64,000 nt of DNA. Source: Bacteroidales bacterium UBA3653 (GTDB lineage Bacteria > Bacteroidota > Bacteroidia > Bacteroidales > Paludibacteraceae). How positions within the stretch are numbered: position 1 is the stretch's first letter; each line of letters begins with the position of its first letter. Positions 1-64,000 of this stretch are shown one piece after another. The position numbers were made by a program, and so were the translations under genes. The notes beneath the pieces are model-generated. The model saw nothing but the letters and a program-made list of their open reading frames with translations, did no database searches and was not told the DNA's origin. Location of the stretch: assembly GCA_002373505.1 (NCBI GenBank), contig DFKE01000016.1, positions 21,472 through 85,471 of the forward strand, in the 5' to 3' direction.

Positions 1-510
1 TACGACGGCGAGAAGATTGCATGGGCGGTTCCATCGCTCGGATACATTCTCGGAGACGAAGGATCGGCGGCGGTACTGGGCAAGAGACTTGTAGGTGACC
101 TGTTGAAGAATCAGTTGGGCGACGACCTTAAGGAGGCTTTCTTCAAGGAATATGAGACCTCTATAGCGGATATCATCGAGAAAGTATATCGCCAACCCTT
201 CCCTAACCGCTTCCTGGCTAAGCTGTCCCGCTTCTGCGCCGATCACATAGACGACCCGCGCATCCGTGCACTCGTCTATGACCATTTTGTACAGTTCATC
301 CGGCGTAACCTGAAGCAGTATTTCGAGCCGTCAGCCATCAGCCATCAGCATTCAAAGGTGGGTTTTGTGGGGTCTATCGCCTACTACTACCGCCCGATTC
401 TGGAGGAAGCGATGGCGGCGGAAGGCATACAGGTCGGCACGATCCTGCAGGATCCTGTAGAGGGACTCAAAGAGTACCATAAATCCGCCGTCGTACCCAC
501 AACGGAATAA
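1..510 (+). CDS. BadF/BadG/BcrA/BcrD-type ATPase (N-acetylglucosamine-kinase-like), C-terminal part; 5' end lies outside the window
   Basis: Frame 1 is open from base 1 (YDGEKIAWAVPSLGYILGDEGSAAVLGKRL...) and joins track ORF 103..510. GDEGS motif of ASKHA sugar-kinase-like proteins. TAA at 508. Confidence 0.6.
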   Translation, partial: YDGEKIAWAVPSLGYILGDEGSAAVLGKRLVGDLLKNQLGDDLKEAFFKEYETSIADIIEKVYRQPFPNRFLAKLSRFCADHIDDPRIRALVYDHFVQFIRRNLKQYFEPSAISHQHSKVGFVGSIAYYYRPILEEAMAAEGIQVGTILQDPVEGLKEYHKSAVVPTTE

Positions 511-541
511 TTCGTAATTCGTAATTTTTAATTCGTAATTT
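509..541. repeat. heptamer word array, AATTCGT family, intergenic
   Basis: aattcgtaattcgtaatttttaattcgtaatt. TAA at 508/515/522 covers all three frames. The next ATG is at 545. Confidence 0.9.
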
Positions 542-544
542 GAA

Positions 545-1936
545 ATGATCGATACATTTTATCTGCCGGGCAGAGTCTGCTCAACCGCTGCTATCCGTGA
601 GATAGCACAAAAAACCGCTGCTCCATACACCATGATCTGTCTCAAACCCGAAATCGAATGGGTCTATCTGGGACAGGAGCGAATGATCCAGGTGCTCCAA
701 ATGACCGGTGCTACCATGGTCTATGCGGACCGGTTTAATAAATTCAAAATTCAAAATTCAAAATTCAAAATTACGGAAGCGCCCGTCATCGACTACCAGC
801 TTGGTGCACTGCGGGACGACTTTGATTTCGGAGCTGTGCTCCTTTGGGACACCGCCAAACTCAAAGCGTTCGTTGCCGAGATGGACACCGAGTATGAATA
901 CGCCGGACTGTATGACCTGCGACTCCGCGCCAGCCAACTCTCAATTCTCAATTCTCAATTCTCAATTCTCCACATTCCCGAATATCTCTATTACGAGGTG
1001 GAGACCGACACCCGCAAGTCCGGCGAGAAACTCTTCGACTATGTCGATCCGCGCAACAGAGCGGTACAGATAGAGATGGAGGCGTGCGTCACGGTTCATC
1101 TCAAGCGCATCGGGGCGTACTTGCAACCGGACGAATACCAGCCTCTGCCGGAGGCGGGTGAGTTCCCGGTGACTGCCTCGGTCATCATTCCTTGTAAGAA
1201 CCGCGCCCGCACGATTGCCGACGCCGTACGCTCCGCGCTCTCGCAGAAAGTGCGTGCTCCCTACTCGTTCAACGTCATCGTCGTCGATGACAACTCCACC
1301 GACGGCACCGCGGAGATCCTTAACGAAATGGTAAATGGTAAATGTCCAAATGGTAAATTGATTGTCATTTCCCAGGACAAGACCTGGCACGCTATCGGCG
1401 GCAACTGGAACGTAGCGATCCACGATCCGCGTTGCGGCAAGTACGCTATCCAGCTCGACTCCGACGACACCTATTTTGACGAACACACCGTCCAGAAATT
1501 CATCGATACTTTTGAGATGGTAAATGGTAAATGTCAAAATGGTAAATGCCTTTACGGCATGGTGATCGGTACTTACCAACTCACCAACATGGCGGGCGAG
1601 ATCCTGCCTCCGGGCGTGATCGACCACCGCGAGTGGACAGACGAGAACGGCCGCAACAACGCCCTCCGCATCAACGGTCTGGGTGCTCCGCGCGGTTTCT
1701 ACGTACCGCTGCTCCGGACGATCAACTACCCTACCACCAAGTACGGCGAGGACTACGCTGTCGGACTTCGTATCAGCCGCAACTGGCGCATAGGACGCAT
1801 CTACGACGTACTCTATAACTGCCGCCGGTGGGAAGACAACTCCGATGCCAACTGCGACATAGTAGCCATGAACCGCAACAACTGGTACAAAGACCGGCTC
1901 CGTACATTCGAACTTCTGGCACGACTCCATCAATAA
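545..1936 (+). CDS. glycosyltransferase family 2 protein with N-terminal extension
   Basis: 463-aa ORF with GT-A motifs [24 protein letters not shown] and QLDSDD. Carries four in-frame word arrays. Confidence 0.75.
740..772. repeat. heptamer array AAATTCA x4, in-frame in the GT2 gene
   Basis: aaattcaaaattcaaaattcaaaattcaaaatt encodes [11 protein letters not shown]. Confidence 0.9.
939..971. repeat. heptamer array CTCAATT x4 (reverse complement of the GAGAATT family), in-frame in GT2
   Basis: ctcaattctcaattctcaattctcaattctc encodes [10 protein letters not shown]. Confidence 0.9.
1326..1360 (+). repeat. AAATGGTAAATG family (A), in-frame in GT2
   Basis: aaatggtaaatggtaaatgtccaaatggtaaattg encodes [10 protein letters not shown]. 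Confidence 0.9.
1517..1548 (+). repeat. family A, in-frame in GT2
   Basis: atggtaaatggtaaatgtcaaaatggtaaatg encodes [10 protein letters not shown]. Confidence 0.9.
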
Positions 1937-1960
1937 TTCGTAATTCGTAATTTGTAATTC
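1935..1960. repeat. AATTCGT family array, intergenic
   Basis: aattcgtaattcgtaatttgtaattc. It starts inside the TAA stop of the GT2 gene. Confidence 0.9.
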
Positions 1961-1963
1961 ACA

Positions 1964-3121
1964 TTGAACATCCGCGTAGGAATATTAACGGCTCCGAAAA
2001 TTGAGTTCGAGCAGCGGGAACACACGTTCGTCTTAAAGAACGTGCGTATTGGCATCGGCTTCCATTGGGACCGCCACGAGGATCAGGAGTTCGCCGGCAC
2101 GCTGGAGATAAAGTCTGTTCCTAACCCCGTTATGCAAGGGGGAAAGCCGTGGCAGGTAGCCATCAACACCATTGATCTGGAAGACTACCTCTGTTCCGTC
2201 ATCTCATCCGAGATGAACGCCGACAGCCCCATGGAGCTGCTCAAGGCGCATGCCGTCATCAGCCGCAGCTGGGCAATACGGGCTATTGCCAATAAGCCGC
2301 ATGCCCAAATGGTAAATGGCAAAATGGTAAATGACTTTGACCTTTGTGCAGACGACCATTGCCAGCGTTACGAAGGACTGCGACGGATGAACGAACGCGC
2401 CGTAGAAGCCGTCCGCGCCACTGCCGGGCAAGTACTGACAAATGAACAAATGGTAAATGGCAAAATGGTAAATGAAATCTGTGATTGCCGTTATCACAAA
2501 TGCTGCGGAGGCAGGACGGAGATCTGGAGCACCTGCTGGGAAGACATCGACGTTCCTTATATTCAGTCCGTCGAGTGCCCGTACTGCAACCCTAAACACA
2601 TAAAGGCTTTGAGTTCACATGGTGAACGGTCTTTCGACTTTCTACTTTCGACTTGTCTCAACGACTACGACCGGGAGACCACGGATTTCCATGACTGGCA
2701 GGTGATCTACACCGCCGAAGAGTTGAGCGACATCATCCGCTCCAAATCCGGTATTGACTTCGGCGAGATCATCGACCTCATTCCTCTCAAACGCGGTCCG
2801 TCGGGACGCATCTGCGAACTGAAGATCGTCGGCACCAAGCATACGGAGATCATCGGCAAGGAGTTGAAGATCCGTCTATGGCTGAGCCGCACCTGCCTCT
2901 ATAGTTCCTGGTTTGACATAGAGAAAAACACACCTGCCCCTTCAGGGGAAGGTCGGGAAGGGGCTTCGTCCTTCGTCCTTCGCGGTCATGGCTGGGGACA
3001 CGGAGCCGGGCTTTGCCAGATAGGCGCGGCTGTCATGGCGGCGGAAGGAAAGACATACGAAGAGATTCTGACCTACTACTACCCCAGCACCACACTAAAT
3101 GACCAAATAGTAAATGACTAA
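1964..3121 (+). CDS. SpoIID/LytB domain-containing protein
   Basis: 385-aa ORF with TTG start. HAVISRSWA and CADDHCQRYEG motifs of the SpoIID amidase-enhancer domain. Follows a GT2 gene, a pairing I recall from Bacteroidales genomes. Confidence 0.75.
   Translation: MNIRVGILTAPKIEFEQREHTFVLKNVRIGIGFHWDRHEDQEFAGTLEIKSVPNPVMQGGKPWQVAINTIDLEDYLCSVISSEMNADSPMELLKAHAVISRSWAIRAIANKPHAQMVNGKMVNDFDLCADDHCQRYEGLRRMNERAVEAVRATAGQVLTNEQMVNGKMVNEICDCRYHKCCGGRTEIWSTCWEDIDVPYIQSVECPYCNPKHIKALSSHGERSFDFLLSTCLNDYDRETTDFHDWQVIYTAEELSDIIRSKSGIDFGEIIDLIPLKRGPSGRICELKIVGTKHTEIIGKELKIRLWLSRTCLYSSWFDIEKNTPAPSGEGREGASSFVLRGHGWGHGAGLCQIGAAVMAAEGKTYEEILTYYYPSTTLNDQIVND
2307..2333 (+). repeat. family A, in-frame in SpoIID gene
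   Basis: aaatggtaaatggcaaaatggtaaatg encodes QMVNGKMVN. Confidence 0.9.
2448..2474 (+). repeat. family A, in-frame in SpoIID gene
   Basis: An identical 27-mer, aaatggtaaatggcaaaatggtaaatg. Confidence 0.9.
2631..2657 (-). repeat. GTCGAAAG family in reverse orientation, in-frame in SpoIID gene
   Basis: ctttcgactttctactttcgacttgtc encodes SFDFLLSTC. Confidence 0.8.
2933..2982 (-). repeat. GC-hairpin element (family P, inverted) plus CTTCGTC x2.5, in-frame in SpoIID gene
   Basis: cctgcccc-ttca-ggggaaggtcgggaaggggc then ttcgtccttcgtccttcg. Encodes PAPSGEGREGASSFVLR. Confidence 0.8.
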
Positions 3122-3147
3122 ATGGTAAATGACTAAATGGTAAATGA
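3096..3147 (+). repeat. family A array (15-nt super-period) spanning the SpoIID stop and the methyltransferase start
   Basis: taaatgaccaaatagtaaatgactaaatggtaaatgactaaatggtaaatga. Stop TAA is at 3119 and ATG at 3137. Confidence 0.9.
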
Positions 3148-4393
3148 TTTAGCCTTGCAGCGCGATAAATACAAACACCTCTCTGACGAAGAATGGCGTT
3201 GGTTCTTGCAGCAGGTAGAGGGGCGCGAACGGACGGCGGACAAACTGCCCACTTTCGCTGCCATCGAGGACTGGTGGTATCCGGTACGCCTGTCTTGTGA
3301 ACAGTGCTCCTCGGAACTCACCGCGCGCTACAAAGCACAGATCGTACTTGGCACTTGGTCAAATGGTACTTGTCTTGACCTCACCGGAGGCTACGGGGTT
3401 GATACTTATTTCCTGTCCGAACACTTTGCCCGCACCGACTACGTAGAGCAGAACGCCGAGCTGTGCCGCATCGCCGAGCATAACTTCGCACTTAGTCCAA
3501 AGTCGAAAGTCGAAAGACAAAAACTCTCTATTGCCGTCCATAACACCATCGCCGAGGATTTCCTTCTCTCCTCCCCCTGTGGGGAGGCCGGGTGGGGTTT
3601 AATCTTCCTTGACCCTGCTCGCCGGGACAGCCACGGAGGCAAGGTTTTCAAGTTGGCCGACTGCACGCCGAATGTAGTGGAGTTGTTACCTGCTCTCTTG
3701 GACCACCTTGCGCCGGACGGACGGATCATGCTCAAACTCTCGCCCATGATCGACATCACCCAGGCGCTCAAAGAGTTGTCTGCCGTCAGCGGTCAGCCGT
3801 CAGACCTCACATGGGATGTGTACATAGTAGCCGTCAAGAACGAGGTCAAAGAGGTCTTATTGTTGTCCCAATGCCTCAAAGCCCCGATAAATGACCATAT
3901 AGTAAATGGTAAAATGGTAAATGACCAAATAATCAAATGCATTGATCTCTCCCGCCCCGAACAGGCGTTCACTTTCACCCGCGAGGAAGAGCAAGCGGCG
4001 CAGCCGCAAATTGTAAATGGTACTTGGTCAAATGGTACTTGGATCTACGAGCCTAATGCCGCTATCCTCAAAGCCGGAGCGTACAAGTTAGTCGGAGAGC
4101 GGTTCGGTTTGCAGAAACTCGACCCGAACACCCACCTCTATATCTCCGACCGGCTTGTGGAGCATTTCCCCGGACGCGTCTGGCGCATAAATGATAAAAT
4201 GGTAAATGCCAAAATGGTAAATGGACAAATGGCGAATGTCCTCTGCCGCAACTATCCGCTTACGCCGGAGCAGCTGAAGAAAAAACTGCACCTCCGGGAT
4301 GGAGGCACAGCCTATGTCATTGGTTGCAGGGTGGCAGGCAAGCCCGTTGTGCTTTTAGCCGAGCGGGTGGAAGATGTCCATGCCGAAGGCTGA
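3137..4393 (+). CDS. class I SAM-dependent methyltransferase (THUMP-like C-terminal region)
   Basis: 418-aa ORF with LDLTGGYGVD (SAM motif I-like) and IFLDPARR. The ATG lies inside a word array, so the exact start is uncertain. Confidence 0.6.
   Translation: MVNDLALQRDKYKHLSDEEWRWFLQQVEGRERTADKLPTFAAIEDWWYPVRLSCEQCSSELTARYKAQIVLGTWSNGTCLDLTGGYGVDTYFLSEHFARTDYVEQNAELCRIAEHNFALSPKSKVERQKLSIAVHNTIAEDFLLSSPCGEAGWGLIFLDPARRDSHGGKVFKLADCTPNVVELLPALLDHLAPDGRIMLKLSPMIDITQALKELSAVSGQPSDLTWDVYIVAVKNEVKEVLLLSQCLKAPINDHIVNGKMVNDQIIKCIDLSRPEQAFTFTREEEQAAQPQIVNGTWSNGTWIYEPNAAILKAGAYKLVGERFGLQKLDPNTHLYISDRLVEHFPGRVWRINDKMVNAKMVNGQMANVLCRNYPLTPEQLKKKLHLRDGGTAYVIGCRVAGKPVVLLAERVEDVHAEG
3344..3374. repeat. 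GGTACTTGG family, in-frame in methyltransferase
   Basis: gtacttggcacttggtcaaatggtacttgtc encodes VLGTWSNGTC. Confidence 0.8.
3495..3521 (+). repeat. GTCGAAAG family, in-frame in methyltransferase
   Basis: gtccaaagtcgaaagtcgaaagacaaa encodes PKSKVERQK. Confidence 0.85.
3571..3598 (-). repeat. GC-hairpin element (family P, inverted), in-frame in methyltransferase
   Basis: ctcccc-ctgt-ggggaggccgggtgggg encodes SPCGEAGWG. Confidence 0.75.
3887..3939 (+). repeat. family A array, in-frame in methyltransferase
   Basis: ataaatgaccatatagtaaatggtaaaatggtaaatgaccaaataatcaaatg encodes INDHIVNGKMVNDQIIK. Confidence 0.9.
4008..4042 (+). repeat. family A word fused to the GGTACTTGG family, in-frame in methyltransferase
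   Basis: aaattgtaaatggtacttggtcaaatggtacttgg encodes IVNGTWSNGTW. Confidence 0.85.
4187..4238 (+). repeat. family A array, in-frame in methyltransferase
   Basis: ataaatgataaaatggtaaatgccaaaatggtaaatggacaaatggcgaatg encodes INDKMVNAKMVNGQMAN. Confidence 0.9.
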
Positions 4394-5200
4394 GGTGAAC
4401 GCGTCCGCTTTTTTCAGAGTTTCTGGAGTGTCCAGTTGCACGCCGCCGCAATGAGGTGACATCAGCAGAATGCGGTCGGAGAGGGCGAGCGCCAGATCCA
4501 GTTCATGCGTAGAGATCAGGATAGTCTTTCCCTGTTCGTGAGCCAGTCTCCGCAAAAGTCTCAGTATCATAATCCGGTGTGGCAGGTCGAGATGAGCGGT
4601 TGGTTCGTCCAGAAGGATAACCGGTGTCCGCTGCGCCAAGGCTTTAGCTATCAGTATGCGCTGTTTCTCTCCGTCGGAATGGCTGTTAAAGAAAGACCGT
4701 CCTATGGACTGTAGGACCGCTCCGCTGTCGTTCACTATAGCATCTTCAAACCCCACTTCGCGCAGACTTTCTTCGATGATCCGTTCGTCCTCTTTCGACA
4801 GCCCGTCCAGAAAAGAGGTATACGGATACCGTCCCATCGCCACGACGTCATGCACCGTCGTGTTCTCCAGCGAGAGCCGCTCCGTCAGAACAAGAGAGAC
4901 CGCGTTGCTGTTAGCCCGCCGCGCTGTTAGACCGGTTCCGCCTGTAAGACTATAAGTGCCGGACAAGGGAGGTTGGAGTCCGGCGAGGGTGCGGATGAGT
5001 GTGGACTTGCCGCAGCCGTTTGGACCGAGCATGCAGACCAACTCACCCTCATAGAGCGAGAAAGTAAGGTCCCGCTGAATAGTCTTTCTGCTTTCGACAG
5101 GCTCTGTCCCGTCACCGGTAACCCGTAACCCGTCACCCGTAACCCCTCTATCGGCATACCCGATGGACAGTTTATTCGTAGAAATAGAGACGTTGTACAC
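4355..5200 (-). CDS. ABC transporter ATP-binding protein (iron-chelate/cobalamin-importer-like)
   Basis: 281-aa ORF with Walker A GPNGCGKST, signature SDGEKQR and Walker B ILLDEPTAHLD. Confidence 0.8.
   Translation of the reverse strand: MYNVSISTNKLSIGYADRGVTGDGLRVTGDGTEPVESRKTIQRDLTFSLYEGELVCMLGPNGCGKSTLIRTLAGLQPPLSGTYSLTGGTGLTARRANSNAVSLVLTERLSLENTTVHDVVAMGRYPYTSFLDGLSKEDERIIEESLREVGFEDAIVNDSGAVLQSIGRSFFNSHSDGEKQRILIAKALAQRTPVILLDEPTAHLDLPHRIMILRLLRRLAHEQGKTILISTHELDLALALSDRILLMSPHCGGVQLDTPETLKKADAFTSAFGMDIFHPLG
5108..5146. repeat. heptamer array CCCGT(C/A)A x5, in-frame in the ABC ATPase gene (minus strand)
   Basis: cccgtcaccggtaacccgtaacccgtcacccgtaacccc. The coding strand gives GVTGDGLRVTGDG. 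Confidence 0.9.
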
Positions 5201-7127
5201 GGCGTGAAACGGAGGTTAGTATTTCGTATGTTATTGTTCCGAGTTTGTCGGCGAGTTCCTGCAGCGTCACATGCTCGCCGAAGATCTCGACGGGGTCTCC
5301 CGGTCTGGCGTCGGTGCCGGTGACGTCTATCATTGCCTGGTCCATGCACACATTGCCTACCACGGGGCACCGTTTGCCCCGGATATAGACCTCTCCGCCG
5401 TAGTTGGAGAAGCGGCGGTCGAAGCCGTCGGCATAGCCGATAGGTATGACGGCTATCACGCGGTCCTCGTCCAGTTTCGTATGGCGTCCGTAGCCGATCG
5501 TCTCACCGGCTTTGACGGTCTTAACGGAGAGGATCGTGGTCTCCAGGGAGCACACATTGCGGAGGCGTGCGCCGGCGAAGGAGAAACCGTACAGACCTAT
5601 ACCCAGACGGCACATGTCGAACTGGTAGTCCGTGAAGCGCTCTATACCTGCAGAGTTGAGGATATGCTTTAAGATAGACCGCCCTTCGGGCTGACAGAAC
5701 ACAGACCGCTCTGCTGACAGACCGGCTACGCCTGACAGACCCTCCTTCAACTCCTCCGCGCAGTCGTCGAAATAGCGTATCTGTTGGAGGGTGAAGTCGT
5801 CGAACTGCGCCTCGTCGCTGCCGGCGAGATGGGAGAAGACAGACGCTACGCGGACGGCTTTGGTCTGCTGCAGTTTGCCGATGAGCCAGGGTATGTCTTC
5901 TTTGTAGAAACCGAGACGGTGCATGCCGGAGTCAATCTTGATATGTATCGGCACGTTCTCCAGCCCTTTGGCTTCCGCGGCGGCGATAACGGTCTTGAGC
6001 GACTGGTGGGAATAGACGTTCGGTTCCAGGTTGTTCTCCAGAATCAGGTCCATCGCCGCCACTTCGGGATCCATGATGATGATGGGCAGCGTGATACCCG
6101 CCTTGCGTAACTCGACACCTTCGTCCGCCACCGCTACTGCCAGGTAATCAACTAATGTACAATTTGACGATGTACGATGTACGAAGGAGTCATTTGCTTT
6201 TTGCAAGGCACGGCTGACCTCGACGCTGCCGGCTCCGTAGGCGAAGGCTTTGACCATACAGGTCAGCTTCGTCTCCGGTTTGAGGAGCGACCGGAAATAG
6301 CGCACGTTGTCCACCAGCGCACTCAGGTTCACCTTAAGAACCGTCTCGTGCGTCTGGCGCAGGATCCGTTCGGCGATGACCTCTTCGTCGTAACCCAGCG
6401 CTCTCATGACGGCGGCGCAGGTGCGCACGTTCTGGTGGGTTGGGTCCTCGATGACCTGCTCGGAGTGGATGAACAGTTTCATCTTCTCCTCCCGTTTCTG
6501 CTCCAGCGACGAGAAGTTCTCGTCGTGCTCGTGTCCGATATAGGTGATCACGCCAATGGTAGGACGGATCATGGGCTCCAGCTTCTCCATCTCTCCGGGC
6601 TGGGAGATGCCTGCTTCGAAGATAGCCAATACCCCTCTCCCTTCTGCACTTCTGCACTTCTGGCCCGTGGCCCGTAACCCGTCACCCGTCACCCGTAACC
6701 CCTCTAGCCCCCAAACGCTCAGCGGCACTCCTATCTGTGAGTTATAGGACTTAGGCGAACGGATGATGTCGTAGTCGTCTTTGAGGAGCTGGTATAGCCA
6801 TTCCTTGACCACCGTCTTGCCGTTGGACCCTGTGATACCGATGACGGTACCTTTGAACTGCGCACGGACATACGCCGCCAGAGCCTGCAAAGCCGCTATG
6901 CTGTCGCCGGTGACGAATGCTCGCACTCCTTTTTCCCGCAACTCAGGGATGTATTTCGCGCCGTCGTCTTTGTCCGTCTTGATAGCAAAGAAGAGCGTGT
7001 GCTCCGCCTTTTCCTTGTCCTGCGCGAGCGTCCTGCTGTCGGTGAGCAGATATCGGATCTCGAGGTCATCCTCTCCTGTAACATCGGCAATAGCCCCTAT
7101 TGCCTTCCTGATTTCAGATAATTTCAT
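5172..7127 (-). CDS. alr: bifunctional Mur-ligase-like (MurF-type) / alanine racemase fusion protein
   Basis: Track ORF 5172..7202 trimmed to Met26 (ATG 7127..7125), because 7149-7180 is a canonical promoter. GITGSNGKT P-loop in the N-terminal half and MVKAFAYGAG PLP-lysine motif in the C-terminal half. Confidence 0.75.
   Translation of the reverse strand: MKLSEIRKAIGAIADVTGEDDLEIRYLLTDSRTLAQDKEKAEHTLFFAIKTDKDDGAKYIPELREKGVRAFVTGDSIAALQALAAYVRAQFKGTVIGITGSNGKTVVKEWLYQLLKDDYDIIRSPKSYNSQIGVPLSVWGLEGLRVTGDGLRATGQKCRSAEGRGVLAIFEAGISQPGEMEKLEPMIRPTIGVITYIGHEHDENFSSLEQKREEKMKLFIHSEQVIEDPTHQNVRTCAAVMRALGYDEEVIAERILRQTHETVLKVNLSALVDNVRYFRSLLKPETKLTCMVKAFAYGAGSVEVSRALQKANDSFVHRTSSNCTLVDYLAVAVADEGVELRKAGITLPIIIMDPEVAAMDLILENNLEPNVYSHQSLKTVIAAAEAKGLENVPIHIKIDSGMHRLGFYKEDIPWLIGKLQQTKAVRVASVFSHLAGSDEAQFDDFTLQQIRYFDDCAEELKEGLSGVAGLSAERSVFCQPEGRSILKHILNSAGIERFTDYQFDMCRLGIGLYGFSFAGARLRNVCSLETTILSVKTVKAGETIGYGRHTKLDEDRVIAVIPIGYADGFDRRFSNYGGEVYIRGKRCPVVGNVCMDQAMIDVTGTDARPGDPVEIFGEHVTLQELADKLGTITYEILTSVSRRVQRLYFYE
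5676..5741 (-). repeat. GGTCTGTCAG composite element, in-frame in alr fusion
   Basis: The plus strand carries ctgacagaac, ctgacagacc and ctgacagacc at 16-20-nt spacing. The coding strand encodes GLSAERSVFCQPEGRS. Confidence 0.85.
6155..6188. repeat. ATGTACGAAGG family, in-frame (antisense orientation) in alr fusion
   Basis: atgtacaatttgacgatgtacgatgtacgaagga. Confidence 0.85.
6632..6704. repeat. composite of a partial GC-hairpin word, CTTCTGCA x2.5 and CCCGTNA x5, in-frame in alr fusion
   Basis: cccctctcccttctgcacttctgcacttctggcccgtggcccgtaacccgtcacccgtcacccgtaacccctc. The coding strand gives GLRVTGDGLRATGQKCRSAEGRG. Confidence 0.85.
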
Positions 7128-7148
7128 TGCTGATACAAAATTTGCATG

Positions 7149-7180
7149 CAAATTTACTGCTTTTTTTTGAGATATGCAAG
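7149..7180 (-). promoter_or_regulatory. Bacteroidota-type promoter for the alr fusion gene (CTTG -33 / TAAATTTG -7)
   Basis: The reverse complement reads cttgcatatctcaaaaaaaagcagTAAATTTGcatg, with a 20-nt spacer. Confidence 0.6.
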
Positions 7181-7387
7181 AAAAAATACACTTTTTTGCC
7201 ATATTTATGTCTTCCTATATTAGTTTGGAGATTTTGCACCCAGCGCGGCGCAACACCCGGCTAACACGAACCGGATCATCATCCGCCGCGGACGGCTTTA
7301 CATCCGGACAGAAAATGCCCTGTACGACATCCTCGGAAACAAACAAAGACCCCTCACCGACGATTACGACTCAAAATAGACTCCGCA

Positions 7388-7431
7388 CCAAAGGATAACC
7401 CAAGGATTCCCCAAGGATAACCCAAGGATAG
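7388..7431. repeat. 11-nt-period array (CCCAAGGATAA x4), intergenic
   Basis: ccaaaggataacccaaggattccccaaggataacccaaggatag. Confidence 0.9.
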
Positions 7432-7455
7432 AAGCCTTTTTCTGCACTTTGGGCG

Positions 7456-7488
7456 CTTTTACTATATATACGTAGTATATATACTTTT
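7456..7488. repeat. conserved AT-palindrome block, copy 1
   Basis: cttttactatatatacGtagtatatatactttt, with 9-bp arms at 7463..7471 and 7475..7483. It differs from 16523..16555 at one base. Confidence 0.9.
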
Positions 7489-7558
7489 TGTTGTATAAAT
7501 ACTGTTTGCACAAACCGGATTTACCATCCAACGCAAAGCACTAAAGTTCTTTGCACGG

Positions 7559-7597
7559 ACAAAAATCGTCTCTCGGGGCGATTTTTGTCTTTTTTAT
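7559..7597 (+). terminator. intrinsic terminator with no annotated gene upstream
   Basis: 10-bp stem acaaaaatcg/cgatttttgt, 10-nt loop, then cttttttat. Confidence 0.6.
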
Positions 7598-7628
7598 TTG
7601 CATATATGCAAAAAAAGCAGTACCTTTG
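7597..7628 (+). promoter_or_regulatory. Bacteroidota-type promoter for dxs (TTTG -33 / TACCTTTG -7)
   Basis: TTTGcatatatgcaaaaaaagcagTACCTTTG with a 20-nt spacer, about 45 nt upstream of ATG 7674. Confidence 0.7.
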
Positions 7629-7673
7629 CGGCGTAAATTGCGTGAGTATGCGCTCACGTGAACGAAAACAAAG

Positions 7674-9662
7674 ATGAATTATCAGTATATCAATAAGATT
7701 GATTCGCCGGCGGATTTGAAGAAGATACCGCTTGAGGAACTGCCGGCGGTGTGTGCGGAGTTGAGACAGTTTATCATTGAGGCACTCAGCAAAAACCCGG
7801 GACACCTTGCTTCGTCATTAGGCGCCATAGAGATCACCGTGGCGCTGCATTATGTGTTCGACACGCCGGACGACAAACTGGTTTGGGATGTAGGGCACCA
7901 GGCTTACGCACATAAGATCCTGACCGGACGGCGCGACCGCTTCCATACCAACCGCCAGTTCAAGGGACTATCCCCCTTTACCAACCCCGCCGAGAGCGAA
8001 TATGACGCCTTCATCGCAGGACATGCCTCTAATAGCATCTCTGCGGCGCTGGGAATTGATATAGGAACAAACCTCACCCCGACCCTCTCCCGAGGAGAGG
8101 GAGGAAAGAAGCGCAACGTAGTAGCTATTATAGGGGATGGAGCGATGACGGGCGGACTGGCGTTCGAGGGGCTCAACAACACCTCGATGGACAAAAACAA
8201 CCTGCTCATTGTGCTCAACGACAACCACATGGCAATCGACCCGCTGAAGGGCGGATTTACCCAGTACCTGGTGGACCTGACGACAAGCGCTACGTACAAC
8301 AAATGGCGCTGGCGGTTCTACCAACTGGCTTCCAGACTCCACCTCGTGGACGAACGTAAGAGACGCGCCATGCTGCGCCGGAACAACAGCCTAAAAGCAG
8401 TGCTCAGCAAACAGCCAAGCAATATCTTTACCGGACTCAACATCCGCTATTTCGGTCCCACAGACGGACATGACGTGGTAGGACTGGTGCGGATCCTGAG
8501 CGAGATAAAGAACCACCGCGGCCCCAAGGTGCTGCATATCATCACCAAGAAAGGCAAAGGCTACGCGCCGGCGGAGAACGACCAGACCGTTTGGCATGCG
8601 CCGGGAGAGTTCAATGTCACTACAGGCGAACGGCAGAGTGACAAACTACAAATCGCAAACGACAAATCACAAACTCCCCCTCTATGGCAGGAGGTGTTCG
8701 GAGAGACGCTTCTGGAACTGGCGAAAAAGAACGGCCGGATAGTAGGAATCACGCCCGCTATGCCCAGCGGTTGCTCGATGAGCATTATGCAGAAAGAGCT
8801 GCCGGAGAGGGTGTTTGACGTGGGTATAGCAGAAGGACATGCCGTCACCTTCAGCGCCGGACTGGCGAAAGCAGGCATGCTGCCGTACTGCAACATCTAC
8901 TCCACTTTCCTACAACGGGCATACGACAACATCGTCCATGACGTGGCGCTGCAGAACCTGCATGTGGTGCTGTGTATCGACCGCGCCGGAATAGTAGGCA
9001 ACGACGGAGCAACCCACCACGGTTTGCTCGATCTGGCATACCTGCGGCCTATTCCGAACATGCAGATCTGCGCCCCGCGTACGGCGGAGGACCTGAAAGA
9101 GATGCTGGCCCTCGCCGAGAACTTGGAAGGACCGGTGGCCATCCGCTATCCGAGAGGAAGGACAAACCCCGCCCCAGCCCTCCCCACAAGGGAGGGAGTA
9201 AAGTACGGCAAAGGCGTGAAGCTGCGAGACGGAGAAGATATTGCCGTCCTCACTATCGGGGCGATAGGAAACACCATGGCGGAAGCGATAGAGTCTGTCA
9301 GTCCGAAGGACGGTCTGTCAGCAAAGCGGTCTGTCAGTGAAACGGTCTGTCAGTCCGAAGGACGGTCCGTGAGCTTTGCGCACTACGATATGCGGTGGCT
9401 CAAGCCTCTGGACGAGGAGATACTGCACGAAGTGGGTAAGAAATACAAGACCATCGTTACTGCCGAAGACGGTATGATTGCCGGAGGACTGGGAAGCGCC
9501 GTATTGGAATGGATGGCTGACCACGGCTATACGCCACGGGTGATCCGGCTCGGAGTGAACGATCAATTTGTAGAACACGGCTCTACCAAAGAGCTCTATC
9601 ATATGTTAAAACTTGACAAAGAAGGACTATGCGAATCGTTATTGCAGGTGCCGGTGAAGTAG
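7674..9662 (+). CDS. dxs: 1-deoxy-D-xylulose-5-phosphate synthase
   Basis: 662-aa ORF with GHQAYAHKILTGRR, IIGDGAMTGG (TPP motif) and RYPRG. Confidence 0.95.
   Translation: MNYQYINKIDSPADLKKIPLEELPAVCAELRQFIIEALSKNPGHLASSLGAIEITVALHYVFDTPDDKLVWDVGHQAYAHKILTGRRDRFHTNRQFKGLSPFTNPAESEYDAFIAGHASNSISAALGIDIGTNLTPTLSRGEGGKKRNVVAIIGDGAMTGGLAFEGLNNTSMDKNNLLIVLNDNHMAIDPLKGGFTQYLVDLTTSATYNKWRWRFYQLASRLHLVDERKRRAMLRRNNSLKAVLSKQPSNIFTGLNIRYFGPTDGHDVVGLVRILSEIKNHRGPKVLHIITKKGKGYAPAENDQTVWHAPGEFNVTTGERQSDKLQIANDKSQTPPLWQEVFGETLLELAKKNGRIVGITPAMPSGCSMSIMQKELPERVFDVGIAEGHAVTFSAGLAKAGMLPYCNIYSTFLQRAYDNIVHDVALQNLHVVLCIDRAGIVGNDGATHHGLLDLAYLRPIPNMQICAPRTAEDLKEMLALAENLEGPVAIRYPRGRTNPAPALPTREGVKYGKGVKLRDGEDIAVLTIGAIGNTMAEAIESVSPKDGLSAKRSVSETVCQSEGRSVSFAHYDMRWLKPLDEEILHEVGKKYKTIVTAEDGMIAGGLGSAVLEWMADHGYTPRVIRLGVNDQFVEHGSTKELYHMLKLDKEGLCESLLQVPVK
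8072..8108 (+). repeat. GC-hairpin element (family P), in-frame in dxs
   Basis: cctcaccccgaccctctcc-cgag-gagagggaggaaag encodes LTPTLSRGEGGK. Confidence 0.85.
8641..8675. repeat. heptamer array ACAAA(C/T)(T/C) x5, in-frame in dxs
   Basis: acaaactacaaatcgcaaacgacaaatcacaaact encodes DKLQIANDKSQT. Confidence 0.85.
9165..9203 (+). repeat. GC-hairpin element (family P, 39 nt), in-frame in dxs
   Basis: aaccccgccccagccctcc-ccacaa-gggagggagtaaag encodes NPAPALPTREGVK. Confidence 0.9.
9293..9368 (+). repeat. GGTCTGTCAG composite element, in-frame in dxs
   Basis: gtctgtcag x4 with spacers tccgaaggacg / caaagcg / tgaaacg / tccgaaggacg. Encodes GLSAKRSVSETVCQSEGRS. Confidence 0.9.
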
Positions 9663-10963
9663 GCACGCACTTGGCAAAGTTGCTGAGCCGCGAAGACATG
9701 GAAATCAGTCTGCTGGACGAGAGCCAGGAGCGCTTGGGAGACCTCAGCGCCAACTACGACATGCTCACCAAAGTGGGCAACCCTACCTCTATTCACGACC
9801 TGCGTGAGATAGGCGTGAAGGACTGCGACCTCTTCATAGCCGTCACTCCCCATGAGACGGAGAACATGACGGCTTGTCTCATTGCCAACTCATTAGGTGC
9901 AAAGCGCACGCTGGCACGCATCGACAACTACGAATACCTGCTGCCCGAGAACCGGAAATTCTTTGAGAACATGGGTCTCAACCATCTCATCTATCCGGAA
10001 GTGCTCGCAGCCAACGAGATAGAAGAGAGCCTGCGGACCAACTGGATGCGATATCATCTTCATCTGGGACAAGGTGCGCTGGAGCTTTGCGTAGTTAAGG
10101 TGCGGGCTGGAGCCAAGGTAGTAGGTCAGCCCTTCTCGTCCGGCATCTACAACCACGGCAAATACCGCATCGTAGCTATCAAACGCGGACAAGAGACCAT
10201 CTTCCCGCGTGGTAACGACAGCGTGGAAGAGAACGACATGGTTTATTGCGTGTGCCCAAAAGAGAGCATGGAGTTCATGCGTGAAGAGTTGGGCAAGTCG
10301 AAACGCGAGATCAATAATGTGATTTTCTTCGGCGGCGGACGCGTCGCACGCAAAGCGGCTACCGAACTGACGGAAGAGATGAATATCAAGATCATCGAGA
10401 AAGACCGTGAGCTTTGCAACATCCTGAGCGAGAAAGTACCGAACGCACTGATCATCAATGCCGACGGAAGCGACATGGACGTACTCAAGGAAGAAGGTAT
10501 TCAGGACGCAGACGCTTTCGTAGCCGTAACCGACAGCAGCGAAGCTAACATCTTTGCCTGCCTTGCCGCACAGCGTTTCGGCGTACGCAAGACCATCGCA
10601 GAAGTAGAGAACCTCGACTACATTCCGATGGCGGAAGGGTTGGATATAGGAGCGGTGCTGAACAAAAAGACCATCGCTGCCAGTTATATCTACCAGATGC
10701 TGCTGGACGCATCCGTCCGCGGCGTACACAACCTGACGAGTGCGGATGCCGAGATTGTGGAGTTCTACGCCAAAGAAGGCAGTACGATCACCCGCCACAA
10801 GGTCAAGGACGTAAACCTGCCGGAGGAAGCCAACATCGGCGGCATCGTACGCGCAGGAGAAGGCATATTGGTTAACGGCGAGACGCAGATCATTGCAGGC
10901 GATTTGGTCGTTGTGTTCTGCAAAAGCCACGTGATCAGACATTTAGAGAGATTCTTCAAATGA
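9629..10963 (+). CDS. trkA: Trk system potassium transporter, NAD-binding subunit
   Basis: 444-aa ORF with two RCK/Rossmann halves (IAGAGEVG, FFGGGRVA). Precedes trkH. Confidence 0.9.
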   Translation: MRIVIAGAGEVGTHLAKLLSREDMEISLLDESQERLGDLSANYDMLTKVGNPTSIHDLREIGVKDCDLFIAVTPHETENMTACLIANSLGAKRTLARIDNYEYLLPENRKFFENMGLNHLIYPEVLAANEIEESLRTNWMRYHLHLGQGALELCVVKVRAGAKVVGQPFSSGIYNHGKYRIVAIKRGQETIFPRGNDSVEENDMVYCVCPKESMEFMREELGKSKREINNVIFFGGGRVARKAATELTEEMNIKIIEKDRELCNILSEKVPNALIINADGSDMDVLKEEGIQDADAFVAVTDSSEANIFACLAAQRFGVRKTIAEVENLDYIPMAEGLDIGAVLNKKTIAASYIYQMLLDASVRGVHNLTSADAEIVEFYAKEGSTITRHKVKDVNLPEEANIGGIVRAGEGILVNGETQIIAGDLVVVFCKSHVIRHLERFFK

Positions 10964-12408
10964 CCCGTACATTCAATTGGCGCATAGTATTCAAAACGAT
11001 GGGAGTGCTCACCACTCTCGAGGCGTTCTTTATGCTCATCCCTACCCTCACCGCCTGGTGGTACGACGAACCGAATCTGGGCACATGGGTTGTCTCCAGT
11101 GCTATCACTTGGCTCAGCAGCTGGTGGATGCTGCTGGCGGGACGGAGAGCTGAACGGCGTGTAGGCGAACGAGAGGGATACGTGATCGTAGCCACGGTGT
11201 GGGTCGTCTATTCGGTCTTCGGCCTGCTGCCTTTCTGGCTCAGCGGTGCGCTGCCGAGCCTCACCGACGCATGGTACGAGACCATGGCGGGATTCACTAC
11301 CACCGGCTCTACCGTCTTCACCGACGTAGCGGCGCAGAGCCATTCGATACTCCTCTGGCGCGCCCTGATGCAATGGATCGGCGGTATGGGAATTATCGTC
11401 CTTTCCGTAGCTATCCTGCCTATGTTCGGACTGGGCGGAATGCAGCTCTACAGCGCCGAAGTGACAGGCGTCAGTTACGAGAAACTGAGTCCGCGTATTG
11501 CCGACACTGCCAAACATATGTGGATCACGTATATCGGTCTGACGATCGCCGAAGGAGTGCTGCTATGGCTCTTCGGGATGGGTAAGTTCGACGCCGTATG
11601 CCATTCGCTGGCAACAATCTCTACCGGCGGTTTTGCCACCCACAACGACAGCGTGATCGGTTTCGGTCCGGCTATCCAGTGGATCATCATGATCTTCATG
11701 CTCCTCTCCGGAATCAATTTCACACAACTGATCTATCTCTTCCGCGGCAAACCGCAGCGCATCATGCATGATGAAGAGACGCGGTGGTACACCGGGGCAT
11801 GCGTGGCTGCCGGACTGGTACTGGCAACCGGGTTATTTATCTACACCGGTCAATGGAACAGTATCCGCTACGGTTTCTTCACCGCCGTCGCTACTATCAC
11901 CAGCACGGGTTTTGTTGCGGCCGACTACATGATCTGGCCGCCGGTGCTGTGGGTGATCGTCTTCTTCCTGATGTTCACAGGAGGTGCCAGCGGTTCGACT
12001 GCCGGAGGTATCAAATGGGTGCGGATAGGTATCTTCGCCAAATCCGCGCTGACAGAGATCAAACGGCGTATCCATCCCAATGCCGTCATTCCGGTACGGT
12101 TCAACGGCCGCACGATCAACGACTCTACGAAGATCAATATCATGGCATTCATGTTCTTCTATATCCTTATTATCGGTCTGGCAACGCTTTGGTTCTGCGG
12201 CTGCGGCATCGGTTTTGACGAAGCACTCGGTATAGCCGTGTCCATGATCGGCAATGTGGGTGTGTCTATCGGTCAATGGGGGTCAAGCGGATGCTATGCG
12301 GCGTTGCCTGTTGCCGCTAAATGGGTGGCTACGTTTGTAATGCTCATCGGACGTCTGGAGATATTCACTGTATTACTGCTCTTCAGCAGAGCTTTGTGGA
12401 AGAAATGA
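10960..12408 (+). CDS. trkH: Trk-type potassium uptake membrane protein
   Basis: 482-aa polytopic ORF with repeated pore-loop-like TTTG/STGG/SGSTAGGIK segments. Start overlaps the trkA stop. Confidence 0.85.
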   Translation: MTRTFNWRIVFKTMGVLTTLEAFFMLIPTLTAWWYDEPNLGTWVVSSAITWLSSWWMLLAGRRAERRVGEREGYVIVATVWVVYSVFGLLPFWLSGALPSLTDAWYETMAGFTTTGSTVFTDVAAQSHSILLWRALMQWIGGMGIIVLSVAILPMFGLGGMQLYSAEVTGVSYEKLSPRIADTAKHMWITYIGLTIAEGVLLWLFGMGKFDAVCHSLATISTGGFATHNDSVIGFGPAIQWIIMIFMLLSGINFTQLIYLFRGKPQRIMHDEETRWYTGACVAAGLVLATGLFIYTGQWNSIRYGFFTAVATITSTGFVAADYMIWPPVLWVIVFFLMFTGGASGSTAGGIKWVRIGIFAKSALTEIKRRIHPNAVIPVRFNGRTINDSTKINIMAFMFFYILIIGLATLWFCGCGIGFDEALGIAVSMIGNVGVSIGQWGSSGCYAALPVAAKWVATFVMLIGRLEIFTVLLLFSRALWKK

Positions 12409-12413
12409 AAAGA

Positions 12414-12440
12414 ATGTACGAAGGAACGATGTACGAAGGG
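12414..12440. repeat. ATGTACGAAGG family, intergenic (trkH / SGNH)
   Basis: atgtacgaaggaacgatgtacgaaggg. Confidence 0.9.
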
Positions 12441-12469
12441 ATGATTAAGAGGGAAAGGATGGAGATAAA

Positions 12470-13792
12470 GTGAAACCGTATAAGGTACTTATATTTATAG
12501 TCTGTTGTTTTGCGAGCCTGGCTGCGCTATGTGTAGTGCTGCCCGGACGGATTGCTATCGGAGACAAAGAACTTCGCTGGCCTACCTTGGCAGAGGTGTT
12601 TGAAGAGAAGGAGTCCGTAAAGTCCTTAGAGTCTTTAGAGACCTTAGAGGCCTTAGAAACCACAGAGCCCCAAGACACCGCTATTTCAGCAGGGCAAGAC
12701 ACTCTTGCCCCGAAACCCAAGCCTCCTATTCCCAAAGTGCCGGTTGATTCAGTGACGGACAGCCGTATGTTTCTCGCTGCTTTCTATGCTTCGCTGGCGG
12801 AGAGCAGCGACCGTGTAGTGCGCGTGGTGCATTACGGCGACAGCCAGATAGAGGAAGACCGGATGAGTCAGCAGATCCGCGAGAAACTGCAAACGCTGTA
12901 CGGCGGACAGGGTTGCGGACTGATGCCGCTGGCACAGACCATTCCTAACAAGACCGTACATCAGCAACTGCGCATGAACGGGCGGTTCGTCCAACCCGCA
13001 CAAGGTCCGAGGCGGTATCTGGTTTACGGACCTAAAAGAGACCAGCGGCAAGACGGTATGTACGGTGTGATGGGACAAGTGACGATGATGAACGACAGTC
13101 TCGTCAAAGGCAGCGAAGAGGTGACGGCGGTCTGCACACCGCTCATTCCCACCGCGCAATATACCCGGTGGAAAGTGTTTGCGGACACGTCCATCCACTA
13201 TACCTTCGCCGGAGACACGGTCTTCCTGTCCGGACGCGGAGCGGTCTATGGACTCTCGCAAGAGAGCGACAAAGGCGTCATCGTGGACAACATCCCTATG
13301 CGGGGCTGTCTGGGCTTGGTGTTTACCAAGATGGACGGGACGCAGCTGAGTTCTTTCTACCGGGACCAACATGTCAAACTCATCATCATGCAGTTCGGCG
13401 GCAATGCCATTCCATTCAATGAGAACCCCGGTACCATTTCCGGCATCGTGAAAGGTCTGCGCGAACAGGTGCAGTACGTACAGTCATGCGCCCCGGAGGC
13501 TTCGATACTGTTTATCGGTCCGAGCGATATGCTCACTCAGGAAGAAGGCGAATGGATCTCTTATCCGATGGTGCCTTACATGGACCGGCTGCTGCGCAAG
13601 ATGGCGCTGGAAGAAAACATAGCCTATTTCAGCCTCTTCCGGTGGATGGGCGGAGCAGGCAGTATGAAGAGATGGCAGGAGATAGGTCTGGCAGGTTCGG
13701 ACGGCGTACATTTCACAAGAGCCGGTGCACGCAAAGCCGGCAATGCCGTCGCTGACTGGATCATAGAAGGAATAGATAATTGTGCATTGTAA
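12470..13792 (+). CDS. SGNH/GDSL hydrolase-family protein (partner of the downstream MBOAT O-acyltransferase)
   Basis: 440-aa ORF with GTG start and an N-terminal membrane anchor. VVHYGDSQIEEDR resembles SGNH block I. Confidence 0.55.
   Translation: MKPYKVLIFIVCCFASLAALCVVLPGRIAIGDKELRWPTLAEVFEEKESVKSLESLETLEALETTEPQDTAISAGQDTLAPKPKPPIPKVPVDSVTDSRMFLAAFYASLAESSDRVVRVVHYGDSQIEEDRMSQQIREKLQTLYGGQGCGLMPLAQTIPNKTVHQQLRMNGRFVQPAQGPRRYLVYGPKRDQRQDGMYGVMGQVTMMNDSLVKGSEEVTAVCTPLIPTAQYTRWKVFADTSIHYTFAGDTVFLSGRGAVYGLSQESDKGVIVDNIPMRGCLGLVFTKMDGTQLSSFYRDQHVKLIIMQFGGNAIPFNENPGTISGIVKGLREQVQYVQSCAPEASILFIGPSDMLTQEEGEWISYPMVPYMDRLLRKMALEENIAYFSLFRWMGGAGSMKRWQEIGLAGSDGVHFTRAGARKAGNAVADWIIEGIDNCAL
12612..12661. 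repeat. 9-nt-period array, in-frame in the SGNH gene
   Basis: agtccgtaaagtccttagagtctttagagaccttagaggccttagaaacc encodes VKSLESLETLEALET. Confidence 0.85.
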
Positions 13793-13809
13793 ATTGTGAA
13801 TTGTGAATT
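13778..13809. repeat. heptamer array AATTGTG family spanning the SGNH stop and the MBOAT start
   Basis: aattgtgcattgtaaattgtgaattgtgaatt. TAA is at 13790 and GTG at 13803. Confidence 0.9.
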
Positions 13810-15764
13810 TCCTCCACCACATATTTGCCTTTGACGCGAACTCGCCGTTGCTGTTCACCCAGTTCTATTTCTGGGCGTTCTTTGCGCTGGTCTTCGCACT
13901 GTTTGCGCTGATCATGAGCGGTAAGACAGCAGAAGGAAAGAGCAGGCTTCACTTGCGCAACGTCTATCTGCTGTTCGTCAGCTGGTTCTTCTACTACAAG
14001 ACCAGCGGACTGTTTCTGCTTATTCTGGCTTTTGTCACCCTCTCCGACTGGATCATAGCCGGACGAATCCATAAACATCTTACAGGCAAAGCCGGTCCTA
14101 CAGCCAAAATCCTTTTGGCGCTCTCTGTGGTAATTGACCTCGGACTACTGGCTTATTTCAAATACGCCTATTTCTTCACGAACATGATCAATGACCTGTT
14201 CGGCACAGGTTTCCGGGTGTTTGACATCTTTGCTTATATCGGCAACGGTTTCAGCGAAGCGGGACGTTTCTCCGTGGACACAATCGTGCTGCCGGTGGGA
14301 ATCTCGTTCTATATCTTCCAGGTGATTTCCTATACCGCGGATGTCTATCGCAGAAGGATTCAGCCGGTGAAGAACATTCTGGACTTCGGGTTCTACGTAT
14401 CTTTCTTCCCGCAGTTGGTAGCAGGTCCTATCGTTCGTGCGGAGGAGTTCATTCCGCAACTGTACAAGCCTTACCGTCTGAGCCGCAGAGCGTTCGGCAT
14501 TGCAGTGTTCTGGATACTGAACGGTTTGGCGAAGAAGATCATTATGTCGGATTACTTAGCAGTAAACCTGATAGACCGTGTCTTTGACAACCCGCTGCTC
14601 TTCTCCGGCTTTGAGAACCTCTTTGCGCTCTTTGCCTACTCGCTGCAGGTGTATGCGGACTTCTCGGGCTACACGGATATAGCCATCGGAGTAGCGATGC
14701 TGATGGGTTTCTATCTGCCGATGAACTTCAACAGCCCTTATAAATCGCAGAGTCCGCAGGAGTTCTGGCGGCGGTGGCACATGTCGCTCGGACGGTGGCT
14801 GAAGACGTATCTCTATATCCCCTTGGGCGGCAACAGAAGAATCGGTTTCGGTACGTATTTCTGGCTCAGCCTCATTGCGTTTGTCTCTGCGGCGCTTACC
14901 GGCTGGTGGTGGCAGATACTCGTGCCGTTTGGGGTCTTTATGGCAGGCGTGGCTGTTGCAGACAAGGTCTTTAAGGGCACTAAGGACTCCCATAACGCCA
15001 TTAGCCCTCGCCGTAAACTTCTTTACGCGAATTTGAACTCATTCATCACACAGGTTCTGGGCGGTCTGTGGCACGGCGCGAGTTGGAACTTCATTATATG
15101 GGGCGGTATCAACGGTATCGGAATGATCGTAGAGAAGATATGGCGGGGCATGAACTGGCATGTACGGATGGCATGTATATCTCTGCTCACCGGCGGACTC
15201 TGGCTCGCGGTCTATTATACAAACCTGCCTGCATGGAGGCTCTTCGCCGTCTGGGCTTCTATCGTCGCTTCCGGCACCCTCATCCGGTATATCTATTGGC
15301 TTGCCTGCAAAGCAATAAACAGGCCGCAGGCCGCTAAACAGGACGATAGTCCGCTAAACAGCACCAACGATGCGCTCAACGCCCTAAGCAACGCGTGGGC
15401 GATCGCCCAGACTTTCACTTTTATCACTTTCACGCGTCTGTTCTTCCGTTCCTCCAGCAATCTGGACCCTGCTACTGCCAACGAGGTAGCATGGGCGACA
15501 GCGAAGAACATGGTAAACCAGATCGGCGGAGCGTGGAATAACGCTATCATTCCTGATTTCCTCTGGGAGTACCGATGGGTGGTGGCAATGTTCGTTGCCG
15601 GCATGGTCATTCACTGGCTTCCGACCAACTGGAAAAGGCGGTACCGTCTGGCGTTCAGCGCTATGCCGCTCTGGCTGATGGTGATAGCAGTTTGTGTTGC
15701 CATCGTCATAATATACCAGTTCGTCTCAGCAGAAATGCAACCGTTTATATATTTCCAATTTTAG
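13803..15764 (+). CDS. MBOAT family O-acyltransferase (AlgI/DltB-like)
   Basis: 653-aa polytopic ORF. FWRRWHMSLGRWLKTYLYIPLGGN is the conserved MBOAT histidine block. The GTG start lies in a word array. Confidence 0.8.
   Translation: MNFLHHIFAFDANSPLLFTQFYFWAFFALVFALFALIMSGKTAEGKSRLHLRNVYLLFVSWFFYYKTSGLFLLILAFVTLSDWIIAGRIHKHLTGKAGPTAKILLALSVVIDLGLLAYFKYAYFFTNMINDLFGTGFRVFDIFAYIGNGFSEAGRFSVDTIVLPVGISFYIFQVISYTADVYRRRIQPVKNILDFGFYVSFFPQLVAGPIVRAEEFIPQLYKPYRLSRRAFGIAVFWILNGLAKKIIMSDYLAVNLIDRVFDNPLLFSGFENLFALFAYSLQVYADFSGYTDIAIGVAMLMGFYLPMNFNSPYKSQSPQEFWRRWHMSLGRWLKTYLYIPLGGNRRIGFGTYFWLSLIAFVSAALTGWWWQILVPFGVFMAGVAVADKVFKGTKDSHNAISPRRKLLYANLNSFITQVLGGLWHGASWNFIIWGGINGIGMIVEKIWRGMNWHVRMACISLLTGGLWLAVYYTNLPAWRLFAVWASIVASGTLIRYIYWLACKAINRPQAAKQDDSPLNSTNDALNALSNAWAIAQTFTFITFTRLFFRSSSNLDPATANEVAWATAKNMVNQIGGAWNNAIIPDFLWEYRWVVAMFVAGMVIHWLPTNWKRRYRLAFSAMPLWLMVIAVCVAIVIIYQFVSAEMQPFIYFQF
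15316..15362. repeat. CCGCTAAACAG direct repeats, in-frame in MBOAT gene
   Basis: taaacaggccgcaggccgctaaacaggacgatagtccgctaaacagc. Confidence 0.7.
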
Positions 15765-15794
15765 ACCGCTGCGCTCAAAGACAAAAGACAGATT

Positions 15795-16424
15795 ATGCAG
15801 ATCATCGGAATAACAGGCGGCATCGGAAGTGGCAAGTCCACAATCGCGCGGGCGCTCGCAGCCCGCGGGTACGCGGTGTATGACTGCGACAAGGAAGCCA
15901 AACGCATCATCGCCGAGAATAAGGACGTCCAGCAACAGATCATCGAACTGTTAGGAAAAAAAGCATTTGAAGAAGTACCAAGTACCAAGGGACAAAGGAC
16001 CAAGGCTTATAATACCGCCTATGTCGCGCAGTGTGTTTTTGCGGAGCCACAACTCTTGAAGAAACTAAATGAGATCGTCCATCCGGCGGTAAGAGAAGAT
16101 ATAAAAAAAATACGAATTAAAAATAACGAATTAAAAATTATCTTCATCGAATCCGCTATTCTCCAGGAGGCGGGATTAGACACGCTTTGCGATAAGATTA
16201 TTGTGGTTGAAGCGCCGGAGGAAGTGCGGATAGAACGTACTATTGCGCGGGACTATAACGGCGAAGCGACAGAAGAGAATATCAATAAGGTACGCGCACG
16301 CATACAGGCGCAGAAAACATCATCCCCCCTCCATGGGGGGACCGAGAGGGGCTTCATTCTTATTAACGACGGCCGTAAAAGTATCGATGAATTAGCAGAA
16401 GAGATTATCACACTCCTAAGCTAA
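15795..16424 (+). CDS. coaE: dephospho-CoA kinase
   Basis: 209-aa ORF with IGITGGIGSGKST P-loop at the N-terminus. Three in-frame repeat elements. Confidence 0.9.
   Translation: MQIIGITGGIGSGKSTIARALAARGYAVYDCDKEAKRIIAENKDVQQQIIELLGKKAFEEVPSTKGQRTKAYNTAYVAQCVFAEPQLLKKLNEIVHPAVREDIKKIRIKNNELKIIFIESAILQEAGLDTLCDKIIVVEAPEEVRIERTIARDYNGEATEENINKVRARIQAQKTSSPLHGGTERGFILINDGRKSIDELAEEIITLLS
15974..16005 (-). repeat. GGTACTTGG family (reverse orientation), in-frame in coaE
   Basis: agtaccaagtaccaagggacaaaggaccaagg encodes VPSTKGQRTK. Confidence 0.8.
16108..16140. repeat. ACGAATTAAAAAT x2 (14-nt period), in-frame in coaE
   Basis: aaatacgaattaaaaataacgaattaaaaatta encodes IRIKNNELKI. Confidence 0.85.
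16323..16352 (-). repeat. GC-hairpin element (family P, inverted), in-frame in coaE
   Basis: tccccc-ctccat-ggggggaccgagaggggc encodes SPLHGGTERG. Confidence 0.75.
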
Positions 16425-16452
16425 TATAAATACAGCCTCAAATAAGTATCTC

Positions 16453-16497
16453 GCCATAGGATCACCATAGGATGACCATAGGATCACCATAGGATGA
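16453..16497. repeat. 11-nt-period array (CCATAGGAT(C/G)A x4), intergenic
   Basis: gccataggatcaccataggatgaccataggatcaccataggatga. Confidence 0.9.
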
Positions 16498-16522
16498 ATC
16501 GCCCATTTTGTCATTTTAGCTT

Positions 16523-16555
16523 CTTTTACTATATATACATAGTATATATACTTTT
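16523..16555. repeat. conserved AT-palindrome block, copy 2
   Basis: cttttactatatatacAtagtatatatactttt, with arms at 16530..16538 and 16542..16550. Confidence 0.9.
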
Positions 16556-16570
16556 GATTAGTTATTTTTA

Positions 16571-16601
16571 TTTGCATATATCAAAAAAAATAGTACCTTT
16601 G
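16571..16601 (+). promoter_or_regulatory. Bacteroidota-type promoter for the lipoprotein genes (TTTG / TACCTTTG)
   Basis: TTTGcatatatcaaaaaaaatagTACCTTTG with a 19-nt spacer. Nearly identical to the dxs promoter block. Confidence 0.7.
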
Positions 16602-16645
16602 CGGCCGAAATTGTGTAAAAGCAATAATAGATAAACAACTTATTT

Positions 16646-17161
16646 ATGAAAAAGTTTTTTTATGTAGCACTCATGTGCATGGTAAGCGCAGTATTTTTTA
16701 GTGCTTGCAACAAGAATGAGCCGGAAGATGGCGGAAACAAAGTGAATTACGACCAGATGATCGGTTCATGGAAGTTAACCTCTTACTCCGTTCTTTGGAA
16801 AAATCTCGATGACAACACCACCGAGAAAGAGCTGAACTACACCGACGGTTATCTCGTTATTGAAAAGAAGAAAACCGACGACGGCGATGCGTATTTCTAC
16901 AAAGAGAATTTCGCTGACGAGAGCCGCGAAGAGTACGAGGGAATGTTGGAAATCGACTCCAAAAACAACCAAGTTTATTTCCGCGCAGAGGATGGTTTTC
17001 AGCGTAGAGACAATGCAGAAATCTATGATTTCAAGGTTTCGTTCCCTGAGAACGGCAAGATGGAGTGGGACTATCACACCACAGCGACCCACAGCCAAAA
17101 CGGCGTTTCCCATCAATGCAAACGCGATGTAAAAGCAGTATTCGTAAAACAACTACAATAA
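16646..17161 (+). CDS. hypothetical lipoprotein
   Basis: 171-aa ORF with a signal peptide and lipobox-like FFSAC. Preceded by a canonical promoter. Confidence 0.6.
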   Translation: MKKFFYVALMCMVSAVFFSACNKNEPEDGGNKVNYDQMIGSWKLTSYSVLWKNLDDNTTEKELNYTDGYLVIEKKKTDDGDAYFYKENFADESREEYEGMLEIDSKNNQVYFRAEDGFQRRDNAEIYDFKVSFPENGKMEWDYHTTATHSQNGVSHQCKRDVKAVFVKQLQ

Positions 17162-17174
17162 TTTATTTACAGCA

Positions 17175-17549
17175 ATGAAAAAGATTTTTTCTTTGGCAGT
17201 AGTATTCTGCCTCGCCCTCGTGGGCGCAATGTTCGTTTCTTGCGAGAACGAGCAGAAGAGTAGTTATCCGTATGAAGTAAAGTTGGCTCCGGTGGAGCAG
17301 GACCCGGCATTGTGCATGCAGTTTGAGCTGAATGGTCTGCCTATTATCAACGAGGAGATGGAGAAAGCAGCAGATCAGAAGGGCATCATCTTCAAAGACA
17401 CCCGTGCTAACGCCGACAAACGCGCGAAAGAGGCTTTTGCTAAAGGTGTTGATCGCGTACGCGAAGAGACCAACAACTCGTACGAAGGTCTGATCATCGT
17501 TCTCAACCTTGCTGACCCGGTCACCGAGCTCCAAAGAGTGACACTTTAA
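17175..17549 (+). CDS. hypothetical lipoprotein
   Basis: 124-aa ORF with a signal peptide ending MFVSC. Followed by a hairpin/T-run terminator. Confidence 0.55.
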   Translation: MKKIFSLAVVFCLALVGAMFVSCENEQKSSYPYEVKLAPVEQDPALCMQFELNGLPIINEEMEKAADQKGIIFKDTRANADKRAKEAFAKGVDRVREETNNSYEGLIIVLNLADPVTELQRVTL

Positions 17550-17588
17550 GCCGTCTTAATGTAGAAAAATTGACGGAATTAGTATAAA

Positions 17589-17611
17589 AGGAGTGCTTCG
17601 GCACTCTTTTT
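17589..17611 (+). terminator. intrinsic terminator after the lipoprotein genes
   Basis: gagtgc-ttcg-gcactc followed by ttttt. Confidence 0.6.
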
Positions 17612-17621
17612 GCGTTAATAG

Positions 17622-17653
17622 TTTGCGTATTTCAGAAAAAAGCAGTAAATTTG
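17622..17653 (+). promoter_or_regulatory. Bacteroidota-type promoter for dapB (TTTG / TAAATTTG)
   Basis: TTTGcgtatttcagaaaaaagcagTAAATTTG with a 20-nt spacer. Confidence 0.65.
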
Positions 17654-17708
17654 TAGCCGATTTTGTGCGCACGTGTGAATATGCGCACGTATATACGAAA
17701 TAAGGAAG

Positions 17709-18410
17709 ATGAAAATAGCAATTATCGGATATGGCAAGATGGGCCACATGATTGAGGAAGTGGCTCGGAGCAGAGGACACCAAATAGTCGGGGTCATTGA
17801 CCCGCGACTAAATGAAGAATTAAAAATTAAAAATGAAGAATTAAGCTTGCCTCTGATTGATTTTGAGAGTGAGGAGTTTCGGAGTGCAGATGTGGCGATT
17901 GAGTTCACTACGCCGGCTACGGCGAAGGACAATATTTTGCGCGCGTGGGCGCAAGGAGTGCCGGTAGTGTGCGGGACGACAGGGTGGGATGCCGCGGCAC
18001 TAATGGACGAAGACCGACGGACACATGACAAACAAATGCTCGTGTGGAGTAGTAATTACTCCGTGGGCGTGAACATATTCTTTGAACTGAACAAGTTCCT
18101 GGCTCAGAAGATGGCGGAACAACCGCAATATACGCCTTCTATCAAAGAGATTCACCATATTCACAAGCTGGACAAGCCGAGCGGCACGGCAAAGACGCTT
18201 GCGGAGCAAATCTCCGCTATGTACGAAGGAAGGATGTACGATGTACGAAGGGAAGTGCCGATTGAATCCATCCGCGAGGGCGAAGTGCCGGGGACGCATG
18301 AGGTGACATGGGACAGTGAGGAGGATACGATCGTCATCACACACATCGCCAAAGGCCGGCGTGGTTTTGCCTTAGGAGCCGTACTGGCGGCAGAGGAGGT
18401 TACACGTTGA
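17709..18410 (+). CDS. dapB: 4-hydroxy-tetrahydrodipicolinate reductase
   Basis: 233-aa ORF with KIAIIGYGKMG NAD(P)-binding start and EIHHIHKLDKPSGTA active-site block. Confidence 0.85.
   Translation: MKIAIIGYGKMGHMIEEVARSRGHQIVGVIDPRLNEELKIKNEELSLPLIDFESEEFRSADVAIEFTTPATAKDNILRAWAQGVPVVCGTTGWDAAALMDEDRRTHDKQMLVWSSNYSVGVNIFFELNKFLAQKMAEQPQYTPSIKEIHHIHKLDKPSGTAKTLAEQISAMYEGRMYDVRREVPIESIREGEVPGTHEVTWDSEEDTIVITHIAKGRRGFALGAVLAAEEVTR
17810..17846. repeat. AATGAAGAATTAA x2 (21-nt spacing), in-frame in dapB
   Basis: aaatgaagaattaaaaattaaaaatgaagaattaagc encodes NEELKIKNEELS. Confidence 0.85.
18219..18252. repeat. ATGTACGAAGG family, in-frame in dapB
   Basis: atgtacgaaggaaggatgtacgatgtacgaaggg encodes MYEGRMYDVRR. 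Confidence 0.9.
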
Positions 18411-18460
18411 TTACCCGAAGCAAAGGAGATTGCCCGCAGAAAGTAAGGACACACTATCGA

Positions 18461-18502
18461 CAACCACTAAATATCACTAAGAATCACTAAGAACAACTAA
18501 CG
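18461..18502. repeat. 10-nt-period array (NNNNCACTAA x4), upstream of lepB
   Basis: caaccactaaatatcactaagaatcactaagaacaactaacg. Confidence 0.85.
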
Positions 18503-18547
18503 ATTATTTTTTGAACAATGCGTTCGAAAAATCACTGAAAAAGGGAA

Positions 18548-19903
18548 ATGAAAAGTTTTCAAGAAAGAATAAATGAGACTACGCGCGGTGGCTGGATCCG
18601 CGCAGGAATATGGGGAACGCTGTATGTGGCGTTCGTTATTTGGGTTGCATGGGGCGACTGGAAAAGCCTGGGATGGCTGGCGCTGCTGCCGCTCGTCATT
18701 GACATGTTCACCACCAAGTATATTAACTACAGCTGGTGGCGCAAATACAAAGACACCAAGCCGGCACTATATACTCTGTTCAGTTGGATAGACGCGATTG
18801 TGTTTGCGCTGGTGGCGGTGTATTTCATCAACCTGTATATCTTCCAGAACTACCAGATTCCGAGTTCGAGTCTGGAGAAGAGTCTGCGTGTGGGCGATTT
18901 TCTGTACGTCAGCAAGATGGCTTACGGTGCACGCGTACCGCAGACTCCGTTGAGCATGCCGCTGGTGCAACACACTATGCCGGAATGGTTAGGCGGCGGA
19001 AAGAGTTATCTGGATTGGCCTCATTGGGAGTACAAGCGTCTCGCAGGCTGGACGAGTCCAAAGAAAGGCGATATCGTGGTGTTCAATTTCCCTGCCGGCG
19101 ACACGGTATGCACGAAGATGCAGAACCCCGATTACTACACGCTCAAATATTACTACGGCGAAGGGTTGATCAAGTCGCGCAAGGATGTGTTCGGCGAGAT
19201 CGTGACGCGTCCTGTGGATAGAAGGGAAAATTATGTGAAACGCTGTGTGGGCGAGCCGGGAGACAGTCTGCGTATAATTAACAATGTTGTTTATACGAAA
19301 TTAAAAATAAGCGATGCCGAATGGCAGCGTGAACCGGAGAGAGAGGGGTTGCAACTCAATTACCTTGTTCGGACGGACGGACATGTGTTTGGTGCGAAAT
19401 ACCTGGAGAAGATCGGTATCAGCATAGCTGACCGCGTGCAGGTAGATCCGCAGACATGGCATTTCCCGCTGACGCAAGAGATGAAAGCAGAGCTGGAGAA
19501 GAATCCGCATGTGCTCGCTGTAGAAATAGAGCCGGAGACACAAGGCGGAGCCGTTTATCCGCTGGGGCACAACGAGTGGACACGGGACAACTACGGACCT
19601 ATTTATATTCCGCGGAAAGGCGATAAGATCTTGATTACCGAGGAGAACTACTGGGTCTATAAGCGTATTGCGGAGGCGTATGAGTTCCGACCGATGTGCA
19701 TCGGCGAGGAATATACGTTCAGCATGGATTACTACTGGATGCAAGGCGACAACCGACACAACAGCGCGGACAGCCGTTACTGGGGTTTCGTGCCGGAGGA
19801 CCATATCGTCGGACGACCTGTGTTCATTTGGCTGAGTATCGACAAAGACAACCATTCTATTCGTTGGAACCGACTGGGACGTAAAGCAACCGGCAGAGAA
19901 TGA
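18548..19903 (+). CDS. lepB: signal peptidase I
   Basis: 451-aa ORF with N-terminal TM segments, IPSSSLEKSLRVGDFL (catalytic Ser box) and GDNRHNSADSRYWGFVP. Confidence 0.85.
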   Translation: MKSFQERINETTRGGWIRAGIWGTLYVAFVIWVAWGDWKSLGWLALLPLVIDMFTTKYINYSWWRKYKDTKPALYTLFSWIDAIVFALVAVYFINLYIFQNYQIPSSSLEKSLRVGDFLYVSKMAYGARVPQTPLSMPLVQHTMPEWLGGGKSYLDWPHWEYKRLAGWTSPKKGDIVVFNFPAGDTVCTKMQNPDYYTLKYYYGEGLIKSRKDVFGEIVTRPVDRRENYVKRCVGEPGDSLRIINNVVYTKLKISDAEWQREPEREGLQLNYLVRTDGHVFGAKYLEKIGISIADRVQVDPQTWHFPLTQEMKAELEKNPHVLAVEIEPETQGGAVYPLGHNEWTRDNYGPIYIPRKGDKILITEENYWVYKRIAEAYEFRPMCIGEEYTFSMDYYWMQGDNRHNSADSRYWGFVPEDHIVGRPVFIWLSIDKDNHSIRWNRLGRKATGRE

Positions 19904-20421
19904 TGGTACTCCCTACTGCATATTTGCCTCCAAGGTCGTATATGGAGGCGCTGATGAGCGGAACCTGTATGATCGAACAGATGGAGACGTTCGAGAAACA
20001 GACGTTCCGTAACCGGGCACTCATCCGCGACGCCAAAGGCGAGTTGGTGCGGCTGACCGTACCGGTGAAGAAAGTGGAGCACAAACAGTTGACGCGGGAT
20101 ATAGAGATCAGTTACCAGACACGATGGCAACACCAACACTGGATTACGCTCGTAAGTGCCTACCAACACACACCGTATTTCATGTATTTCGCCGACTATC
20201 TCAAGCCGTTCTATGAACGGGAGTACAGATGGCTGATTGACCTGAACGACGAGATGAATGCGACACTCGCGGCGCTGCTGAAACGGGAAAGACCGACGTT
20301 AGTCGAAAGTCAGAAGTCAAAACTCAAAAGCCGCACAGAGGACTGGAGCGGACAGATTTGGACAGATAAACATCCGTGGCAAACGGAATTGAGCGTGTTA
20401 GACACGCTATTTGATGATTGA
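19900..20421 (+). CDS. WbqC family protein
   Basis: 173-aa ORF. FEKQTFRNRALI...LTVPV resembles the WbqC-like family N-terminus. Confidence 0.65.
   Translation: MMVLPTAYLPPRSYMEALMSGTCMIEQMETFEKQTFRNRALIRDAKGELVRLTVPVKKVEHKQLTRDIEISYQTRWQHQHWITLVSAYQHTPYFMYFADYLKPFYEREYRWLIDLNDEMNATLAALLKRERPTLVESQKSKLKSRTEDWSGQIWTDKHPWQTELSVLDTLFDD
20301..20332 (+). repeat. GTCGAAAG family (degenerate), in-frame in WbqC gene
   Basis: agtcgaaagtcagaagtcaaaactcaaaagcc encodes VESQKSKLKS. Confidence 0.8.
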
Positions 20422-20424
20422 GAA

Positions 20425-21447
20425 ATGAAAGATATTGACTGGAGTAAATTAGGATTTCATTATACCGAACCGGACTATATTGTCCGCTCGGCATATCATG
20501 ACGGCAAATGGGAAGAACCGTACGCGACCCAAGACAAGTTCTTGCATTTGCATGTATCCGCCACTTGTCTGCAATACGGACAGGAGGCATTCGAAGGACT
20601 GAAAGCGTTCCGCGGAGTGGACGGTAAGATCCGTATCTTCCGCTGGAGGGAGAATGCGCGCCGGATGGCGAAGAGCGCAGAGGGGCTGTATATGGCTCCT
20701 GTGCCGGAGGAGATCTTCGGCAAAGCGATTCACTTGGCATTGGAGAAGAACATGGATTTTGTACCGCCATACGGAACCGGTGCAACATTGTATTTCCGGC
20801 CGCTGCTGATAGGTACGACCCCGCGTCTGGGTGTAGGTCCGGGACGGGATTTCGAGTTCATCGTCATCCCTTCGCCTATCGGACCTTACTATCCCGGTAA
20901 GTTCCATTGCACGACGTTTGTAGTGAACCGGCATGTGGACAGGGCGGCACCGTTTGGAACGGGCACCTTCAAGGTAGGCGGCAACTATGCTTCGTCTTTC
21001 CGCGCTACCGAACCGGCGCATGCGCAAGGAATGGACTGTCTGTTCCTAGACGCGCGCTACCACAGGTATATCGATGAGTGTAGTGCGGCGAATTTTATTG
21101 GGATAAAGTCGAAAGACCAGATTGAGTATCTGACCCCGCGGAGCAGTGCTATTCTGCCAAGTATCACGAACGACAGTCTGATGACTCTGGCACGCGAGAA
21201 AGGCTACAAAGTGACACGCCGGCATATCCGTCTGGAGGAGTTGGCTCAGATGCAGGAAGCCGCAGCGTGCGGCACTGCGTGCGTCATCAGCCCGATAGAC
21301 AAAGTGATTGACCCTGAGAACAACAAAGTTTATTCGTTCGGAGCCGAACCGGGTCCTATACTGACGGACCTTTACCGCTCACTGAAAGATATACAGTACG
21401 GACGGGCGGAAGACAAACACGGGTGGTGCGAGGTAATTGAGAATTGA
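20425..21447 (+). CDS. ilvE: branched-chain amino acid aminotransferase
   Basis: 340-aa ORF with fold-type IV aminotransferase features (QEAFEGLKAFR, FKVGGNYA). The stop lies inside a GAGAATT array. Confidence 0.85.
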   Translation: MKDIDWSKLGFHYTEPDYIVRSAYHDGKWEEPYATQDKFLHLHVSATCLQYGQEAFEGLKAFRGVDGKIRIFRWRENARRMAKSAEGLYMAPVPEEIFGKAIHLALEKNMDFVPPYGTGATLYFRPLLIGTTPRLGVGPGRDFEFIVIPSPIGPYYPGKFHCTTFVVNRHVDRAAPFGTGTFKVGGNYASSFRATEPAHAQGMDCLFLDARYHRYIDECSAANFIGIKSKDQIEYLTPRSSAILPSITNDSLMTLAREKGYKVTRRHIRLEELAQMQEAAACGTACVISPIDKVIDPENNKVYSFGAEPGPILTDLYRSLKDIQYGRAEDKHGWCEVIEN

Positions 21448-21474
21448 GAATTGAAAATTCAAATTAAAAATTAT
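21433..21474. repeat. GAGAATT family array containing the ilvE stop codon
   Basis: gtaattgagaattgagaattgaaaattcaaattaaaaattat. TGA at 21438/21445/21452 covers all three frames. Confidence 0.9.
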
Positions 21475-21479
21475 ATATT

Positions 21480-23018
21480 ATGTTTAAGAATCAACCCAAA
21501 GGATTGTTCGCGTTGGCTTTAGCCAACACAGGCGAGCGTTTCGGCTACTACACGATGTTAGCCGTATTCGCGCTTTTCTTGCGCGCTAATTTCGGTCTGT
21601 CGGCTTCGGCAGCCGGTGCTATTTACTCCACGTTCCTTGCGTTCGTTTATTTCCTGCCGCTGATCGGTGGTATAGTAGCTGACAAAATCGGTTACGGCAA
21701 ATGCGTGACGATAGGTATTATTATCATGTTTCTGGGCTATGTGCTGCTCGCTATCCCGATGGGAGGCGTGGAATACGGCAGTACGGCAGTAGCGATGGCA
21801 GGCATGATAGGTGCGTTGGTACTCATCAGTTTCGGAACAGGTCTTTTCAAAGGTAACCTGCAAGTGATGGTAGGTAATCTGTATGACGATCCGCAGTACG
21901 CAGACCGTCGCGACGCCGCTTTCTCGCTGTTCTATATGGCAATCAACATCGGCGCTATGTTTGCTCCTACGGCGGCCGTGAAAATCATGGACTGGGCACA
22001 GAGTTCGCTGGGCGTGAGCGTCAATGACAGTTACCATTTCGCGTTCGCAGTAGCGTGCGCTTCGCTTATTCTTAGTATCGCTATCTACTACGCTTGCCGT
22101 CCTTGGTTCAAGCATGTAGAGAACACCGCCAAACAGGCAGCAGCAAGCGGTCAGAAGGTAGAGGAACTGACACCGGAGCAGACCAAGAAACGTATTGTGG
22201 CGCTGTGTCTGGTGTTCGCGGTAGTGCTGTTCTTCTGGATGGCGTTCCACCAGAACGGTCTGACGCTGACCTATTTCGCCAATGAGTTTGTGAACCCTGT
22301 AGTGACCGGCGTTCAGACGATGGCATTCGACATCATCAATCTGGTATTGGTAGCAATCCTCGTGTATGCGCTGTTCGGTATCTTCGGCGAAGGGACGAAG
22401 AAAGCAAAGATGATCTGGAGCTGCGTAGGAATCGCTGTATTGGGTGCGCTGGCATACAAGTATATCAGCCATCCGGCAGAGATCGGTATCTCCGCTCCTA
22501 TCTTCCAGCAGTTCAACCCGTTCTACGTAGTAGCCCTGACGCCGGTAAGCATGGCCATCTTCGGCGCGCTGGCAAAGAAAGGCAAAGAGCCTTCTGCACC
22601 GCGTAAGATCGCTTACGGTATGTTAGTCGCAGCCGCAGCATACGCCGTGATGGCGTTCTGCTCAATCGGTCTGCTGACTCCGGCAGAGCAAGAACTGGCA
22701 CGCGTGACAGGAAACGGCACGTTCGTTAATTCCAATGTGCTGATCCTTACCTATCTGGTACTTACTTTCGGCGAGTTGCTGCTCAGCCCGATGGGTATCT
22801 CGTTTGTGAGCAAGGTTGCTCCTCCTCAATACAAAGGAATGATGATGGGCGGCTGGTTCGTAGCTACCGCATTAGGCAATTTCCTGGTTTCCGTAGGCGG
22901 TTTCCTCTGGGGCAGTCTGCCGCTGTGGCTCGTATGGAGCGTGTTTATCGGTGTATGTCTGATTGCAGCGATCTTTATGTTCGCTATGATGGGCAAACTG
23001 GAAGACGCAACGAAGTAA
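21480..23018 (+). CDS. proton-dependent oligopeptide transporter (POT/PTR2 family MFS)
   Basis: 512-aa polytopic ORF with GERFGYYTM (ExxERFxYY) signature. Confidence 0.85.
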   Translation: MFKNQPKGLFALALANTGERFGYYTMLAVFALFLRANFGLSASAAGAIYSTFLAFVYFLPLIGGIVADKIGYGKCVTIGIIIMFLGYVLLAIPMGGVEYGSTAVAMAGMIGALVLISFGTGLFKGNLQVMVGNLYDDPQYADRRDAAFSLFYMAINIGAMFAPTAAVKIMDWAQSSLGVSVNDSYHFAFAVACASLILSIAIYYACRPWFKHVENTAKQAAASGQKVEELTPEQTKKRIVALCLVFAVVLFFWMAFHQNGLTLTYFANEFVNPVVTGVQTMAFDIINLVLVAILVYALFGIFGEGTKKAKMIWSCVGIAVLGALAYKYISHPAEIGISAPIFQQFNPFYVVALTPVSMAIFGALAKKGKEPSAPRKIAYGMLVAAAAYAVMAFCSIGLLTPAEQELARVTGNGTFVNSNVLILTYLVLTFGELLLSPMGISFVSKVAPPQYKGMMMGGWFVATALGNFLVSVGGFLWGSLPLWLVWSVFIGVCLIAAIFMFAMMGKLEDATK

Positions 23019-23057
23019 TGTACGAAGGACAAATGTCGAAAGTCGAAAGTCGAAAGC
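23017..23057. repeat. two families juxtaposed: ATGTACGAAGG then GTCGAAA x3, intergenic
   Basis: aatgtacgaaggacaaatgtcgaaagtcgaaagtcgaaagc. It starts inside the TAA stop of the POT gene. Confidence 0.9.
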
Positions 23058-23058
23058 A

Positions 23059-23640
23059 ATGGAAGAAGTAATCAAATATTTTGAAGGACTTGAGGAACGT
23101 ATAGCCACTCTGGAAGCAGAGTTGGCTTCCCTCGAGGCTGAAATAGACGAACTCAAGAGTCGTCCTGCTCCCGAACCTCAAGTAGTGGAGAAGGTGGTAG
23201 AGAAAATCGTAGAGAAACCGGTAGAGGTGATCAAAGAGGTGGTAGTAGAAAAGCCGGTTGTAGTAGCTGCTCCCGTCGTTCCGGAGAAACCGGAAGAGCC
23301 GGAAACCATCCAGGAAGAACCCGTAGCAGAAGAGCCGGTAAAGGAAGAACCGGTGAAGGAAGATCCTGTACCTGCGAAAGAAGAGGTGGCATCACCGAAG
23401 GCGGCTGTCTATGGCAAAGCCGTAGATGATATCCGTCAGGCTATATCGCTGGGTGACCGGTTCCTATATCAACGCGAACTCTTCAACCAGAATGCCGAGC
23501 TGATGCAAAAGACGCTGACGGAGTTGAATGAACTGGGTTCGTTCGACGAGGCCATCCAATACATCAGCCGCTTCGGTTGGGACACAGAGAGTAACAGTTA
23601 CCAGCAGTTCATCGTAGCGCTGCATCGCAGGTTCGGCTAA
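23059..23640 (+). CDS. hypothetical protein (coiled-coil N-terminus, Pro/Glu/Val-rich linker, conserved-looking C-terminal domain)
   Basis: 193-aa ORF with LEAELASLEAEIDELK, then (E/K)PV repeats. Confidence 0.6.
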   Translation: MEEVIKYFEGLEERIATLEAELASLEAEIDELKSRPAPEPQVVEKVVEKIVEKPVEVIKEVVVEKPVVVAAPVVPEKPEEPETIQEEPVAEEPVKEEPVKEDPVPAKEEVASPKAAVYGKAVDDIRQAISLGDRFLYQRELFNQNAELMQKTLTELNELGSFDEAIQYISRFGWDTESNSYQQFIVALHRRFG

Positions 23641-23642
23641 AC

Positions 23643-23672
23643 CGTTAAGATGTTAAGTTGTTAAGATGTTAT
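23643..23672. repeat. 8-nt-period array GTTAAGNT x3 containing the rsmI start codon
   Basis: cgttaagatgttaagttgttaagatgttat, with ATG at 23666. Confidence 0.85.
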
Positions 23673-24331
23673 ACATCGTTCCTACACCGGTTGGTAATCT
23701 GCAGGACATTACGTTCCGCGCCATCGAGGTGCTGAAATCAGTTGATCTGATTCTTGCAGAAGACACACGCACCAGCGGCGTGCTGCTGCAGCATTATGAC
23801 ATTCATACGCCGCTCAAGAGCCACCATAAGTTCAACGAGCATGAGACCTCGGCGGATATTGTAGAGCGGCTGAAGGCGGGTGCTAACATTGCCTTGATCA
23901 GCGATGCCGGAACACCGGCTATCAGCGATCCGGGATTCTTTCTGGTGCGCGCTGCCGCCGAAGCGGATATTGAGATCCAGACCCTCCCCGGTGCAACGGC
24001 TTTCGTACCTGCATTAGTGGACAGCGGGCTGCCGAACAACCATTTCTATTTCGAGGGATTCCTGCCGCAGAAGAAAGGCCGGCAGACGAGGTTGCAGTAC
24101 CTCGCGGCACTGGACCAGACATTCATCGTCTACGAGTCGCCGTTCCGGCTGGTGAAGACGCTGGAACAGCTGGCAGCCGTGTGCGGCGAGGAACGCAAAG
24201 CGAGTGTGACGCGCGAGATCAGCAAGATCCACGAAGAGACCATAAGAGGTTCGCTGGCGGAACTGATTGCCCGTTTCACCGCCACACCGCCGAAAGGTGA
24301 GATTGTCATCTGTGTTGCCGGCAAGGATTGA
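23666..24331 (+). CDS. rsmI: 16S rRNA (cytidine1402-2'-O)-methyltransferase
   Basis: 221-aa ORF with LYIVPTPVGNLQDITFRAIEVLKSVDLILAEDTR. Confidence 0.9.
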   Translation: MLYIVPTPVGNLQDITFRAIEVLKSVDLILAEDTRTSGVLLQHYDIHTPLKSHHKFNEHETSADIVERLKAGANIALISDAGTPAISDPGFFLVRAAAEADIEIQTLPGATAFVPALVDSGLPNNHFYFEGFLPQKKGRQTRLQYLAALDQTFIVYESPFRLVKTLEQLAAVCGEERKASVTREISKIHEETIRGSLAELIARFTATPPKGEIVICVAGKD

Positions 24332-24366
24332 AATGAACAAATGGTAAATGATAAAATGGCAAATAG
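24331..24366 (+). repeat. family A array spanning the rsmI stop and the flippase start
   Basis: aaatgaacaaatggtaaatgataaaatggcaaatag. TGA is at 24329 and ATG at 24341. Confidence 0.9.
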
Positions 24367-25813
24367 CTCGATGAAATCATTGGCGAAGGACACCGTCATC
24401 TACGGTGCCAGTTCGATAATAGGTAAGTTTCTGAACTACCTGTTAGTGCCGCTGTACACCTACGCGCTCGCTCGCACATCGGATTATGGTATTGTGACCA
24501 ATATCTATGCCTGGACGGCATTGCTGCTGGTCATCCTGACCTATGGCATGGAGACGGGCTTCTTCCGTTTCGTCAATAGAGAGGATTACGACCCAAAGAG
24601 CGTCTATAAGACCGCTTTCATGACCCTGCTGTGCTCCAGCGCGGTGTTCACCATGCTGGTCGTCGTTTTCCATCAGCCCATAGCGAATGTGCTGGGGTAT
24701 GCCGATCATTCGGAGTTTGTAGAGATGATGTTTGCCACGGTAGCGGTGGATGCTTTTGCGAGCATTCCGTTTGCCTATCTGCGATACCAGAAAAAGCCGA
24801 TACGTTTTGCGGCATTAAAACTGCTGTTCGTCATTCTGAATATCGGTTTCAACTTGCTTTTCCTGGTCGTGCTCGGCAAGAATGACGTATTCTATATCTT
24901 CCTCAGCAATATCTTAGCAACCCTGATTCAGACCGTCTGTCTGTTACCGATGACATTACCGAGAGGCGGACAATTCAGCGTGCCGGTACTAAAAGAAATG
25001 CTCCGCTATTCGCTGCCGCTATTGGTTTTAGGCGTAGCGGGGATCATGAACCAGACTCTGGACCGCATTCTTTTCCCCTATTTATATACAGGGTCCGATG
25101 CACAGGCGCAGTTGGGTATTTACGGTGCATGCTTCAAGGTGGCGATGGTGATGATGATGTTCACCCAGGCTTTCCGCTATGCGTACGAACCGTTTGTGTT
25201 CGCCAAGCATAAGGACCGTCAATCCGTAGAGGCGTATGCCGACGCAATGAAATACTATATCATCTTCTCGTATCTCATTCTGTTAGGCGTGGTCTTCTAT
25301 CTGGATATCTTCCGGTATATTGTATCCCCGGCCTATTGGGAGGGTCTGAAGATCGTGCCGGTTGTGCTATGGACGTATGTTTTCCAAGGGATTTATTTCA
25401 ACCTCAGTTTCTGGTACAAGCTGACGGACGAGACCAAATGGGGAGCCTATTTCTCGCTCATCGGTCTGGCTATCACTCTGGTCATACAGATCGTAGGTGT
25501 GCCGGTCATCGGATATTGGGCAAGTTGCGGAAGCAGTCTGATATGCTATTTCGTAATCATGCTGCTGTCCTATTTCATCGGTCAGAAGAAAGCGCCTGTA
25601 CCTTACGACATGAAACGTATCGGCGGCTATACGGCACTGACGATCGGTCTGCTGGCTGTTTATTATGCATTACGGCTCTATTATATCAGCAATATGTGGG
25701 TAATGATGGGAATAGGGACACTCCTCATTGCCTTGTATCTCTTCGTAATGACCCGGCAGGATTTTCCGCTCTCCGGACTACCGGTAGTGGGAAAATATTT
25801 CAAGAGAAATTAA
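24341..25813 (+). CDS. oligosaccharide flippase / polysaccharide biosynthesis protein (MOP superfamily)
   Basis: 490-aa ORF with about 12-14 TM segments. The first 5 codons are a word array; alternative starts at 24356 and 24371. Confidence 0.7.
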   Translation: MVNDKMANSSMKSLAKDTVIYGASSIIGKFLNYLLVPLYTYALARTSDYGIVTNIYAWTALLLVILTYGMETGFFRFVNREDYDPKSVYKTAFMTLLCSSAVFTMLVVVFHQPIANVLGYADHSEFVEMMFATVAVDAFASIPFAYLRYQKKPIRFAALKLLFVILNIGFNLLFLVVLGKNDVFYIFLSNILATLIQTVCLLPMTLPRGGQFSVPVLKEMLRYSLPLLVLGVAGIMNQTLDRILFPYLYTGSDAQAQLGIYGACFKVAMVMMMFTQAFRYAYEPFVFAKHKDRQSVEAYADAMKYYIIFSYLILLGVVFYLDIFRYIVSPAYWEGLKIVPVVLWTYVFQGIYFNLSFWYKLTDETKWGAYFSLIGLAITLVIQIVGVPVIGYWASCGSSLICYFVIMLLSYFIGQKKAPVPYDMKRIGGYTALTIGLLAVYYALRLYYISNMWVMMGIGTLLIALYLFVMTRQDFPLSGLPVVGKYFKRN

Positions 25814-25845
25814 AAATTAGAAATTAAAAATTATAAATTATAAAG
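25806..25845. repeat. heptamer array AAATTA(A/G/T) x5 containing the flippase stop
   Basis: gaaattaaaaattagaaattaaaaattataaattataaag, with TAA at 25811. The ribE ATG is at 25846. Confidence 0.9.
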
Positions 25846-26490
25846 ATGTTTTCAGGAATAGTAGAAACCATGGCTCAGGTCGTAAAGGTAGAGACCGAGC
25901 AAACGAATAAACATTTCACGCTCCGCAATCCTTTCGGCGAAGCGCTCAGTATTGACCAGTCCATCGCCCATAACGGCGTGTGCCTCACGGTCGTAAAGAC
26001 AAATGACCAAATGGTAAATGGCGAAATGGTAAATGTCTATACCGTTACCGCCATGCAGGAGACACTCCGGCTGACTAATCTGGATCTGCTCAAAGAGGGC
26101 GACTGGGTGAACGTAGAGCGGTCGATGATGATGGGCGGACGTCTGGACGGGCATATCGTACAGGGCCACGTGGACCAGAAAGCCGTTTGTATAGAAGCGA
26201 AAGAGACCGACGGCAGCTGGTATTACCGATTTGAGTACGACTCGAACAAAGAGATGGTAGAGCGCGGTTATTTCTGCGTGGACAAGGGATCGGTTTGTAT
26301 CAACGGTGTCAGTCTGACCGTCTGTGAACCGGATGTGAAGGGCGACAAAGGGTACGTGTCTGTTTGTATCATTCCTTACACCCACGAGGAAACGAACTTC
26401 AAATATATCAAGGTAGGAACGGTAGTGAATATCGAGTTTGACATCCTTGGCAAATACATCTCCCGCTATGCGGCGATACTGAATAAATGA
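25846..26490 (+). CDS. ribE: riboflavin synthase
   Basis: 214-aa ORF with MFSGIVE start and duplicated barrel halves (NGVCLTV / NGVSLTV). Confidence 0.85.
   Translation: MFSGIVETMAQVVKVETEQTNKHFTLRNPFGEALSIDQSIAHNGVCLTVVKTNDQMVNGEMVNVYTVTAMQETLRLTNLDLLKEGDWVNVERSMMMGGRLDGHIVQGHVDQKAVCIEAKETDGSWYYRFEYDSNKEMVERGYFCVDKGSVCINGVSLTVCEPDVKGDKGYVSVCIIPYTHEETNFKYIKVGTVVNIEFDILGKYISRYAAILNK
26000..26035 (+). repeat. family A, in-frame in ribE
   Basis: caaatgaccaaatggtaaatggcgaaatggtaaatg encodes NDQMVNGEMVN. Confidence 0.9.
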
Positions 26491-26519
26491 ACAAATTGTA
26501 AATGATTAAATAGTAAATG
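26482..26519 (+). repeat. family A array containing the ribE stop
   Basis: aataaatgaacaaattgtaaatgattaaatagtaaatg, with TGA at 26488. Confidence 0.9.
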
Positions 26520-26524
26520 TTTTT

Positions 26525-27109
26525 ATGGACAAAATCAGTTATGCATTAGGCCTTTCAATGGGTCAGAATCTGATGAGCAGCGGCGTAGAGAGCCTGAATT
26601 ATCAAGACTTGGCAGCCGGTATCGAAGACGTGCTCACCAAACAGCAGCCGAAGATCAGTTATCAAGAGGCTCAACAAGTATTAAACCAGTTCTTCCAGGA
26701 GTTGGAAGCCAAAGTAGCCGGCGCTGCGAAGGCTGAGGGCGAGAAATTCCTTGCCGAGAACGCCAAGCGCGAAGGTGTCAAAGTGACCGCCAGCGGTTTG
26801 CAGTACGAGATATTGGAGCCGTCGCTGGGTCAGAAGCCTAAAGCGACCGACACCGTGCGTGTTCATTATGAAGGAACACTGATTGACGGTACGGTCTTCG
26901 ATAGTTCCTATCGCCGCGGCGAGTCGATCACCTTCCCGCTGAACGGTGTGATCGCCGGATGGACGGAAGGACTACAGTTGATGTCTATCGGTTCGAAATA
27001 CAAATTCTTCATTCCGTACAATCTGGCATACGGCGAGCGCGGTGCAGGCCAGTCTATACCGCCATACGCAGCGCTGATCTTCACGGTAGAGTTACTGGGT
27101 ATCGAATAA
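26525..27109 (+). CDS. FKBP-type peptidyl-prolyl cis-trans isomerase
   Basis: 194-aa ORF with VHYEGTLIDGTVFDSS...FPLNGVIAGWTEGLQLM...LIFTVELL. Confidence 0.85.
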   Translation: MDKISYALGLSMGQNLMSSGVESLNYQDLAAGIEDVLTKQQPKISYQEAQQVLNQFFQELEAKVAGAAKAEGEKFLAENAKREGVKVTASGLQYEILEPSLGQKPKATDTVRVHYEGTLIDGTVFDSSYRRGESITFPLNGVIAGWTEGLQLMSIGSKYKFFIPYNLAYGERGAGQSIPPYAALIFTVELLGIE

Positions 27110-27131
27110 ACCGTTTCCCGTACTAGCAACT

Positions 27132-27160
27132 TACGAGACACATACGAGACACATACGGGA
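27132..27160. repeat. 11-nt-period array TACGAGACACA x2.5, upstream of the FKBP lipoprotein gene
   Basis: tacgagacacatacgagacacatacggga. Confidence 0.85.
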
Positions 27161-27223
27161 CGATAGATCCGACGGGATACCGTAATTTTTTAAAGTACAT
27201 AACACATAATAAAAAGACTACAA

Positions 27224-28471
27224 ATGAAAAAATTAAGTATTGTTTTGCTTGCCGCATTGGCAATGATCTCATGCGGCAACAGTTACAAGGCTCAAGACGC
27301 CGTACTGACCAACGAGACCGACTCTGTAAACCACGCATTGGGTGTATTGAACGGTCTGCAAATCAAGATGTACTACCTCGCTAACGACAGTAGCGACGAG
27401 GCAGTGGCAGAGTTTATCGACGCGCTCGAAAAAGCTTATTTGGACAAGGAAGAGAAGCTGAGTGATATCGAGAAGAATGCCCGTCAATTCGGTTCCTCTG
27501 TTAAATCATTCGAGAAAAAAGGTCTGGCAGAGAATGCGGCATGGACGCTGAATGAGAAGATATTCTTCCAGGGTCTGGTAAACGCCCTGTATGAAGACAC
27601 CACCGTTATGAAGATTAAGGATGCGGAGACCTTCCTGATGACGAAATATCAAGGCAAGCCGAGCACAGAAGAAGCCGGCAAAGCCATCCTCGGCAAATGC
27701 CCGAAGAGCAAGAAGGTCATTGAGTTGGAGAGCGAAATGGACTCGATCAACTATGCTTTCGGCTTGCTGAACGGAAATCAGATCCGCCCGTATATCCTTC
27801 AGGAGGATTCAACGGGCGAGGCGATTGATGAGTTTATCGACAATATCAACATCGGTCTGAAAGAGAAGGTCCGCAACCCGCAGGTGGTATCGGCAGCAAA
27901 GAATATCGGTACGGCTATTCGCGAGCAAGAGCCGGTAGGATTGCTGGGTATTGCCGGTCTGGAGACCAACTACGACCTGATCAAGCAAGGTTTCATCAAC
28001 GGTCTGTACAACTACACCGAGCAGTTTGACATGCAGACGGCTAATCATTATGTTGACTCCGTGATCTCCTCCAAGAAATACGGAGAGACGAAAGCCGAGG
28101 GCGAGAAATTCCTGCAGGAGAACGCCTTGCGCGAAGAAGTCAAAGTGACGGAAAGCGGATTGCAATACGAGGTGCTTGTACAAGGCAAAGGTCCTAAACC
28201 GACTGCAGAACAGACTGTCAAGGTACATTACGAAGGTACATTGGTTGACGGTACCGTTTTCGACAGCAGCTACCAGCGCGGCGAACCGATCGAGTTCCCG
28301 CTGAACGGCGTGATCAAAGGCTGGACGGAAGGATTGCAGTTGATGCCGAAGGGTTCCAAGTACAAACTGTACATCCCTTATGAGTTAGGCTACGGCGAGC
28401 GCGGTGCAGGTCAGTCTATACCGCCCTACTCTACCTTGATCTTCACGGTTGAGTTGCTGGACATCAAATGA
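27224..28471 (+). CDS. FKBP-type peptidyl-prolyl isomerase lipoprotein with duplicated N-terminal domain
   Basis: 415-aa ORF with lipobox MISCG. Two FKBP_N-like halves, then VHYEGTLVDGTVFDSS...LIFTVELL. Confidence 0.8.
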   Translation: MKKLSIVLLAALAMISCGNSYKAQDAVLTNETDSVNHALGVLNGLQIKMYYLANDSSDEAVAEFIDALEKAYLDKEEKLSDIEKNARQFGSSVKSFEKKGLAENAAWTLNEKIFFQGLVNALYEDTTVMKIKDAETFLMTKYQGKPSTEEAGKAILGKCPKSKKVIELESEMDSINYAFGLLNGNQIRPYILQEDSTGEAIDEFIDNINIGLKEKVRNPQVVSAAKNIGTAIREQEPVGLLGIAGLETNYDLIKQGFINGLYNYTEQFDMQTANHYVDSVISSKKYGETKAEGEKFLQENALREEVKVTESGLQYEVLVQGKGPKPTAEQTVKVHYEGTLVDGTVFDSSYQRGEPIEFPLNGVIKGWTEGLQLMPKGSKYKLYIPYELGYGERGAGQSIPPYSTLIFTVELLDIK

Positions 28472-28500
28472 TCAAATGGTAAATGACTAAATTGTAAATT
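28463..28500 (+). repeat. family A array containing the FKBP stop
   Basis: atcaaatgatcaaatggtaaatgactaaattgtaaatt, with TGA at 28469. Confidence 0.9.
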
Positions 28501-28503
28501 ACC

Positions 28504-30003
28504 TTGGGCGTCATCGCTAAACAATCTATCCGTGGCACGATAGTGACCTATCTGGGCATTGCCGTAGGCATCGTCACCACGTTCTTCGTGTTAACCCGTT
28601 TCCTCACGACCGAGGAAATCGGGTTAGCGCGGGTGCTTATTGATGCCGCTACATTGTTTATCGGTCTGGCGCAGTTGGGCACTAACGCCAGCATCATCCG
28701 TTTCTACCCGTATTTCAAAGAGAAAGAGAGCGACGAGGACCACGGTTTCTTCTTCTGGGCCCTCGTTGTTCCGTTTATCGGATTTGTGCTTTTCGCTGCT
28801 CTGTACTGGGCATGCCGTGTGCCGATAGAGACGTGGTTTGGAGACAAATCGCCGATGTTTGTGGACTACTATTATTTCGTGCTGCCGCTGGCTTTCTTTA
28901 TGCTCTATCAGACGATATGCGAGAGTACATGCAATGTGCTGATGCATATTGTGGTACCGAGGGCGGTGCGCGAGCTGGTGGTACGGGTAGGGATGTTAGC
29001 CATCTATCTGCTATACGCTTTCCGGGTTGTATCCATGGACGGGTTGGTGATCGGGATATGTCTCAACTACGCGATAGCGGCCATGATCAATTTATGTTAT
29101 TTTATCTCGCTCCGACATATCCGTCTTCGTCCGGACCGGCAATTCCTCCGCGCGAACGGGGGCCTCGTACGCCGCTATCTGACATACACAGGGTTCTTGA
29201 TCCTGTCCGCTATCACTTCGGTTCTGGCACCTACCCTCTCTTCTTTCTTCGTGACCGCCAAGATGGGTCTGGACAGCACGGGTATATTTGCGATAGCCAC
29301 GTATATGGCGGTAATGGTAAGCGTTCCCAACCGTTCTGTCTCGGCTATCGCCTCACCTCAGTTGTCGCGCGCGATCAAAGAACAGAATAGGGAGGAATGC
29401 TCGTTCCTTATCCGCCAGGTGACGAGAAACATGTTGCTCATCGGCGGATTTATCCTGCTCGCCATATGGGTGAATATAGATCTTATCTTCCATATTCTGC
29501 CTAACGGTGCCACTTTCGCTACGGCGAAGAACGTGGTGCTTATCTTAGGCGTAAGCCAATTGGTTTTGGCTACGTTTACTATCTGTCTGACGGCGCTGAA
29601 CTATAGCCGTTATTACGCTCTCAGTCTGGTATTGTCGCTTATCCTGACGGTCAGCGCCATATTCCTGAATAATTACCTTGTACCACTCTACGGCATGGAG
29701 GGCGCAGCGCTCAGCAACCTGTTGTCTTACGGTCTGTATTATATACTGATTATTGCTACGGTCGTGCCGTTGGGACATTTCCACGTAGTGGACCGCAAGT
29801 GGTGGTATATCCTGCTGTTGCTGATTGTTATTTTTGCGCTCAATGTGTTGTGGCAGTATTGTTTGCCGGAAATGAATATATGGGCGGACAGTATTCTCCG
29901 CAGCGCGGTGCTTCTGGGCAGCGGAGTATGGATAGCCTACAAGGCTGAGTTGTCGCCGGAGATAAACCAGCAAATAGCAAACACATTACACATTAAACAT
30001 TAA
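28504..30003 (+). CDS. oligosaccharide flippase family protein (MOP superfamily)
   Basis: 499-aa polytopic ORF with TTG start. Confidence 0.65.
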   Translation: MGVIAKQSIRGTIVTYLGIAVGIVTTFFVLTRFLTTEEIGLARVLIDAATLFIGLAQLGTNASIIRFYPYFKEKESDEDHGFFFWALVVPFIGFVLFAALYWACRVPIETWFGDKSPMFVDYYYFVLPLAFFMLYQTICESTCNVLMHIVVPRAVRELVVRVGMLAIYLLYAFRVVSMDGLVIGICLNYAIAAMINLCYFISLRHIRLRPDRQFLRANGGLVRRYLTYTGFLILSAITSVLAPTLSSFFVTAKMGLDSTGIFAIATYMAVMVSVPNRSVSAIASPQLSRAIKEQNREECSFLIRQVTRNMLLIGGFILLAIWVNIDLIFHILPNGATFATAKNVVLILGVSQLVLATFTICLTALNYSRYYALSLVLSLILTVSAIFLNNYLVPLYGMEGAALSNLLSYGLYYILIIATVVPLGHFHVVDRKWWYILLLLIVIFALNVLWQYCLPEMNIWADSILRSAVLLGSGVWIAYKAELSPEINQQIANTLHIKH

Positions 30004-30007
30004 TCAT
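29979..30007. repeat. heptamer array ACATTA(C/A) x3-4 containing the flippase stop
   Basis: aaacacattacacattaaacattaatcat, with TAA at 30001. The truA ATG is at 30011. Confidence 0.85.
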
Positions 30008-30010
30008 CCA

Positions 30011-30808
30011 ATGCGCTATTTTATAGAGTTTGCATATGACGGCACGGATTTCCACGGATCGCAGACGCAGCCGAATGGAAACACGGTACAGGCGGAGATG
30101 GAAGCTGCTTTCGCTACTATCCTGCGCGAGCCGGTGGCGTTGACTTTTGCCGGCAGGACCGATGCAGGAGTGCATGCAGAGAAGATGGTGGCGCATTTTG
30201 ACGTAGCGAAAGCATTGCCGGTTAATTTTGCCGGACGGCTGAATAACCTGCTGCCCCGCTCCATTGCCATCAGCGGTTTACAGCGCGTTCAGGACGATGC
30301 GCATGCCCGTTTTGACGCGCAGGAGCGCAGCTATTATTACCGTATCACAACCCGCAAGGACCCCTTCCTGCATGTCAACCATACCCGTGTAGCCGCCGGT
30401 CTGGATTTTGAGGCGATGAACAAAGCGGCAAAGAGGATGATCGGGAAGCAGGATTTTGCTTCTTTCTGCCGCACTCACACGGATGTAAAGACCACTATCT
30501 GCGATGTACGCCAAGCAGAATGGGTTCAAGAGAGCGGGACGGAATGGAGGTTTGTCATTACCGCCGACCGGTTCTTGCGGAACATGGTCCGCGCGGTGGT
30601 AGGTACTCTCTTTGAAGTAGGCAAAGGCAAGATGACGGAAGAACAATTCGCCCAAGTCATTGCCGCTCACGACCGATGCAAAGCCGGTCATTCGGCACCC
30701 GCCGAGGGATTGACATTAGTAGAAATCATTTATCCACACAATATATATATCTATGAAACACCTATTGTCTCTTTTGCTGCTTGCCGCAGCAGTTTTAGGC
30801 GCATGTAG
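30011..30808 (+). CDS. truA: tRNA pseudouridine(38-40) synthase
   Basis: 265-aa ORF with RYFIEFAYDGTDFHGSQTQPN and GRTDAGVHA catalytic Asp motif. The 3' end overlaps the next gene. Confidence 0.9.
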   Translation: MRYFIEFAYDGTDFHGSQTQPNGNTVQAEMEAAFATILREPVALTFAGRTDAGVHAEKMVAHFDVAKALPVNFAGRLNNLLPRSIAISGLQRVQDDAHARFDAQERSYYYRITTRKDPFLHVNHTRVAAGLDFEAMNKAAKRMIGKQDFASFCRTHTDVKTTICDVRQAEWVQESGTEWRFVITADRFLRNMVRAVVGTLFEVGKGKMTEEQFAQVIAAHDRCKAGHSAPAEGLTLVEIIYPHNIYIYETPIVSFAACRSSFRRM

Positions 30809-32306
30809 TTCTGCGCCGCAGTATCAAACAACCAGGCAGCGCGACATTGACGCTTTAACCAAAGCGGCATCATTCGAGATGCCGAAAGTGAAAGTACCTT
30901 CTTTCCCGGACAGGACATATAATGTACTGGACTACGGAGCAGATCCTACGGGCGCAGCTTTAGCCACCGAGGCGATCCAGAAAGCCATCGACGAATGTAC
31001 GGAGGCAGGAGGCGGTACGGTAATTATCCCAGCAGGTATCTACACGACGGCACCGCTCACGCTCAAATCCAATGTACGTCTGTACACGGAGAAGAATAGT
31101 TTTATCATCTTCAGCCACGATCTGGACCTGTATGATATCTATGACGAGTGGTTCGAGGGCATTCCCACCAAGCGCTGCACCAGTCCGCTTAATGCACGCG
31201 GCGCGGAAAATATCGCCATCACCGGTCATGGTACCTTCAACGGAAACGGCGACTGGTGGCGTCCGCTGAAGAAGAGCAAGATGGCTCCCGGACAATGGAA
31301 GAAACACCTGCAGGAGAAAGGCGGCGTAGTGACCGAGAAAGATATCTGGTATCCGGACAGCGCTTCTATCCTGGCGCAGAGTTACTGCGTGGACCAGAAC
31401 GTGCCTGTCATCACCGACGACAGCCTCTGGCAGGTAGTCAAATCGTTCCTCCGTCCGGTAATGCTGCATTTCGTAGATTGCAAAGGCATCCTGCTGGAAG
31501 GCGTTACGTTTGAGAACAGCCCGGCATGGAACCTCCACCCGATGTGCTGCGAGAACCTGATTCTGCGCGATCTCAATGTCCGCAACCCGTGGTACAGCCA
31601 GAACGGCGATGGCGTGGATGTAGAGAGTTGCAAGAATGTTGTTATTTCTCATTGCTCGTTCGACGTAGGCGACGATGCTATCTGCATGAAGTCCGGTAAG
31701 GACAAACCCGGCCGCGACAGAGGTATCCCGACGGAGAATGTAGTAGTGGACGACTGTGTCGTTTACCACGGTCACGGCGGTTTCGTATGCGGCAGTGAGA
31801 TGTCCGGAGGCATCAAGAATGTACAGGTAAGCAACAACCTCTATATCGGTACCGATGTAGGTCTGCGTTTCAAGAGCACCCGCGGCCGCGGCGGCGTGGT
31901 AGAGAATATCTATATCCGCGACGTCAATATGGCAAATATCCCGAACGAAGGTCTTCTGTTTGACCTCTTCTACGGCGGCAAAGGAGCCGGAGAAGAGACC
32001 GAAGAGGAACTGGCAGCCCGCATGAATGCAGAGGCTCCGGAAGCAAGCGAAGAGACACCTGCGTTCAAGAATATCGTGATTGAGAACGTAACGGGTAAAA
32101 ACATCAAACGCGCCATTTATTTCAACGGTCTGCCGGAGATGAAGATCCAGAATGTAACGCTGCGCAATATCACGATGAGCGCCACCGAGGGTGCACTCTT
32201 CCGCCAGACGAACGGACTGGTCATCGACAATGTGAATATCCAAGCTCAGAAAGGCGAAGCGTTCTCGCTTGCACCGACAGTAGAGAATGTCACGATTAAC
32301 AAATAA
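30753..32306 (+). CDS. glycoside hydrolase family 28 (polygalacturonase-like)
   Basis: 517-aa ORF with a signal peptide and GH28 blocks NGDGVD, GDDAICMKSG, GHGG, RFKS. Confidence 0.85.
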   Translation: MKHLLSLLLLAAAVLGACSSAPQYQTTRQRDIDALTKAASFEMPKVKVPSFPDRTYNVLDYGADPTGAALATEAIQKAIDECTEAGGGTVIIPAGIYTTAPLTLKSNVRLYTEKNSFIIFSHDLDLYDIYDEWFEGIPTKRCTSPLNARGAENIAITGHGTFNGNGDWWRPLKKSKMAPGQWKKHLQEKGGVVTEKDIWYPDSASILAQSYCVDQNVPVITDDSLWQVVKSFLRPVMLHFVDCKGILLEGVTFENSPAWNLHPMCCENLILRDLNVRNPWYSQNGDGVDVESCKNVVISHCSFDVGDDAICMKSGKDKPGRDRGIPTENVVVDDCVVYHGHGGFVCGSEMSGGIKNVQVSNNLYIGTDVGLRFKSTRGRGGVVENIYIRDVNMANIPNEGLLFDLFYGGKGAGEETEEELAARMNAEAPEASEETPAFKNIVIENVTGKNIKRAIYFNGLPEMKIQNVTLRNITMSATEGALFRQTNGLVIDNVNIQAQKGEAFSLAPTVENVTINK

Positions 32307-33381
32307 TAGTCAAAAGTCAAAAGTCGAAAGCCGAAAGACTCTTTCTTCTTTGAGCGTTAGCGGTCTTTTTACTTTGAACGTAGTGGTCTTACTACTCGCG
32401 GGGTGCGCCCCGCGGGTAGCTACTTCTTTTTGGAAGATCGGCACACCCGCCGACTCCGTCAAGGAAGGGTATAAAGTTATTTATGCCGAAGGCAAGACGC
32501 GCCATTGCTATCCTATTACGGAATGGGTCTCTACCGATGAGAAGGAAGACGTCTATCATTCGCTGCACCATCACGGCGTGGCGGCAGAAAGCGAGCAGAT
32601 GGCGTACCGCATCTATTTTGATAAGAAACAAACTATTGATCCGTATTGCAAACGCACGCCGCAGTTGGAATTGGCGCAGAGTTACTGGTACCCCAATGAC
32701 AGTCTTTTGGAGGCGGGCTACGGCGATGACATTCTTCGCGTGAGCGGAACAGTAGGCGTAGGTTCTGTCAAGTATTGGAACGGCAAGAAACAGGTTCATA
32801 TCGAGCCTGTAGCCGAGCGCAGCGAACGGATTGTGAGCTCCCAAAAGGAGAAGGCTGCCGTTGAGATAGCCGTTAAAGGATGGCAAGTGCCAACAGCAAA
32901 GCGGTCTTACAGCGACAGCGGTCAGTGTATTGACCTTAATGTCCGCTATACGATGAAAGCCGGTCACCGCGATATGCGGTGCGATGTAGTCTGTTCCGAG
33001 CCGATAGAAGGACTCTGTACCGGCGTGCAGACCATTCCGGCCAAAGGAGGCAAAGATACGGTATCTATTATTCTTCCGAACGGCGTTCTGCTGGCTTCAT
33101 GGGGCACGGACTGGCCGGTCAACGACAGCGCCAAGTACGCCAAAGAGACCGTCGGTCTGGGTGTCTTTATTCCCAAAGAGTTCGCAGGAGATTTGGTTCA
33201 CGACAAGCAGAATAACTTGTGCATATTAAATTCACAAATCACAAATCACAAATCACAAATGTGCGCGACCGCACACTTCTACCTTACCTGCTGCGGAGCC
33301 ACAAAAGAAAACCACCCCGTGGCAAAGACTGCCGAAGAGTGGATTGCTTATTTAAAGAAGTGGGTAAAAGGGCTCAAATAG
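32287..33381 (+). CDS. DUF4861-like lipoprotein (pectin-utilisation context)
   Basis: 364-aa ORF with lipobox LLLAGC. The family call is from memory of DUF4861 neighbours of GH28 genes and is weak. The n-region is encoded by a word array. Confidence 0.55.
   Translation: MSRLTNNSQKSKVESRKTLSSLSVSGLFTLNVVVLLLAGCAPRVATSFWKIGTPADSVKEGYKVIYAEGKTRHCYPITEWVSTDEKEDVYHSLHHHGVAAESEQMAYRIYFDKKQTIDPYCKRTPQLELAQSYWYPNDSLLEAGYGDDILRVSGTVGVGSVKYWNGKKQVHIEPVAERSERIVSSQKEKAAVEIAVKGWQVPTAKRSYSDSGQCIDLNVRYTMKAGHRDMRCDVVCSEPIEGLCTGVQTIPAKGGKDTVSIILPNGVLLASWGTDWPVNDSAKYAKETVGLGVFIPKEFAGDLVHDKQNNLCILNSQITNHKSQMCATAHFYLTCCGATKENHPVAKTAEEWIAYLKKWVKGLK
32308..32339 (+). repeat. GTC(A/G)AAAG family array after the GH28 stop; encodes the n-region of the next gene's signal peptide
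   Basis: agtcaaaagtcaaaagtcgaaagccgaaagac encodes SQKSKVESRK in the DUF4861-like ORF. Confidence 0.9.
33225..33263. repeat. heptamer array CACAAAT x4, in-frame in the DUF4861-like gene
   Basis: attaaattcacaaatcacaaatcacaaatcacaaatgtg encodes LNSQITNHKSQM. Confidence 0.9.
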
Positions 33382-33389
33382 CACTCATT

Positions 33390-33416
33390 CTCGTTACCAT
33401 CTCGTTACCATTACGG
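33390..33416. repeat. 11-nt-period repeat CTCGTTACCAT x2.5, between convergent genes
   Basis: ctcgttaccatctcgttaccattacgg. Confidence 0.85.
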
Positions 33417-33419
33417 ACG

Positions 33420-34022
33420 TCACTGTACAGTTGATGTCCGTTTTTTGTATGCCCCGTACGCCACAGCCAAAGCGGTCATGAAGAGCGCAGCCGCCCAGTT
33501 AAAATCAAGAGGACACCAGCAATAGCCGGATTCTTCTTCACACGTACAATCGTTATCTCTCAATGTTGCTCCGCAGCTGGAGCAAACCCACTCATGCATA
33601 CCCGGACCATAATAATTCTCTATGTATTCCCAATGGCAATGCTCGCATACTTCCGGATGTCCGGGTATAGTATTTTTCCGCCTTCCGGAAACTTTATTTG
33701 ATGAGTGTGTTTCGCAAGTTGTTATTCCTCCCTGAACAGCAGAAGCGGCAGTATAGATACCTCTTACCTGCGTGTTATTAGAAGAGGTTTCTATAGTTCC
33801 TGCGTAGGAAGGCATATACTGCGTTCCATAGGAACTGGTAGAACTCATCGCAGCTACCGGTGCTTGCGCCATGACAGCACGAGTTCCCATAGAAGAACGC
33901 ATCGGGGCAGAGGTATGGATATACCCGTTGCGCCCTGCGCCTTTATAAGGAGAAGCATAACTTAGCGCGGAAGCACTAAGGGTGCATACTATTCCTACTA
34001 ATATCAATAATACCTTTTTCAA
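33420..34022 (-). CDS. hypothetical Cys-rich protein with signal peptide and C-terminal TM anchor
   Basis: 200-aa ORF lying 41 nt downstream of the 1788-aa gene. CEHCH...CSSCG...CTC...CWC cluster. C-terminal AAALFMTALAVAYGAY-KKR. Confidence 0.5.
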   Translation of the reverse strand: MKKVLLILVGIVCTLSASALSYASPYKGAGRNGYIHTSAPMRSSMGTRAVMAQAPVAAMSSTSSYGTQYMPSYAGTIETSSNNTQVRGIYTAASAVQGGITTCETHSSNKVSGRRKNTIPGHPEVCEHCHWEYIENYYGPGMHEWVCSSCGATLRDNDCTCEEESGYCWCPLDFNWAAALFMTALAVAYGAYKKRTSTVQ

Positions 34023-34062
34023 AACTAATACCCAATTTGTATGCCCTTGTCACAAGGGGAAA

Positions 34063-37000
34063 TTATTTGCGCACTACTGCGCCGGATGCATTATACAGCA
34101 CGCCGTCCTTGAGGATATATAGTTGGTTATCCTTGATAAACTTCTGTACATGTACTTCGCTTTCCACTTCATCCACCCCGGTTGCAATCGCCGGAATATC
34201 CGCTGCAATAATCTGGAAGCGTTCGGTTATTTCGCTGTTCGGCGCGGCGTTGAAGGTATATTCCACATCCTCGCTGAGAAGCATTTTGAAACCTGCTTCT
34301 TTATCCCACAGCATCCAGTTCTCCTCACTGTTAATATGGCTGAATGTCATCGTATAGGTCATTTCCTCGCCTGTGCGTACGCCTATGTGCGTTCCGTCTA
34401 TACTATTGGTAGCATTGACTGCCAAATAATCTTCATCTTCAACGGCAAAGACATTGAGCATGCCGTTCATCACCTTGTGTGCATCGAAACCGTCTTCATA
34501 TACATAATCGAAATTCTCCGACTCCATCATATACATATGATCACTCCATTCACCGGTTCGCAATGTCACTTGCAATGCGCCAGTCAGTTCCGTCTCCGCA
34601 GCTCTCACGCGCAAAGGAGTATTACTATTTACCGCATATTTTCCTTCCCAAACAAGTTTATTATAATCCAGTTTTATCTTGGCATCTTCGCCCGTAGCAC
34701 GCACACAGAATCCTTGCATAGACGGAATAACAGTAGGCAATGTCTCTTCTCCGAACGCACTCTTCATCAGTTTAGTTGCACCTATAGGAATAGAGATATA
34801 TTGTCCGGGAGCGTTATTGCCGGCTGCTCTACGGGCAGTGACGGCTTCTGCGTCTTCGCGCGAACCGGTATTGAAGAGATAAATTGTCTTCTCCATATTC
34901 TGGAAGTCCGCGTCCTCAAAACGGGTAATGTCTATCGGAGCAGTGAAACTGTTGGCTATCACATTAAATCCGGCTTCTTCGGATGTAGAAGTGTATGCCA
35001 GCGGAATCTGTACCGTTTCGTTTGATACTAACTGTCCGGCTTGCGAGATTAACAATCCGTCCTCGAAGAAGTCTTGGGTAGTGGCATAGCCTTTGAAGGG
35101 TTCCAAGATAAGATTCTTACGGTTGTTTTTCCATTCTCCAGTAGTTTCCTTCCAGTCATATATCCATCCGAAGAACACGGATTTTGCCTTAGTTCCTGCT
35201 ACTACAGGAGATCCCACATATTGCCAAGCAGCAGGGTTCGTCAAACCTAATTGATAATCACAATATCCTATGCTAAACAACTGTACGGTAGCTTCGGGCA
35301 TCGGCTCGCGGGTGTAGGGCGATATGCGGAGGTAGCCCGTCTGGCCTTTGGTAGCTCCAGTAGTACCGGCTTGGAGAATGAAATTGTCTTTGGTCGCATT
35401 TTTCACACCTCCGGCACCTACGGTCAGTCCTCCTGTCGGAGCGATAGTGACGGTAACAGGGTTGCCGGATTTATCATTCTCGATAACCAGACTATAGACG
35501 GATACTTCCTCGTCGATAACCAAGTCATGCTGCACAGAAACGACATGGCGATAATCCGGCTGCGTGTTGCGGTTCCAGTTGCCGCCCATTTGCCAGTCGG
35601 TGGTCTCGCCTGTTGTGCTTTCGCCATTGAAGATATATTCCTTACGGGCGAAGCGTGTGAGTGTTATCTCCTCGAATGCAAGCCATGCGCCGGGCACATA
35701 GGACGGGTTCTTGATTCCATAGCGGAGCGTTCCTGTGGTCTTACCTGGATCCGCCTCTATATAGACATATACATCGTTCAGATAGCGTTTGGCATCGTCA
35801 AAAGCATCTCCTGCGGAAGTCAGGTCCGTAGAGTAGTAATATCCGTCTCGCAACTCATCCGTCGGCTCCAACGGACTTACTTGGTAGGAATGATACAGGG
35901 ACTGGATCGGATATCTCACATCGTTGGCATAGATATAAGCCAACACGCTCTCCATTCCAGCTCCTGCGGTATGGCAAGCCCATGCCACATCGGCAGACGA
36001 GATACGGGAGAAAGCTTTTACTGTCAGGCGGTAGAATCCCGGCTGGAGACCGGAAATTTCGTTGTCATAGATAGCATTGGTTCCTGCTACACCGCTACGG
36101 TACTCTCCGCTTTGCTCTCCCAGTGTCAAAGCAGGGATAGTTATATCTGTCCGCTCAAAATCATTCTCTTCTACGCGGCTGCGCACTTTCTCCAGTGTCG
36201 TCACGTCTGTAGCGAAGTCATGCGAAGCCGCCTCAGCCGCTTCGCGGTTAAGAATTTCAAGGATGTGTGCCGGGTGTTCTGTATAATCTTCCATCTTCCA
36301 CCGGGTGGCAGCTGCTGCATCCGCCGTCAAGGCTAATGCATCGCCGTCCAGCGTGATATATTGTCCTTTGCGGCTGTCTCCCGGATACTCATTTCCGCTC
36401 TGGAAAGTAAGGATTGTACCATCTATCACATTCTGCTTCCAGAGATTATAGTTGTTAGCCGCTGTGCCGTCGTCAGTGTACATCTCATGGTTGTCCGCCT
36501 CGTAGAGATATTGCTGGTTATCGACGAAGAGGAAGCGGGTGTAGAAATTAGTATTATCATTGGTATAATTACTAATACGACATGCCATACCAAAATCATC
36601 CACTATCGCCTGCGTACCCCACTTGGCTCCGCGGCTCAGATAACGGCCGTCCGCCTCTGCACGGAGGTATTTGTATCCAACCAACTCCGAGATATTGATA
36701 TTACGGAAGTACCCCCAATAGTTACCGCTGAACGAGAAACGGATATAACGCGTTGTGGGAGACAATGGAATCTCATTGACAGATGTCCATTCTTTCTGTG
36801 CTTCTTCTGCCGTCCAGACAGATTTCCACGTGCTACCATCCGAAGATTCTTTCACTTCCCACATATGGAAGCCGAATGTATCTCCACCGGTAACAACCCA
36901 AATGCCTCCTGCACTCTTATACTCGAATGACAATCTCCCCGGCTGACCGTCAAAAGCGATGGTGAAATTCTTCTCAGCATGTTCCCAAATAAGGTCATCT

Positions 37001-39429
37001 ACCACGACATTAGTATTTCCGACGCGGACTCCGTTTTCGGAATCTTCCCATGCGCATTTATTTCCTGCCTCAACGGTTCCCTCATTGTAGATAGTTTTGA
37101 CTAACTGCATCGGGACAGAACGATCCGGGCGTTCACGCGGAGTGAAGGTGAATGTGGCAGATCCTGCTGCATAGTCTTCATTTTCTCCCTGACGGACAGT
37201 AATAGTGACAGGCTGCTTCTTGTTATATATATGCAAAGTTCCGTCTATTACTTGGGCCACAGAGGCGTCGTTGGTCTCAAACGTCAACGGGCAGTTAGCA
37301 TAGTCCGTATTGGTAGAAGAAGCCACATTAGCGATGTTGGTTCCTACAAAATAAGGCAAGTGGTTGGGGTTAAAAGAGAACTCCGGCGATGTCTTTCCGT
37401 TTCGGATACCGGTAAGAGGTATATTCAACTCATGTCCGGCGTTATCCACAATATGCAGTACTGCATTATAGGGGGCTTCTCCACGCACCTCGCCTTTATT
37501 GTCAAAGCGCACGGCAATCGTGAATGTACCATACAGATCGCGCCCCGTACCGGGAATAGATGAGCGCTCGATAGAGAAGAACTCCGCATCATCGCCTACA
37601 ATCTCCATAGTAGTCACACGGCCTGCGTTAGCATGGTTAAAAGTGACATTCTCTTCCTGCGTACCATAGTTGGCACCTTTTGTACCAAAGTCCACGCGAA
37701 CCGGGGATGCAGAGAACTGATTCAGTTCGGTGACATGGATATTTTTGAAATAGCCACCAAAATTGCCAGAATAACACAGACGCAAGTAACGAGTGGTTGG
37801 TAATAATTGTATATTTGTAGCACTTCCAGAGCCTGATGTTTGCTTTCCCCACTTTGAATCAATCCAATTGCTTCCATCTGAACTTTCTTTTACCCACCAT
37901 TCAACGCCCGTGGCACCACTTGCTTGTTTCTCATAATCAAAGGACAACTTATCCGGTATTCCTGAGAAGACTATATCGTAGTATTTGTCATCCCAATTAA
38001 GTCCACCGCCTCCATCTCCAAGTTTTATTCCACCATCCCATGAGAAGGAACCTTCAGAGCCATACTTGAATGGAATAGAATAGTTAGAAGAGGTAATTGT
38101 AAACGGTACATGGTTATTGAGTTCAACAGGGGTAACGACATATTTTGCCATTTTGCCTGCCCAGAGGTAGTTTTCCTCTTGGGTTACGGTAATATTTGCC
38201 GTTTCCTCTACATTGTAAATATGCAAAGTGTTATCAACTACTTTTGCCGATGCCTCATTATCGGATACAATCGTATAAGCGTTCGGACCGGTAGTAGAGA
38301 AGATGCTTGGGATTGTGGACTGGTAGTAATAAGTCTTGCCCGCCGAGTTCCATGTAAAGGTCGGAGTGTATTTTTTGATGGTAATTGTATGAGACTCTTC
38401 GTGTTCATTATAGCCGGTTGATGCATTTTGGTGCATTTTTACGACAACCTTTCCTGCCTTACCAAGAGACAACCATCTGTTATCTGTTATAGCAGGAGTG
38501 GTTCCATCTTCATTATTTTCTCCTTCTTCTTCATATGAGAAGAAAGAATAAGTAATTGCACCCGTTTTGTTATTACTAGTCCATAGTGCCTGCAAATCCA
38601 ACACCGCATCATCCACCATATATGAAGAAGCAATCTCATTCGTAAATGTCGGATCTACAACAGCAAAAGACGTACCTGTTACAGTTACATCCTTCGTTGC
38701 TCCATTTCCTGAAATCCTATATGTTGCAGTTGCATTGGTTACAGCAGAAGTCGGAGCGAATTTCACTGTAAACGTTGTTGTGTTGCTACAGTCTGTTATA
38801 CTTTGAGACGTAGGAGAAATAGTAAAGAAATTATTTGCGTCTGATTGTTCTGTCGCAGACAGAGTTACATTATCGGTTGAGTTTTGATAACTAACTACTA
38901 TCGTTTTCGTTGTATTTCCGCCAACAGGGGTATTGTCCATGGTTATATCTGATGCAGAAAGCGAAGCTGCATACTGGTAAGTTACTTTAATGTCTGTAAT
39001 ATTTACTTTCCTGTTTCCTCCAAAATTACGACTTGTCTGATCCAAAGAAAAGGAAGTTATGTTTTTTGTAGTAGAAAACGAGATACTTGGGGTTTGACTG
39101 CCACCATTGTCAACTTTTAGATTACTTTTAATTTTAATCGAAGTACCATCACTCGCATTTGCATATACATCGCAAGTAAGACTCTTACCTAAGAAGGTGG
39201 ATTCCAACTCAATTTTAAAAGAGATTTTGACTGCCAGATTGGGACTTTGAGACGCAATTGTACAAAATGTAACATCAAAGTTCTTGCGTTCATTGGAATA
39301 ATTACTGCAAGAGACATTATATGTGCAATCCGCAGTCCATGCCTTGGTATTGATGCCAAGGAGAGCAACTATAAGCAATAAAACATTAAGAAAATGCTTG
39401 GAATTATGACAAATATTCATCTTTTTCAT
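34063..39429 (-). CDS. very large secreted surface protein (Ig-like + discoidin-like modules, T9SS-like C-terminal tail)
   Basis: 1788-aa ORF with a signal peptide. Contains an internal duplicated supermodule and ESSDGS(N/T)W...TTRY(L/I)R discoidin-like signatures. C-terminus is LKDGVLYNASGAVVRK. Confidence 0.85.
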   Translation of the reverse strand: MKKMNICHNSKHFLNVLLLIVALLGINTKAWTADCTYNVSCSNYSNERKNFDVTFCTIASQSPNLAVKISFKIELESTFLGKSLTCDVYANASDGTSIKIKSNLKVDNGGSQTPSISFSTTKNITSFSLDQTSRNFGGNRKVNITDIKVTYQYAASLSASDITMDNTPVGGNTTKTIVVSYQNSTDNVTLSATEQSDANNFFTISPTSQSITDCSNTTTFTVKFAPTSAVTNATATYRISGNGATKDVTVTGTSFAVVDPTFTNEIASSYMVDDAVLDLQALWTSNNKTGAITYSFFSYEEEGENNEDGTTPAITDNRWLSLGKAGKVVVKMHQNASTGYNEHEESHTITIKKYTPTFTWNSAGKTYYYQSTIPSIFSTTGPNAYTIVSDNEASAKVVDNTLHIYNVEETANITVTQEENYLWAGKMAKYVVTPVELNNHVPFTITSSNYSIPFKYGSEGSFSWDGGIKLGDGGGGLNWDDKYYDIVFSGIPDKLSFDYEKQASGATGVEWWVKESSDGSNWIDSKWGKQTSGSGSATNIQLLPTTRYLRLCYSGNFGGYFKNIHVTELNQFSASPVRVDFGTKGANYGTQEENVTFNHANAGRVTTMEIVGDDAEFFSIERSSIPGTGRDLYGTFTIAVRFDNKGEVRGEAPYNAVLHIVDNAGHELNIPLTGIRNGKTSPEFSFNPNHLPYFVGTNIANVASSTNTDYANCPLTFETNDASVAQVIDGTLHIYNKKQPVTITVRQGENEDYAAGSATFTFTPRERPDRSVPMQLVKTIYNEGTVEAGNKCAWEDSENGVRVGNTNVVVDDLIWEHAEKNFTIAFDGQPGRLSFEYKSAGGIWVVTGGDTFGFHMWEVKESSDGSTWKSVWTAEEAQKEWTSVNEIPLSPTTRYIRFSFSGNYWGYFRNINISELVGYKYLRAEADGRYLSRGAKWGTQAIVDDFGMACRISNYTNDNTNFYTRFLFVDNQQYLYEADNHEMYTDDGTAANNYNLWKQNVIDGTILTFQSGNEYPGDSRKGQYITLDGDALALTADAAAATRWKMEDYTEHPAHILEILNREAAEAASHDFATDVTTLEKVRSRVEENDFERTDITIPALTLGEQSGEYRSGVAGTNAIYDNEISGLQPGFYRLTVKAFSRISSADVAWACHTAGAGMESVLAYIYANDVRYPIQSLYHSYQVSPLEPTDELRDGYYYSTDLTSAGDAFDDAKRYLNDVYVYIEADPGKTTGTLRYGIKNPSYVPGAWLAFEEITLTRFARKEYIFNGESTTGETTDWQMGGNWNRNTQPDYRHVVSVQHDLVIDEEVSVYSLVIENDKSGNPVTVTIAPTGGLTVGAGGVKNATKDNFILQAGTTGATKGQTGYLRISPYTREPMPEATVQLFSIGYCDYQLGLTNPAAWQYVGSPVVAGTKAKSVFFGWIYDWKETTGEWKNNRKNLILEPFKGYATTQDFFEDGLLISQAGQLVSNETVQIPLAYTSTSEEAGFNVIANSFTAPIDITRFEDADFQNMEKTIYLFNTGSREDAEAVTARRAAGNNAPGQYISIPIGATKLMKSAFGEETLPTVIPSMQGFCVRATGEDAKIKLDYNKLVWEGKYAVNSNTPLRVRAAETELTGALQVTLRTGEWSDHMYMMESENFDYVYEDGFDAHKVMNGMLNVFAVEDEDYLAVNATNSIDGTHIGVRTGEEMTYTMTFSHINSEENWMLWDKEAGFKMLLSEDVEYTFNAAPNSEITERFQIIAADIPAIATGVDEVESEVHVQKFIKDNQLYILKDGVLYNASGAVVRK

Positions 39430-39534
39430 ACCTTTTCTAATTTAAAACCCTGTTTTTGCCAAGTAGATTTATCAAATTGCCGATTTTTAATTTTTTATGG
39501 GGCATTTCGTAACAATCTACCGCAAAAAAGTGTG

Positions 39535-39566
39535 CAAAATTAAGATTTTTCTTTGAAACACGCAAA
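39535..39566 (-). promoter_or_regulatory. Bacteroidota-type promoter for the 1788-aa gene (TTTG / TAATTTTG)
   Basis: The reverse complement reads TTTGcgtgtttcaaagaaaaatctTAATTTTG with a 20-nt spacer, about 105 nt upstream of ATG 39429. Confidence 0.6.
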
Positions 39567-39732
39567 TTTATACACACTTTTCTCGCGCGAATAATAAGGA
39601 TATATAGCCGTTTCTTAAAAAGCGACACTTTTGTATGTTGTAAAACATGTATTTTGTTCCGTTTTTCGCAATTGTGCATTTATTATCGAAATATGCGACA
39701 TATTTATGCAACATTATGGTTCCGAAAGACAC

Positions 39733-39760
39733 AAAAAAAAGAAGGCGTTTTAACCTTCTT
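39733..39760 (-). terminator. intrinsic terminator ending the M6/179-aa/S24/PqqD transcription unit
   Basis: The minus strand reads aagaagg-ttaaaacg-ccttctt followed by a T-run. Confidence 0.55.
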
Positions 39761-39770
39761 TAAAGCCGAG

Positions 39771-39895
39771 GAGTCGTAATGACTCTTAATTGACTCTTAT
39801 TTGACTCTTATTTGCCCCTTACTTGCTGTCTTATTCTGTGTCTAATTTTGAGTCTTGTTTTGAGTCTTATTTGAGTCGTAAATGAGTCGTAAATG
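39771..39895. repeat. degenerate 11-nt-period array, about 11 units (GAGTCTTATTT-like)
   Basis: gagtcgtaat gactcttaatt gactcttattt gactcttattt gccccttactt gctgtcttatt ... gagtcttattt gagtcgtaaat gagtcgtaaat. It lies between the PqqD stop and the terminator. Confidence 0.85.
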
Positions 39896-39919
39896 TCCCC
39901 TGAGTAAATAACAGAGAAT

Positions 39920-40204
39920 TTACGCTTCAATGATTCCTGCTTCGCGCCATGAGTCGATAGTAGCAGATATATCGGTCATGGCTTGTTGCGGCGCGACGTC
40001 GAACTCTGCGCAGAGAGCCTTGCAGAGCGCCTGAGCATCAAAACAGCCTTTCTCACGGGTTAGTTCTTCCGCTTTCTCCCAAAGGAAAGCGGCGGTCTCG
40101 TTGAGGGTGATCATCTTGTTGAAATTGATGAGTGCCATCGACTCGCCTACCAAGATATACTCGTTGCCCAGTTTGCGGAGTTTAAATCCTTCTATTGTTT
40201 TCAT
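39920..40204 (-). CDS. PqqD family (RiPP-recognition-element-like) protein
   Basis: 94-aa ORF. KLRKLGNEYILVG...LNETAAFLWEKA...WREAGIIE matches my memory of the Bacteroidales PqqD-family pattern. Confidence 0.65.
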   Translation of the reverse strand: MKTIEGFKLRKLGNEYILVGESMALINFNKMITLNETAAFLWEKAEELTREKGCFDAQALCKALCAEFDVAPQQAMTDISATIDSWREAGIIEA

Positions 40205-40208
40205 AAAG

Positions 40209-40256
40209 CCATTTACAATTTAATCATTTACCATTTACAATTTATTTGTTCATTTA
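40209..40256 (-). repeat. family A array (reverse complement on the plus strand, so sense to the minus-strand genes) between S24 and PqqD genes
   Basis: ccatttacaatttaatcatttaccatttacaatttatttgttcattta. It contains the S24 stop (TAA, 40256..40254). Confidence 0.9.
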
Positions 40257-40718
40257 ACTATACAGCCATTTGAGGATGGTGTGGCGGTAGAGTTTGAGGA
40301 GGAAGGAGCGGTGGGGTTTGAGGCGCAGCCACAGTTTGCCACGCGTGAGGGGTTTGGTGCGACCGGAAGAGGTCTCGATGCGCGTTACGCGTCCGATGAT
40401 GCCAGTACGGGTACATGACTCCGTGCCGGAGAGGTTTCCATCTCCCATGAGGATATATAACGGTTCGCTTGTCTCTACTCCTTCTATGTCAATCAGCCGG
40501 TGCAGAACATATTTCTTCTGTCCATCCGAGGCATTTGCCTCCGCGAGAAGGAGATCTCCTTTCTTAGGCGAGCTATCCAGCGGCGAGAGAACGACAGAGT
40601 CTTTGTCTCCTTCGATAAACGGCCGCATGCTGACGCCGGAAGGCGTGAAACGCACTTCTTTTCCTTCAGCGAGCAGCCGTGCCAGTTCGGGGATCAATAT
40701 ATCGTTTTCTATTCGCAT
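40254..40718 (-). CDS. S24/S26 family peptidase (Ser/His, SipW/Sec11-like motifs, no TM segment)
   Basis: 154-aa ORF with SGVSMRPF (nucleophile box), VLHRLI and MGDGN. No N-terminal hydrophobic anchor. Confidence 0.65.
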   Translation of the reverse strand: MRIENDILIPELARLLAEGKEVRFTPSGVSMRPFIEGDKDSVVLSPLDSSPKKGDLLLAEANASDGQKKYVLHRLIDIEGVETSEPLYILMGDGNLSGTESCTRTGIIGRVTRIETSSGRTKPLTRGKLWLRLKPHRSFLLKLYRHTILKWLYS

Positions 40719-40725
40719 TTATTTG

Positions 40726-41265
40726 TTATTCGGGTTTGTAGATAAAGCATCCGGGACAGCCGGAGAGGTCAACATAAATATAATCTATCTGCTTGATATA
40801 CACTTTGTCCGAACTATAAGCTATACGAACATAGTAATCCCCTGCGCGCGGCATTTTAACGGTAGTCAAACTGCTGGAAACTTGTCTTGTTGCTATATCG
40901 TGCCATTCGCTTCCGTCTGTGGAAATAGAAACCGTCATAGCTCTTTTCGCATAAGGAGAGTACACGATGCGTAAACTATCCAAGTTTTGAATTTTAGACG
41001 TTTCCACTTTCTCCCCAGAGTTCTCCAGAAAGATAGCCGTTTTATATTCTGTTGTCTCACTTGCAGAAAACTCTGCTCCACCGGAACAAGTATAAGTAAC
41101 CAAGTCGGTTATACCTGTTTGGTTGGTGTTTTCTACCTTCAGTTTCTTCGGTGATGCATTGAACATGGCATCAAAGTCATGCGGAAGAGTTCTCGTCTCA
41201 GCTCCGGAGATGATGGGGCTGAGAGAGAACAAGCAGATGAGGACATAACGAATGTGGGTTTTCAT
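40726..41265 (-). CDS. hypothetical secreted protein (single discoidin-like module)
   Basis: 179-aa ORF with a signal peptide and STDGSEWHDI...GDYYVRIAY. Its ATG abuts the stop codon of the upstream M6 protease gene. Confidence 0.6.
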   Translation of the reverse strand: MKTHIRYVLICLFSLSPIISGAETRTLPHDFDAMFNASPKKLKVENTNQTGITDLVTYTCSGGAEFSASETTEYKTAIFLENSGEKVETSKIQNLDSLRIVYSPYAKRAMTVSISTDGSEWHDIATRQVSSSLTTVKMPRAGDYYVRIAYSSDKVYIKQIDYIYVDLSGCPGCFIYKPE

Positions 41266-43611
41266 TTATTCGAGGCGTGCACCGGTAAGAGAGTAAACTT
41301 CGTTTCCAACGAGGATGACCATTTGTCCGTTTCGGATTGCCTTGACGGCAGTCGGTTGTTCCGCCTCGGTGTGTTCAATCGCCGTTTGACCACCGTTGCA
41401 GGAAGTGGTGTAGTTGCTGTATCCTACTCCCGAGCCTTCCCAGACGAAGGTAATCTTGTCCATATACAGCGCCCCATTGTTCGAGCGGACACCCACGAAG
41501 GTGTAGTCCCCCGTGATTGCCAGTTCGGTAGCCGTGCCGCTTGCGATAGAGCCTAATTTGGTTCCTCTTCCCGAAGCGTCATAGAGGTCGGAAGGATCGG
41601 TATAAGCACTGTTCTTGCCGTATATATCCAGCGAGCGGTCGGAAGTGTTGCTATTCCATACCACTTGCACTTTCGCCAGTTTGCCGCCGGAAGCGGTAGT
41701 GACGATACCTGAATTGCTATTCTTGGAGCGTAGCTGTATGGCGTCATTGCCTCCTGCGCTCTGTCCGGCATAGACGGCATCCGATGTGGCTGTTACACCG
41801 CTCCACGAAGCATAGTTCGTTCCTGAAACGCCTGTGGACGAAAGCGTCAGTTCGTCGCTTATTTCCACCGTTGCTTCGCCGGTTTGGGTTGCAAAGACTG
41901 CGTAGAAAGTAGCAGGTTCAGCGATAGCGTCTCCGGCATTGACGAGCGTCGGAGCGGTAGTAGCGGAGCTGTAGTTCTCCGCGGCAGTCCAGCCGACGAA
42001 GACCGTTCCTTCGCATGCCTCGGGTTCGTTAGTCGGCAGTACTATTTTTCCTGTGCTTGTCGTCGTAGCGAAATCCGCTCCGTTGGCCATGAAGGTGAGC
42101 GTGAACGGATCTACGACAGGCGTGGGTTCCTCGATATAGGTGAGGGTCACGATCTGATTACTCTCCTTGATATTCAAGAGCGGTTTGCCGCTAACGCCCG
42201 TCCAAGAAGTCTTCTTACCGGTTCCAGGGAAGGGATTCTTCGGGCAGTTGTCGGTCGAGCCATCCCAACCAATAGCTGTTCCGGTAGCGGAAACAACGGT
42301 ATAGAGTGGAGCTCCGCTGGTTTCTGAGTTATTCGGCGCGTTATTTTCCCAAGCGGATTCATTGAAATTGATTTTCCAGATGAGCATGCCGTGTCCCGTG
42401 AGCGGTGCATCCCAACCCACAGCCTGACGGTTTTCGATATAATAGCGCAGACCGGAAGTGGTCGGACTAACATACGTGCCGGAAGCATTGATCTGATAAG
42501 TCTGATAGTTCTCCGTGCCGTTGGCATAGAGCGTTACATTCTGCCCTTCATTACCCAAGTTAATCGGTGTTAACCAACCGAAGAAATCTTTCTCCCACGG
42601 ATCGTAGTTAGGCGGGCAGTGACCATCGGCATTGTAGGAACCGCCATCCATGATATTCCAGTCGTTCGGCGTAAGACAATTATCATAAACCGTTCCATAA
42701 TCTGTATCGTACAGATCCGGCAGACCCATTACGTGACCGAACTCATGGCAAAGCGTTCCGATACCACCGAGCGAACTACCGGATATCTCACCGGACATAG
42801 CATAGTTATCGAGTTTTTTACCGCCTACTTTGCACTGTGCTTCGGTATAGGTGCAATTTCCGTAATAACGCGCGGATTCAACAGACCAGTTGTGGGGCCA
42901 GATGGTCTCTGACGAGCCACCATCCGCTTGTCCTTTACCGGCATAGATGACATAGACGAAATCGACATAGCCATCTGAATCGGAGTCATAGTCCGCCCAG
43001 TTGATGGTAAACTGCTCGTTAGCGAGGATACAAGCCTCTACGACAGCGTCGGTAGCATGTTGGTCATCACCCTCTTTAGCGCCGTCCGTTCCATAATAGG
43101 CCACGTTGCGGCTAAGGGTCACTGGTCCGAAGACATCAAACTGCGGACGATAGCTACCATTGGACTGATCCGCAAAATACTGACCTGCAGAAGGATAACC
43201 GCTATTCACGGTACAATTGGTCGAGTTACAAAGCTCATCAAAGGTAGCTTGCGTATGACCGGATTGCATCGATTTATTGGAGAAATTTGCCAGAATGACA
43301 ACTCCTTTCGGAGCAAGGTTCGGCGTAACGCCTACTTCTTTGCGTTGACGTCGAGCAACGGCTTTTGCTCGACGTGCTTTGGCAACTGCCTCTGTCGGTG
43401 CTTCTCCTACCTCCACATACATGCCGTTGACCTCGCGGACCTGTTTGCCCTCGCGATTAATCATGTAATGGTAGAACTCGTCTCCAAATTGTTGAATCTC
43501 GATGGTCGTACCATCTGCTTGTGTGCGCGTTTGCCATCCTCGGCGCGCGGGTACTGCGCTTGCTGTCACAGCAAGAACGCATAAGAAAAGAAATGATAAA
43601 ATCTTCTTCAT
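41266..43611 (-). CDS. M6-family (immune-inhibitor-A-like) zinc metalloprotease with T9SS-like C-terminal tail
   Basis: 781-aa ORF with a signal peptide. HEFGH at 42733..42747 followed by GLPDLYD. C-terminus is RNGQMVILVGNEVYSLTGARLE. Confidence 0.8.
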   Translation of the reverse strand: MKKILSFLFLCVLAVTASAVPARRGWQTRTQADGTTIEIQQFGDEFYHYMINREGKQVREVNGMYVEVGEAPTEAVAKARRAKAVARRQRKEVGVTPNLAPKGVVILANFSNKSMQSGHTQATFDELCNSTNCTVNSGYPSAGQYFADQSNGSYRPQFDVFGPVTLSRNVAYYGTDGAKEGDDQHATDAVVEACILANEQFTINWADYDSDSDGYVDFVYVIYAGKGQADGGSSETIWPHNWSVESARYYGNCTYTEAQCKVGGKKLDNYAMSGEISGSSLGGIGTLCHEFGHVMGLPDLYDTDYGTVYDNCLTPNDWNIMDGGSYNADGHCPPNYDPWEKDFFGWLTPINLGNEGQNVTLYANGTENYQTYQINASGTYVSPTTSGLRYYIENRQAVGWDAPLTGHGMLIWKINFNESAWENNAPNNSETSGAPLYTVVSATGTAIGWDGSTDNCPKNPFPGTGKKTSWTGVSGKPLLNIKESNQIVTLTYIEEPTPVVDPFTLTFMANGADFATTTSTGKIVLPTNEPEACEGTVFVGWTAAENYSSATTAPTLVNAGDAIAEPATFYAVFATQTGEATVEISDELTLSSTGVSGTNYASWSGVTATSDAVYAGQSAGGNDAIQLRSKNSNSGIVTTASGGKLAKVQVVWNSNTSDRSLDIYGKNSAYTDPSDLYDASGRGTKLGSIASGTATELAITGDYTFVGVRSNNGALYMDKITFVWEGSGVGYSNYTTSCNGGQTAIEHTEAEQPTAVKAIRNGQMVILVGNEVYSLTGARLE

Positions 43612-43650
43612 GATATGAATATATAATGTTTTATTTTACGAATTAGCGTG

Positions 43651-43682
43651 CAAAGGTACGGCTTTTTTTTCAGATACACAAA
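43651..43682 (-). promoter_or_regulatory. Bacteroidota-type promoter for the M6-protease/PqqD operon (TTTG / TACCTTTG)
   Basis: The reverse complement reads TTTGtgtatctgaaaaaaaagccgTACCTTTG with a 20-nt spacer. Confidence 0.65.
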
Positions 43683-43721
43683 TAAAATTGCAATTTTTAA
43701 GAAAATAAACATAGATAAACC

Positions 43722-43843
43722 CTTTTAAATGCTTTAAAGCTGCGCTTTCTGTGTACTTTGGAGCTATAAACTCCTTGTAAGCAAGTTTCCAGAGAGTTTC
43801 TATCTCCAAAGCCCACGCCCTAGGGGGTTAAAGCATTTAAAAG
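43722..43843. repeat. 122-nt rod-like inverted-repeat element (MITE-like candidate)
   Basis: A perfect 16-bp terminal IR pairs cttttaaatgctttaa (43722..43737) with ttaaagcatttaaaag (43828..43843). Nested pairs are ctttggag/ctccaaag (43756..63 / 43804..11) and aaactc/gagttt (43768..73 / 43794..99). Confidence 0.75.
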
Positions 43844-43949
43844 CAATAAACATAAATAAAATTTCTTGTCCTATTTATTGGATTTAGCGGAGTATATATG
43901 TGTAAAAATTGACAGATTTTGCAGAAAAAGTCGTTTTATACCTATTTTA

Positions 43950-43981
43950 TTTGCGTATATGCGCGAAAAGTGTTATTTTTG
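43950..43981 (+). promoter_or_regulatory. Bacteroidota-type promoter for the 815-aa gene (TTTG / TATTTTTG)
   Basis: TTTGcgtatatgcgcgaaaagtgtTATTTTTG with a 20-nt spacer. Confidence 0.6.
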
Positions 43982-44061
43982 CAGTCGATTTTGTAAGATA
44001 TAGTTGTCAAAACACTATAAAAACCCAATTATTCATTTAACTTAAAAACATTAAAACACAA

Positions 44062-46509
44062 ATGAAAAAACTTTTCACATTAGCCGCTGCCGTATTGGCA
44101 AGCATGGCAATGAATGCGGATGTAATTTTTGGTCCGTTTACCTTGACGGCAGACAACAATGTCAAGGACCAAGTAACTACTGTGGATGGCGGTAACGTCA
44201 CAGTTACGACTGCTTTCGCAACCAGTGGCAGTAACGAAGTAACCGTCAATGAGCAGACATTCTACAAGTTCAACTCATCTTCTGCAATCACATGTGCACT
44301 TGCCGATGCAGCCACTTTTGAGGAAGGAGATTCCATCGTAATTTTGACAGCATCTCATGCTAGCAGCAAAAAGACCACCGGTGTCAAGCTGAACAACTCT
44401 ATTGAAGTTACCGGTGAGATTCCGGGCGGCGAAGCGATTGAAGTCTATTACATTGTACAAGCCGAAGACGGCATTGCAGGTACAAATAGTTTTACCGTAA
44501 ACCGTTATAACAGCGACTCGAAATTCGGTACGATTACCGTTTATCGTCCAGGCGAAGTAATTCCTTCGACCGATCCTGTAGCATCTGTTACAGTTGACGG
44601 TCCGGCAAACGGCGCTATCGGTTTCGAGGCTACCTTCACCGCTAATACGGATGTAAAGGCCGATGCATACAAATGGTATGTAGATGGTGCAGAACAAGAG
44701 GGTGCTACCGCAAAGACGTTTGCTTTCACTCCGACCGCAGAGCGCACTTATCGCATCATGGCAGCAGCCAAGAATGAGTACAATGCTGATTTCGTACAGA
44801 GTGCAGGTGTTGATTTCGTAGTAACCAAACTCTGCGGCGAGTTAATCAAGGCTACCCACGTCAACAAGAACACAGCAACCGTTACCGGCGTAGTAGGCGG
44901 TACGGCAGACAAGAACACGCAGGACGGCGGTAAATTAGGTTCCAACGGTCACTATTTCGGTGTCAAGTTGGCTTCGGGTTCGTTCATGGCAGGCGATGTA
45001 GTAACTATCGTTGCTTCCTTACTCAACGGCGGTAATACCGCTACTATCTATTCCGACAAGGGCGAGAACCTGTTGGGTAGTGTAGATTTTGACGCAGAGA
45101 CCCTGACCGCCACCTATACACTGACCACTTCGGCCGAAGCAATCTATGTATATCGTACTTCTTCTGCTTGCAATCCGAATATCGAGAGCATTTCCGTTAC
45201 CCGTTCTTGCGAAGCAAGCAGCAATGCGGAGCTGGCAAAACTGACCGTTAACGGTGTTGAGGTAGAGCCGGAAGAAGGTGGTCTGCTGTATGTTTATACC
45301 TTGAGCGCTTCCTATACAGAGCCGACCGTAACTATCGCACTCACCTTAGCTCATCCGTTGGCTACCATCAAATATGATTTGAGCAACCCGTATGAGATGG
45401 AGACTCCCGAGGCGGGCAGCAACAAAGGACAAGCTTTCACTATTATCGCTGAGGATGGCACAGAGAAGACCTATACCGTTCGGATTTACAAATCCAATAC
45501 GCTGAACGATGACTGGACTTTAAGTGCTCTGTCCGTTGATGGTTTTGAGTTGAGTCCGGCATTTGAGAATCCGTACGTTGTGATGTACACGATTACCAAG
45601 CCATACGGAACTCCGGATCCGGAATTGAGTGCTCTTCATTACACGTTGAATGACCCGAACGCTACCGCAGAGGCTTCTATGCCTGATGGGCAACATCAGT
45701 ACTTGATTGCTTGTACCGCAGAGAATGGCACCAGCACGAACAATTATGTGATTGACATCATTGAAGCTCCTGCAAAGAAAGACTTGTTAGAGGTTAGCTT
45801 CAGCAACGGTGTTAATGGTTATATTGCAGCCGGTGAGATCAATGTTCCTTACTTGGCAGGCAAAACAGAGCCGAGTTTCGTAGAGGCTAAGTTCTGGAAT
45901 GCAGACGGCGAGCCGAGTGCAGAGATCGTTGAGGGCAAACTCGTTGTAACCGGAGCAGACAGTCAAACGGCTGAATATACCATCAACTATATTCCTGTTA
46001 CCCCGATGGCGGTAGATAACCAAGAAGTTACGTTCGATGCAGTTCCTTCGTACATCTACTCTGTTTACGGATGGGATGCAAGCAAGGGTGTCAAGTTTAG
46101 CAAAGATGTAGAAGAAGCGGGCAACCATCGTATCTCCGAGGGTAAGGATCGTATCTATATCGCTCTGCCGGGTGCTAGAGAAGTTATTCTGACCAGCGGT
46201 AGCGGCGGCAAACGTCCTATCAAGGTGACCGTAAACGGTGTTGTGGACGAGTCCATTACCCAGACCGCGGCAAGTGGCGAGAGCATCACTATCGCCCTCT
46301 CCGAGGCTGTTGAAGGTAACTTCATCGGTATTGAGAGCAATGGTAACAACGGCGACGGAGGTTTCACTAACATCAAAGTGAACGGCTGGCCGACCGCTAT
46401 CGACAACACCGACGCAGCGGTTAAGGCTACCAAGCGCGTGATCAACGGCGTTCTCTTCATCGAGAAGAACGGCGTGCTCTACAACGCACAGGGCGCTATT
46501 GTTAAGTAA
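44062..46509 (+). CDS. secreted surface protein with Ig/cadherin-like beta-sandwich repeats and T9SS-like C-terminal tail
   Basis: 815-aa ORF with a signal peptide. NAELAKLTVNGVEV... cadherin-like segments. C-terminus is INGVLFIEKNGVLYNAQGAIVK. Confidence 0.75.
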   Translation: MKKLFTLAAAVLASMAMNADVIFGPFTLTADNNVKDQVTTVDGGNVTVTTAFATSGSNEVTVNEQTFYKFNSSSAITCALADAATFEEGDSIVILTASHASSKKTTGVKLNNSIEVTGEIPGGEAIEVYYIVQAEDGIAGTNSFTVNRYNSDSKFGTITVYRPGEVIPSTDPVASVTVDGPANGAIGFEATFTANTDVKADAYKWYVDGAEQEGATAKTFAFTPTAERTYRIMAAAKNEYNADFVQSAGVDFVVTKLCGELIKATHVNKNTATVTGVVGGTADKNTQDGGKLGSNGHYFGVKLASGSFMAGDVVTIVASLLNGGNTATIYSDKGENLLGSVDFDAETLTATYTLTTSAEAIYVYRTSSACNPNIESISVTRSCEASSNAELAKLTVNGVEVEPEEGGLLYVYTLSASYTEPTVTIALTLAHPLATIKYDLSNPYEMETPEAGSNKGQAFTIIAEDGTEKTYTVRIYKSNTLNDDWTLSALSVDGFELSPAFENPYVVMYTITKPYGTPDPELSALHYTLNDPNATAEASMPDGQHQYLIACTAENGTSTNNYVIDIIEAPAKKDLLEVSFSNGVNGYIAAGEINVPYLAGKTEPSFVEAKFWNADGEPSAEIVEGKLVVTGADSQTAEYTINYIPVTPMAVDNQEVTFDAVPSYIYSVYGWDASKGVKFSKDVEEAGNHRISEGKDRIYIALPGAREVILTSGSGGKRPIKVTVNGVVDESITQTAASGESITIALSEAVEGNFIGIESNGNNGDGGFTNIKVNGWPTAIDNTDAAVKATKRVINGVLFIEKNGVLYNAQGAIVK

Positions 46510-46511
46510 GA

Positions 46512-46549
46512 AAAACCACCCGACCCGACCCTTTAGGGAGGGAGGAATG
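46512..46549 (+). repeat. GC-hairpin element (family P), intergenic
   Basis: aaaccacccgacccgaccct-tta-gggagggaggaat. It sits directly upstream of the terminator. Confidence 0.8.
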
Positions 46550-46550
46550 A

Positions 46551-46580
46551 CAGCTCCGCACAATGCGGGGCTGTTTTTTT
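46551..46580 (+). terminator. intrinsic terminator after the 815-aa gene
   Basis: cagctccgca-caa-tgcggggctg (10-bp stem with one G-U pair) followed by ttttttt. Confidence 0.75.
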
Positions 46581-46630
46581 GTGCGGAACGCTCCCAAAAA
46601 AGACTCTATAGCCGTTCACCGGACACTCAA

Positions 46631-46664
46631 CCGTGCCCCCCCCTCGAAGGAGGGAGAAAAGGGG
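46631..46664 (+). repeat. GC-hairpin element (family P variant), intergenic
   Basis: ccgtgcccccccctc-gaa-ggagggagaaaagggg. Confidence 0.7.
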
Positions 46665-46701
46665 ATATCGTACCGCTGTGGTGCCGGTTTCGTTCCGGAC
46701 A

Positions 46702-46735
46702 TCCTGTGTTAATCCTGTGTTAATGCTGTGTTGGG
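46702..46735. repeat. 11-nt-period array CCTGTGTTAAT x3, about 65 nt upstream of a promoter
   Basis: tcctgtgttaatcctgtgttaatgctgtgttggg. Confidence 0.85.
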
Positions 46736-46802
46736 ATATTGAGAGAGGAGGACAGAGGAAAAGCAGGAAAAGGGCAAGGGAGGGACGAAAAAAGCACAAA
46801 GA

Positions 46803-46834
46803 TTTGCGTATATCAAAAAAAAGTTGTAAATTTG
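46803..46834 (+). promoter_or_regulatory. Bacteroidota-type promoter for the CE12-like gene (TTTG / TAAATTTG)
   Basis: TTTGcgtatatcaaaaaaaagttgTAAATTTG with a 20-nt spacer. Confidence 0.6.
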
Positions 46835-46933
46835 CACGCTTTTTGTATTCCAATACAAAATACGAGACCGGAACAGGATATAACAAAACATAAATAAAAT
46901 TATTCACAAAACCATTAAAAAACACAAGTCAAG

Positions 46934-48823
46934 GTGAAGAAAATTATATCTATTCTGATGACGGCGATGATCGGGCTGCCACTGGCGAACGGAGCCGTAA
47001 AAGTACACACTATCGGTGACAGTACGATGGCCGAGTACGACGAGAACACCACCGACAAGCGCGGCTGGGGAATGTATCTGGGTTCGTTCTTCGACCCGGC
47101 TTTTGTGACCGTGAACAACCGCGGCAAATCAGGCGCAGACACCCGCAGTTTCTACACCGGAGCCGCTTATTGGCCGAGCATGAAGAGCCAGATGAGCGCA
47201 GGGGATTACCTCATTATTCAGTTTGCACACAACGACGAGGGTACCGTTACCAACGGAATGGATAATTTAGAGTACGCTGAATATTGTCAGGCGAAGGGTT
47301 TGCCGGCTCCTACGGACACGCGCGGGACGAACCCGCAGACCACTTACCGTGATTTTCTGCGCCTGTTCATTGACGAGGCACGTGAGTTGGGCGTCAACCC
47401 GATTCTGGTAGGTCCGATATGCCGCAAGTATTTCAGCAACGGCAATATCCGGCGCAACGGTCAGCACGACTTGGGTGACAAATTCAGCAAAATAGAGAAC
47501 GGCGTTCTCTATGAGAACCAGAGCCTTCCTGCCAATGACTCGTCCATGAGTTACGTACATGCCATGCGCGAGGTGGCGAAAGAGAAGAACGTGCCGTTCC
47601 TGAACCTGACGGAAGCAACCCGTCAGATGTATCTAGAGTACGGCGAGGCACAATGCACGCAGCTGCTGTTCTGCAACGGCGACAACACGCACACGAATGC
47701 CATGGGCGGCAACCTGATTGCCCGCCAGGCAGCGCAGATGATGAAAGACGCAGGTATATTGGCTGAACATATCAATATTCCGACATCCATCACTGCCAAC
47801 CCGACATCGATAGAGATCGGCGAGACGTACAGCGGCGTAGCGCAGAACAAAGAGTTTTTGCTGACGGGATTCGGTCTGGAGCCCGCGAGCGGCACGGTAT
47901 CGCTTCATGCGACAGGCGCGCTGACGATCTCGACAGACAAAGAGAACTATGACAAGACCGCTTCCGTGGATTACGCCGGAAGCACCTTGTTCCAAAAGAT
48001 CTACGTGCGCGCTATCTATGAGAACGCAGGCGAGAACAAAGACTCTGTCGTAGTTACTTTCGGCGAGAACAGTGTGTCCGTCCCCGTGACAGCAAGCGTC
48101 ATCTCTCTGGAAGGCGGCAGCGCCGTAAGCGCAACCTGGACGGTGAACGCCAAACCGATGCCGGAACCGGAAATAACAGGCCCGATCAGCGCAGCGTTCA
48201 CGATGAACAACATGGCGTATATCGATTATAACAGCAGTAGCAAGAATTATTTCACCGACGGCGAGGAGACCGGTCTGACCTTGGGACGTTTCCATAACTC
48301 CGCAGACGGGAGTAGCCGCACTCCTTGGCCCGCAGGCGAGATAGACGAGAACGCGAGCCGCTATCTGGATTTCGCCATCACCGCTCCTGCTGCCATGGAG
48401 GTCCGTATCACCAAAATCTCGATGGCTATTGGAGCCGACGGCACATCCACCATGTGTTACCATATCAACACCGGATTCGGCGACGGTTTCACCGGTGTGA
48501 AGACCATTGCCGAGAGACAACACATGGCCAACCGTGTAGTGGAGCACGCTGATATTACTCCCACCCTGACTATCCCCGCCGGGGAGACGCTGCACGTACG
48601 GATCCTGCCGTGGCATGACCTCGGAGAAGAGAAGGACAGCAAGTACATCTGTCTGCGCAGCGTGAAGATAGAGGGTCAGGCTTTCGAGCCGGGCGAAGAG
48701 GGAAACCTCTCCCCGACCCTCCCTTCAAGGGAGGGAGTAAAGATACTCCGGGACGGTGTGCTGCTGATTGAGCAGAACGGCGTGGTTTACAATGCGCAGG
48801 GCATGGTTTTAATACGAAAATAA
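46934..48823 (+). CDS. SGNH/CE12-like (rhamnogalacturonan acetylesterase-like) protein with C-terminal extension and T9SS-like tail
   Basis: 629-aa ORF with GTG start. KVHTIGDSTM (GDS block), GKSGADTRSF, DNTHTN. C-terminus is LRDGVLLIEQNGVVYNAQGMVLIRK. Confidence 0.7.
   Translation: MKKIISILMTAMIGLPLANGAVKVHTIGDSTMAEYDENTTDKRGWGMYLGSFFDPAFVTVNNRGKSGADTRSFYTGAAYWPSMKSQMSAGDYLIIQFAHNDEGTVTNGMDNLEYAEYCQAKGLPAPTDTRGTNPQTTYRDFLRLFIDEARELGVNPILVGPICRKYFSNGNIRRNGQHDLGDKFSKIENGVLYENQSLPANDSSMSYVHAMREVAKEKNVPFLNLTEATRQMYLEYGEAQCTQLLFCNGDNTHTNAMGGNLIARQAAQMMKDAGILAEHINIPTSITANPTSIEIGETYSGVAQNKEFLLTGFGLEPASGTVSLHATGALTISTDKENYDKTASVDYAGSTLFQKIYVRAIYENAGENKDSVVVTFGENSVSVPVTASVISLEGGSAVSATWTVNAKPMPEPEITGPISAAFTMNNMAYIDYNSSSKNYFTDGEETGLTLGRFHNSADGSSRTPWPAGEIDENASRYLDFAITAPAAMEVRITKISMAIGADGTSTMCYHINTGFGDGFTGVKTIAERQHMANRVVEHADITPTLTIPAGETLHVRILPWHDLGEEKDSKYICLRSVKIEGQAFEPGEEGNLSPTLPSREGVKILRDGVLLIEQNGVVYNAQGMVLIRK
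48704..48742 (+). repeat. GC-hairpin element (family P, 39 nt), in-frame in the CE12-like gene
   Basis: aacctctccccgaccctccc-ttcaa-gggagggagtaaag encodes NLSPTLPSREGVK, immediately before the C-terminal tail. Confidence 0.9.
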
Positions 48824-48876
48824 ACATAGATAAACAAAAATAAAATTTATCGCCGGGAGTGGAAAGACATTAAACG

Positions 48877-49614
48877 ATGCGAATATTACAACATATAGGA
48901 GAGTATTTTCTGCTGATGGGTCGGGTATTGCGAATGCCCGACCGCCAGCGGATGTTCTGGCGTCAATACAGCAGAGAACTGGAGAAACAAGGTCTCCAGT
49001 CCCTGCCGATCGTGCTGATCATTTCCGTATTTATCGGAGCCATCCTGACTATTCAGGCGAAGACGAACACGGAGAACCCGCTTCTGCCGACCTATACGGT
49101 AGGTCTGCTAACGAGGGAGACGCTGCTGCTGGAGTTCTCAAGCACGATCCTGTGTCTCATTCTGGCAGGCAAAGTGGGGTCCAACATCGCTTCGGAGATA
49201 GGCACGATGCGTATCACGGAACAGATTGACGCAATGGAGATTATGGGTGTGAACAGCGCCAACTATCTGATTCTGCCGAAGATCCTGGCGTTCGTGACGA
49301 TGATGCCGATGCTGGTGATCATCTCGACGGCTGTCGGTCTGGTAGGAGGCTGGGCGGTAGGTGCATTCACGGACATCATCACCGTACACGACTACCTCAT
49401 CGGCGTGCAGTACGCGTTCAATCCATACTACGTATGGTACGGCATCATCAAGAGTCTGGTGTTCGCGTTCGTGATCACGAGCATGAGCAGTTATTACGGA
49501 TACAACGTACGCGGCGGCGCGCTGGATGTAGGACGCGCAAGCACGAATGCCGTTGTGAACAGCAATATAATGATCCTTTTCCTCGACCTCGTTTTAAGTA
49601 AATTGCTGCTATGA
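48877..49614 (+). CDS. mlaE: MlaE-family ABC transporter permease
   Basis: 245-aa polytopic ORF with MRITEQIDAMEIMGVN conserved block. Confidence 0.8.
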   Translation: MRILQHIGEYFLLMGRVLRMPDRQRMFWRQYSRELEKQGLQSLPIVLIISVFIGAILTIQAKTNTENPLLPTYTVGLLTRETLLLEFSSTILCLILAGKVGSNIASEIGTMRITEQIDAMEIMGVNSANYLILPKILAFVTMMPMLVIISTAVGLVGGWAVGAFTDIITVHDYLIGVQYAFNPYYVWYGIIKSLVFAFVITSMSSYYGYNVRGGALDVGRASTNAVVNSNIMILFLDLVLSKLLL

Positions 49615-50363
49615 TTGAAGTAAAAGATGTAGTCAAGAGTTTTGACGGGAATGTGGTGCTGAACCACGTGAGTACCGAGATGCGGGACGGCGAGGTGAAC
49701 ATGATCATCGGCCAGTCCGGTTCCGGCAAGACCGTGCTGATGAAAAGCATGATCGGTCTGCATGCCGTGGACAGCGGACAGATATTGTATGACGGCCGCG
49801 ATCTGGCGGAGATGCGGAGCAAAGATATCCGGATGCTTCACCGCGAGGTAGGAATGCTGTTCCAAGGCAGCGCGCTGTTCGACTCCATGACGGTGATGGA
49901 GAATGTGCTGTTTCCGATGGAGATGTTCTCTCATAAGAGCCGCGAAGAGATGCGTGAACGTGCAGAGTTCTGTTTGCGGCGTGTAGAGATGCCGGAACGG
50001 GTATGGAACTTAATGCCGAGCGAGATCAGTGGCGGTCAGCAGAAACGTGTAGCTATTGCCCGCGCGATCGTTTTGGAGCCGAAATATCTGTTCTGCGACG
50101 AGCCGAACTCGGGTTTGGATCCGAAGACGAGTCTGGTGATTGATGCCTTGATTCAGGATATCACGCGGGAATATAATATCTGCACGATCGTCAACAGCCA
50201 TGACATGAACTCGATTATGGAGATAGGCGACAATATCGTGTTCCTCAAAGGCGGCAAGAAAGAATGGCAGGGCAGCCGACATGAGATCATGAATAGCAAC
50301 AACGAAGCGCTGAATGATTTCGTTTTTGCAAGCGAGTTGTTTAAGAAGATAAAAAACAAATAA
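49611..50363 (+). CDS. mlaF: MlaF-type ABC transporter ATP-binding protein
   Basis: 250-aa ORF with GQSGSGKT, ISGGQQKRVAIARA and LFCDEPNSGLDP. Confidence 0.85.
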   Translation: MIEVKDVVKSFDGNVVLNHVSTEMRDGEVNMIIGQSGSGKTVLMKSMIGLHAVDSGQILYDGRDLAEMRSKDIRMLHREVGMLFQGSALFDSMTVMENVLFPMEMFSHKSREEMRERAEFCLRRVEMPERVWNLMPSEISGGQQKRVAIARAIVLEPKYLFCDEPNSGLDPKTSLVIDALIQDITREYNICTIVNSHDMNSIMEIGDNIVFLKGGKKEWQGSRHEIMNSNNEALNDFVFASELFKKIKNK

Positions 50364-50401
50364 CCCCTCCCCGACCCTCCCCTCAAGGGAGGGAGATAAA
50401 G
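50363..50401 (+). repeat. GC-hairpin element (family P, 39 nt), intergenic after mlaF
   Basis: acccctccccgaccctccc-ctcaa-gggagggagataaag. It starts on the last base of the TAA stop. Confidence 0.9.
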
Positions 50402-50423
50402 AGATAAATAAAACAATTATATT

Positions 50424-50759
50424 ATGAGAAAAGTATTATTGATGGCTTTTATAGCCATATTGGGAATGGGCGTCTATGCCCAGCAGCCGGCTAAAGTACC
50501 GGCTTACCGCGGCATGATCGAGCGCGTGCAGCCGAACGGGTACACGCTGCGCACCTTCCTGCGCGGAGACGAACACAAACACTGGATGATGACCGAAGAC
50601 GGATGGTTGATCCGCGAGAACAAAAAAGGATGGCTGAAATACGCCAAGGTGAACCGCAAAGGCGAGATTGTAACCAGTTGCCGAAAAGCCAAAAACGTAG
50701 AGGACCGGACCAAATGCCAGAAGAAATGGCTGGAGAAGCACGGAGTGAAGAGGAATTGA
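50424..50759 (+). CDS. small secreted protein homologous to the N-terminal pro-region of the two M6 proteases
   Basis: 111-aa ORF with a signal peptide. VPAYRGMIERVQPNGYTLRTFLRGDEHKHW aligns by eye with VPARRG...GDE(F/H)(Y/F)H of both proteases. Confidence 0.55.
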   Translation: MRKVLLMAFIAILGMGVYAQQPAKVPAYRGMIERVQPNGYTLRTFLRGDEHKHWMMTEDGWLIRENKKGWLKYAKVNRKGEIVTSCRKAKNVEDRTKCQKKWLEKHGVKRN

Positions 50760-50787
50760 TAATTGAGAATTGAGAATTGAGAATTGG
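50752..50787. repeat. GAGAATT family array containing the stop of the 111-aa gene
   Basis: ggaattgataattgagaattgagaattgagaattgg. TGA at 50757/50764/50771 covers all three frames. The next ATG is at 50789. Confidence 0.9.
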
Positions 50788-50788
50788 T

Positions 50789-52330
50789 ATGAAGAAAATT
50801 TTGAGCATAGTGATGCTATGCGCTGTCGCAGTGAGTGCGACGGCAGTGCCGGCACGCCGTGAGGGTATGATCCGGACTGATGCGAACGGAACAGAAAAAA
50901 TGGTGTTCCTTAACGGAGACGAGCATTTTCATTTTATCACGGATGCAGAAGGACGCTGGCTTGACGAAGAGACCTTGCTGCCGATAGCAGAAGAAGAGAA
51001 AACTGCGCGTATGGCGAAAGGACAACAGCGCGCCAAAGCCCGCCGTGCAAGGCAGGAAACGGGAGTGGACCGTCTGCTGGCACCGAAAGGGGCTGTTATT
51101 CTGGTCAGTTTCAAGGACCTGGATTTCAGCCAGTCCAATGAGGATATGACCCAATGGGCGATGGGAGAGACATACACCTATAACGGTGCTACGGGATCCA
51201 TCCACCAGTATTTCAACGACCAGAGTTGGGGAGAGTACGACATGGATATTGATGTCATTGGCCCTGTGACGGTTAGCAGGAACTACTCCTATTACGGTAG
51301 CAACGACTGGGGAGGGAATGACAACCACCCGGACGAACTGGTCAAAGAGGCGTGCCAGTTAGCCGCAAAACAAGGAGCCGATTTCAGCCAATACGACAAC
51401 AATGATGACGGAGAAGTGGACTGGGTGGTTATTCTCTATGCGGGTAAAGGCGAAGCGGACGGAGGAGCAAGCAACACGATATGGCCTCACCAATACGATC
51501 TGAGTTATACCGATATGTCCTTCAAGTTGGATGGCAAGACGATAGATCACTACTGCTGTCTCAACGAGATTGACGGACAAACAGGCGAACGGTGCGGTAT
51601 CGGTACTTTCTGCCATGAGTTCAGCCATGTGATGGGGTTGCCGGATTTCTATGCCACCGTAGAAGGCGCCACGCACCGCACGATGGTAGATTGGGACATC
51701 ATGGACTACGGGCCTTATAATAACGATGGTAACACGCCTCCCAACTATTCCGCCTACGAGCGGTGGTTCATGGGATGGATCACTCCGCGCGTGCTGACAG
51801 AGCCGGAAAACACCTTGTTAGGTCCGCTTCAAGAGACCAAACAATCCTTGCTGATGTGCAACGGAAACGCACATAATTTAGACGGCCTGAACCCGTTACC
51901 CAGAACATTCTATTTACTGGAAACCCGCGCACAGGAAGGATGGGACAAGTACCTCGCCGGCAAAGGGCTGATGATCACCAAGATCCAATATGATTCCGAT
52001 AAATGGTACAGCAACACTGTCAATAACACGTCCAGCAAATTAGGCGTGGACCTGATAGAAGCCAAAAAGAACACGTCGGCTTACTACAGCCGAGCCACCG
52101 ATCTTTTCCCTGCCGGAGCGAATTCATTCACCGGTTTTGCAGATCACGAGATTACGGACATCGAACTCTATGCGGATGGCTACATCGGATTCAAATACAA
52201 CGGCGGATGGCCGGAAGGGATTGAAGACGTACAAGGGAACGATGTACAATGTACAAAGGTATTGCGTGGCGGCAAGGTAGTTATTATCCGCGAGGGAAAG
52301 GAATACGATATTTTAGGTAATCGTTTATGA
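50789..52330 (+). CDS. M6-family zinc metalloprotease with T9SS-like C-terminal tail
   Basis: Track ORF 50777..52330 trimmed to ATG 50789 ([10 protein letters not shown]), because the TTG at 50777 lies inside a GAGAATT array. HEFSH at 51614..51628. C-terminus is [22 protein letters not shown]. Confidence 0.8.
52229..52259. repeat. ATGTAC(G/A)AAGG family variant, in-frame in the second M6 protease gene
   Basis: gtacaagggaacgatgtacaatgtacaaagg encodes [10 protein letters not shown], just before the C-terminal tail. Confidence 0.8.
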
Positions 52331-53088
52331 AAATAATCAGTTATAATCTCAACGGCATCCGTTCGGCAATCGGGAAAGGGTTGCTGGAATGGCTTCAGAC
52401 AGAGAATCCGGATGTGTTCTGCATCCAGGAGAGCAAGGCGCAGCCGGAACAGATAGACGTCATGGCGTTTCAGGAACTGGGATACCATAGTTACATCCAT
52501 TCGGCGGAGAAGAAAGGCTATTCGGGCGTGTGTATCTTCTCCAAGCAGGAGCCGGACCGCGTAGTTGTAGGTATGGGCATTCCCAAATACGACCGCGAGG
52601 GGCGCGTGCTGAGAGCCGATTTCGGCGATATAACTGTTGTGGACGCATATATCCCGAGCGGCACGACGGGAGACGTACGACAGGATTTCAAAATGGAGTT
52701 TCTGGAGGATTTTCTGCCGTGGGTGACAGAGTTGCGCAAAGAGCGTCCGAACCTGGTGATCTGCGGAGATTATAACATATGCCACAAGCCCATCGACATC
52801 AACCATCCGGAGCGGCAGATCGGCGTGTCCGGTTTCCTGCCCGAAGAGCGCGAATGGATGGATCGGTGGGAAGCAAGCGGCTTGGTAGATTCTTTCCGTG
52901 TGTTCGACCAGAGCGCAGAGCGGTACAGCTGGTGGAGCTGGCGTGCCGGTGCCAGAGCCCGTAACGTGGGCTGGCGGATTGACTACCTGTGGGTCAGCGA
53001 GAGCCTGAGACCAAGACTGAGAGACGGCAAAATTTTAACAGAGGCGGTACACTCCGACCATTGCCCGGTGATGGTTGAGATAGACTAA
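52327..53088 (+). CDS. xth: exodeoxyribonuclease III
   Basis: 253-aa ORF with [20 protein letters not shown] and HSDHCPV. Confidence 0.9.
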
Positions 53089-53106
53089 TTTAAAAATCAC
53101 GGGATA

Positions 53107-53121
53107 ATATACATAGTATAT
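53107..53121. repeat. short copy of the AT palindrome (ATATAC-ATA-GTATAT)
   Basis: atatacatagtatat, flanked by a 7-bp IR aatcacg/cgtgatt. Lies between xth and lptB. Confidence 0.6.
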
Positions 53122-53175
53122 TATAGGTATAGGTGGGATACGTGATTACCAGCTAACGATCAGGTAACTAACATT

Positions 53176-53916
53176 ATGGACAAGCTAAGGACAGAGCATT
53201 TAGTAAAGAAATACGGCAAACGGACCGTGGTAGATGATGTGTCAATCGAGTTGACCCAAGGAGAGATTGTAGGTCTGCTGGGCCCGAACGGTGCAGGCAA
53301 GACGACCACTTTCTATATGACAACCGGTCTGGTCTCTGCCAACAACGGTCGTATCTTTCTCAACGACCAGGACATCACCTCTTTTCCTATGTACCGACGT
53401 GCGAAGATGGGTATCGGCTATCTGCCGCAGGAAGCAAGCGTGTTCCGCAAGATGACGGTAGAAGACAATATCCGCTCCGTGCTCGAACTGACCGATTTCA
53501 CGCCGGAGTACCAGGCACAGAAGCTGGAGCAACTGATTAAGGAGTTCAACCTCGAGCACGTACGTACAAACCTTGGCGACCGCCTCAGCGGCGGAGAAAG
53601 GCGTCGTACGGAGATAGCGCGGTGTTTGGCGATAGAACCCAAGTTCGTGATGCTGGACGAACCTTTTGCCGGTGTCGATCCGATTGCTGTGCAAGAAATA
53701 CAGGATGTCGTATGGCGGCTGAAAGACAAGAATATAGGTATTCTGATAACCGACCACAACGTAGATGAAACGCTGATGATCACGGACCGCGCATACCTGC
53801 TGTTTGAAGGCAAGATCCTCTTCCACGGTACGCCGGAAGAGTTAGCCTCCAACCCCGTTGTGCGGCAGAACTACCTCGGTCGCGATTTTGAACTCAAACG
53901 CAAAACGAGAGTTTAG
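53176..53916 (+). CDS. lptB: LPS export ABC transporter ATP-binding protein
   Basis: 246-aa ORF with [34 protein letters not shown] and [11 protein letters not shown]. Confidence 0.9.
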
Positions 53917-53937
53917 GAACAAGAGAAGAGAGGTAAG

Positions 53938-54915
53938 GTGAGAAGCAAGAATTACATCATCTTGATACTTGCAGCAGTGCTATGCATTGCCTGTGCGAGC
54001 GAACCGGATCTCGGTATCGCTTTGCACGAATGCGCTCCGATGCCGTCTCCCCGTGCTTCTGCCACTGCGTTTGTGATAGGAGAGAAAGCCTATCTGTTCG
54101 CCGGAAGAGACAGCACCGGAAATTCGCACAACGACCTATGGCGTTATTCTCCGGAAACAGACAGCTGGGAAGACATGGGTCCCACTCCACTTGCTCCGCG
54201 CGTGAATGCCACCGCCTGTGTGTGCGACGGGAAAGTGTATATCGGGTTAGGATTTCTGGGCAGATACAGCAATGATAGCTCCTACATGCAAGACTGGTGG
54301 GAATATACGCCCGCTACGGACTCTTGGAAACGATTAGCCGACTATCCGAACAGCTATACCGACTGCGCCACTGCGTTTACCAGCGACGGGGAGTTATATG
54401 TCGGTTATGGTTTTTGCTGGAACTACCGACGCGATTTTTTCCGATATGACATAGCTTCCGACCGGTGGGACAGTATTGATGTGAACGTCTCTTTCCACGG
54501 CTACCCCACCCGTTCCTTCGGAGGGACAGGATGCACCTGCCAAAGCCGGCATTTCATGGGAACAGGCTTCTACAAGGGGAGCCTGAACTGGTGGGCGGAA
54601 CTGGTGGACGGCACGCATTGGGAGAAACGGGCTGCTGTGCCCGGAAAGACACGTACCCTTGCTGCCTCTACCGCTACGGACCAATATATCTACCTCTCAG
54701 GCGGCATACATTACGGCGGAGTAAACACCACCGGCCAAGTGCTGCAGGACATTCACCGCTACGACCCGCTGAACGACTCCTGGAGCCATGTTGCCGTACT
54801 GCCGGAAGGATTGATGAACCATCTCTCTTTTGCGATAGGCAGAAGGGTGTATATCGGTCTTGGCGAGGACAAGGAATGGAAGGTAAAAAACAAACTGTAT
54901 TATTTTGAGGAATAA
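53938..54915 (+). CDS. Kelch-repeat (beta-propeller) lipoprotein
   Basis: 325-aa ORF with GTG start and lipobox LCIAC. Repeated units of the form Y.F.G(R/G)D......DLW.Y.P..D.W. Confidence 0.65.
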   Translation: MRSKNYIILILAAVLCIACASEPDLGIALHECAPMPSPRASATAFVIGEKAYLFAGRDSTGNSHNDLWRYSPETDSWEDMGPTPLAPRVNATACVCDGKVYIGLGFLGRYSNDSSYMQDWWEYTPATDSWKRLADYPNSYTDCATAFTSDGELYVGYGFCWNYRRDFFRYDIASDRWDSIDVNVSFHGYPTRSFGGTGCTCQSRHFMGTGFYKGSLNWWAELVDGTHWEKRAAVPGKTRTLAASTATDQYIYLSGGIHYGGVNTTGQVLQDIHRYDPLNDSWSHVAVLPEGLMNHLSFAIGRRVYIGLGEDKEWKVKNKLYYFEE

Positions 54916-56386
54916 ACTGCTCGTCATATTATTGCTGCTTTGCACAGGTATGTCCGCCCGGCAGTTGAGCTGGCGCTTCTGGCCCACCGGGATCACAGAC
55001 AGCGTTCCGGCAGGCGGGGACACTCTACGCTGGACAGCCGGAGTAAGCGGCATAGCATCCAGCGGCAAATATGCACCGTTCTGGCTGCAAAGCAACACGC
55101 ACGGCGATATCAGTTCTTCGCCTTTCTCCGGCAACTTGACTGCCGGCATTTACAAGGAAGCCGTTCACCCCGAGCGATGGTGGGATTATGATTTTGCGGT
55201 ACAGCTGACCGGCCGTGTCCAGTCGCCTATACCGGGTAGCGCTTTTGCGCAGCAACGGACGTACGGAACGGGCTATTTCAACCTTCTATACGCACATGTC
55301 CGCCTCTATATCTTTGACATCACAGCCGGTATCAAGCCTCTTGTCTATGAGACCCAAGACACCGCTTTGAGTATGGGAAGCATGATTTTCTCCGGCAACA
55401 GCCAACCGCTTCCGCGTATCACGGTTGGGATAGACCGGTATGTGCCATTCCCCGGATGCTATGGGTATTTTGAGATCAAAGGAGGTCTGACCCACATATG
55501 GCAGGCGGATAACATATACATGCGAGGCAGTTATATCCATCATAAGTTCGCAGCTCTCCGCTTCGGTGGACGGCTTCCTGTGAACGTCAGTTATGAGTTC
55601 CACCATGCCGCACAATGGGGAGGTATCAGCCCTGTCTGGGGGGATATAGGCAGCGGATGGTCTGATTTCCTGCACGTCCTTACCGCACGGGCTGGAGGAG
55701 TGATGAATAATGACCTGCGGAATGCACAGGGGAACCACGTAGGAAGCCAGCAGCTGATGGTCACCGGCAAAGGTACAGGATGGGAGATCAGTGCTTACTG
55801 GCAGAATTTCTTCGAAGACAATTTTGCTTTTATCGGCATGGGGCAGAACCTGTCCGACGGTCTATGGGGTATCAGTCTCAAACAGACCCGATGGCCGTTT
55901 ATCCAAGGTGTGACATATGAGTTTCTCAACACGACCGACCAGTCCGGACCGTGGCACGACCGCGACGGACTTTGCTACGCCGGCAATGACCAGTATTATC
56001 AGAACAGCGTGTTCCAAAACGGATGGAATTATTTCTATCGCTCTATAGGTACACCTTTTATCACTTCGCCGCTATACAACGAGGATGGTTCCATTCATAC
56101 CCTCAACAGCCGCGTGAGAGTGCATCATCTAGGAATAAGAGGCGATATATACGGCTTTATATACCGTCTCAAGGCTTCCTATGCCCGCAATTACGGCAAT
56201 GAAAACACCTCCCGCGAGATTCTGAGCACCAACACCGCCCTGCTGCTGGATATTCACAAGCATGTAGAGAAAGCCTGGGGGCTCGATTTCGGCGTACGTC
56301 TGGCTGCTGATCTGGGGTCGCAATGGGGAAACCAGTTCGGAGCACAGCTAACAATTACTAAACGAGGAATAATCACCCGATGGTAA
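54905..56386 (+). CDS. putative outer-membrane protein (possibly Wzi-like capsule-assembly family; weak)
   Basis: 493-aa ORF with TTG start and a signal peptide. Aromatic-rich beta-strand-like composition. Sits in a surface-glycan gene context. Confidence 0.45.
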   Translation: MRNKLLVILLLLCTGMSARQLSWRFWPTGITDSVPAGGDTLRWTAGVSGIASSGKYAPFWLQSNTHGDISSSPFSGNLTAGIYKEAVHPERWWDYDFAVQLTGRVQSPIPGSAFAQQRTYGTGYFNLLYAHVRLYIFDITAGIKPLVYETQDTALSMGSMIFSGNSQPLPRITVGIDRYVPFPGCYGYFEIKGGLTHIWQADNIYMRGSYIHHKFAALRFGGRLPVNVSYEFHHAAQWGGISPVWGDIGSGWSDFLHVLTARAGGVMNNDLRNAQGNHVGSQQLMVTGKGTGWEISAYWQNFFEDNFAFIGMGQNLSDGLWGISLKQTRWPFIQGVTYEFLNTTDQSGPWHDRDGLCYAGNDQYYQNSVFQNGWNYFYRSIGTPFITSPLYNEDGSIHTLNSRVRVHHLGIRGDIYGFIYRLKASYARNYGNENTSREILSTNTALLLDIHKHVEKAWGLDFGVRLAADLGSQWGNQFGAQLTITKRGIITRW

Positions 56387-57084
56387 ATGACTCCATGATA
56401 CATATCATCATGCCCGTCAAGGACTCCATCGAGACGGCAGAGAAAGCGATCCGCGCTATCCTACAGAGCGGTTATACGCTGACCGTTTATGATGACTATT
56501 CGTCTAAGGAGACAGCATCGAGACTCAAAGAGCTGAGCGACGAGACGGGCATCGAGATTGTATCTATCAGTGAACATACCGTCCACCCGTCACCTAACTA
56601 CCGCTGGGTGTTGATTGATGCCCAACGAAAAGCGCTGGAGCAAGGAGTCTCACTGGTGATTGTGGAAAGCGACGTGATGGTGAGACAAGAGACTATTGGA
56701 CGCATGGCTGATGCTGTTTGTCCGGGTGTAGGAATGGTGGCAGCCGTGACGCACGATGAGGAAGGGAATGTGAATTTCCCCTATGAATACGCGCGGCACA
56801 TAAACCAAGACGGACCATGCAAGAAGAGGCTCTCTTTCTGCTGCACGCTGCTTTCCAACGAATTCCTGCGCGCCTATGACTTCGGGCGGTTGGATCCGGA
56901 TAAGAACTGGTATGACGTACATATCAGCCACACATCCGTCCAATTGGGATTTACGAACATCCTGCAACTATCCAACCCCGTAGTCCACATGCCACACTCT
57001 AGCCGTCCGTGGAAACAACTCAAATATACAAACCCTATACTCTATTATTGGCGGAAGTTGATTCTTCGCCGCGATAAGATATGA
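56380..57084 (+). CDS. glycosyltransferase-like protein (GT-A fold candidate)
   Basis: 234-aa ORF with IIMPVKDS...VYDDYSS. The true start may be ATG 56395, since the first 5 codons are a family-A word. Confidence 0.5.
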   Translation: MVNDSMIHIIMPVKDSIETAEKAIRAILQSGYTLTVYDDYSSKETASRLKELSDETGIEIVSISEHTVHPSPNYRWVLIDAQRKALEQGVSLVIVESDVMVRQETIGRMADAVCPGVGMVAAVTHDEEGNVNFPYEYARHINQDGPCKKRLSFCCTLLSNEFLRAYDFGRLDPDKNWYDVHISHTSVQLGFTNILQLSNPVVHMPHSSRPWKQLKYTNPILYYWRKLILRRDKI

Positions 57085-58487
57085 AACAACCCTTAGTTTC
57101 CGTTATAGTGCCCCTGTATAACGCTGCGCCGTATATCGGCGAAGCGTTGGATAGTATCGTTGCGTCCACTTACCGTCCGATCGAAGTGATTGTGATGGAC
57201 GACGGCTCGACCGATGAGAGCCTCAGCGTGGCGCAGGCTTTTGCCACCAGTCATCCGGAGGTAAAAGTGTTTCATCAATCCAACGAAGGCGTCAGTTCCG
57301 CCCGCAATCACGCTATCCGTGAAAGCGCGGGCGAATGGATCTTGCCGGTGGATGCGGACGACAAGATCAGCCCGACCTATATCGAGCATGCCATGGAGCA
57401 GGTAGCGGATGATGTGCGCGTGATCGGGTGCAAGGCTGAGTTTTTCGGTGCCAAGAGCGGCGAATGGAAACTGCCGGATTTTTCGTTGGATCTGCTGGCG
57501 AGAAAGAACATGATCCATATCTCGTCCCTTTTCCGCAGGATAGACTGGACAGTAGTCGGCGGTTTCTGCCAGGAAGATATCTACCGCGAAGACTGGGATT
57601 TCTGGATCAGTATGTTCGAGACCGGCGGACGGTATGTGCGGCTGGACGAGGTGGGTTTATATTACCGTGTGCTGCCGGGTTCGCGGCGGCATACCGCCAA
57701 GGCTCAGAAACGCGCAATCGTGGATGCGATGAATGAGCGCCATCTGTTGTTTATGGAGAAGCATTTAGGCGGTCCGCTGCACTATATGCGCTCCTGGAGC
57801 AAGTTTCTGAACCGGTTCAGGCGCTACCGGCAAGTCGGCGATTTTGCATTCTGGGATTTAGGATGGATCGTCTCGCGCCACCGGAACATCATCCGCCTGA
57901 GCGAAGAGTACGCGATCAAGCAGTTTGCCAAGCCGGATCTCTTGCGCGGCATCTGGTACGGCTGGTTCGCCAAGAGCAAAGCACGGCGGAGCTATGAATA
58001 TGCGCTGCGGTTAGGAGAAAAAATCACACCGCGTCCGATTGCTTACCGCGAAGTGCGCGTGTTCGGTATTTTGCGCGAGAGCTGGTACGTATGCGAGAGC
58101 CGCAGAGCCTTCAGTTGCTTCAACGACCTCATCGGATCGCCGGATTTTCCGTACCGCGAAGCGATTCTTTGGAAGATCGGCGAGTTTACTGCGAAGCTGC
58201 ATAAGCAGGGTATATTGCATCGCGACTATTCCGGCGGTAACATTCTTTTCAACCGGGATGGCACCTGGATACAAATCATCGATCTGAACCGTATAAAGTT
58301 CTGCAAGCACCTCAGCCGCGAACAGAGACTGCGCAATTTCGAGCGGCTCAATATCGACAGGGAGGCACTGGTTATTATGGCGCAAGCGTACGCCCAAGCA
58401 ATGGGGGAAGACGCCATAGAGGACGCCGGATATATCATCGCTCACCGGTGGCATAAACATGTAAAACAAGGAATTACCAATTTATGA
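57081..58487 (+). CDS. glycosyltransferase family 2 fused to lipopolysaccharide-kinase (Kdo/WaaP-like) domain
   Basis: 468-aa ORF. N-terminal half has VSVIVPLYNAAPYI, VMDDGSTDES, PVDADD and REDWDFW. C-terminal half has HRDYSGGNILF...IIDLNRI kinase catalytic-loop motifs. Confidence 0.7.
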   Translation: MKQPLVSVIVPLYNAAPYIGEALDSIVASTYRPIEVIVMDDGSTDESLSVAQAFATSHPEVKVFHQSNEGVSSARNHAIRESAGEWILPVDADDKISPTYIEHAMEQVADDVRVIGCKAEFFGAKSGEWKLPDFSLDLLARKNMIHISSLFRRIDWTVVGGFCQEDIYREDWDFWISMFETGGRYVRLDEVGLYYRVLPGSRRHTAKAQKRAIVDAMNERHLLFMEKHLGGPLHYMRSWSKFLNRFRRYRQVGDFAFWDLGWIVSRHRNIIRLSEEYAIKQFAKPDLLRGIWYGWFAKSKARRSYEYALRLGEKITPRPIAYREVRVFGILRESWYVCESRRAFSCFNDLIGSPDFPYREAILWKIGEFTAKLHKQGILHRDYSGGNILFNRDGTWIQIIDLNRIKFCKHLSREQRLRNFERLNIDREALVIMAQAYAQAMGEDAIEDAGYIIAHRWHKHVKQGITNL

Positions 58488-59752
58488 ACCGATACCGGCA
58501 AATCATAGGAAGGATCAATTACTGGCTGTTTCTGACGGTCATTGCCCTGCTTCCGGCGCCGCAACTGGTGCTCCGCTATGCGTGCGTGGCATGGATCATT
58601 ATGTGGTTCCTGGAGGGACGATGGCTGAACATTTCATATCTCAGATCGCAACTTTCAAATCGCACCTTCGCTCTCCCGTTCCTGCTTTTCGGGGCTTGGT
58701 TTGCATGGAAACTGCTGTCGGGCTTATGGGCGGCGGATCCGGTAGCCTGGAAATGGCAGATGGAGCGGTATCTGACCTTCATCCTGCTGGTGCCGGTCGG
58801 TTTATGGGGAGTGAATGAATGCTATGACTGGCGGACAGCCGGCAAGGTTCTCGTGGCGGCATGCGTGATTGCTCTGCCGGCTTACGTGGGCTGCATGACC
58901 GTTTTGTTCTATCACCCGGAATGGGTACCGACGTCATTCCATGAAAACGGATGGATACAATATCAAGAGTGGTGGATTTTCTTCTCTGAGAACATATCCC
59001 ATCTCAAGCACCGCCTCTTCCTTTGCTCGGTCGAACTGTTCGGTGCTATCATCGCTTTCCTGCTCTATCGGAAACGTCCTCGAATCCTCCTTCCGCTTTG
59101 GGCTGTGATGTTATCATCTATTCCATTGACGACTTCCAGACAAGCTATTCTTACTGCTGTCGGATTGTTTTTCATAGGGATTATTTGTATTATTCCGTCT
59201 GTCAAACGATGGCGGTATAGCGGTATTATTGTATTGGTGGGAGTGGCAGTAGGGACAGGTTTGCTGTATCTCCATCCCAGGATGCAGGAGGTAGAGTTAT
59301 CCAATATCAAAGAGATGCGGGAGTTGAGTTATTACCACGATGTGCGGTTCAACATATGGGGTGCGGCATTGCAACATCCGCAGGACTACATAGCGCATGG
59401 TTTAGGAGCCGGACAGAGCTGCAATTATCTGATAGAGAAATACAAAGCAGTCCGATTTGACGGCTATGTAGCGCAGCAATACCATGCACATTGCCAATAT
59501 CTCGAAGAACTGATGGAAATAGGTATTCCCGGACTGCTTTTGTTCCTGCTTGCCTGGATATCTATTCCGCTTTATGCCTCCAAAAAAGGACGACTCACAG
59601 CCATCCTCTTTACTACACTTTTCGCCCTTAATATGTTTACCGACTGCATGTTCGGCAGATTCGACGGTATTGCCCTTTGGGCGGTAGGCCTACTGTTTAT
59701 CCTTCTCCAGTCCGACCCGCAACGTGACGAGCAGACCGCGGGGGATGCATAG
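58484..59752 (+). CDS. O-antigen ligase family (Wzy_C-like) membrane protein
   Basis: 422-aa polytopic ORF in a GT/LPS-kinase context. The assignment rests on topology and context. Confidence 0.55.
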   Translation: MNRYRQIIGRINYWLFLTVIALLPAPQLVLRYACVAWIIMWFLEGRWLNISYLRSQLSNRTFALPFLLFGAWFAWKLLSGLWAADPVAWKWQMERYLTFILLVPVGLWGVNECYDWRTAGKVLVAACVIALPAYVGCMTVLFYHPEWVPTSFHENGWIQYQEWWIFFSENISHLKHRLFLCSVELFGAIIAFLLYRKRPRILLPLWAVMLSSIPLTTSRQAILTAVGLFFIGIICIIPSVKRWRYSGIIVLVGVAVGTGLLYLHPRMQEVELSNIKEMRELSYYHDVRFNIWGAALQHPQDYIAHGLGAGQSCNYLIEKYKAVRFDGYVAQQYHAHCQYLEELMEIGIPGLLLFLLAWISIPLYASKKGRLTAILFTTLFALNMFTDCMFGRFDGIALWAVGLLFILLQSDPQRDEQTAGDA

Positions 59753-62140
59753 ACTCATCGAGGTGCGGCTGTCTTTCATCGTGGCTATTCCGCGATCGTT
59801 TGTCCAATGCGGATAAGTAGGATGGACATAGTCGTCGAAGGTATATTCGGTCAACGCCGTACCAAAATCGTAGATGTTATAACACATCACCTCCAGACTC
59901 ATCGGTATATCCCGAACCCACCATCGTCCTGTAGCGCGTAACTCGAAATTGAAGAACGCGTCTTCCCTCTTTCCGAAAGCATTATTCGCCATATTGATTC
60001 CCTTTGCATCTGAATGCAAGAGCGCAACCTGTTCATAGCCGTTAATGAGTCGTGATCGAGCCGTAAAAGTGGAGAACGGCTGACCGTCCTTGAACTTGCC
60101 GTTCAGGCCTATTGAGAAATATCGGCAGGCGTTGTAGGTCACCTGCAGGCGGAGGATGAACGATTTGTCCTGGTCAAGCCGGCTGTTGCCCTGATAGGGC
60201 TTGTCGCCCTCGCTCAATGCCATATACGTGTTCGGATTCGCCGTGCTCTCGCTCAGCGCGCCGATGTTGTTATGCAGCGGACCGTTTCCCAGGGTACTCA
60301 GTCCCGCCATCAGATAACTCTGCCAACTCGCCATCACATGCCATTTCTTGCCCCGATAGGTGTATTTCACTATATTGGACATATAGTAAGGAGTGCGTCC
60401 GCCTGCGCGCGAGGACATCAGGTCCAAGGGCTGGGTCGTCACGGTATATTGTTTCTCTCCCTCACGCAAGTAATAGACTCCGTCCTGCGAGACCAGGTTC
60501 GCCTCTGCGCCGTCGGTATAGACCGTGTGCCACTGGTTATAGTACTTCCGGATGGTACTCAGGATTGCTATCTCATGCCTCCGACTTTTACCGAAAGTGA
60601 AAAATATCGGCAGATCCAGAACAGCATAGGAAGGCTGTTTTATCCATAGTCCTTTCTCCGGCGTATGGTACGCGCCGCCGGTGGTAGCCAGCAGCGTATT
60701 GTCCGCATACCGTATCTCGCCGGACATATACTTGCCGCTCAGATACCGTACCTCATTCCACCCGTAACTCATCCTATGATGGCTGACGGACAGACCGAAC
60801 CGGAACCACCATGCCGGCGAATAGTCTATCGCTACCTTCGCTAACCAGTCGGGAGACACAACACTCTTGCCTTCTCCTAAGACAACACCGTCCAACGAGA
60901 CACCCAGATGGGCATAGAAATCCAAACCTTTCGCCCATCCTTTCTTCTCTGCCACCACCATCGCTTCGTTCTCCAGAATACCCGATGTAAAGGACTCCGA
61001 ATGCCAATAAGCGGTATAAAGCGGCGTAGGAGCAGCATCGGCGATGGACTGCGAATAGACCGCATTGCTCCATTGACCGGCGCCGGGACGGAAATGCAGC
61101 AGCGAGTTGTAGCCCTCGGCATGCACGCGCAGCCACGGCAAGAGAGGCTGGTCGTACCGGACGGACAGATTCACGCTGTGCAGCCTGCCGTCCGCATACC
61201 AAGGCTCAAAAGCCTCGCCGTCCTGATCCAGAATATTACGGGAGAAAGACAGACTGTCATGACGGATCGTCTGCAGCTCGTAGCTCACGCCGGCTACTAA
61301 CTCACCCGTATTGTCGAACCTTGACGTATGGTATATTCCCGCCATATAAGCGCGTTGCTGCGCCTGTTCGTTGCTGTTGAGATAGAACTCCGATCCGTAG
61401 TCTGACCTGCCTTTGGCTATGAGGAAATAATGTATATTCATCGGCACCTCGCCGTCCAACTGCACCTTGTAGTTGTCTCCGGGCCTCATGCCGCTGATAC
61501 CCGTATGGTCGAAAGCGGTTATCGCCCGGCGGTCATAATGCGCATATACATGCTGATAGTACCGTCTGCCGGAAGCCGGAATAGCAAACGTCCCTTCTAC
61601 CGTTCCGCCTCCGAGTATATAGTTGCGCATCGATACAGGCCTGCCGTCCATCGTGCGCTCTTCGCCCGATGAATGGAACAGGTTGATCAACTGCCTGGTA
61701 CCCGGAGAGATACCGCCTAAGCCGCCTATGTTGCCCGTCAGACGGAGTCTCTGCGGCTGAACAGACTCATCCCGGAAATCCAACTCGCCGTCATGATAAT
61801 CGATCGCCATGGAGAGACGGTCCGGCTGCGCATGAAAGAGCGTACTGCCTTCCTCAAACCGGCTGTCAAGACGCATTCCGTTCAGATGATATTTGTTCTG
61901 CCGGAACGAATTGCCGGCGATGGAGAAGACATACTGGTTGCCGAGATTCCATTCGCCCGTCGTCTCGGTCTCATATACGGCATAGTCGTAATAGTTGTCC
62001 AAGAAATGTCCTAAATCCGCTGTCTGATACCATTCCCGGAAGAAAGAACCGCCTACCGTGTCTGTGCCGATAAACGCAAATGTCTTGGCATGAAAAATCA
62101 CCCCAAGACATACCAGCGCTATTACTTTCTTCCTGATCAC
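59690..62140 (-). CDS. hypothetical large outer-membrane beta-barrel-like protein
   Basis: 816-aa ORF with a signal peptide and alternating aromatic/polar strand-like composition. The family was not recognised. Confidence 0.5.
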   Translation of the reverse strand: MIRKKVIALVCLGVIFHAKTFAFIGTDTVGGSFFREWYQTADLGHFLDNYYDYAVYETETTGEWNLGNQYVFSIAGNSFRQNKYHLNGMRLDSRFEEGSTLFHAQPDRLSMAIDYHDGELDFRDESVQPQRLRLTGNIGGLGGISPGTRQLINLFHSSGEERTMDGRPVSMRNYILGGGTVEGTFAIPASGRRYYQHVYAHYDRRAITAFDHTGISGMRPGDNYKVQLDGEVPMNIHYFLIAKGRSDYGSEFYLNSNEQAQQRAYMAGIYHTSRFDNTGELVAGVSYELQTIRHDSLSFSRNILDQDGEAFEPWYADGRLHSVNLSVRYDQPLLPWLRVHAEGYNSLLHFRPGAGQWSNAVYSQSIADAAPTPLYTAYWHSESFTSGILENEAMVVAEKKGWAKGLDFYAHLGVSLDGVVLGEGKSVVSPDWLAKVAIDYSPAWWFRFGLSVSHHRMSYGWNEVRYLSGKYMSGEIRYADNTLLATTGGAYHTPEKGLWIKQPSYAVLDLPIFFTFGKSRRHEIAILSTIRKYYNQWHTVYTDGAEANLVSQDGVYYLREGEKQYTVTTQPLDLMSSRAGGRTPYYMSNIVKYTYRGKKWHVMASWQSYLMAGLSTLGNGPLHNNIGALSESTANPNTYMALSEGDKPYQGNSRLDQDKSFILRLQVTYNACRYFSIGLNGKFKDGQPFSTFTARSRLINGYEQVALLHSDAKGINMANNAFGKREDAFFNFELRATGRWWVRDIPMSLEVMCYNIYDFGTALTEYTFDDYVHPTYPHWTNDRGIATMKDSRTSMSLCIPRGLLVTLRVGLEKDKQ

Positions 62141-62161
62141 GGATAACTAAATACTGACGGC

Positions 62162-63325
62162 TTATATCCCAAACAGATTATGGAAGAAACTCTTTTTCTC
62201 TCCTGCTCCCGGAGCTATGTTCGGGCTGTTCTGGAGTTGTTCGATCAGCTTGCGTTCCTCTTTGCTCAGTTTCTCGGGGATATAAACGCCTACGTTGATT
62301 AGCAGGTCGCCCTGACCGTAACTGCGGCCGTATTGGTCGATGCGCGGCAGTCCTTTGCCCCTCATCCGCAGCACCTTGCCCGGCTGCGTACCGGGGGTGA
62401 TGGTTATCTTCACATCGCCTGTGAGCGTAGGAATCTGCACCTGGCCGCCCAATACCGCTGTAGGCATGTCCAGCAACAGGTTATATACCAAATCGCTCTC
62501 CTGACGGATGAAGTCCTTGTGCTCCTCTTCCTCTATCATCACTATCAGGTCGCCGGGAACACCACCTCTTGGCGCAGCGTTTCCTTTGCCCGGAACGGTC
62601 AGCTGCATACCTCCCATCACGCCGGCTGGGATGTTTACCGTGATGATATCTTCGTCGCGTACTACTCCCTGACCGCCGCATTTGGGGCATTTGTTCTTGA
62701 TGATCCGTCCCTCGCCGCCACAGGTGTCACAAACGCTCTGGACCTGCATCATGCCGAAGATACCGCGTTGGGCACGGGTCACACGGCCGCTGCCGTGACA
62801 GGTCGGACAGGTCTCTGTCTTACCGTCCGCACTACCGGTACCATGACATTCCTTGCATTCCACAAGCCGCTTTACCTTGATCTTCTTCTCGCATCCGGTA
62901 GCTATCTCTTCCAACGTCAGCGATACGCGTCCCCGCAGGTCACTTCCTTTGCGCACACGCTGGCCGCGACTCCTGCCGCCGCCCATAAACATCTCGCCTA
63001 TGTCGCCTATATCGAATCCTGCGCCTTGGAAGATATCCCCGAAGTGGCTGAATATATCTTCCATAGACATTCCTCCGCCGCTGTATCCGCCTGCGCCGCC
63101 CATGCCGGCAAAGCCGTACTGGTCATAACGGGCACGTTTCTGCGGATCGGACAGCACCTCGTAAGCCTCGGCGGCTTCTTTGAATTTCTCTTCCGCCTCC
63201 TTGTCACCGGGGTTCTTGTCCGGATGGTATTGGATAGCTTTCTTGCGGTAAGCTTTCTTTATCTCTTCTGCGCTCGCGGTCTTTTCCACGCCGAGCACTT
63301 CATAATAATCTCTTTTTTCAGCCAT
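62162..63325 (-). CDS. dnaJ: molecular chaperone DnaJ
   Basis: 387-aa ORF with a J-domain (HPDKNPGD), a G/F-rich region and four CxxCxGxG zinc motifs. Confidence 0.95.
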
Positions 63326-63330
63326 AAACC

Positions 63331-63360
63331 AACGATTTAACGGTTTAACAATTTAACGCG
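63331..63360. repeat. 8-nt-period array (CGATTTAA / CGGTTTAA / CAATTTAA), dnaJ-grpE spacer
   Basis: aacgatttaacggtttaacaatttaacgcg. Confidence 0.85.
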
Positions 63361-63363
63361 AAC

Positions 63364-63885
63364 TTATTCGCCAACCACTACTTTGGCAAAACGGATCACT
63401 TTCTCACCCATCTTGTAGCCTTTCTGGGTGCAGTCGATCACTTTGCCTTTCTTGTCCTCGCCGGCGGCAAAGGTAGTCACGGCTTCGTGTTCGTCGGTAT
63501 TGAAATCCGCGTTCTCCGTCTCCACGGCGTGGACGTCATGTTTGTCGAGGAAAGAGAGGAACTTCTGATAAATCAGTCGTACTCCCTCGTCGTCAGTAGC
63601 GGCTATCGCTCTTTCGAAATCGTCGATGAGCGGCAGCATTTCCGTGAATATCTTCTCTCCGGCTCTTTCTGTCAGTTCTATTTTCTCTTTGTTGGTACGC
63701 TTGCGGTAGTTGTCGAACTCTGCCATCATGCGCAGGTTCTTGTCCTCCATCTCTGCCAGTTGGCTTTCGGCCTTCGCTTTTTGGCTCTCGGCTTCTGCCA
63801 CTTGCTCCTCCAACTCATGCAGGCGCGCCTGCAACTTTTCTTGCTGTTCTTGCTGTTCTTCTTGTCTCTTGTCTTTTTTTGCCAT
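63364..63885 (-). CDS. grpE: nucleotide exchange factor GrpE
   Basis: Track ORF 63364..63984 trimmed to Met34 (ATG 63885..63883; MAKKDKRQEE...), because the upstream 33 codons translate a repeat element. Coiled-coil followed by the GrpE C-terminal domain. Confidence 0.85.
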   Translation of the reverse strand: MAKKDKRQEEQQEQQEKLQARLHELEEQVAEAESQKAKAESQLAEMEDKNLRMMAEFDNYRKRTNKEKIELTERAGEKIFTEMLPLIDDFERAIAATDDEGVRLIYQKFLSFLDKHDVHAVETENADFNTDEHEAVTTFAAGEDKKGKVIDCTQKGYKMGEKVIRFAKVVVGE

Positions 63886-63887
63886 AT

Positions 63888-63943
63888 CTTTGTACTTTAA
63901 TTTGTCCTTCGTACATCGTACATCGTTCCTTTGTACTTTAATT
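63888..63943. repeat. ATGTACGAAGG-family core flanked by a perfect 15-bp direct repeat
   Basis: ctttgtactttaatt [tgtccttcgtacatcgtacatcgttc] ctttgtactttaatt. The direct repeats are at 63888..63902 and 63929..63943. Confidence 0.9.
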
Positions 63944-64000
63944 CGTTCTTTCAAATCCCATGCCACAGCCTCTTTCCCTGCCAATTTGTCAGTCGCAGCA

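Follow-up and report, generated by a model that had tools for sequence, protein, structure and literature searches.

The question raised by this locus is what the many short tandem arrays built on 7-nt words are, how they persist both at gene boundaries and in frame inside genes, and how they arose. We address it here for the whole 64,000-nt stretch of DNA analysed, which comes from an uncultured rumen bacterium of the Paludibacteraceae and is referred to as the window, and for related sequences.

Tandem arrays in the window

The roughly 40 heptamer-type loci claimed in an earlier note on this DNA are real: 91 TRF rows over the whole window collapse to about 50 short tandem arrays, with periods mainly of 7 nt and otherwise of 8, 14, 15, 11 and a few more. 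Exact 7-mer self-matches number 188 at lag 7 against 3-12 at lags 1-6, with further counts of 81 at lag 14, 87 at lag 15, 53 at lag 21, 62 at lag 11 and 56 at lag 22. A strict scan returned 18 period-7 arrays, compared with none in each of 20 triplet shuffles of the window. Arrays and elements together make up about 3% of the sequence, and the claimed positions and host genes agree with our own list (GT2 four times, SpoIID four times, the methyltransferase six times, and others). The 15-nt super-period combines a 7-nt and an 8-nt unit, AAATGGT followed by AAATGRNN. The proposed word structure, an A/T-rich tetramer joined to a trimer, holds in part; the GC-rich words CCCGTAA, GTCAGCC and AGCCATC break it.

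An assembly artefact is ruled out by independent metagenome assemblies that match the window exactly over up to 20.7 kb. Loci of ENA and JGI assemblies reproduce it at 100% identity over 20.7, 11.2 and 10.5 kb, and there are NCBI and Logan contigs that likewise encode the identical DapB protein.

Gene junctions and open reading frames

Most operon junctions are made up of arrays, which provide stop and start codons. Thirteen short co-directional junctions (spacers of 7-53 nt) consist largely of 7-, 8-, 10- or 15-nt arrays, and three further spacers of 114-221 nt hold a 10- or 11-nt array. Junction words are rich in A, T and G and have TAA or TGA on the sense strand; whichever of the three frames the upstream gene is in, they therefore end it, and they often provide the ATG of the gene that follows. 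Arrays at or beside junctions are the following.

508..540, plus: TAATTCG x4.7; unit 1 gives the TAA stop of ORF 103-510; occupies the spacer to the GT2 ATG at 545
1934..1960, plus: TAATTCG x3.9; gives the GT2 stop, occupies the junction to SpoIID (7 nt shorter in L171 and L173)
3094..3147, plus: TAAATGAC+TAAATGG 15-mer x3.5; holds the SpoIID stop (3119-3121) and methyltransferase ATG (3137) (strain differences of +15 and +30 nt)
13778..13809, plus: AATTGTG x4.6; holds the GDSL gene stop as well as GTG 13803, the earliest in-frame start of the MBOAT ORF
21435..21459, plus: AATTGAG x3.6; gives the class IV aminotransferase its TGA stop and forms part of the junction
23035..23056, plus: GTCGAAA x3.1; ends 2 nt upstream of the ATG at 23059 (L010: GTACGAT/GTACAAA, 7 nt shorter)
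23644..23671, plus: 8-mer GTTAAGAT x3.5; occupies the junction and extends into the ATG at 23666
24331..24364, plus: AAATGAA/AAATGGT 15-mer array; spans the junction into the next gene's start
25805..25844, plus: AAATTAA x5.4; holds the stop codon and occupies the entire spacer to the ribE ATG (L010: AAATGGT/AAATGAA array)
26480..26519, plus: AAATGAA/AAATTGT 15-mer array; holds the ribE stop, occupies the spacer
28463..28503, plus: AAATGAT/AAATGGT 15-mer array; holds the stop codon, occupies the spacer
29981..30007, plus: ACACATT x3.1; stop codon lies inside, covers part of the junction
32308..32337, plus: AGTCAAA/AGTCGAA x4; directly after the GH28 stop codon, inside what is annotated as the N-terminus of the DUF4861 ORF
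40209..40244, minus: CCATTTA x5 on the plus strand (sense TAAATGG); shortly 3' of the stop of minus-strand gene 40254-40718, word orientation tracking gene orientation
50753..50786, plus: GAATTGA x4.9; directly 5' of an ATG (50789-50791) lying in frame in the M6 peptidase ORF, whose earliest possible start (TTG 50777) lies within the array
63331..63358, minus: 8-mer AACGATTT x3.5; occupies the junction of two minus-strand genes

Arrays inside genes leave the reading frame open. They are listed below with the alleles found at the same sites in other strains and orthologues; the methyltransferase that hosts six of them is THUMP-like.

326..349, plus: AGCCATC x3.4, in frame within ORF 103-510 (strains L170, L171 and L173: AAATGAA/AAATGGT 15-mer array instead, 2.5 to 5 units)
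740..772, plus: AAATTCA x4.7, 33 nt, perfect; GT2 aa 66-76, hypervariable island 1
935..970, plus: CAATTCT x5.1; GT2 aa 131-142 (AAATCGT array in L173; empty in some homologues)
1326..1358, plus: AAATGGT, units 7-7-8-7 nt; GT2 aa 261-271, hypervariable island 3
1517..1548, plus: AAATGGT, units 7-7-8-7 nt; GT2 aa 325-335, hypervariable island 4
2307..2333, plus: AAATGGT/AAATGGCA cassette; SpoIID, peptide QMVNGKM (AAATCGT array in L171)
2448..2474, plus: second AAATGGT/AAATGGCA array; SpoIID, the same 27 nt as 2307-2333
2631..2654, plus: CTTTCGA x3.4; SpoIID, the common word AAAGTCG in antisense
2940..2982, plus: GC hairpin (CCCCTTCAGGGGAAGG...) then CTTCGTC x2.7; SpoIID, entered at 2964 in our position list (CAATTCT array in L170 and L173, 21 nt shorter)
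3338..3372, plus: GTACTTG/GTCAAATG-type array; methyltransferase
3494..3516, plus: AGTCGAA x3.3 (word AAAGTCG); methyltransferase
3778..3803, plus: GTCAGCC x3.7; methyltransferase (unrelated hairpin-containing segment in L171 and L173, 51 nt longer)
3888..3931, plus: AAATGAC/AAATGGT 15-mer array; methyltransferase (L170 24 nt longer)
4007..4041, plus: AAATTGT/AAATGGT/ACTTGGT array; methyltransferase (replaced by the GC hairpin element in L170 and L173)
4188..4229, plus: AAATGAT/AAATGGT 15-mer array; methyltransferase (hairpin-type element in L171)
5108..5145, minus: CCCGTAA x5.4 on the plus strand (sense GGGTTAC, peptide GVTGDGLRVTG); ABC ATPase gene, near the N-terminus (CTTTCGA in L171 and L173)
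6155..6184, minus: ATGTACG array; alr-Mur ligase fusion, part of a 36-nt insertion that L170 and L173 lack
6641..6701, minus: CTTCTGCA x2.8 then CCCGTAA x4.4; alr fusion, entered at 6661 in our position list (L170 15 nt longer; GC hairpin in L171)
8641..8674, plus: 14-mer ACAAACGACAAATC x2.4, peptide DKLQIANDKSQT; dxs, hypervariable columns
9293..9367, plus: GGTCTGTCAG every 16-20 nt (filler family C); dxs (16 of 23 orthologues gapped, others with heptamer-coded peptides)
16106..16138, plus: 14-mer AAAAATAACGAATT x2.4, peptide KKIRIKNNELKI; coaE (17 of 34 orthologues gapped)
17810..17844, plus: AAATTAA/AAATGAAG array, peptide LNEELKIKNEELS; dapB, hot spot 1 (58 of 80 orthologues gapped)
20301..20330, plus: AGTCRAA x4.3, peptide VESQKSKLKS; WbqC (GATGTAC x4 at exactly the same place in strain L005, 94.5% nt identity)
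26000..26035, plus: AAATGACC/AAATGGT/AAATGGCG/AAATGGT cassette, peptide TNDQMVNGEMVNV; ribE
33232..33260, plus: TCACAAA x4.1, perfect, peptide SQITNHKSQ; DUF4861

Alignments with orthologues bear out the view that in-ORF arrays are lineage-specific insertions, as those of DapB, dxs, CoaE, MBOAT and GT2 fall in gapped or hypervariable columns flanked by near-invariant blocks. The ribE cassette is a 24-nt net insertion of a clean 8 codons, with the short form in most of 59 aligned orthologues. The earlier note had named the same islands in distant orthologues as a sign of ancestry; the RibE island is absent both from these and from solved riboflavin synthase structures, where it faces an 8-residue gap (9ryj) or a 3-residue gap (4e0f). 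Arrays take up nearly all change-tolerant DNA: operon junctions, gene termini and variable enzyme columns.

Translation filters which arrays survive. Across 1.49 Mb comprising the window and its relatives we found 118 sense words, in keeping with the earlier claim of many unrelated words sharing one architecture rather than one mobile sequence. A sense-strand stop occurs in 24% of in-ORF words, compared with 92% at gene edges and 75% in intergenic DNA, the edge versus in-ORF contrast being partly circular since any ORF running into an array with a stop is ended there. Most of the 121 in-ORF arrays with stop-free words encode hydrophilic S/K/Q/R/E-rich peptides. The antisense reading contains a stop in 26 of 48 words, and mean Kyte-Doolittle hydropathy is -0.79 for the sense peptides versus +0.78 for the stop-free antisense readings. 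Stop-containing words such as AAATGGT are kept in ORFs only as the 7+8 = 15-nt unit read MVNGK.

Length changes and interchangeable fillers

Arrays grow and shrink by whole units. In three comparisons of strains or sequences 91-96% identical, all 24 indel blocks lay within arrays or two other small element types. The net change was a multiple of 3 in all 20 in-ORF blocks (15 nt, others up to 90), and the four junction blocks measured -7, -7, -7 and -4. Strains differ by 7 nt in the junction arrays at 1939, 21449 (one unit less in L010) and 23052, and by 15-nt unit steps at 325, 3104 and 6646. Presence or absence of arrays varies too: strain L004 lacks the coaE array. That note had argued that 7-nt slippage would shift the frame, so that these are not ordinary coding microsatellites. 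They are indeed not phase-variation microsatellites, but they do slip, by 7 nt at junctions and by multiples of 3 in ORFs, and selection therefore simply discards the frame-breaking steps.

At many sites the other strain has a GC hairpin or a word that is unrelated, and one class IV aminotransferase site has at least eight different fillers across species. The fillers are of at least three interchangeable types: heptamer arrays, the GGTCTGTCAG repeat and the hairpins that follow.

8069..8108, plus: GC hairpin element, 40 nt (filler family B, consensus AAACCYCNCCCCGACCCTCCCYTCAAGGGAGGGAGTAAAG), in frame in dxs
Starts 9164, 46510, 46622, 48703, 50361: further copies of the element
3570, 16323: related hairpins

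The earlier note had overlooked these other filler types and the occurrence of different fillers at one site in close relatives. Allele patterns across strains are mosaic, and part of the apparent replacement may be old polymorphism reshuffled by recombination rather than recent events.

Origin and known repeat classes

We consider it somewhat likelier than an even chance that the arrays are heptanucleotide SSRs of the LSSR/STRR kind, with derived 8-, 14- and 15-nt units, which have multiplied to an extreme within a family-level lineage of uncultured Paludibacteraceae from rumen and gut through translation-filtered slippage plus copying between sites. The generator would be replication slippage preferring 7-nt units, a model that predicts out-of-frame slippage variants at low frequency. 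Slippage alone accounts neither for the complete exchange of one word for an unrelated one at the same site nor for the dispersed 40-nt hairpin element, and a second mechanism must therefore be assumed.

Copying between sites seems to add to slippage. Fillers may be copied via ectopic gene conversion or template switching among repeat tracts, and homologous recombination between strains could then reshuffle the filler alleles. Such copying would explain why an unrelated word, GC hairpin or GGTCTGTCAG repeat occupies a given site in close relatives, and how identical words, as well as imperfect cassettes that are nearly identical, come to be found at unrelated sites of one genome; SpoIID 2432-2474 (43 nt), for example, shares 91% identity with the RibE cassette. 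Within genomes, 89 array pairs have a common word against 35 +/- 6 expected, a value reached in 0 of 2000 permutations. Arrays built on AAAGTCG number 33 in 20 species; those of AAAAATT and AATTGAG number 30 and 17. This recurrence could be partly convergent, through mutation bias together with selection on peptides and on RNA, and unrelated viral contigs also contain arrays of two of the same words (37 and 45 contigs, versus 22 and 3 for scrambled controls).

Among rumen and gut Paludibacteraceae the trait is common, with dozens of relatives showing it, and distant Bacteroidales almost lack it. The lag-7 autocorrelation that puts the window far above its shuffles gives 10-100 matches per 10 kb in most relatives versus 0-5 in most distant Bacteroidales. 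The earlier view that no described class fits does not stand, since over-represented heptanucleotide tandem repeats have been described as LSSRs (Mrazek 2007, as relayed in PMC4679880 and PMC4692102), cyanobacterial STRRs, Beggiatoaceae TAACTGA repeats and Xanthomonas GGGAATC repeats. According to PMC4679880, summarising Mrazek 2007, and PMC4692102, in many bacteria no long SSRs are more frequent than those with heptanucleotide units, and an origin by polymerase slippage has been proposed. The Paludibacteraceae arrays are apparently an extreme and undescribed form of this known, poorly understood class. The 11-mers appear to form a separate class, in promoter regions.

Heptamer arrays in the window and among related genomes

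The best-supported reading of the short tandem arrays in this stretch is a heptanucleotide SSR phenomenon of the LSSR/STRR type, in which slippage drives change and translation filters what survives. In the 64-kb window, the 91 rows returned by Tandem Repeats Finder reduce to about 50 distinct short arrays, mostly of period 7, with 2-6 copies (2.1-5.7 by TRF), 71-100% matches and total lengths of 19-54 nt. Exact 7-mer self-matches number 188 at lag 7 against 3-12 at lags 1-6, with secondary peaks at lags 14 (81), 15 (87), 21 (53), 11 (62) and 22 (56), and a strict scoring scan recovered 18 period-7 arrays in the window and none in any of 20 triplet-preserving shuffles. The earlier note had located such arrays by eye, on gene boundaries and in frame inside housekeeping genes, and had proposed a lag-7 autocorrelation; the positions it named are borne out, and the lag-7 excess holds over both triplet shuffles and distant Bacteroidales. 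The host genes are backed by Pfam: GT2, SpoIID, a PG_1098/THUMP-like methyltransferase, an ABC ATPase, a Mur-ligase/alanine-racemase fusion, DXS, CoaE, DapB, WbqC, riboflavin synthase, DUF4861 and an M6 peptidase, and every host ORF stays open through its arrays. Rfam gave no match at the gathering threshold over the whole window, and a known RNA family was rejected as their identity. Array density is very uneven: positions 1-33000 have roughly one array per 0.8 kb, the last 23 kb (41000-64000) about six in all, despite ordinary operons in both halves; different constraint, expression or recent acquisition could be the cause.

That the arrays are an artefact of assembly, binning or synthesis, a suspicion invited by a metagenome-assembled source from an uncultured organism, is scarcely conceivable. 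Three loci from ENA/JGI assemblies match the window at 100% identity, over 20.7, 11.2 and 10.5 kb. Its exact DapB protein is found on 14 contigs of independent assemblies (ENA, JGI, NCBI, Logan), the NCBI and Logan contigs representing other samples and the ENA record names carrying the BioSample ids of sheep rumen samples, SAMN02144230 and SAMN02144231. A sequencing read is longer than any array, ORFs are intact across the arrays, and a lag-7 excess is seen in most of 80 species-level MAGs from various studies and host animals. Identity between independent assemblies, together with this MAG-wide excess, effectively refutes an assembly artefact.

These relatives come from a scan of one genome per species, which gave 80 loci with related DapB genes (the closest at 93% amino acid identity), nearly all labelled Paludibacteraceae or uncultured Bacteroidales, with cattle, goat, sheep, deer, yak, buffalo, pig and horse among the hosts in their record titles. 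Lag-7 matches per 10 kb stand at 29 in the window, at 0-74 (mostly 10-60) in the 80 related species and at 4-99 on related rumen metagenome contigs, against mostly 0-5 in distant Bacteroidales (about 43% SpoIID identity, many of them human-gut contigs). The phenomenon is common across the family and largely confined to it. Around dapB, the median lag-7 count per 10 kb is 9.3 where DapB lacks insertions and 25.5 where it is long, and DapB insertions correlate with the surrounding lag-7 density (Spearman rho 0.41, p = 3e-4); the load of arrays and of the other repeats that occupy the same sites, collectively fillers, is a genome-level trait that differs between species, and widely so, for example between L042, L030 and L081 on one side and L082, L012 and L011 on the other.

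Gene junctions, in-frame islands and the translation filter

At thirteen short co-directional junctions in the window, with spacers of 7-53 nt, an array of 7-, 8-, 10- or 15-nt units makes up most of the sequence. It usually encloses the stop codon of the upstream gene, and the gap from the array end to the next start codon is often 0-10 nt. Examples of these junction arrays are as follows.

508-540, junction array
1934-1960, junction array
3094-3147, junction array
13778-13809, junction array
21435-21459, junction array
23035-23056, junction array
25805-25844, junction array
26480-26519, junction array
28463-28503, junction array

Arrays take up 17% of the non-coding and 2% of the coding nucleotides of the window, and two thirds of all array nucleotides (1242/1916) are coding. 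Across the window and the 80 related loci (1.49 Mb), 345 strict heptamer arrays divide into 178 in ORFs, 119 at ORF edges and 48 in intergenic DNA, the ORFs of the related loci being crude, greedy longest-ORF calls. The lengths of the in-ORF arrays cluster at about 30-32 nt.

Inside genes, alignments of 23-80 orthologues place the peptides encoded by the window's arrays in gapped or hypervariable columns with near-invariant sequence on either side, with such hot spots in DXS (two sites), CoaE, MBOAT and DapB, where the array-derived peptide of the window is DPRLNEELKIKNEELSLPL. RibE is the cleanest case, reading VVKIEG-DLYTV in most of 59 aligned orthologues; in the window, as in some dozen species, it has gained 24 nt net and reads VVKTNDQMVNGEMVNVYTV. 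Against the sequence of a solved riboflavin synthase (9ryj) this island corresponds to an 8-residue gap; placement on PDB sequence alignments is clear for RibE and ambiguous for DapB. The four arrays of GT2 coincide with four hypervariable islands among 42 aligned homologues that are 81-98% identical, and an AlphaFold2 model of GT2 reached a mean pLDDT of 43, too low to place the islands on it, from an input of only these 42 close homologues. The possibility raised in the earlier note that the islands are ancestral is not borne out, as distant orthologues do not carry the same islands. DapB, DXS, RibE, CoaE and alanine racemase are shown to tolerate continual gain and replacement of peptides of 8-30 residues, a tolerance of relevance to work on protein evolution and loop engineering.

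Translation filters which arrays survive. The numbers 7 and 3 have no common factor, so three perfect heptamer copies are read in all three phases, and a stop in any phase of the word closes every frame. Words with a sense-strand stop account for 24% in ORFs, against 75% in intergenic DNA and 92% at ORF edges (a figure that is partly circular, as a stop-bearing array ends whatever ORF enters it), and the in-ORF arrays whose words do contain sense stops are short or imperfect. AAATGGT, which contains TAA, occurs within genes only as a 7+8 = 15-nt unit, AAATGGT + AAATGRNN, whose sole open frame reads MVNGK; this unit explains both the 15-nt super-period and the MVNGKMVN islands that had been remarked on from the sequence. 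The in-ORF words read in the sense direction give hydrophilic peptides with many S, K, Q, R and E residues (mean hydropathy -0.79), whereas the antisense readings of 48 in-ORF words contain a stop in 26 and are hydrophobic in the other 22 (mean +0.78). The strong orientation bias in ORFs, 33 sense arrays against one antisense for AAAGTCG, arises because the antisense reading gives stops or hydrophobic peptides. An apparent replication-type strand bias, with arrays in minus-strand ORFs, was mostly due to spurious antisense ORFs of the crude gene caller, and in Pfam-confirmed minus-strand genes the word orientation flips with the gene.

The junction arrays also invite a functional reading, in which they would act as three-frame stops and as unstructured A-rich leaders or RNA-binding-protein sites for re-initiation, in a host whose phylum lacks Shine-Dalgarno pairing, and in which the in-ORF arrays would serve as flexible linkers. 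The make-up of the 13 operon junctions and the closeness of their arrays to the next start suit this reading, as do stops in 75-92% of junction and edge words in the sense direction against 38% in antisense, and a cytosine content of just 4-8% on the sense strand. Parallels exist in the TAACTGA repeats of Beggiatoaceae, which lie a short way upstream of starts and for which S1, Csp or CsrA-type binding has been proposed (PMC4679880), and in GGGAATC repeats, which lie within 50 bp of starts or stops between co-oriented ORFs (PMC4692102). Yet the word and copy number at junctions differ even between strains of 91-96% identity, with the word itself swapped, so that any function could only be compositional; moreover, many related species have the same junctions and loops without arrays, the same words also occur inside ORFs, and the orientation bias in ORFs is accounted for by stop avoidance and hydropathy. 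We consider arrays as functional cis-elements distinctly improbable. Because neither word nor copy number is conserved at junctions, a primary cis-regulatory function is less likely than either the slippage account or the mobile-cassette alternative considered below; a compositional role, as a three-frame stop with an A-rich unstructured leader, is possible by analogy with the proposal made for TAACTGA (PMC4679880).

Slippage, filler replacement and proposed spread between sites

Close strains show how the arrays change. Haplotypes L170 (which matches L090), L171 and L173, 91-92% identical to the window, were compared over positions 1-7.2 kb, together with locus L010 (94.7% over 17.7-28.3 kb) and L173 again (95.9% over 7.3-11.9 kb). 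All 24 indel blocks in these comparisons fall in arrays or small repeat elements. At junctions, three arrays (1939, 21449, 23052) differ by 7 nt and a fourth block by 4 nt; length differences in the 15-mer arrays are 15 or 30 nt, with 15-nt steps at 325, 3104 and 6646. Every in-ORF indel block (20/20) is a multiple of 3, and frame-breaking steps were not seen in the assembled genomes. The arrays are thus shown to slip by whole units. Phase variation is ruled out by these multiples of three, and the hosts are housekeeping enzymes (dapB, dxs, ribE, coaE, alr) and not the surface or host-interaction genes typical of phase-variable contingency loci, in which unit steps turn a gene on or off through frameshift or promoter spacing. 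For work on rumen MAGs there is a practical side: the arrays displace predicted starts and stops, exaggerate differences in protein length and account for most indels between strains.

The least expected result is that one site carries different fillers. Many of the indel blocks are whole filler replacements and not copy-number changes, and the replacements involve two further repeat families besides the heptamer and 15-mer arrays. One is a 40-nt GC-rich hairpin, AAACCYCNCCCCGACCCTCCCYTCAAGGGAGGGAGTAAAG (family B, copies labelled D4), conserved in six copies, of which three lie in frame within genes; counting related hairpins, its hosts are dxs (twice), a GDSL lipase, coaE and the methyltransferase, and the C-rich arm always comes first on the sense strand. 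The other (family C) is built on GGTCTGTCAG, recurring every 16-20 nt, with short GTCC-GAA-GGAC hairpins and SVS..CQ..-type peptides; elsewhere it occupies the aminotransferase hot spot of L010 and L018 and occurs in CoaE and DapB of other species. Their copies in the window are listed here.

8069-8108, 40-nt GC hairpin
9164-9203, 40-nt GC hairpin
46510-46549, 40-nt GC hairpin
46622-46661, 40-nt GC hairpin
48703-48742, 40-nt GC hairpin
50361-50400, 40-nt GC hairpin
2940-2963, hairpin related to the 40-nt element
3570-3587, hairpin related to the 40-nt element
16323-16341, hairpin related to the 40-nt element
5697-5740, GGTCTGTCAG family, antisense, in the alr fusion
9293-9367, GGTCTGTCAG family, in dxs

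In related strains, sites of heptamer arrays are taken by the GC hairpin, and one word gives way to another, as in the following swaps.

326, AGCCATC to an AAATGAA/AAATGGT array
936, CAATTCT to AAATCGT
2940, hairpin plus CTTCGTC to CAATTCT
4007, 4194 and 6646, array to GC hairpin
23035, GTCGAAA to GTACGAT
25805, AAATTAA to AAATGGT
WbqC gene, AGTCRAA to GATGTAC (other strain 94.5% identical)

Many species have no filler at one site in a class IV aminotransferase, where others have at least eight filler types between them (AAAGTCG, GTCAGCC, AAAGTTG, AAGTACA, GGGTTAC, the GC hairpin, a ACAGACCGCT...CTGACAG element and one more), and the filled alleles of this site share junction sequences. Filler alleles are mosaic among four haplotypes (the window, L170, L171 and L173), which implies that part of the filler diversity is standing polymorphism shuffled by homologous recombination. 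The GT2 protein (545-1936) is 95-99% identical among haplotypes whose 7-kb region is only about 91-92% identical in nucleotides; this contrast between GT2 and its flanks, taken with the mosaic fillers, indicates frequent homologous recombination in the population.

Words are also shared between sites. The window and the 80 loci hold 118 distinct heptamer words, led by AAAGTCG (33 arrays in 20 species), AAAAATT (30 arrays), AATTGAG (17) and AAGATTG (12). Array pairs at different sites within one genome have the same word in 8.4% of cases against 3.2% between genomes; the 89 within-genome pairs compare with 35 +/- 6 after permutation (2.5x), and none of 2000 permutations reached 89. The AAATG 15-mer family occupies at least 12 sites in the window, and a cassette shared by RibE and SpoIID (D1) is 91% identical over 43 nt. 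Comparison of empty and filled ribE and aminotransferase sites shows patch replacement of local sequence, with no target-site duplication, terminal inverted repeats or conserved ends at these sites, and arrays that share a word have unrelated flanks. The 64-kb window contains no transposase, reverse transcriptase or integrase gene. Insertion of a MITE or transposon-like element was rejected on these grounds.

On the slippage reading, all tolerant stretches of DNA would have been saturated by slippage under the translation filter, and a further process that copies between sites is suggested by word sharing, shared cassettes and same-site swapping, with ectopic conversion or template switching between repeat tracts as the simplest guess. 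A rival reading holds that the fillers, whether arrays, GC hairpins or GGTCTGTCAG repeats, are non-autonomous mobile cassettes of very small size (about 25-60 nt), which a dedicated enzyme would copy into preferred sites or exchange there, with slippage only a secondary source of variation. The 2.5-fold within-genome word sharing, the near-identical imperfect cassettes in the unrelated RibE and SpoIID, the six conserved hairpin copies, the aminotransferase site with its common junction sequences, whole-cassette swaps between strains of 91-96% identity, the grouping of in-ORF lengths near 30-32 nt and the species-variable, genome-level filler load would all fit such cassettes. Set against them are the missing hallmarks of insertion, local sequence being replaced and not cleanly inserted, a vocabulary of 118 words that is too large for a few element families, unit-step copy changes typical of slippage, and the lack in the window of an enzyme gene of the kinds sought, and we regard mobile cassettes as rather unlikely. 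Likewise tentative, and in our judgement doubtful, is the related proposal that an active mechanism of this lineage writes and overwrites heptamer/15-mer, GC hairpin and GGTCTGTCAG cassettes at defined gene and junction sites; if true, it would represent either a new class of ultra-small insertional element or templated repair, in both cases without target duplication, and would yield interchangeable fillers traded among strains by recombination.

Relation to described repeats, and neighbouring repeat types

Tandem heptamers are not new, the cyanobacterial STRR heptamers having reportedly been described by Mazel et al. in 1990 and heptanucleotide repeats known, it is said, since then. The present arrays are not STRRs by identity: their words, AAAGTCG, AAAAATT, AATTGAG, AAATGGT and others, differ from the specific STRR heptamers, and their host belongs to the Paludibacteraceae. 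The RPEs of Rickettsia, attributed to Ogata et al. (2000), are said to be dispersed palindromic elements of 100-150 nt with a consensus. Like RPEs, the arrays are selfish-looking short repeats, in frame in many unrelated conserved housekeeping genes, missing from orthologues, tolerated by the proteins and lineage-specific; unlike them, they are tandem direct repeats, and a dispersed palindrome with a family consensus is found here only in the 40-nt hairpin, which on its sequence resembles an RPE or REP element in miniature. We know of no same-site swapping between filler types in RPEs. The SDRs of Nostoc (reportedly Elhai et al., 2008, cited in PMC3116915) are said to be 21-27 nt long and apparently mobile, and to lie in genes, in intergenic DNA and within tandem heptameric repeats; to our knowledge they show no target duplication and no enzyme is known for them. 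They resemble the fillers as very small, apparently mobile repeats of both genic and intergenic DNA, and differ in phylum and sequence.

The closest parallels are the LSSRs. PMC4679880 and PMC4692102, citing Mrazek, Guo and Shah 2007, rank heptanucleotides first in abundance among the long SSRs (units of 5-11 nt) of many bacteria and name polymerase slippage as their suggested cause; LSSRs are placed mainly outside coding regions, and units that are not multiples of 3 are rare in genes. The arrays agree with these LSSRs in being short, head-to-tail, above compositional expectation, scattered over the genome and in lineage-specific excess, in changing copy number by whole units between strains and in the typical number of about four units. 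They depart from them in that about half of the strict arrays (178/345) lie in ORFs, those of housekeeping enzymes, that there are more than 100 words, that arrays make up most operon junctions, and that the host lineage, within Bacteroidota, is outside the repeat-rich taxa listed there. TAACTGA repeats occur in marine Beggiatoaceae, some cyanobacteria and five Bacteroidetes including Paludibacter propionicigenes, which has only two sets, and their function and origin are given as unknown (PMC4679880). They share with our arrays 2-6 copies a few nucleotides upstream of starts, forward-strand stops in the word and occasional ORF copies, whereas TAACTGA is essentially one word, mostly intergenic, with related heptamers rarely repeated and no reported word swapping. 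The GGGAATC/GGGGAYT repeats of Xanthomonas and Nostoc lie between co-oriented ORFs within 50 bp of starts or stops (PMC4692102); STRR and GGGAATC repeats alike have 7-nt tandem units, a preference for about four units, variable copy number and sites between co-oriented ORFs, as here, but the GGGAATC/GGGGAYT words are G-rich and G-quadruplex-capable, and ours are mostly A/T-rich with no G4 potential.

Taken together, the described heptamer cases (STRR, GGGAATC, TAACTGA) are mainly intergenic, of one or few words and under-represented in genes, and our literature search found nothing on repeats in Paludibacteraceae. What appears to be undescribed is the combination seen here: a vocabulary of more than 100 words, operon junctions close to saturation, in-frame placement of roughly half the arrays, and families of fillers that replace one another at common hot spots. 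The origin of heptanucleotide repeats, the choice of a 7-nt unit and their function are still open questions in the field, and this lineage is an extreme natural experiment, with dozens of related species of very different repeat loads, hundreds of orthologous sites seen empty, expanded or swapped, and selection readable through frame, stops and hydropathy. The generator is thus testable by comparative genomics, through genes that track repeat load, and by population sequencing.

Scans of viral contigs found AAAGTCG arrays in 37 contigs and AATTGAG arrays in 45, against 22 and 3 for scrambled controls; heptamer arrays are widespread at low level beyond the lineage, and these scans do not establish word specificity. 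Four viral contigs of unrelated GC content (L238, which is IMG/VR 3300029305_011491, with L229, L248 and L240) hold many heptamer arrays, of AATTGAG/AATGGAG or AAATGCA words and often as inverted pairs around short hairpins, and in L238 several arrays are found just upstream of an opposite-strand gene start of the form GGAGG-ATG. Heptamer-array systems may thus exist in phages in their own right.

Other repeats of the window lie outside the 7-nt lattice. With periods of 9 and 15/30 nt, the arrays at 12611-12661 and 23312-23370 encode repeats of the ESLE/EEPVK type; they are codon-periodic low-complexity linkers of an ordinary kind, and the corresponding linkers of orthologues, likewise acidic or proline-rich, vary too. 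In a repeated promoter module of about 160-260 nt, a fourfold 11-mer array (ACCCAAGGATA or CCATAGGATSA) is combined with a TATATATACGTAGTATATATA palindrome, carried on a 55-nt segment, and with a promoter of the Bacteroidetes type, TTTG ... TAccTTTG. Further 11-mer arrays, in promoter-type spacers, share an AGGAT core.

7387-7643, promoter module
16454-16616, promoter module
17609-17668, third promoter copy
27132, 11-mer array
39780-39895, 11-mer array
46701, 11-mer array

In L010, 7370-7488 recurs at 96% identity, out of collinear order with the rest of that locus's matches to the window. The 11-mer arrays are probably regulator-binding repeats, associated with promoters and separate from the heptamer fillers. 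Finally, the neighbouring FKBP-type genes at 26727-27107 and 28089-28469, with segments of 83 and 247 nt that are 77-82% identical, are a tandem gene duplication with no relation to the arrays.

Follow-up and report, generated by a model that had tools for sequence, protein, structure and literature searches.

A dispersed Bacteroidales repeat, probably of the BoxC/PIT/TMECO kind, residing in frame inside genes

Introduction

A short G/C-rich repeat occurs in the 64,000-nucleotide stretch of DNA from Bacteroidales bacterium UBA3653 analysed here (the window), both between genes and in frame inside genes. What kind of element is it, and how could it come to be tolerated in coding sequence? The original prediction, made from the sequence, took it for a plain hairpin of roughly 39 nt without known equivalent in Bacteroidota, modelled it on REP elements moved by a RAYT transposase, and likened it to the palindromic elements of Rickettsia. 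Our analysis indicated that the repeat has a further conserved block and that it shares its sites with other short repeats.

Results

Architecture of the repeat

The repeat unit is 36–40 nt long, G/C-rich, and dispersed through the Bacteroidales genome (Paludibacteraceae). On the strand given here two C-tracts 1 nt apart are followed, after 2 nt, by the C-rich stem arm, a loop of 3–6 nt and the G-rich stem arm. The two C-tracts upstream of the hairpin form a third block, which the original prediction overlooked; because of them the opposite strand reads C-stem, loop, G-stem 1, 2–3 nt, G-stem 2. The last of these repeats G-stem 1 in mirror image and has A or T facing the A of G-stem 1, so that one strand is predicted to be able to form a hairpin plus a third strand, that is, a purine-motif intrastrand triplex. 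The plain hairpin is therefore not the whole element, and the conserved third block points to the potential intrastrand triplex class, to which the BoxC/PIT/TMECO-type motifs belong. Hairpin-only or G4 folds of the Bacteroidales variant may also form, a G-quadruplex or i-motif being the alternative fold of the repeat.

An intrastrand triplex motif (ITxF) has been defined as three blocks in succession on one strand, namely a C-stem, the G-stem that pairs with it in Watson-Crick fashion and another G-stem running antiparallel to that one, with triads G.G-C, A.A-T or T.A-T, stems of 6–15 nt with at most one mismatch, and loops of 1–6 nt (Holder et al. 2015, PMC4666352). Our own implementation of these rules, with stems of 7–8 nt, found six copies in the window and none in 20 shuffles. 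These six conform to the G/C-rich class II intrastrand triplex motif; the copies in SpoIID and at 46510 and 46622 failed the same scan. The matches start as follows.

8073, 9168, 48707 and 50365, minus strand: three-block matches
3569 (methyltransferase gene, MT) and 16323 (coaE), plus strand: three-block matches

The exact pattern CCCTCCC-N3-8-GGGAGGG was present three times in the window, as against 0 in 100 shuffles. Comparison of copies showed that the third-strand base opposite the A-T pair of the stem was T in 143 cases, A in 82 and C in 4 (copies within one genome are not independent), and that the A of G-stem 1 was matched at the mirror position of G-stem 2 in 191/201, 9/11 and 18/21 cases in the three stem registers. 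The 5′ flank CCC[A/T], though outside the search pattern, was found in 119 of the 136 cross-phylum matches listed. All three blocks stay in register across differing stem variants, including two variants at the single MT site, and hairpin pairing reached 99.2%, with five double-sided changes. The predicted stability of the hairpins was −14 to −17 kcal/mol, with unremarkable folding z-scores of −0.6 to −2.8, and the reading frames of the core are mostly without stop codons. No Rfam family was found on the element, either at the gathering threshold over the whole window or at E ≤ 1 over 46.4–50.5 kb. Literature searches with the core 13-mers returned only eukaryotic or G4-chemistry papers, and those on Paludibacteraceae repeats and Bacteroidetes heptamer repeats found nothing relevant.

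Copies in the window

The window contains four intact copies, two sequence variants of the same architecture, one degenerate copy and two decayed intergenic copies, besides a fragment.

8069..8108, + strand: intact copy in dxs variable site 1, read as NLTPTLSRGEGGK
9164..9203, + strand: intact copy in dxs variable site 3, the domain II/III linker, read as NPAPALPTREGVK
48703..48742, + strand: intact copy in the GDSL-lipase (CE12-like) gene, read as NLSPTLPSREGVK
50361..50401, + strand: intact intergenic copy, best covariance-model score (56.3 bits)
3562..3602, − strand: variant copy in the PG_1098/THUMP-like methyltransferase (MT) gene, antisense to the gene, SSPCGEAGWG
16318..16356, − strand: variant copy in coaE, antisense to the gene, SSPLHGGTERG
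2928..2968, − strand: degenerate copy in SpoIID, antisense to the gene, read as TPAPSGEGREGA; covariance-model E 0.11
46510..46549, + strand: decayed intergenic copy, 63% identity to the reference copy; covariance-model match at 46513, E 0.26
46622..46665, + strand: doubtful, heavily decayed intergenic copy, 68% identity; covariance-model match at 46641, E 3.5, 3′ part only
46775..46801, + strand: fragment like the 3′ arm only, CAAGGGAGGGACGAAA, from the repeat grouping

A covariance model built from 59 cross-phylum copies was run on the window with filters off. It gave four strong matches, at 50359, 9162 and 48701, which are all seed members, and at 8067, which is independent (E 5e-8). All nine copies described as clear in the original prediction are present, with the in-frame peptides it gave, but only about four are clear. 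Repeat-family grouping put six + strand copies of the window into one family (8069, 9164, 46510, 46622, 48703 and 50361). The window copies are singletons, those at 46510 and 46622 lying in direct orientation.

The copy at 8069..8108, whose reverse strand is CCCTCTCC-TCG-GGAGAGGG-TCG-GGGTGAGG, had no mismatch in the triplex scan and is the most TMECO-like copy of the window. That at 48703..48742 lies in a linker immediately ahead of a C-terminal sorting-domain-like tail, in a product assigned to Lipase_GDSL_2 (Pfam). The minus strand of 50361..50401 carries the perfect three-block motif GGGAGGG-TCG-GGGAGGG, and the copy opens with the TAA stop codon of an MlaF-like ABC ATPase gene. The blocks of the MT copy are CCTCCCC / GGGGAGG / GGGTGGGG (covariance-model E 0.006; triplex scan 3569–3597, + strand). 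Strain L129 has the same copy at this site, and L128 has a different three-block variant, TCCCCCC / GGGGGGA / GAGGGGGG. The coaE copy, with blocks TCCCCCC / GGGGGGA / AGAGGGG, was recognised by the three-block scan at 16323–16351 on the + strand and not by the covariance model (E above 10). The 46510 copy starts right after the stop codon of an upstream secreted-protein gene. A terminator role was considered and rejected: the terminator scan did not call the element terminator-like, the 50361..50401 copy included, and a separate canonical terminator-like hairpin stands at 46549–46575, 3′ of the 46510 copy.

Insertion and replacement at variable sites

The intragenic copies keep the frame and sit at indels or linkers of orthologues or of E. 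coli DXS. They lie in loops and in linkers between domains, can point either way relative to the gene, use more than one frame, and yield peptides of 8–13 residues rich in Pro, Ser, Thr and Gly. The loops are presumed to be exposed, as judged from alignment to solved DXS sequences alone; an AlphaFold2 model of the window DXS (47-sequence alignment) had a mean pLDDT of 36 and was unusable.

The original prediction gave its three best copies as exactly 39 nt, or 13 codons. This holds at dxs site 1, where the gain is exactly 13 residues relative to orthologues reading 'GGER/GGDK'. The SpoIID copy is an insertion of 33 nt relative to the L128 orthologue, and the coaE site is 24 nt longer than in L129, with L127 and L128 holding other cassettes there. 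The segment at dxs site 3 equals the E. coli DXS linker in length and is therefore a replacement, not a net insertion; close strains have other cassettes at this site. Likewise, orthologues of the CE12-like gene have unrelated segments of the same length, e.g. IESLQPSEVRSQK, VENVQGDNVQCTK and VENMAFPSHEGKVAK, which again indicates replacement. Orthologue alignment thus showed either insertion or replacement at equal length. Conservation of the segments in orthologues had been named beforehand as the result that would speak against the repeat; the alignments showed them absent or replaced, and so this objection fails.

Two further variable sites of dxs have no hairpin in the window.

8641..8674, + strand: dxs variable site 2, a 14-nt/heptamer-type repeat here, KLQIANDKSQ
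9284..9374, + strand: dxs variable site 4, GGTCTGTCAG-type repeats here

In other strains site 2 contains the hairpin, NLSPTLPSREGDPV, and site 4 contains it in sense in L128 (NLSPTLPSREGG) and in antisense in L129 (SSLEGRSGGVS). The four hypervariable DXS sites therefore hold the hairpin or one of several heptamer-type repeats, depending on the strain. In L177 a composite of the hairpin and an identical 52-nt nested insert is present at two dxs sites. The repeat, which the original prediction took alone, is one of several short families at the same hypervariable in-frame sites.

DNA alignments showed that the DNA flanking the cassettes is mosaic between strains. The protein P0015 has 97.8% backbone identity to the window DXS, yet 0/4 cassettes in common with it. 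Recombination may reshuffle cassettes at the DXS sites, and a purely rapid de novo turnover is tempered by these mosaics, which carry cassettes between lineages. Among the same-strain contigs L001–L006, which are 99.2–100% identical, no de novo insertion was found and the hairpin copies were without polymorphism. In four filled/empty comparisons the empty allele had 4–9 nt resembling the G-rich end of the element, as noticed by eye in this small sample. Copies at five unrelated sites have the same ends and loop (5′ AAAC, loop YTCAA, 3′ KAAAG). The repeat is copied as a unit to unrelated sites, with its lineage-specific ends (AAAC...KAAAG) and loops kept.

Distribution in Paludibacteraceae and other taxa

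In Paludibacteraceae DNA, 10 of the 12 strong covariance-model matches (83%) were inside called genes, as are three of the four intact window copies. A search with a core of 22 specified bases found at least 120 genomic stretches over many phyla, including Bacteroidota, so that the repeat is specific neither to this genome nor to its phylum. Part of the matches in high-GC genomes may be due to chance, tens being expected in 596 Gb by our estimate, and two 'ORFs' carrying matches in such genomes had no Pfam support. The host genes in other taxa encode MetH, PBP1, a P-type ATPase, xanthine dehydrogenase, UvrA and DbpA, with the matches mostly between Pfam domains. Inverted pairs, 50–190 nt apart, were found in 9 of the 120 loci listed, all in other taxa. 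Loops and flanks are lineage-specific, e.g. the Prevotella 3′ flank CTTGATATGC. In the syntenic Paludibacteraceae region the canonical copies lie on one chromosomal strand at about 11 sites versus 1, even within genes of the opposite strand; GC skew follows gene orientation there and does not resolve the replication direction of the copies.

Discussion

Origin of the intragenic copies

We consider it probable that the repeat is of the BoxC/PIT/TMECO kind and that it is a tolerated in-frame passenger. The element would be DNA of a selfish or neutral kind that does nothing for the host proteins, and selection would purge copies that break frame or fold, so that loop-resident copies of 3n length remain. 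The structure itself may drive spread and turnover: replication would stall at a stable hairpin or triplex, the nascent end would switch template to another genomic copy via purine-rich microhomology, and the switch would write or overwrite a short patch, leaving the colonised site fragile. Homologous recombination between strains would then reassort the alleles. Bacteroidota ribosomes do not use Shine-Dalgarno pairing, so that the GGAGG-rich arm would be harmless inside ORFs and intragenic residence could be tolerated in this phylum. The copying step by template switching is offered tentatively. The fairly discrete ends and constant unit length fit enzyme-mediated insertion at least as well, and the co-resident heptamer repeats are not G-rich, so triplex-induced stalling cannot be the whole story.

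A transposition model would account for some of these features. It supposes a REP/REPIN-like or IS200/IS605-derived non-autonomous element, moved as ssDNA by a RAYT/HUH tyrosine transposase encoded elsewhere, as the original prediction had it. The hairpin, the conserved flanking bases, the discrete unit and the lack of terminal inverted repeats beyond the hairpin suit an HUH-type element. So does the finding that inspection by eye of the copies and of the four filled/empty pairs showed nothing like a target-site duplication other than perhaps AAA. Inverted doublets in some other taxa also agree with it, and a replication-coupled or ssDNA mechanism predicts the one-strand bias, although gene orientation and the restriction of the sample to one region confound this bias. 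However, the 49 main ORFs of the window contain no Y1/HUH or other transposase domain in Pfam, precomputed assignments covering the first 20 kb as well, which bears out the earlier statement that no RAYT/IS200 gene is present in the window, and the precomputed Pfam families of genes in the Paludibacteraceae loci compared include no transposase. Copies in the lineage are singletons and not doublets, and mostly intragenic, whereas REPs are nearly all extragenic (PMC3116915). Neither the 2015 survey nor three decades of BoxC work connected these repeats with genes of mobile elements (PMC4666352). Having found no positive support for the REP/RAYT model, we regard it as unlikely. The motifs might instead arise in place, by quasi-palindrome or mirror-repeat 'correction' and slippage on native purine-rich codons, with no movement at all. 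Empty alleles of CoaE site 2 do contain GGAGCCGGA, which lies within the filled allele GGGGGAG-CC-GGAGGGGG, and several stem variants have a common architecture, not a common sequence. Origin in place is nevertheless improbable: five unrelated sites share details of ends and loop that are not structural, the composite carries an identical 52-nt insert at two sites, loops and flanks are lineage-specific, and template switching gives inverted or direct repeats, not mirror repeats.

Two functional readings were also weighed. REP elements are known to stabilise upstream mRNA, and this precedent, together with the stable hairpins and the two intergenic copies placed directly after stop codons, would suit a functional RNA or a regulatory signal, acting for instance in termination, attenuation or mRNA stabilisation or as a site of translational pausing or bypass. 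But the hairpin has no U-tract and the 46510 copy is followed by a separate canonical terminator, folding z-scores are unremarkable with no Rfam match, and copies lie in both orientations inside genes. Strict frame preservation argues for read-through and not bypass, and PIT/TMECO has neither promoter nor terminator activity in E. coli (PMC4666352). A regulatory signal is accordingly a very remote prospect. Selection for a Pro/Thr-rich linker peptide (NxSPTLPSREGV), convergently recruited into loops, would agree with the location of all sites in linkers or loops and with the sense frame from the Asn codon AAC being the commonest (five sites). This frame bias is explained by a TAA in the 3′ tail and a TGA in the loop, which close the other frames. 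The same DNA is also used in antisense (SLEGRSGG), in another sense frame (SPQPSPQGRE) and between genes, conservation is at the nucleotide level across phyla with third codon positions included, and close strains have unrelated peptides at the same sites. We find a selected peptide module scarcely credible.

The passenger reading may be extended. It is conceivable, though rather doubtful, that Paludibacteraceae and perhaps many Bacteroidota have interchangeable in-frame mini-cassettes (hairpin, heptamer repeats and nested small elements), actively written and overwritten at fixed permissive sites of housekeeping proteins by a dedicated copying process. If this is true, the mini-cassettes would be ultra-small mobile DNA that is mainly intragenic, not tolerated debris, with the triplex or G4 as a recognition or initiation signal.

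Significance

BoxC/PIT/TMECO has been a puzzle for some 30 years, being abundant, highly conserved and unstable between strains, and no function, way of moving or influence on genes is known for it. The Bacteroidales lineage offers a richer natural experiment, since the motif lies in essential genes (DXS, CoaE and MurF-Alr; MetH and PBP1 in other taxa), where frame, length and the tolerance of the loop hold each copy under a readable constraint. At the resolution of single codons, gain, loss, inversion, nesting and replacement can be followed in hundreds of metagenomic alleles, and this richness makes repeat copying and non-B-DNA-driven hypervariability directly testable. The cassettes make proteins look more diverse than they are and disrupt the clustering of orthologues at 90% identity; the full-length members of one DXS cluster span 645–675 aa. 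Intergenic copies may, as we expect, seed spurious 'hypothetical proteins'. The cassettes also mark insertion-tolerant loops, possibly useful for protein engineering. If intragenic tolerance is linked to Shine-Dalgarno-free translation, this trait of Bacteroidota would have an unexpected effect across the whole genome.

Comparison with known systems

Earlier work on BoxC/PIT is reportedly that of Bachellier in the 1990s and of Hoyne/Maher in 2000. BoxC, PIT and TMECO are one E. coli family of potential intrastrand triplex repeats, characterised in 2015 (Holder et al. 2015, PMC4666352). The class having been described since the 1990s (PMC4666352), the supposed lack of a known equivalent was wrong for the element itself and right for its in-frame residence in Bacteroidota genes. 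This intragenic, in-frame location is what is new, and we found no published description of it. Both repeats have a C-stem, a loop of 3–6 nt, G-stem 1, 2–3 nt and a G-stem 2 in mirror image, where T or A faces the A. Both are about 36–37 nt long, with many dispersed copies, single or in inverted pairs, no transposase found in association with either, and loci that vary between strains to an unusual degree. In MG1655 TMECO is intergenic without exception, and it has been reported from 262 proteobacterial genomes (PMC4666352), while most copies of the Bacteroidales repeat are intragenic and translated. The triplex has been measured for TMECO only: it was shown in vitro, with NMR favouring triplex over G4, and in vivo DMS footprinting found none (Holder et al. 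2015, PMC4666352). The stems differ, CCCTCCC(C) in Bacteroidales as against CCCTCNCCC in TMECO, and so the literal TMECO pattern, CCCTCNCCC N3-6 GGGNGAGGG N3 GGGNGAGGG with at most one mismatch, is absent from the window copies; the best, that of dxs site 1, has three mismatches and the others five. The dxs site 1 copy matches E. coli at 32/36 nt, 20/20 in the G-rich half, in 6,256 places of 3,824/5,426 genomes. These matches are intergenic, and with a short query and an E-value of 0.3 they may reflect common descent or convergence. An E. coli locus sharing GGGAGAGGGTCGGGGTGAGG exactly with this copy adjoins an exact TMECO on the opposite strand.

The Rickettsia palindromic elements (RPEs) of Ogata et al. 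2000 reportedly add translated peptide segments at surface positions that tolerate them, occur in non-coding DNA as well, and are said to be AT-rich, about 100–150 bp long and confined to Rickettsia. To our knowledge, they have no triplex or G-tract architecture and do not swap with other repeats at fixed sites. The analogy is a fair one as to behaviour, both elements being inserted with the frame preserved and absent from orthologues. The Bacteroidales unit, unlike RPEs, is GC-rich and 36–40 nt long, and sequence kinship is not expected. REPs, too, are imperfect palindromes, short and GC-rich and with hundreds of copies, but they form extragenic doublets flanking a RAYT gene, and the window shows none of these; inverted doublets of the repeat occur in some other taxa. 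In SBW25, 14 of 1,067 REPs overlap genes (PMC3116915), and our copies are neither extragenic as a rule nor arranged as inverted doublets of fixed spacing. A MITE is not indicated either, the only inverted repeat being the internal stem of 7–8 bp and the window containing no IS.

Several features recall the cyanobacterial SDRs, which, according to what is reported from Elhai et al. 2008 and Mazel et al. 1990, are 21–27 nt long, seemingly mobile, nesting and essentially intergenic, the same genomes being reportedly rich in STRR heptamer tandem repeats. As in those genomes, different repeat families occupy the same position, nesting occurs and heptamer repeats are present; the phylum and the sequences are different, and SDRs are not described as in-frame protein cassettes. 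The Neisseria pilE G-quadruplex, G3TG3TTG3TG3, is reported to promote local recombination and gene conversion (Cahoon and Seifert 2009). The G-rich strand of the Bacteroidales repeat, G3-4 A G3 YY G4 W G3-4, sets its four G-tracts apart by loops of the same 1-2-1 pattern, and a G4 is a possible fold here. The pilE G4, by contrast, stands at one dedicated locus, where its role in pilin variation is defined, and lacks the complementary C-arm that the Bacteroidales repeat has.

Copies of the element in the window

The best-supported reading of our results is that the element is a BoxC/TMECO-type repeat which acts as a tolerated in-frame passenger of genes. Hairpin sequences were found at the positions of all nine copies that the original prediction had called clear, but support for them was uneven, and only four were strong matches when we ran, without filters, a covariance model for which 59 copies of many phyla had been used. 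The copy in coaE was not detected in the window by this unfiltered model. The matches were as follows:

8067, + strand: intact copy at dxs variable site 1 (8069..8108), strong independent match, E 5e-8
9162: strong match
48701: strong match
50359: strong match
3562-3602, − strand: copy in the PG_1098/THUMP-like methyltransferase gene (MT), E 0.006
2928-2968, − strand: copy in SpoIID, E 0.11
46513: E 0.26
46641: E 3.5

A repeat search of the window grouped six plus-strand copies as a single family, and the pattern CCCTCCC-N3-8-GGGAGGG occurred three times in the window and in none of 100 shuffles. Each intact copy folds to a G/C hairpin of 7–8 bp (−14 to −17 kcal/mol), with modest z-scores against shuffles. 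In the model-fitted alignments 99.2% of the stem was paired, with five double-sided changes.

Three-block architecture and distribution

A scan of GTDB with one genome per species, using the pattern CCCCRRCCCTCCC-N3-6-GGGAGGGAG, found this core in at least 120 genomic stretches. Among the matches listed, about 87 were from Bacteroidota, including Prevotella, Bacteroidaceae, Paludibacteraceae, Prolixibacteraceae, Cytophagales, Saprospiraceae, Flavobacterium and Mucilaginibacter; the other taxa listed included Sphingomonas, Kingella, Cardiobacterium, Burkholderiales, Chloroflexi, Oceanithermus, Desulfamplus and Gastranaerophilales. The core was also present in 47 viral contigs. Some of the matches in high-GC genomes may have arisen by chance, of which we estimate tens in 596 Gb.

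The five bases 5′ of the core, which the pattern leaves free, were nCCC[A/T] in 119 of 136 cases among the matches listed. The unit therefore consists of four C-tracts followed by a G-arm. Read on the opposite strand, the order is C-stem, a loop of 3–6 nt, G-stem 1, 2–3 nt, and G-stem 2, which mirrors G-stem 1 (for example CTCCCTCCCCTTGAGGGGAGGGTCGGGGAGGGG). The plain hairpin of the original prediction had overlooked this third block, the upstream C-tracts being G-stem 2 of the opposite strand. A scan by ITxF-like rules recovered six copies, namely the four intact ones and the variants in MT and coaE, whereas shuffled sequences gave none. The blocks stay in register in the stem variants (C-stem/G-stem 1/G-stem 2):

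CCCTCCC type: CCCTCCC/GGGAGGG/GGGWGGG
MT: CCTCCCC/GGGGAGG/GGGTGGGG
coaE: TCCCCCC/GGGGGGA/AGAGGGG
dxs site 1: CCCTCTCC/GGAGAGGG/GGGTGAGG

At the MT site, two different three-block variants occupied the same position in different genomes. In all fetched DNA, where copies are not independent, the A of G-stem 1 was mirrored at the right position of G-stem 2 in 191/201, 9/11 and 18/21 copies of three stem registers. Among 229 mirrored bases there were 225 T or A and four C. This preference matches what the pairing rules of a triplex require. A G-quadruplex could also be formed by the four G-tracts with their 1-2-1 spacing.

One 8 kb Prevotella stretch contained five exact-pattern copies of the core and a sixth by the covariance model. 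Its core copies were conserved on either side, with CTTGATATGCTTTAAGG at the 3′ flank and a C-rich stretch at the 5′ flank, and therefore the core in Prevotella seems to be a piece of a longer lineage-specific repeat.

Hypervariable sites of dxs

The identification of dxs was upheld by the Pfam domains DXP_synthase_N, Transket_pyr and Transketolase_C and by an E-value of 3e-148 to E. coli DXS (2O1S). An alignment of 120 DXS orthologues (83–98% identity) revealed a protein that is nearly invariant except at four short hypervariable sites. Depending on the strain, each of the four was occupied by the hairpin or by another genome-wide short-repeat cassette, such as KLKIKN from AATTGAG-type heptamers, ESRKSKVE from GAAAGTC, QFTMHNAQCT, MDNGQWTM, DRCADRTQTA and VTGYGLPVT, among others. 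At site 1, 27 sequences had only GGER/GGDK, where the window protein has 13 more residues (NLTPTLSRGEGGK). A predicted junction peptide of DXS is, for example, ...GRTNPAPALPTREGVK.... The hairpin at site 4 was sense in one related stretch (L128) and antisense in another (L129). One orthologue shared none of the four cassettes of the window protein, although the two are 97.8% identical elsewhere. Compared with E. coli DXS, sites 1, 2 and 4 carry insertions of 8, 8 and 21 residues, while site 3 is as long as the domain II–III linker of the E. coli enzyme. In dxs (7674-9662), each site held over 10 unrelated peptides among strains with 89–98% backbone identity, and full-length DXS members of one 90% cluster ranged from 645 to 675 aa.

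The window DXS belongs to a 90% cluster in which the members with a name are "MAG: Paludibacteraceae bacterium", and proteins identical to it are encoded by several metagenome contigs from ENA and Logan (SHIW14-1_SAMN0214423x, SRR873457). SHIW14 is a sheep rumen study. Judging from sample and record names (RGIG/RUG MAGs, SHIW14), the DNA probably comes from a bacterium of the Paludibacteraceae (Bacteroidales) that lives in the gut of ruminants.

Copies inside other genes

The identities of SpoIID, MT (PG_1098/THUMP-like) and CoaE were also confirmed, and the gene previously described as CE12-like is a GDSL lipase. Comparison with orthologues bore out insertion or replacement in dxs, SpoIID, coaE and the lipase. 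The SpoIID site is 33 nt longer than in L128 and the coaE site 24 nt longer than in L129, with other cassettes at the latter site in L127 and L128, whereas the lipase shows an equal-length swap in the linker preceding its C-terminal tail. Two neighbouring secreted-protein genes (46420-46509, 48743-48823) share a tail, ...NGVL(F/L)IE(K/Q)NGV(L/V)YNAQG..., that resembles a C-terminal domain of type IX secretion, and the lipase hairpin lies in the linker immediately before this putative domain.

In related genomes, further copies were found inside ABC ATPase, MurF-Alr, GDSL, MBOAT and CoaE genes, read in sense frame A (NLSPTLPSREGV), in sense frame B (SPQPSPQGRE) or antisense (SLEGRGGEGF). In Paludibacteraceae DNA, 10 of the 12 strong model matches lay inside called genes. 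Most frames of the core are open, and the frame bias arises because the TAA of the 3′ tail and the TGA of the loop shut the rest. Pfam confirmed in-frame copies in the following genes:

MetH: between the pterin-binding and B12-binding domains
PBP1: between the transglycosylase and transpeptidase domains
P-type ATPase, xanthine-dehydrogenase-like protein, UvrA and DbpA: in-frame copies
Pyridine-nucleotide oxidoreductase: in-frame doublet

Seven of the eight Pfam-confirmed cases were from Bacteroidota and one from Desulfamplus; gene-internal in-frame copies are thus not limited to Paludibacteraceae. Pfam support was absent for two copy-bearing "ORFs" of high-GC Proteobacteria. Translation in Bacteroidota is independent of Shine-Dalgarno sequences, and the tolerance of copies inside genes might be linked to this.

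In a Saprospiraceae MAG (L035, 1327-1483), an inverted pair formed a REPIN-like doublet of ~130 nt, in-frame in a pyridine-nucleotide-disulphide oxidoreductase gene. In a Bacteroidaceae MAG (L125, 5066-6748), the element stood at the junction of UDP-GlcNAc 2-epimerase and DUF559 (Vsr-like endonuclease). Here the epimerase reading frame is broken by DUF559, perhaps itself an in-frame insertion of another type.

Copying and turnover

Five sites unrelated to one another carried canonical copies with the same 5′ A|AAC, the same YTCAA loop and the same 3′ KAAAG, none of which is needed for the fold, and other lineages had loops and flanks of their own. Both observations argue for copying within lineages. 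We tentatively prefer template switching provoked by the structure, or short-patch conversion, to an enzyme model, although we consider even this less likely than not. Copying by a RAYT-type enzyme, as for the REP elements originally named as a parallel, appears unlikely. No transposase domain was present in the window, for which the lack of a RAYT/IS200-like gene had been stated originally. In the syntenic region, canonical copies were nearly all on one strand, including those within opposite-strand genes. In four filled/empty comparisons, a small sample judged by eye, a few bases of the empty allele resembled the purine-rich end of the element, which is suggestive of microhomology.

An identical 52-nt insert was found at the same position in two hairpin copies of L177 (dxs sites 3 and 4), and in L128 at site 3 only. 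This shows either target-specific nesting or short-tract conversion. The nested element GAGTTCTACGGACGGCCACCGGCAGTCCGATCGAGCAGAGCTCTTCACCCGC, of 52–54 nt (L177, 4615-4666 and 4789-4840; L128, 11486-11539), takes the place of the 5′ stem arm and reads in-frame as GSSTDGHRQSDRAELFT; no further copies of it were found in the fetched DNA. DNA alignments of strains showed mosaic flanks around cassettes, and therefore inter-strain recombination carries cassettes along with their surroundings. At 19300, between the window and L002 (contigs 99.2% identical), a patch of the signal-peptidase gene had an AAGTACC-heptamer cassette in place of the AATTAAAAAT-type one, with diverged flanks, and may be a recent recombination import.

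Other short repeats in the window

Short tandem arrays of period 7 (or 14/15) were extraordinarily dense, with 44 in 64 kb by TRF (for example 508-540, 740-772, 935-970, 1326-1358, 2307-2333, 3096-3147, 5108-5145, 6671-6701, 21435-21459, 25805-25844, 33232-33260 and 50753-50786). Unit families were AAATGGT, TAATTCG/GAATTGA, CCCGTAA, ATGTACG, AGTCGAA and GTCAGCC. Of these arrays, 31 were within main ORFs and translated (such as QMVNGKMVND in SpoIID and MT), 11 ran across gene ends and two were clearly intergenic. The 15-nt unit TAAATGACTAAATGG was found at gene junctions (3096-3147, 24331-24364, 26484-26519, 28463-28503), where it contains both the stop codon (TAA/TGA) that ends the upstream gene and the ATG with which the downstream gene begins. 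Several proteins start with MVND... or finish with ...VND*, and this repeat may make new gene ends or move existing ones.

A conserved intergenic block of ~50 nt, TTTATTTGCATATATGCAAAAAAAGCAGTACCTTTGC, was located 5′ of several genes (7579-7629, 16553-16603, 17604-17654, 43932-43982, 46802-46836) and was inverted at 7139-7196 and 43641-43698. It is probably a common Bacteroidota-type promoter/leader region or a further dispersed repeat. Tandem repeats of 11 nt occupied intergenic DNA both upstream of dxs (7387-7430, ACCCAAGGATA x4) and downstream of coaE (16454-16495, CCATAGGATCA x3.8).

Comparison with BoxC/PIT/TMECO

The E. coli repeat named BoxC, later PIT and later TMECO, has the form CCCTCNCCC N3-6 GGGNGAGGG N3 GGGNGAGGG and has 3,610 occurrences across 262 genomes of Proteobacteria (Holder et al. 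2015, PMC4666352). In vitro, CD and NMR showed its single strand to fold as a triplex of the purine-motif type (class II) with a Tm of 70–82 °C, and NMR favoured this triplex over a G-quadruplex, but no triplex was seen in vivo by DMS. TMECO had no promoter or terminator activity and no transposon link, occurred frequently as inverted pairs, varied more between strains than control loci, and in MG1655 was "always located intergenically" (PMC4666352).

The dxs site 1 copy matched intergenic E. coli DNA at 32 of 36 nt, with 20/20 in the G-rich half, in 3,824 of 5,426 complete genomes; at the locus inspected, an exact TMECO lay ~60 nt away on the other strand. By the ITxF-like rules the window element has the same three-block layout as TMECO, although its copies fail the literal pattern by at least three mismatches. 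A triplex has been measured for TMECO and is predicted for the element. The original prediction, in which no equivalent was known for Bacteroidota, thus does not hold for the element class, which is already known. As far as the literature we found shows, what is new is the multi-family cassette sites, the breadth within Bacteroidota, and residence inside genes: TMECO is intergenic in MG1655, whereas the element lies mostly inside genes in Paludibacteraceae DNA.
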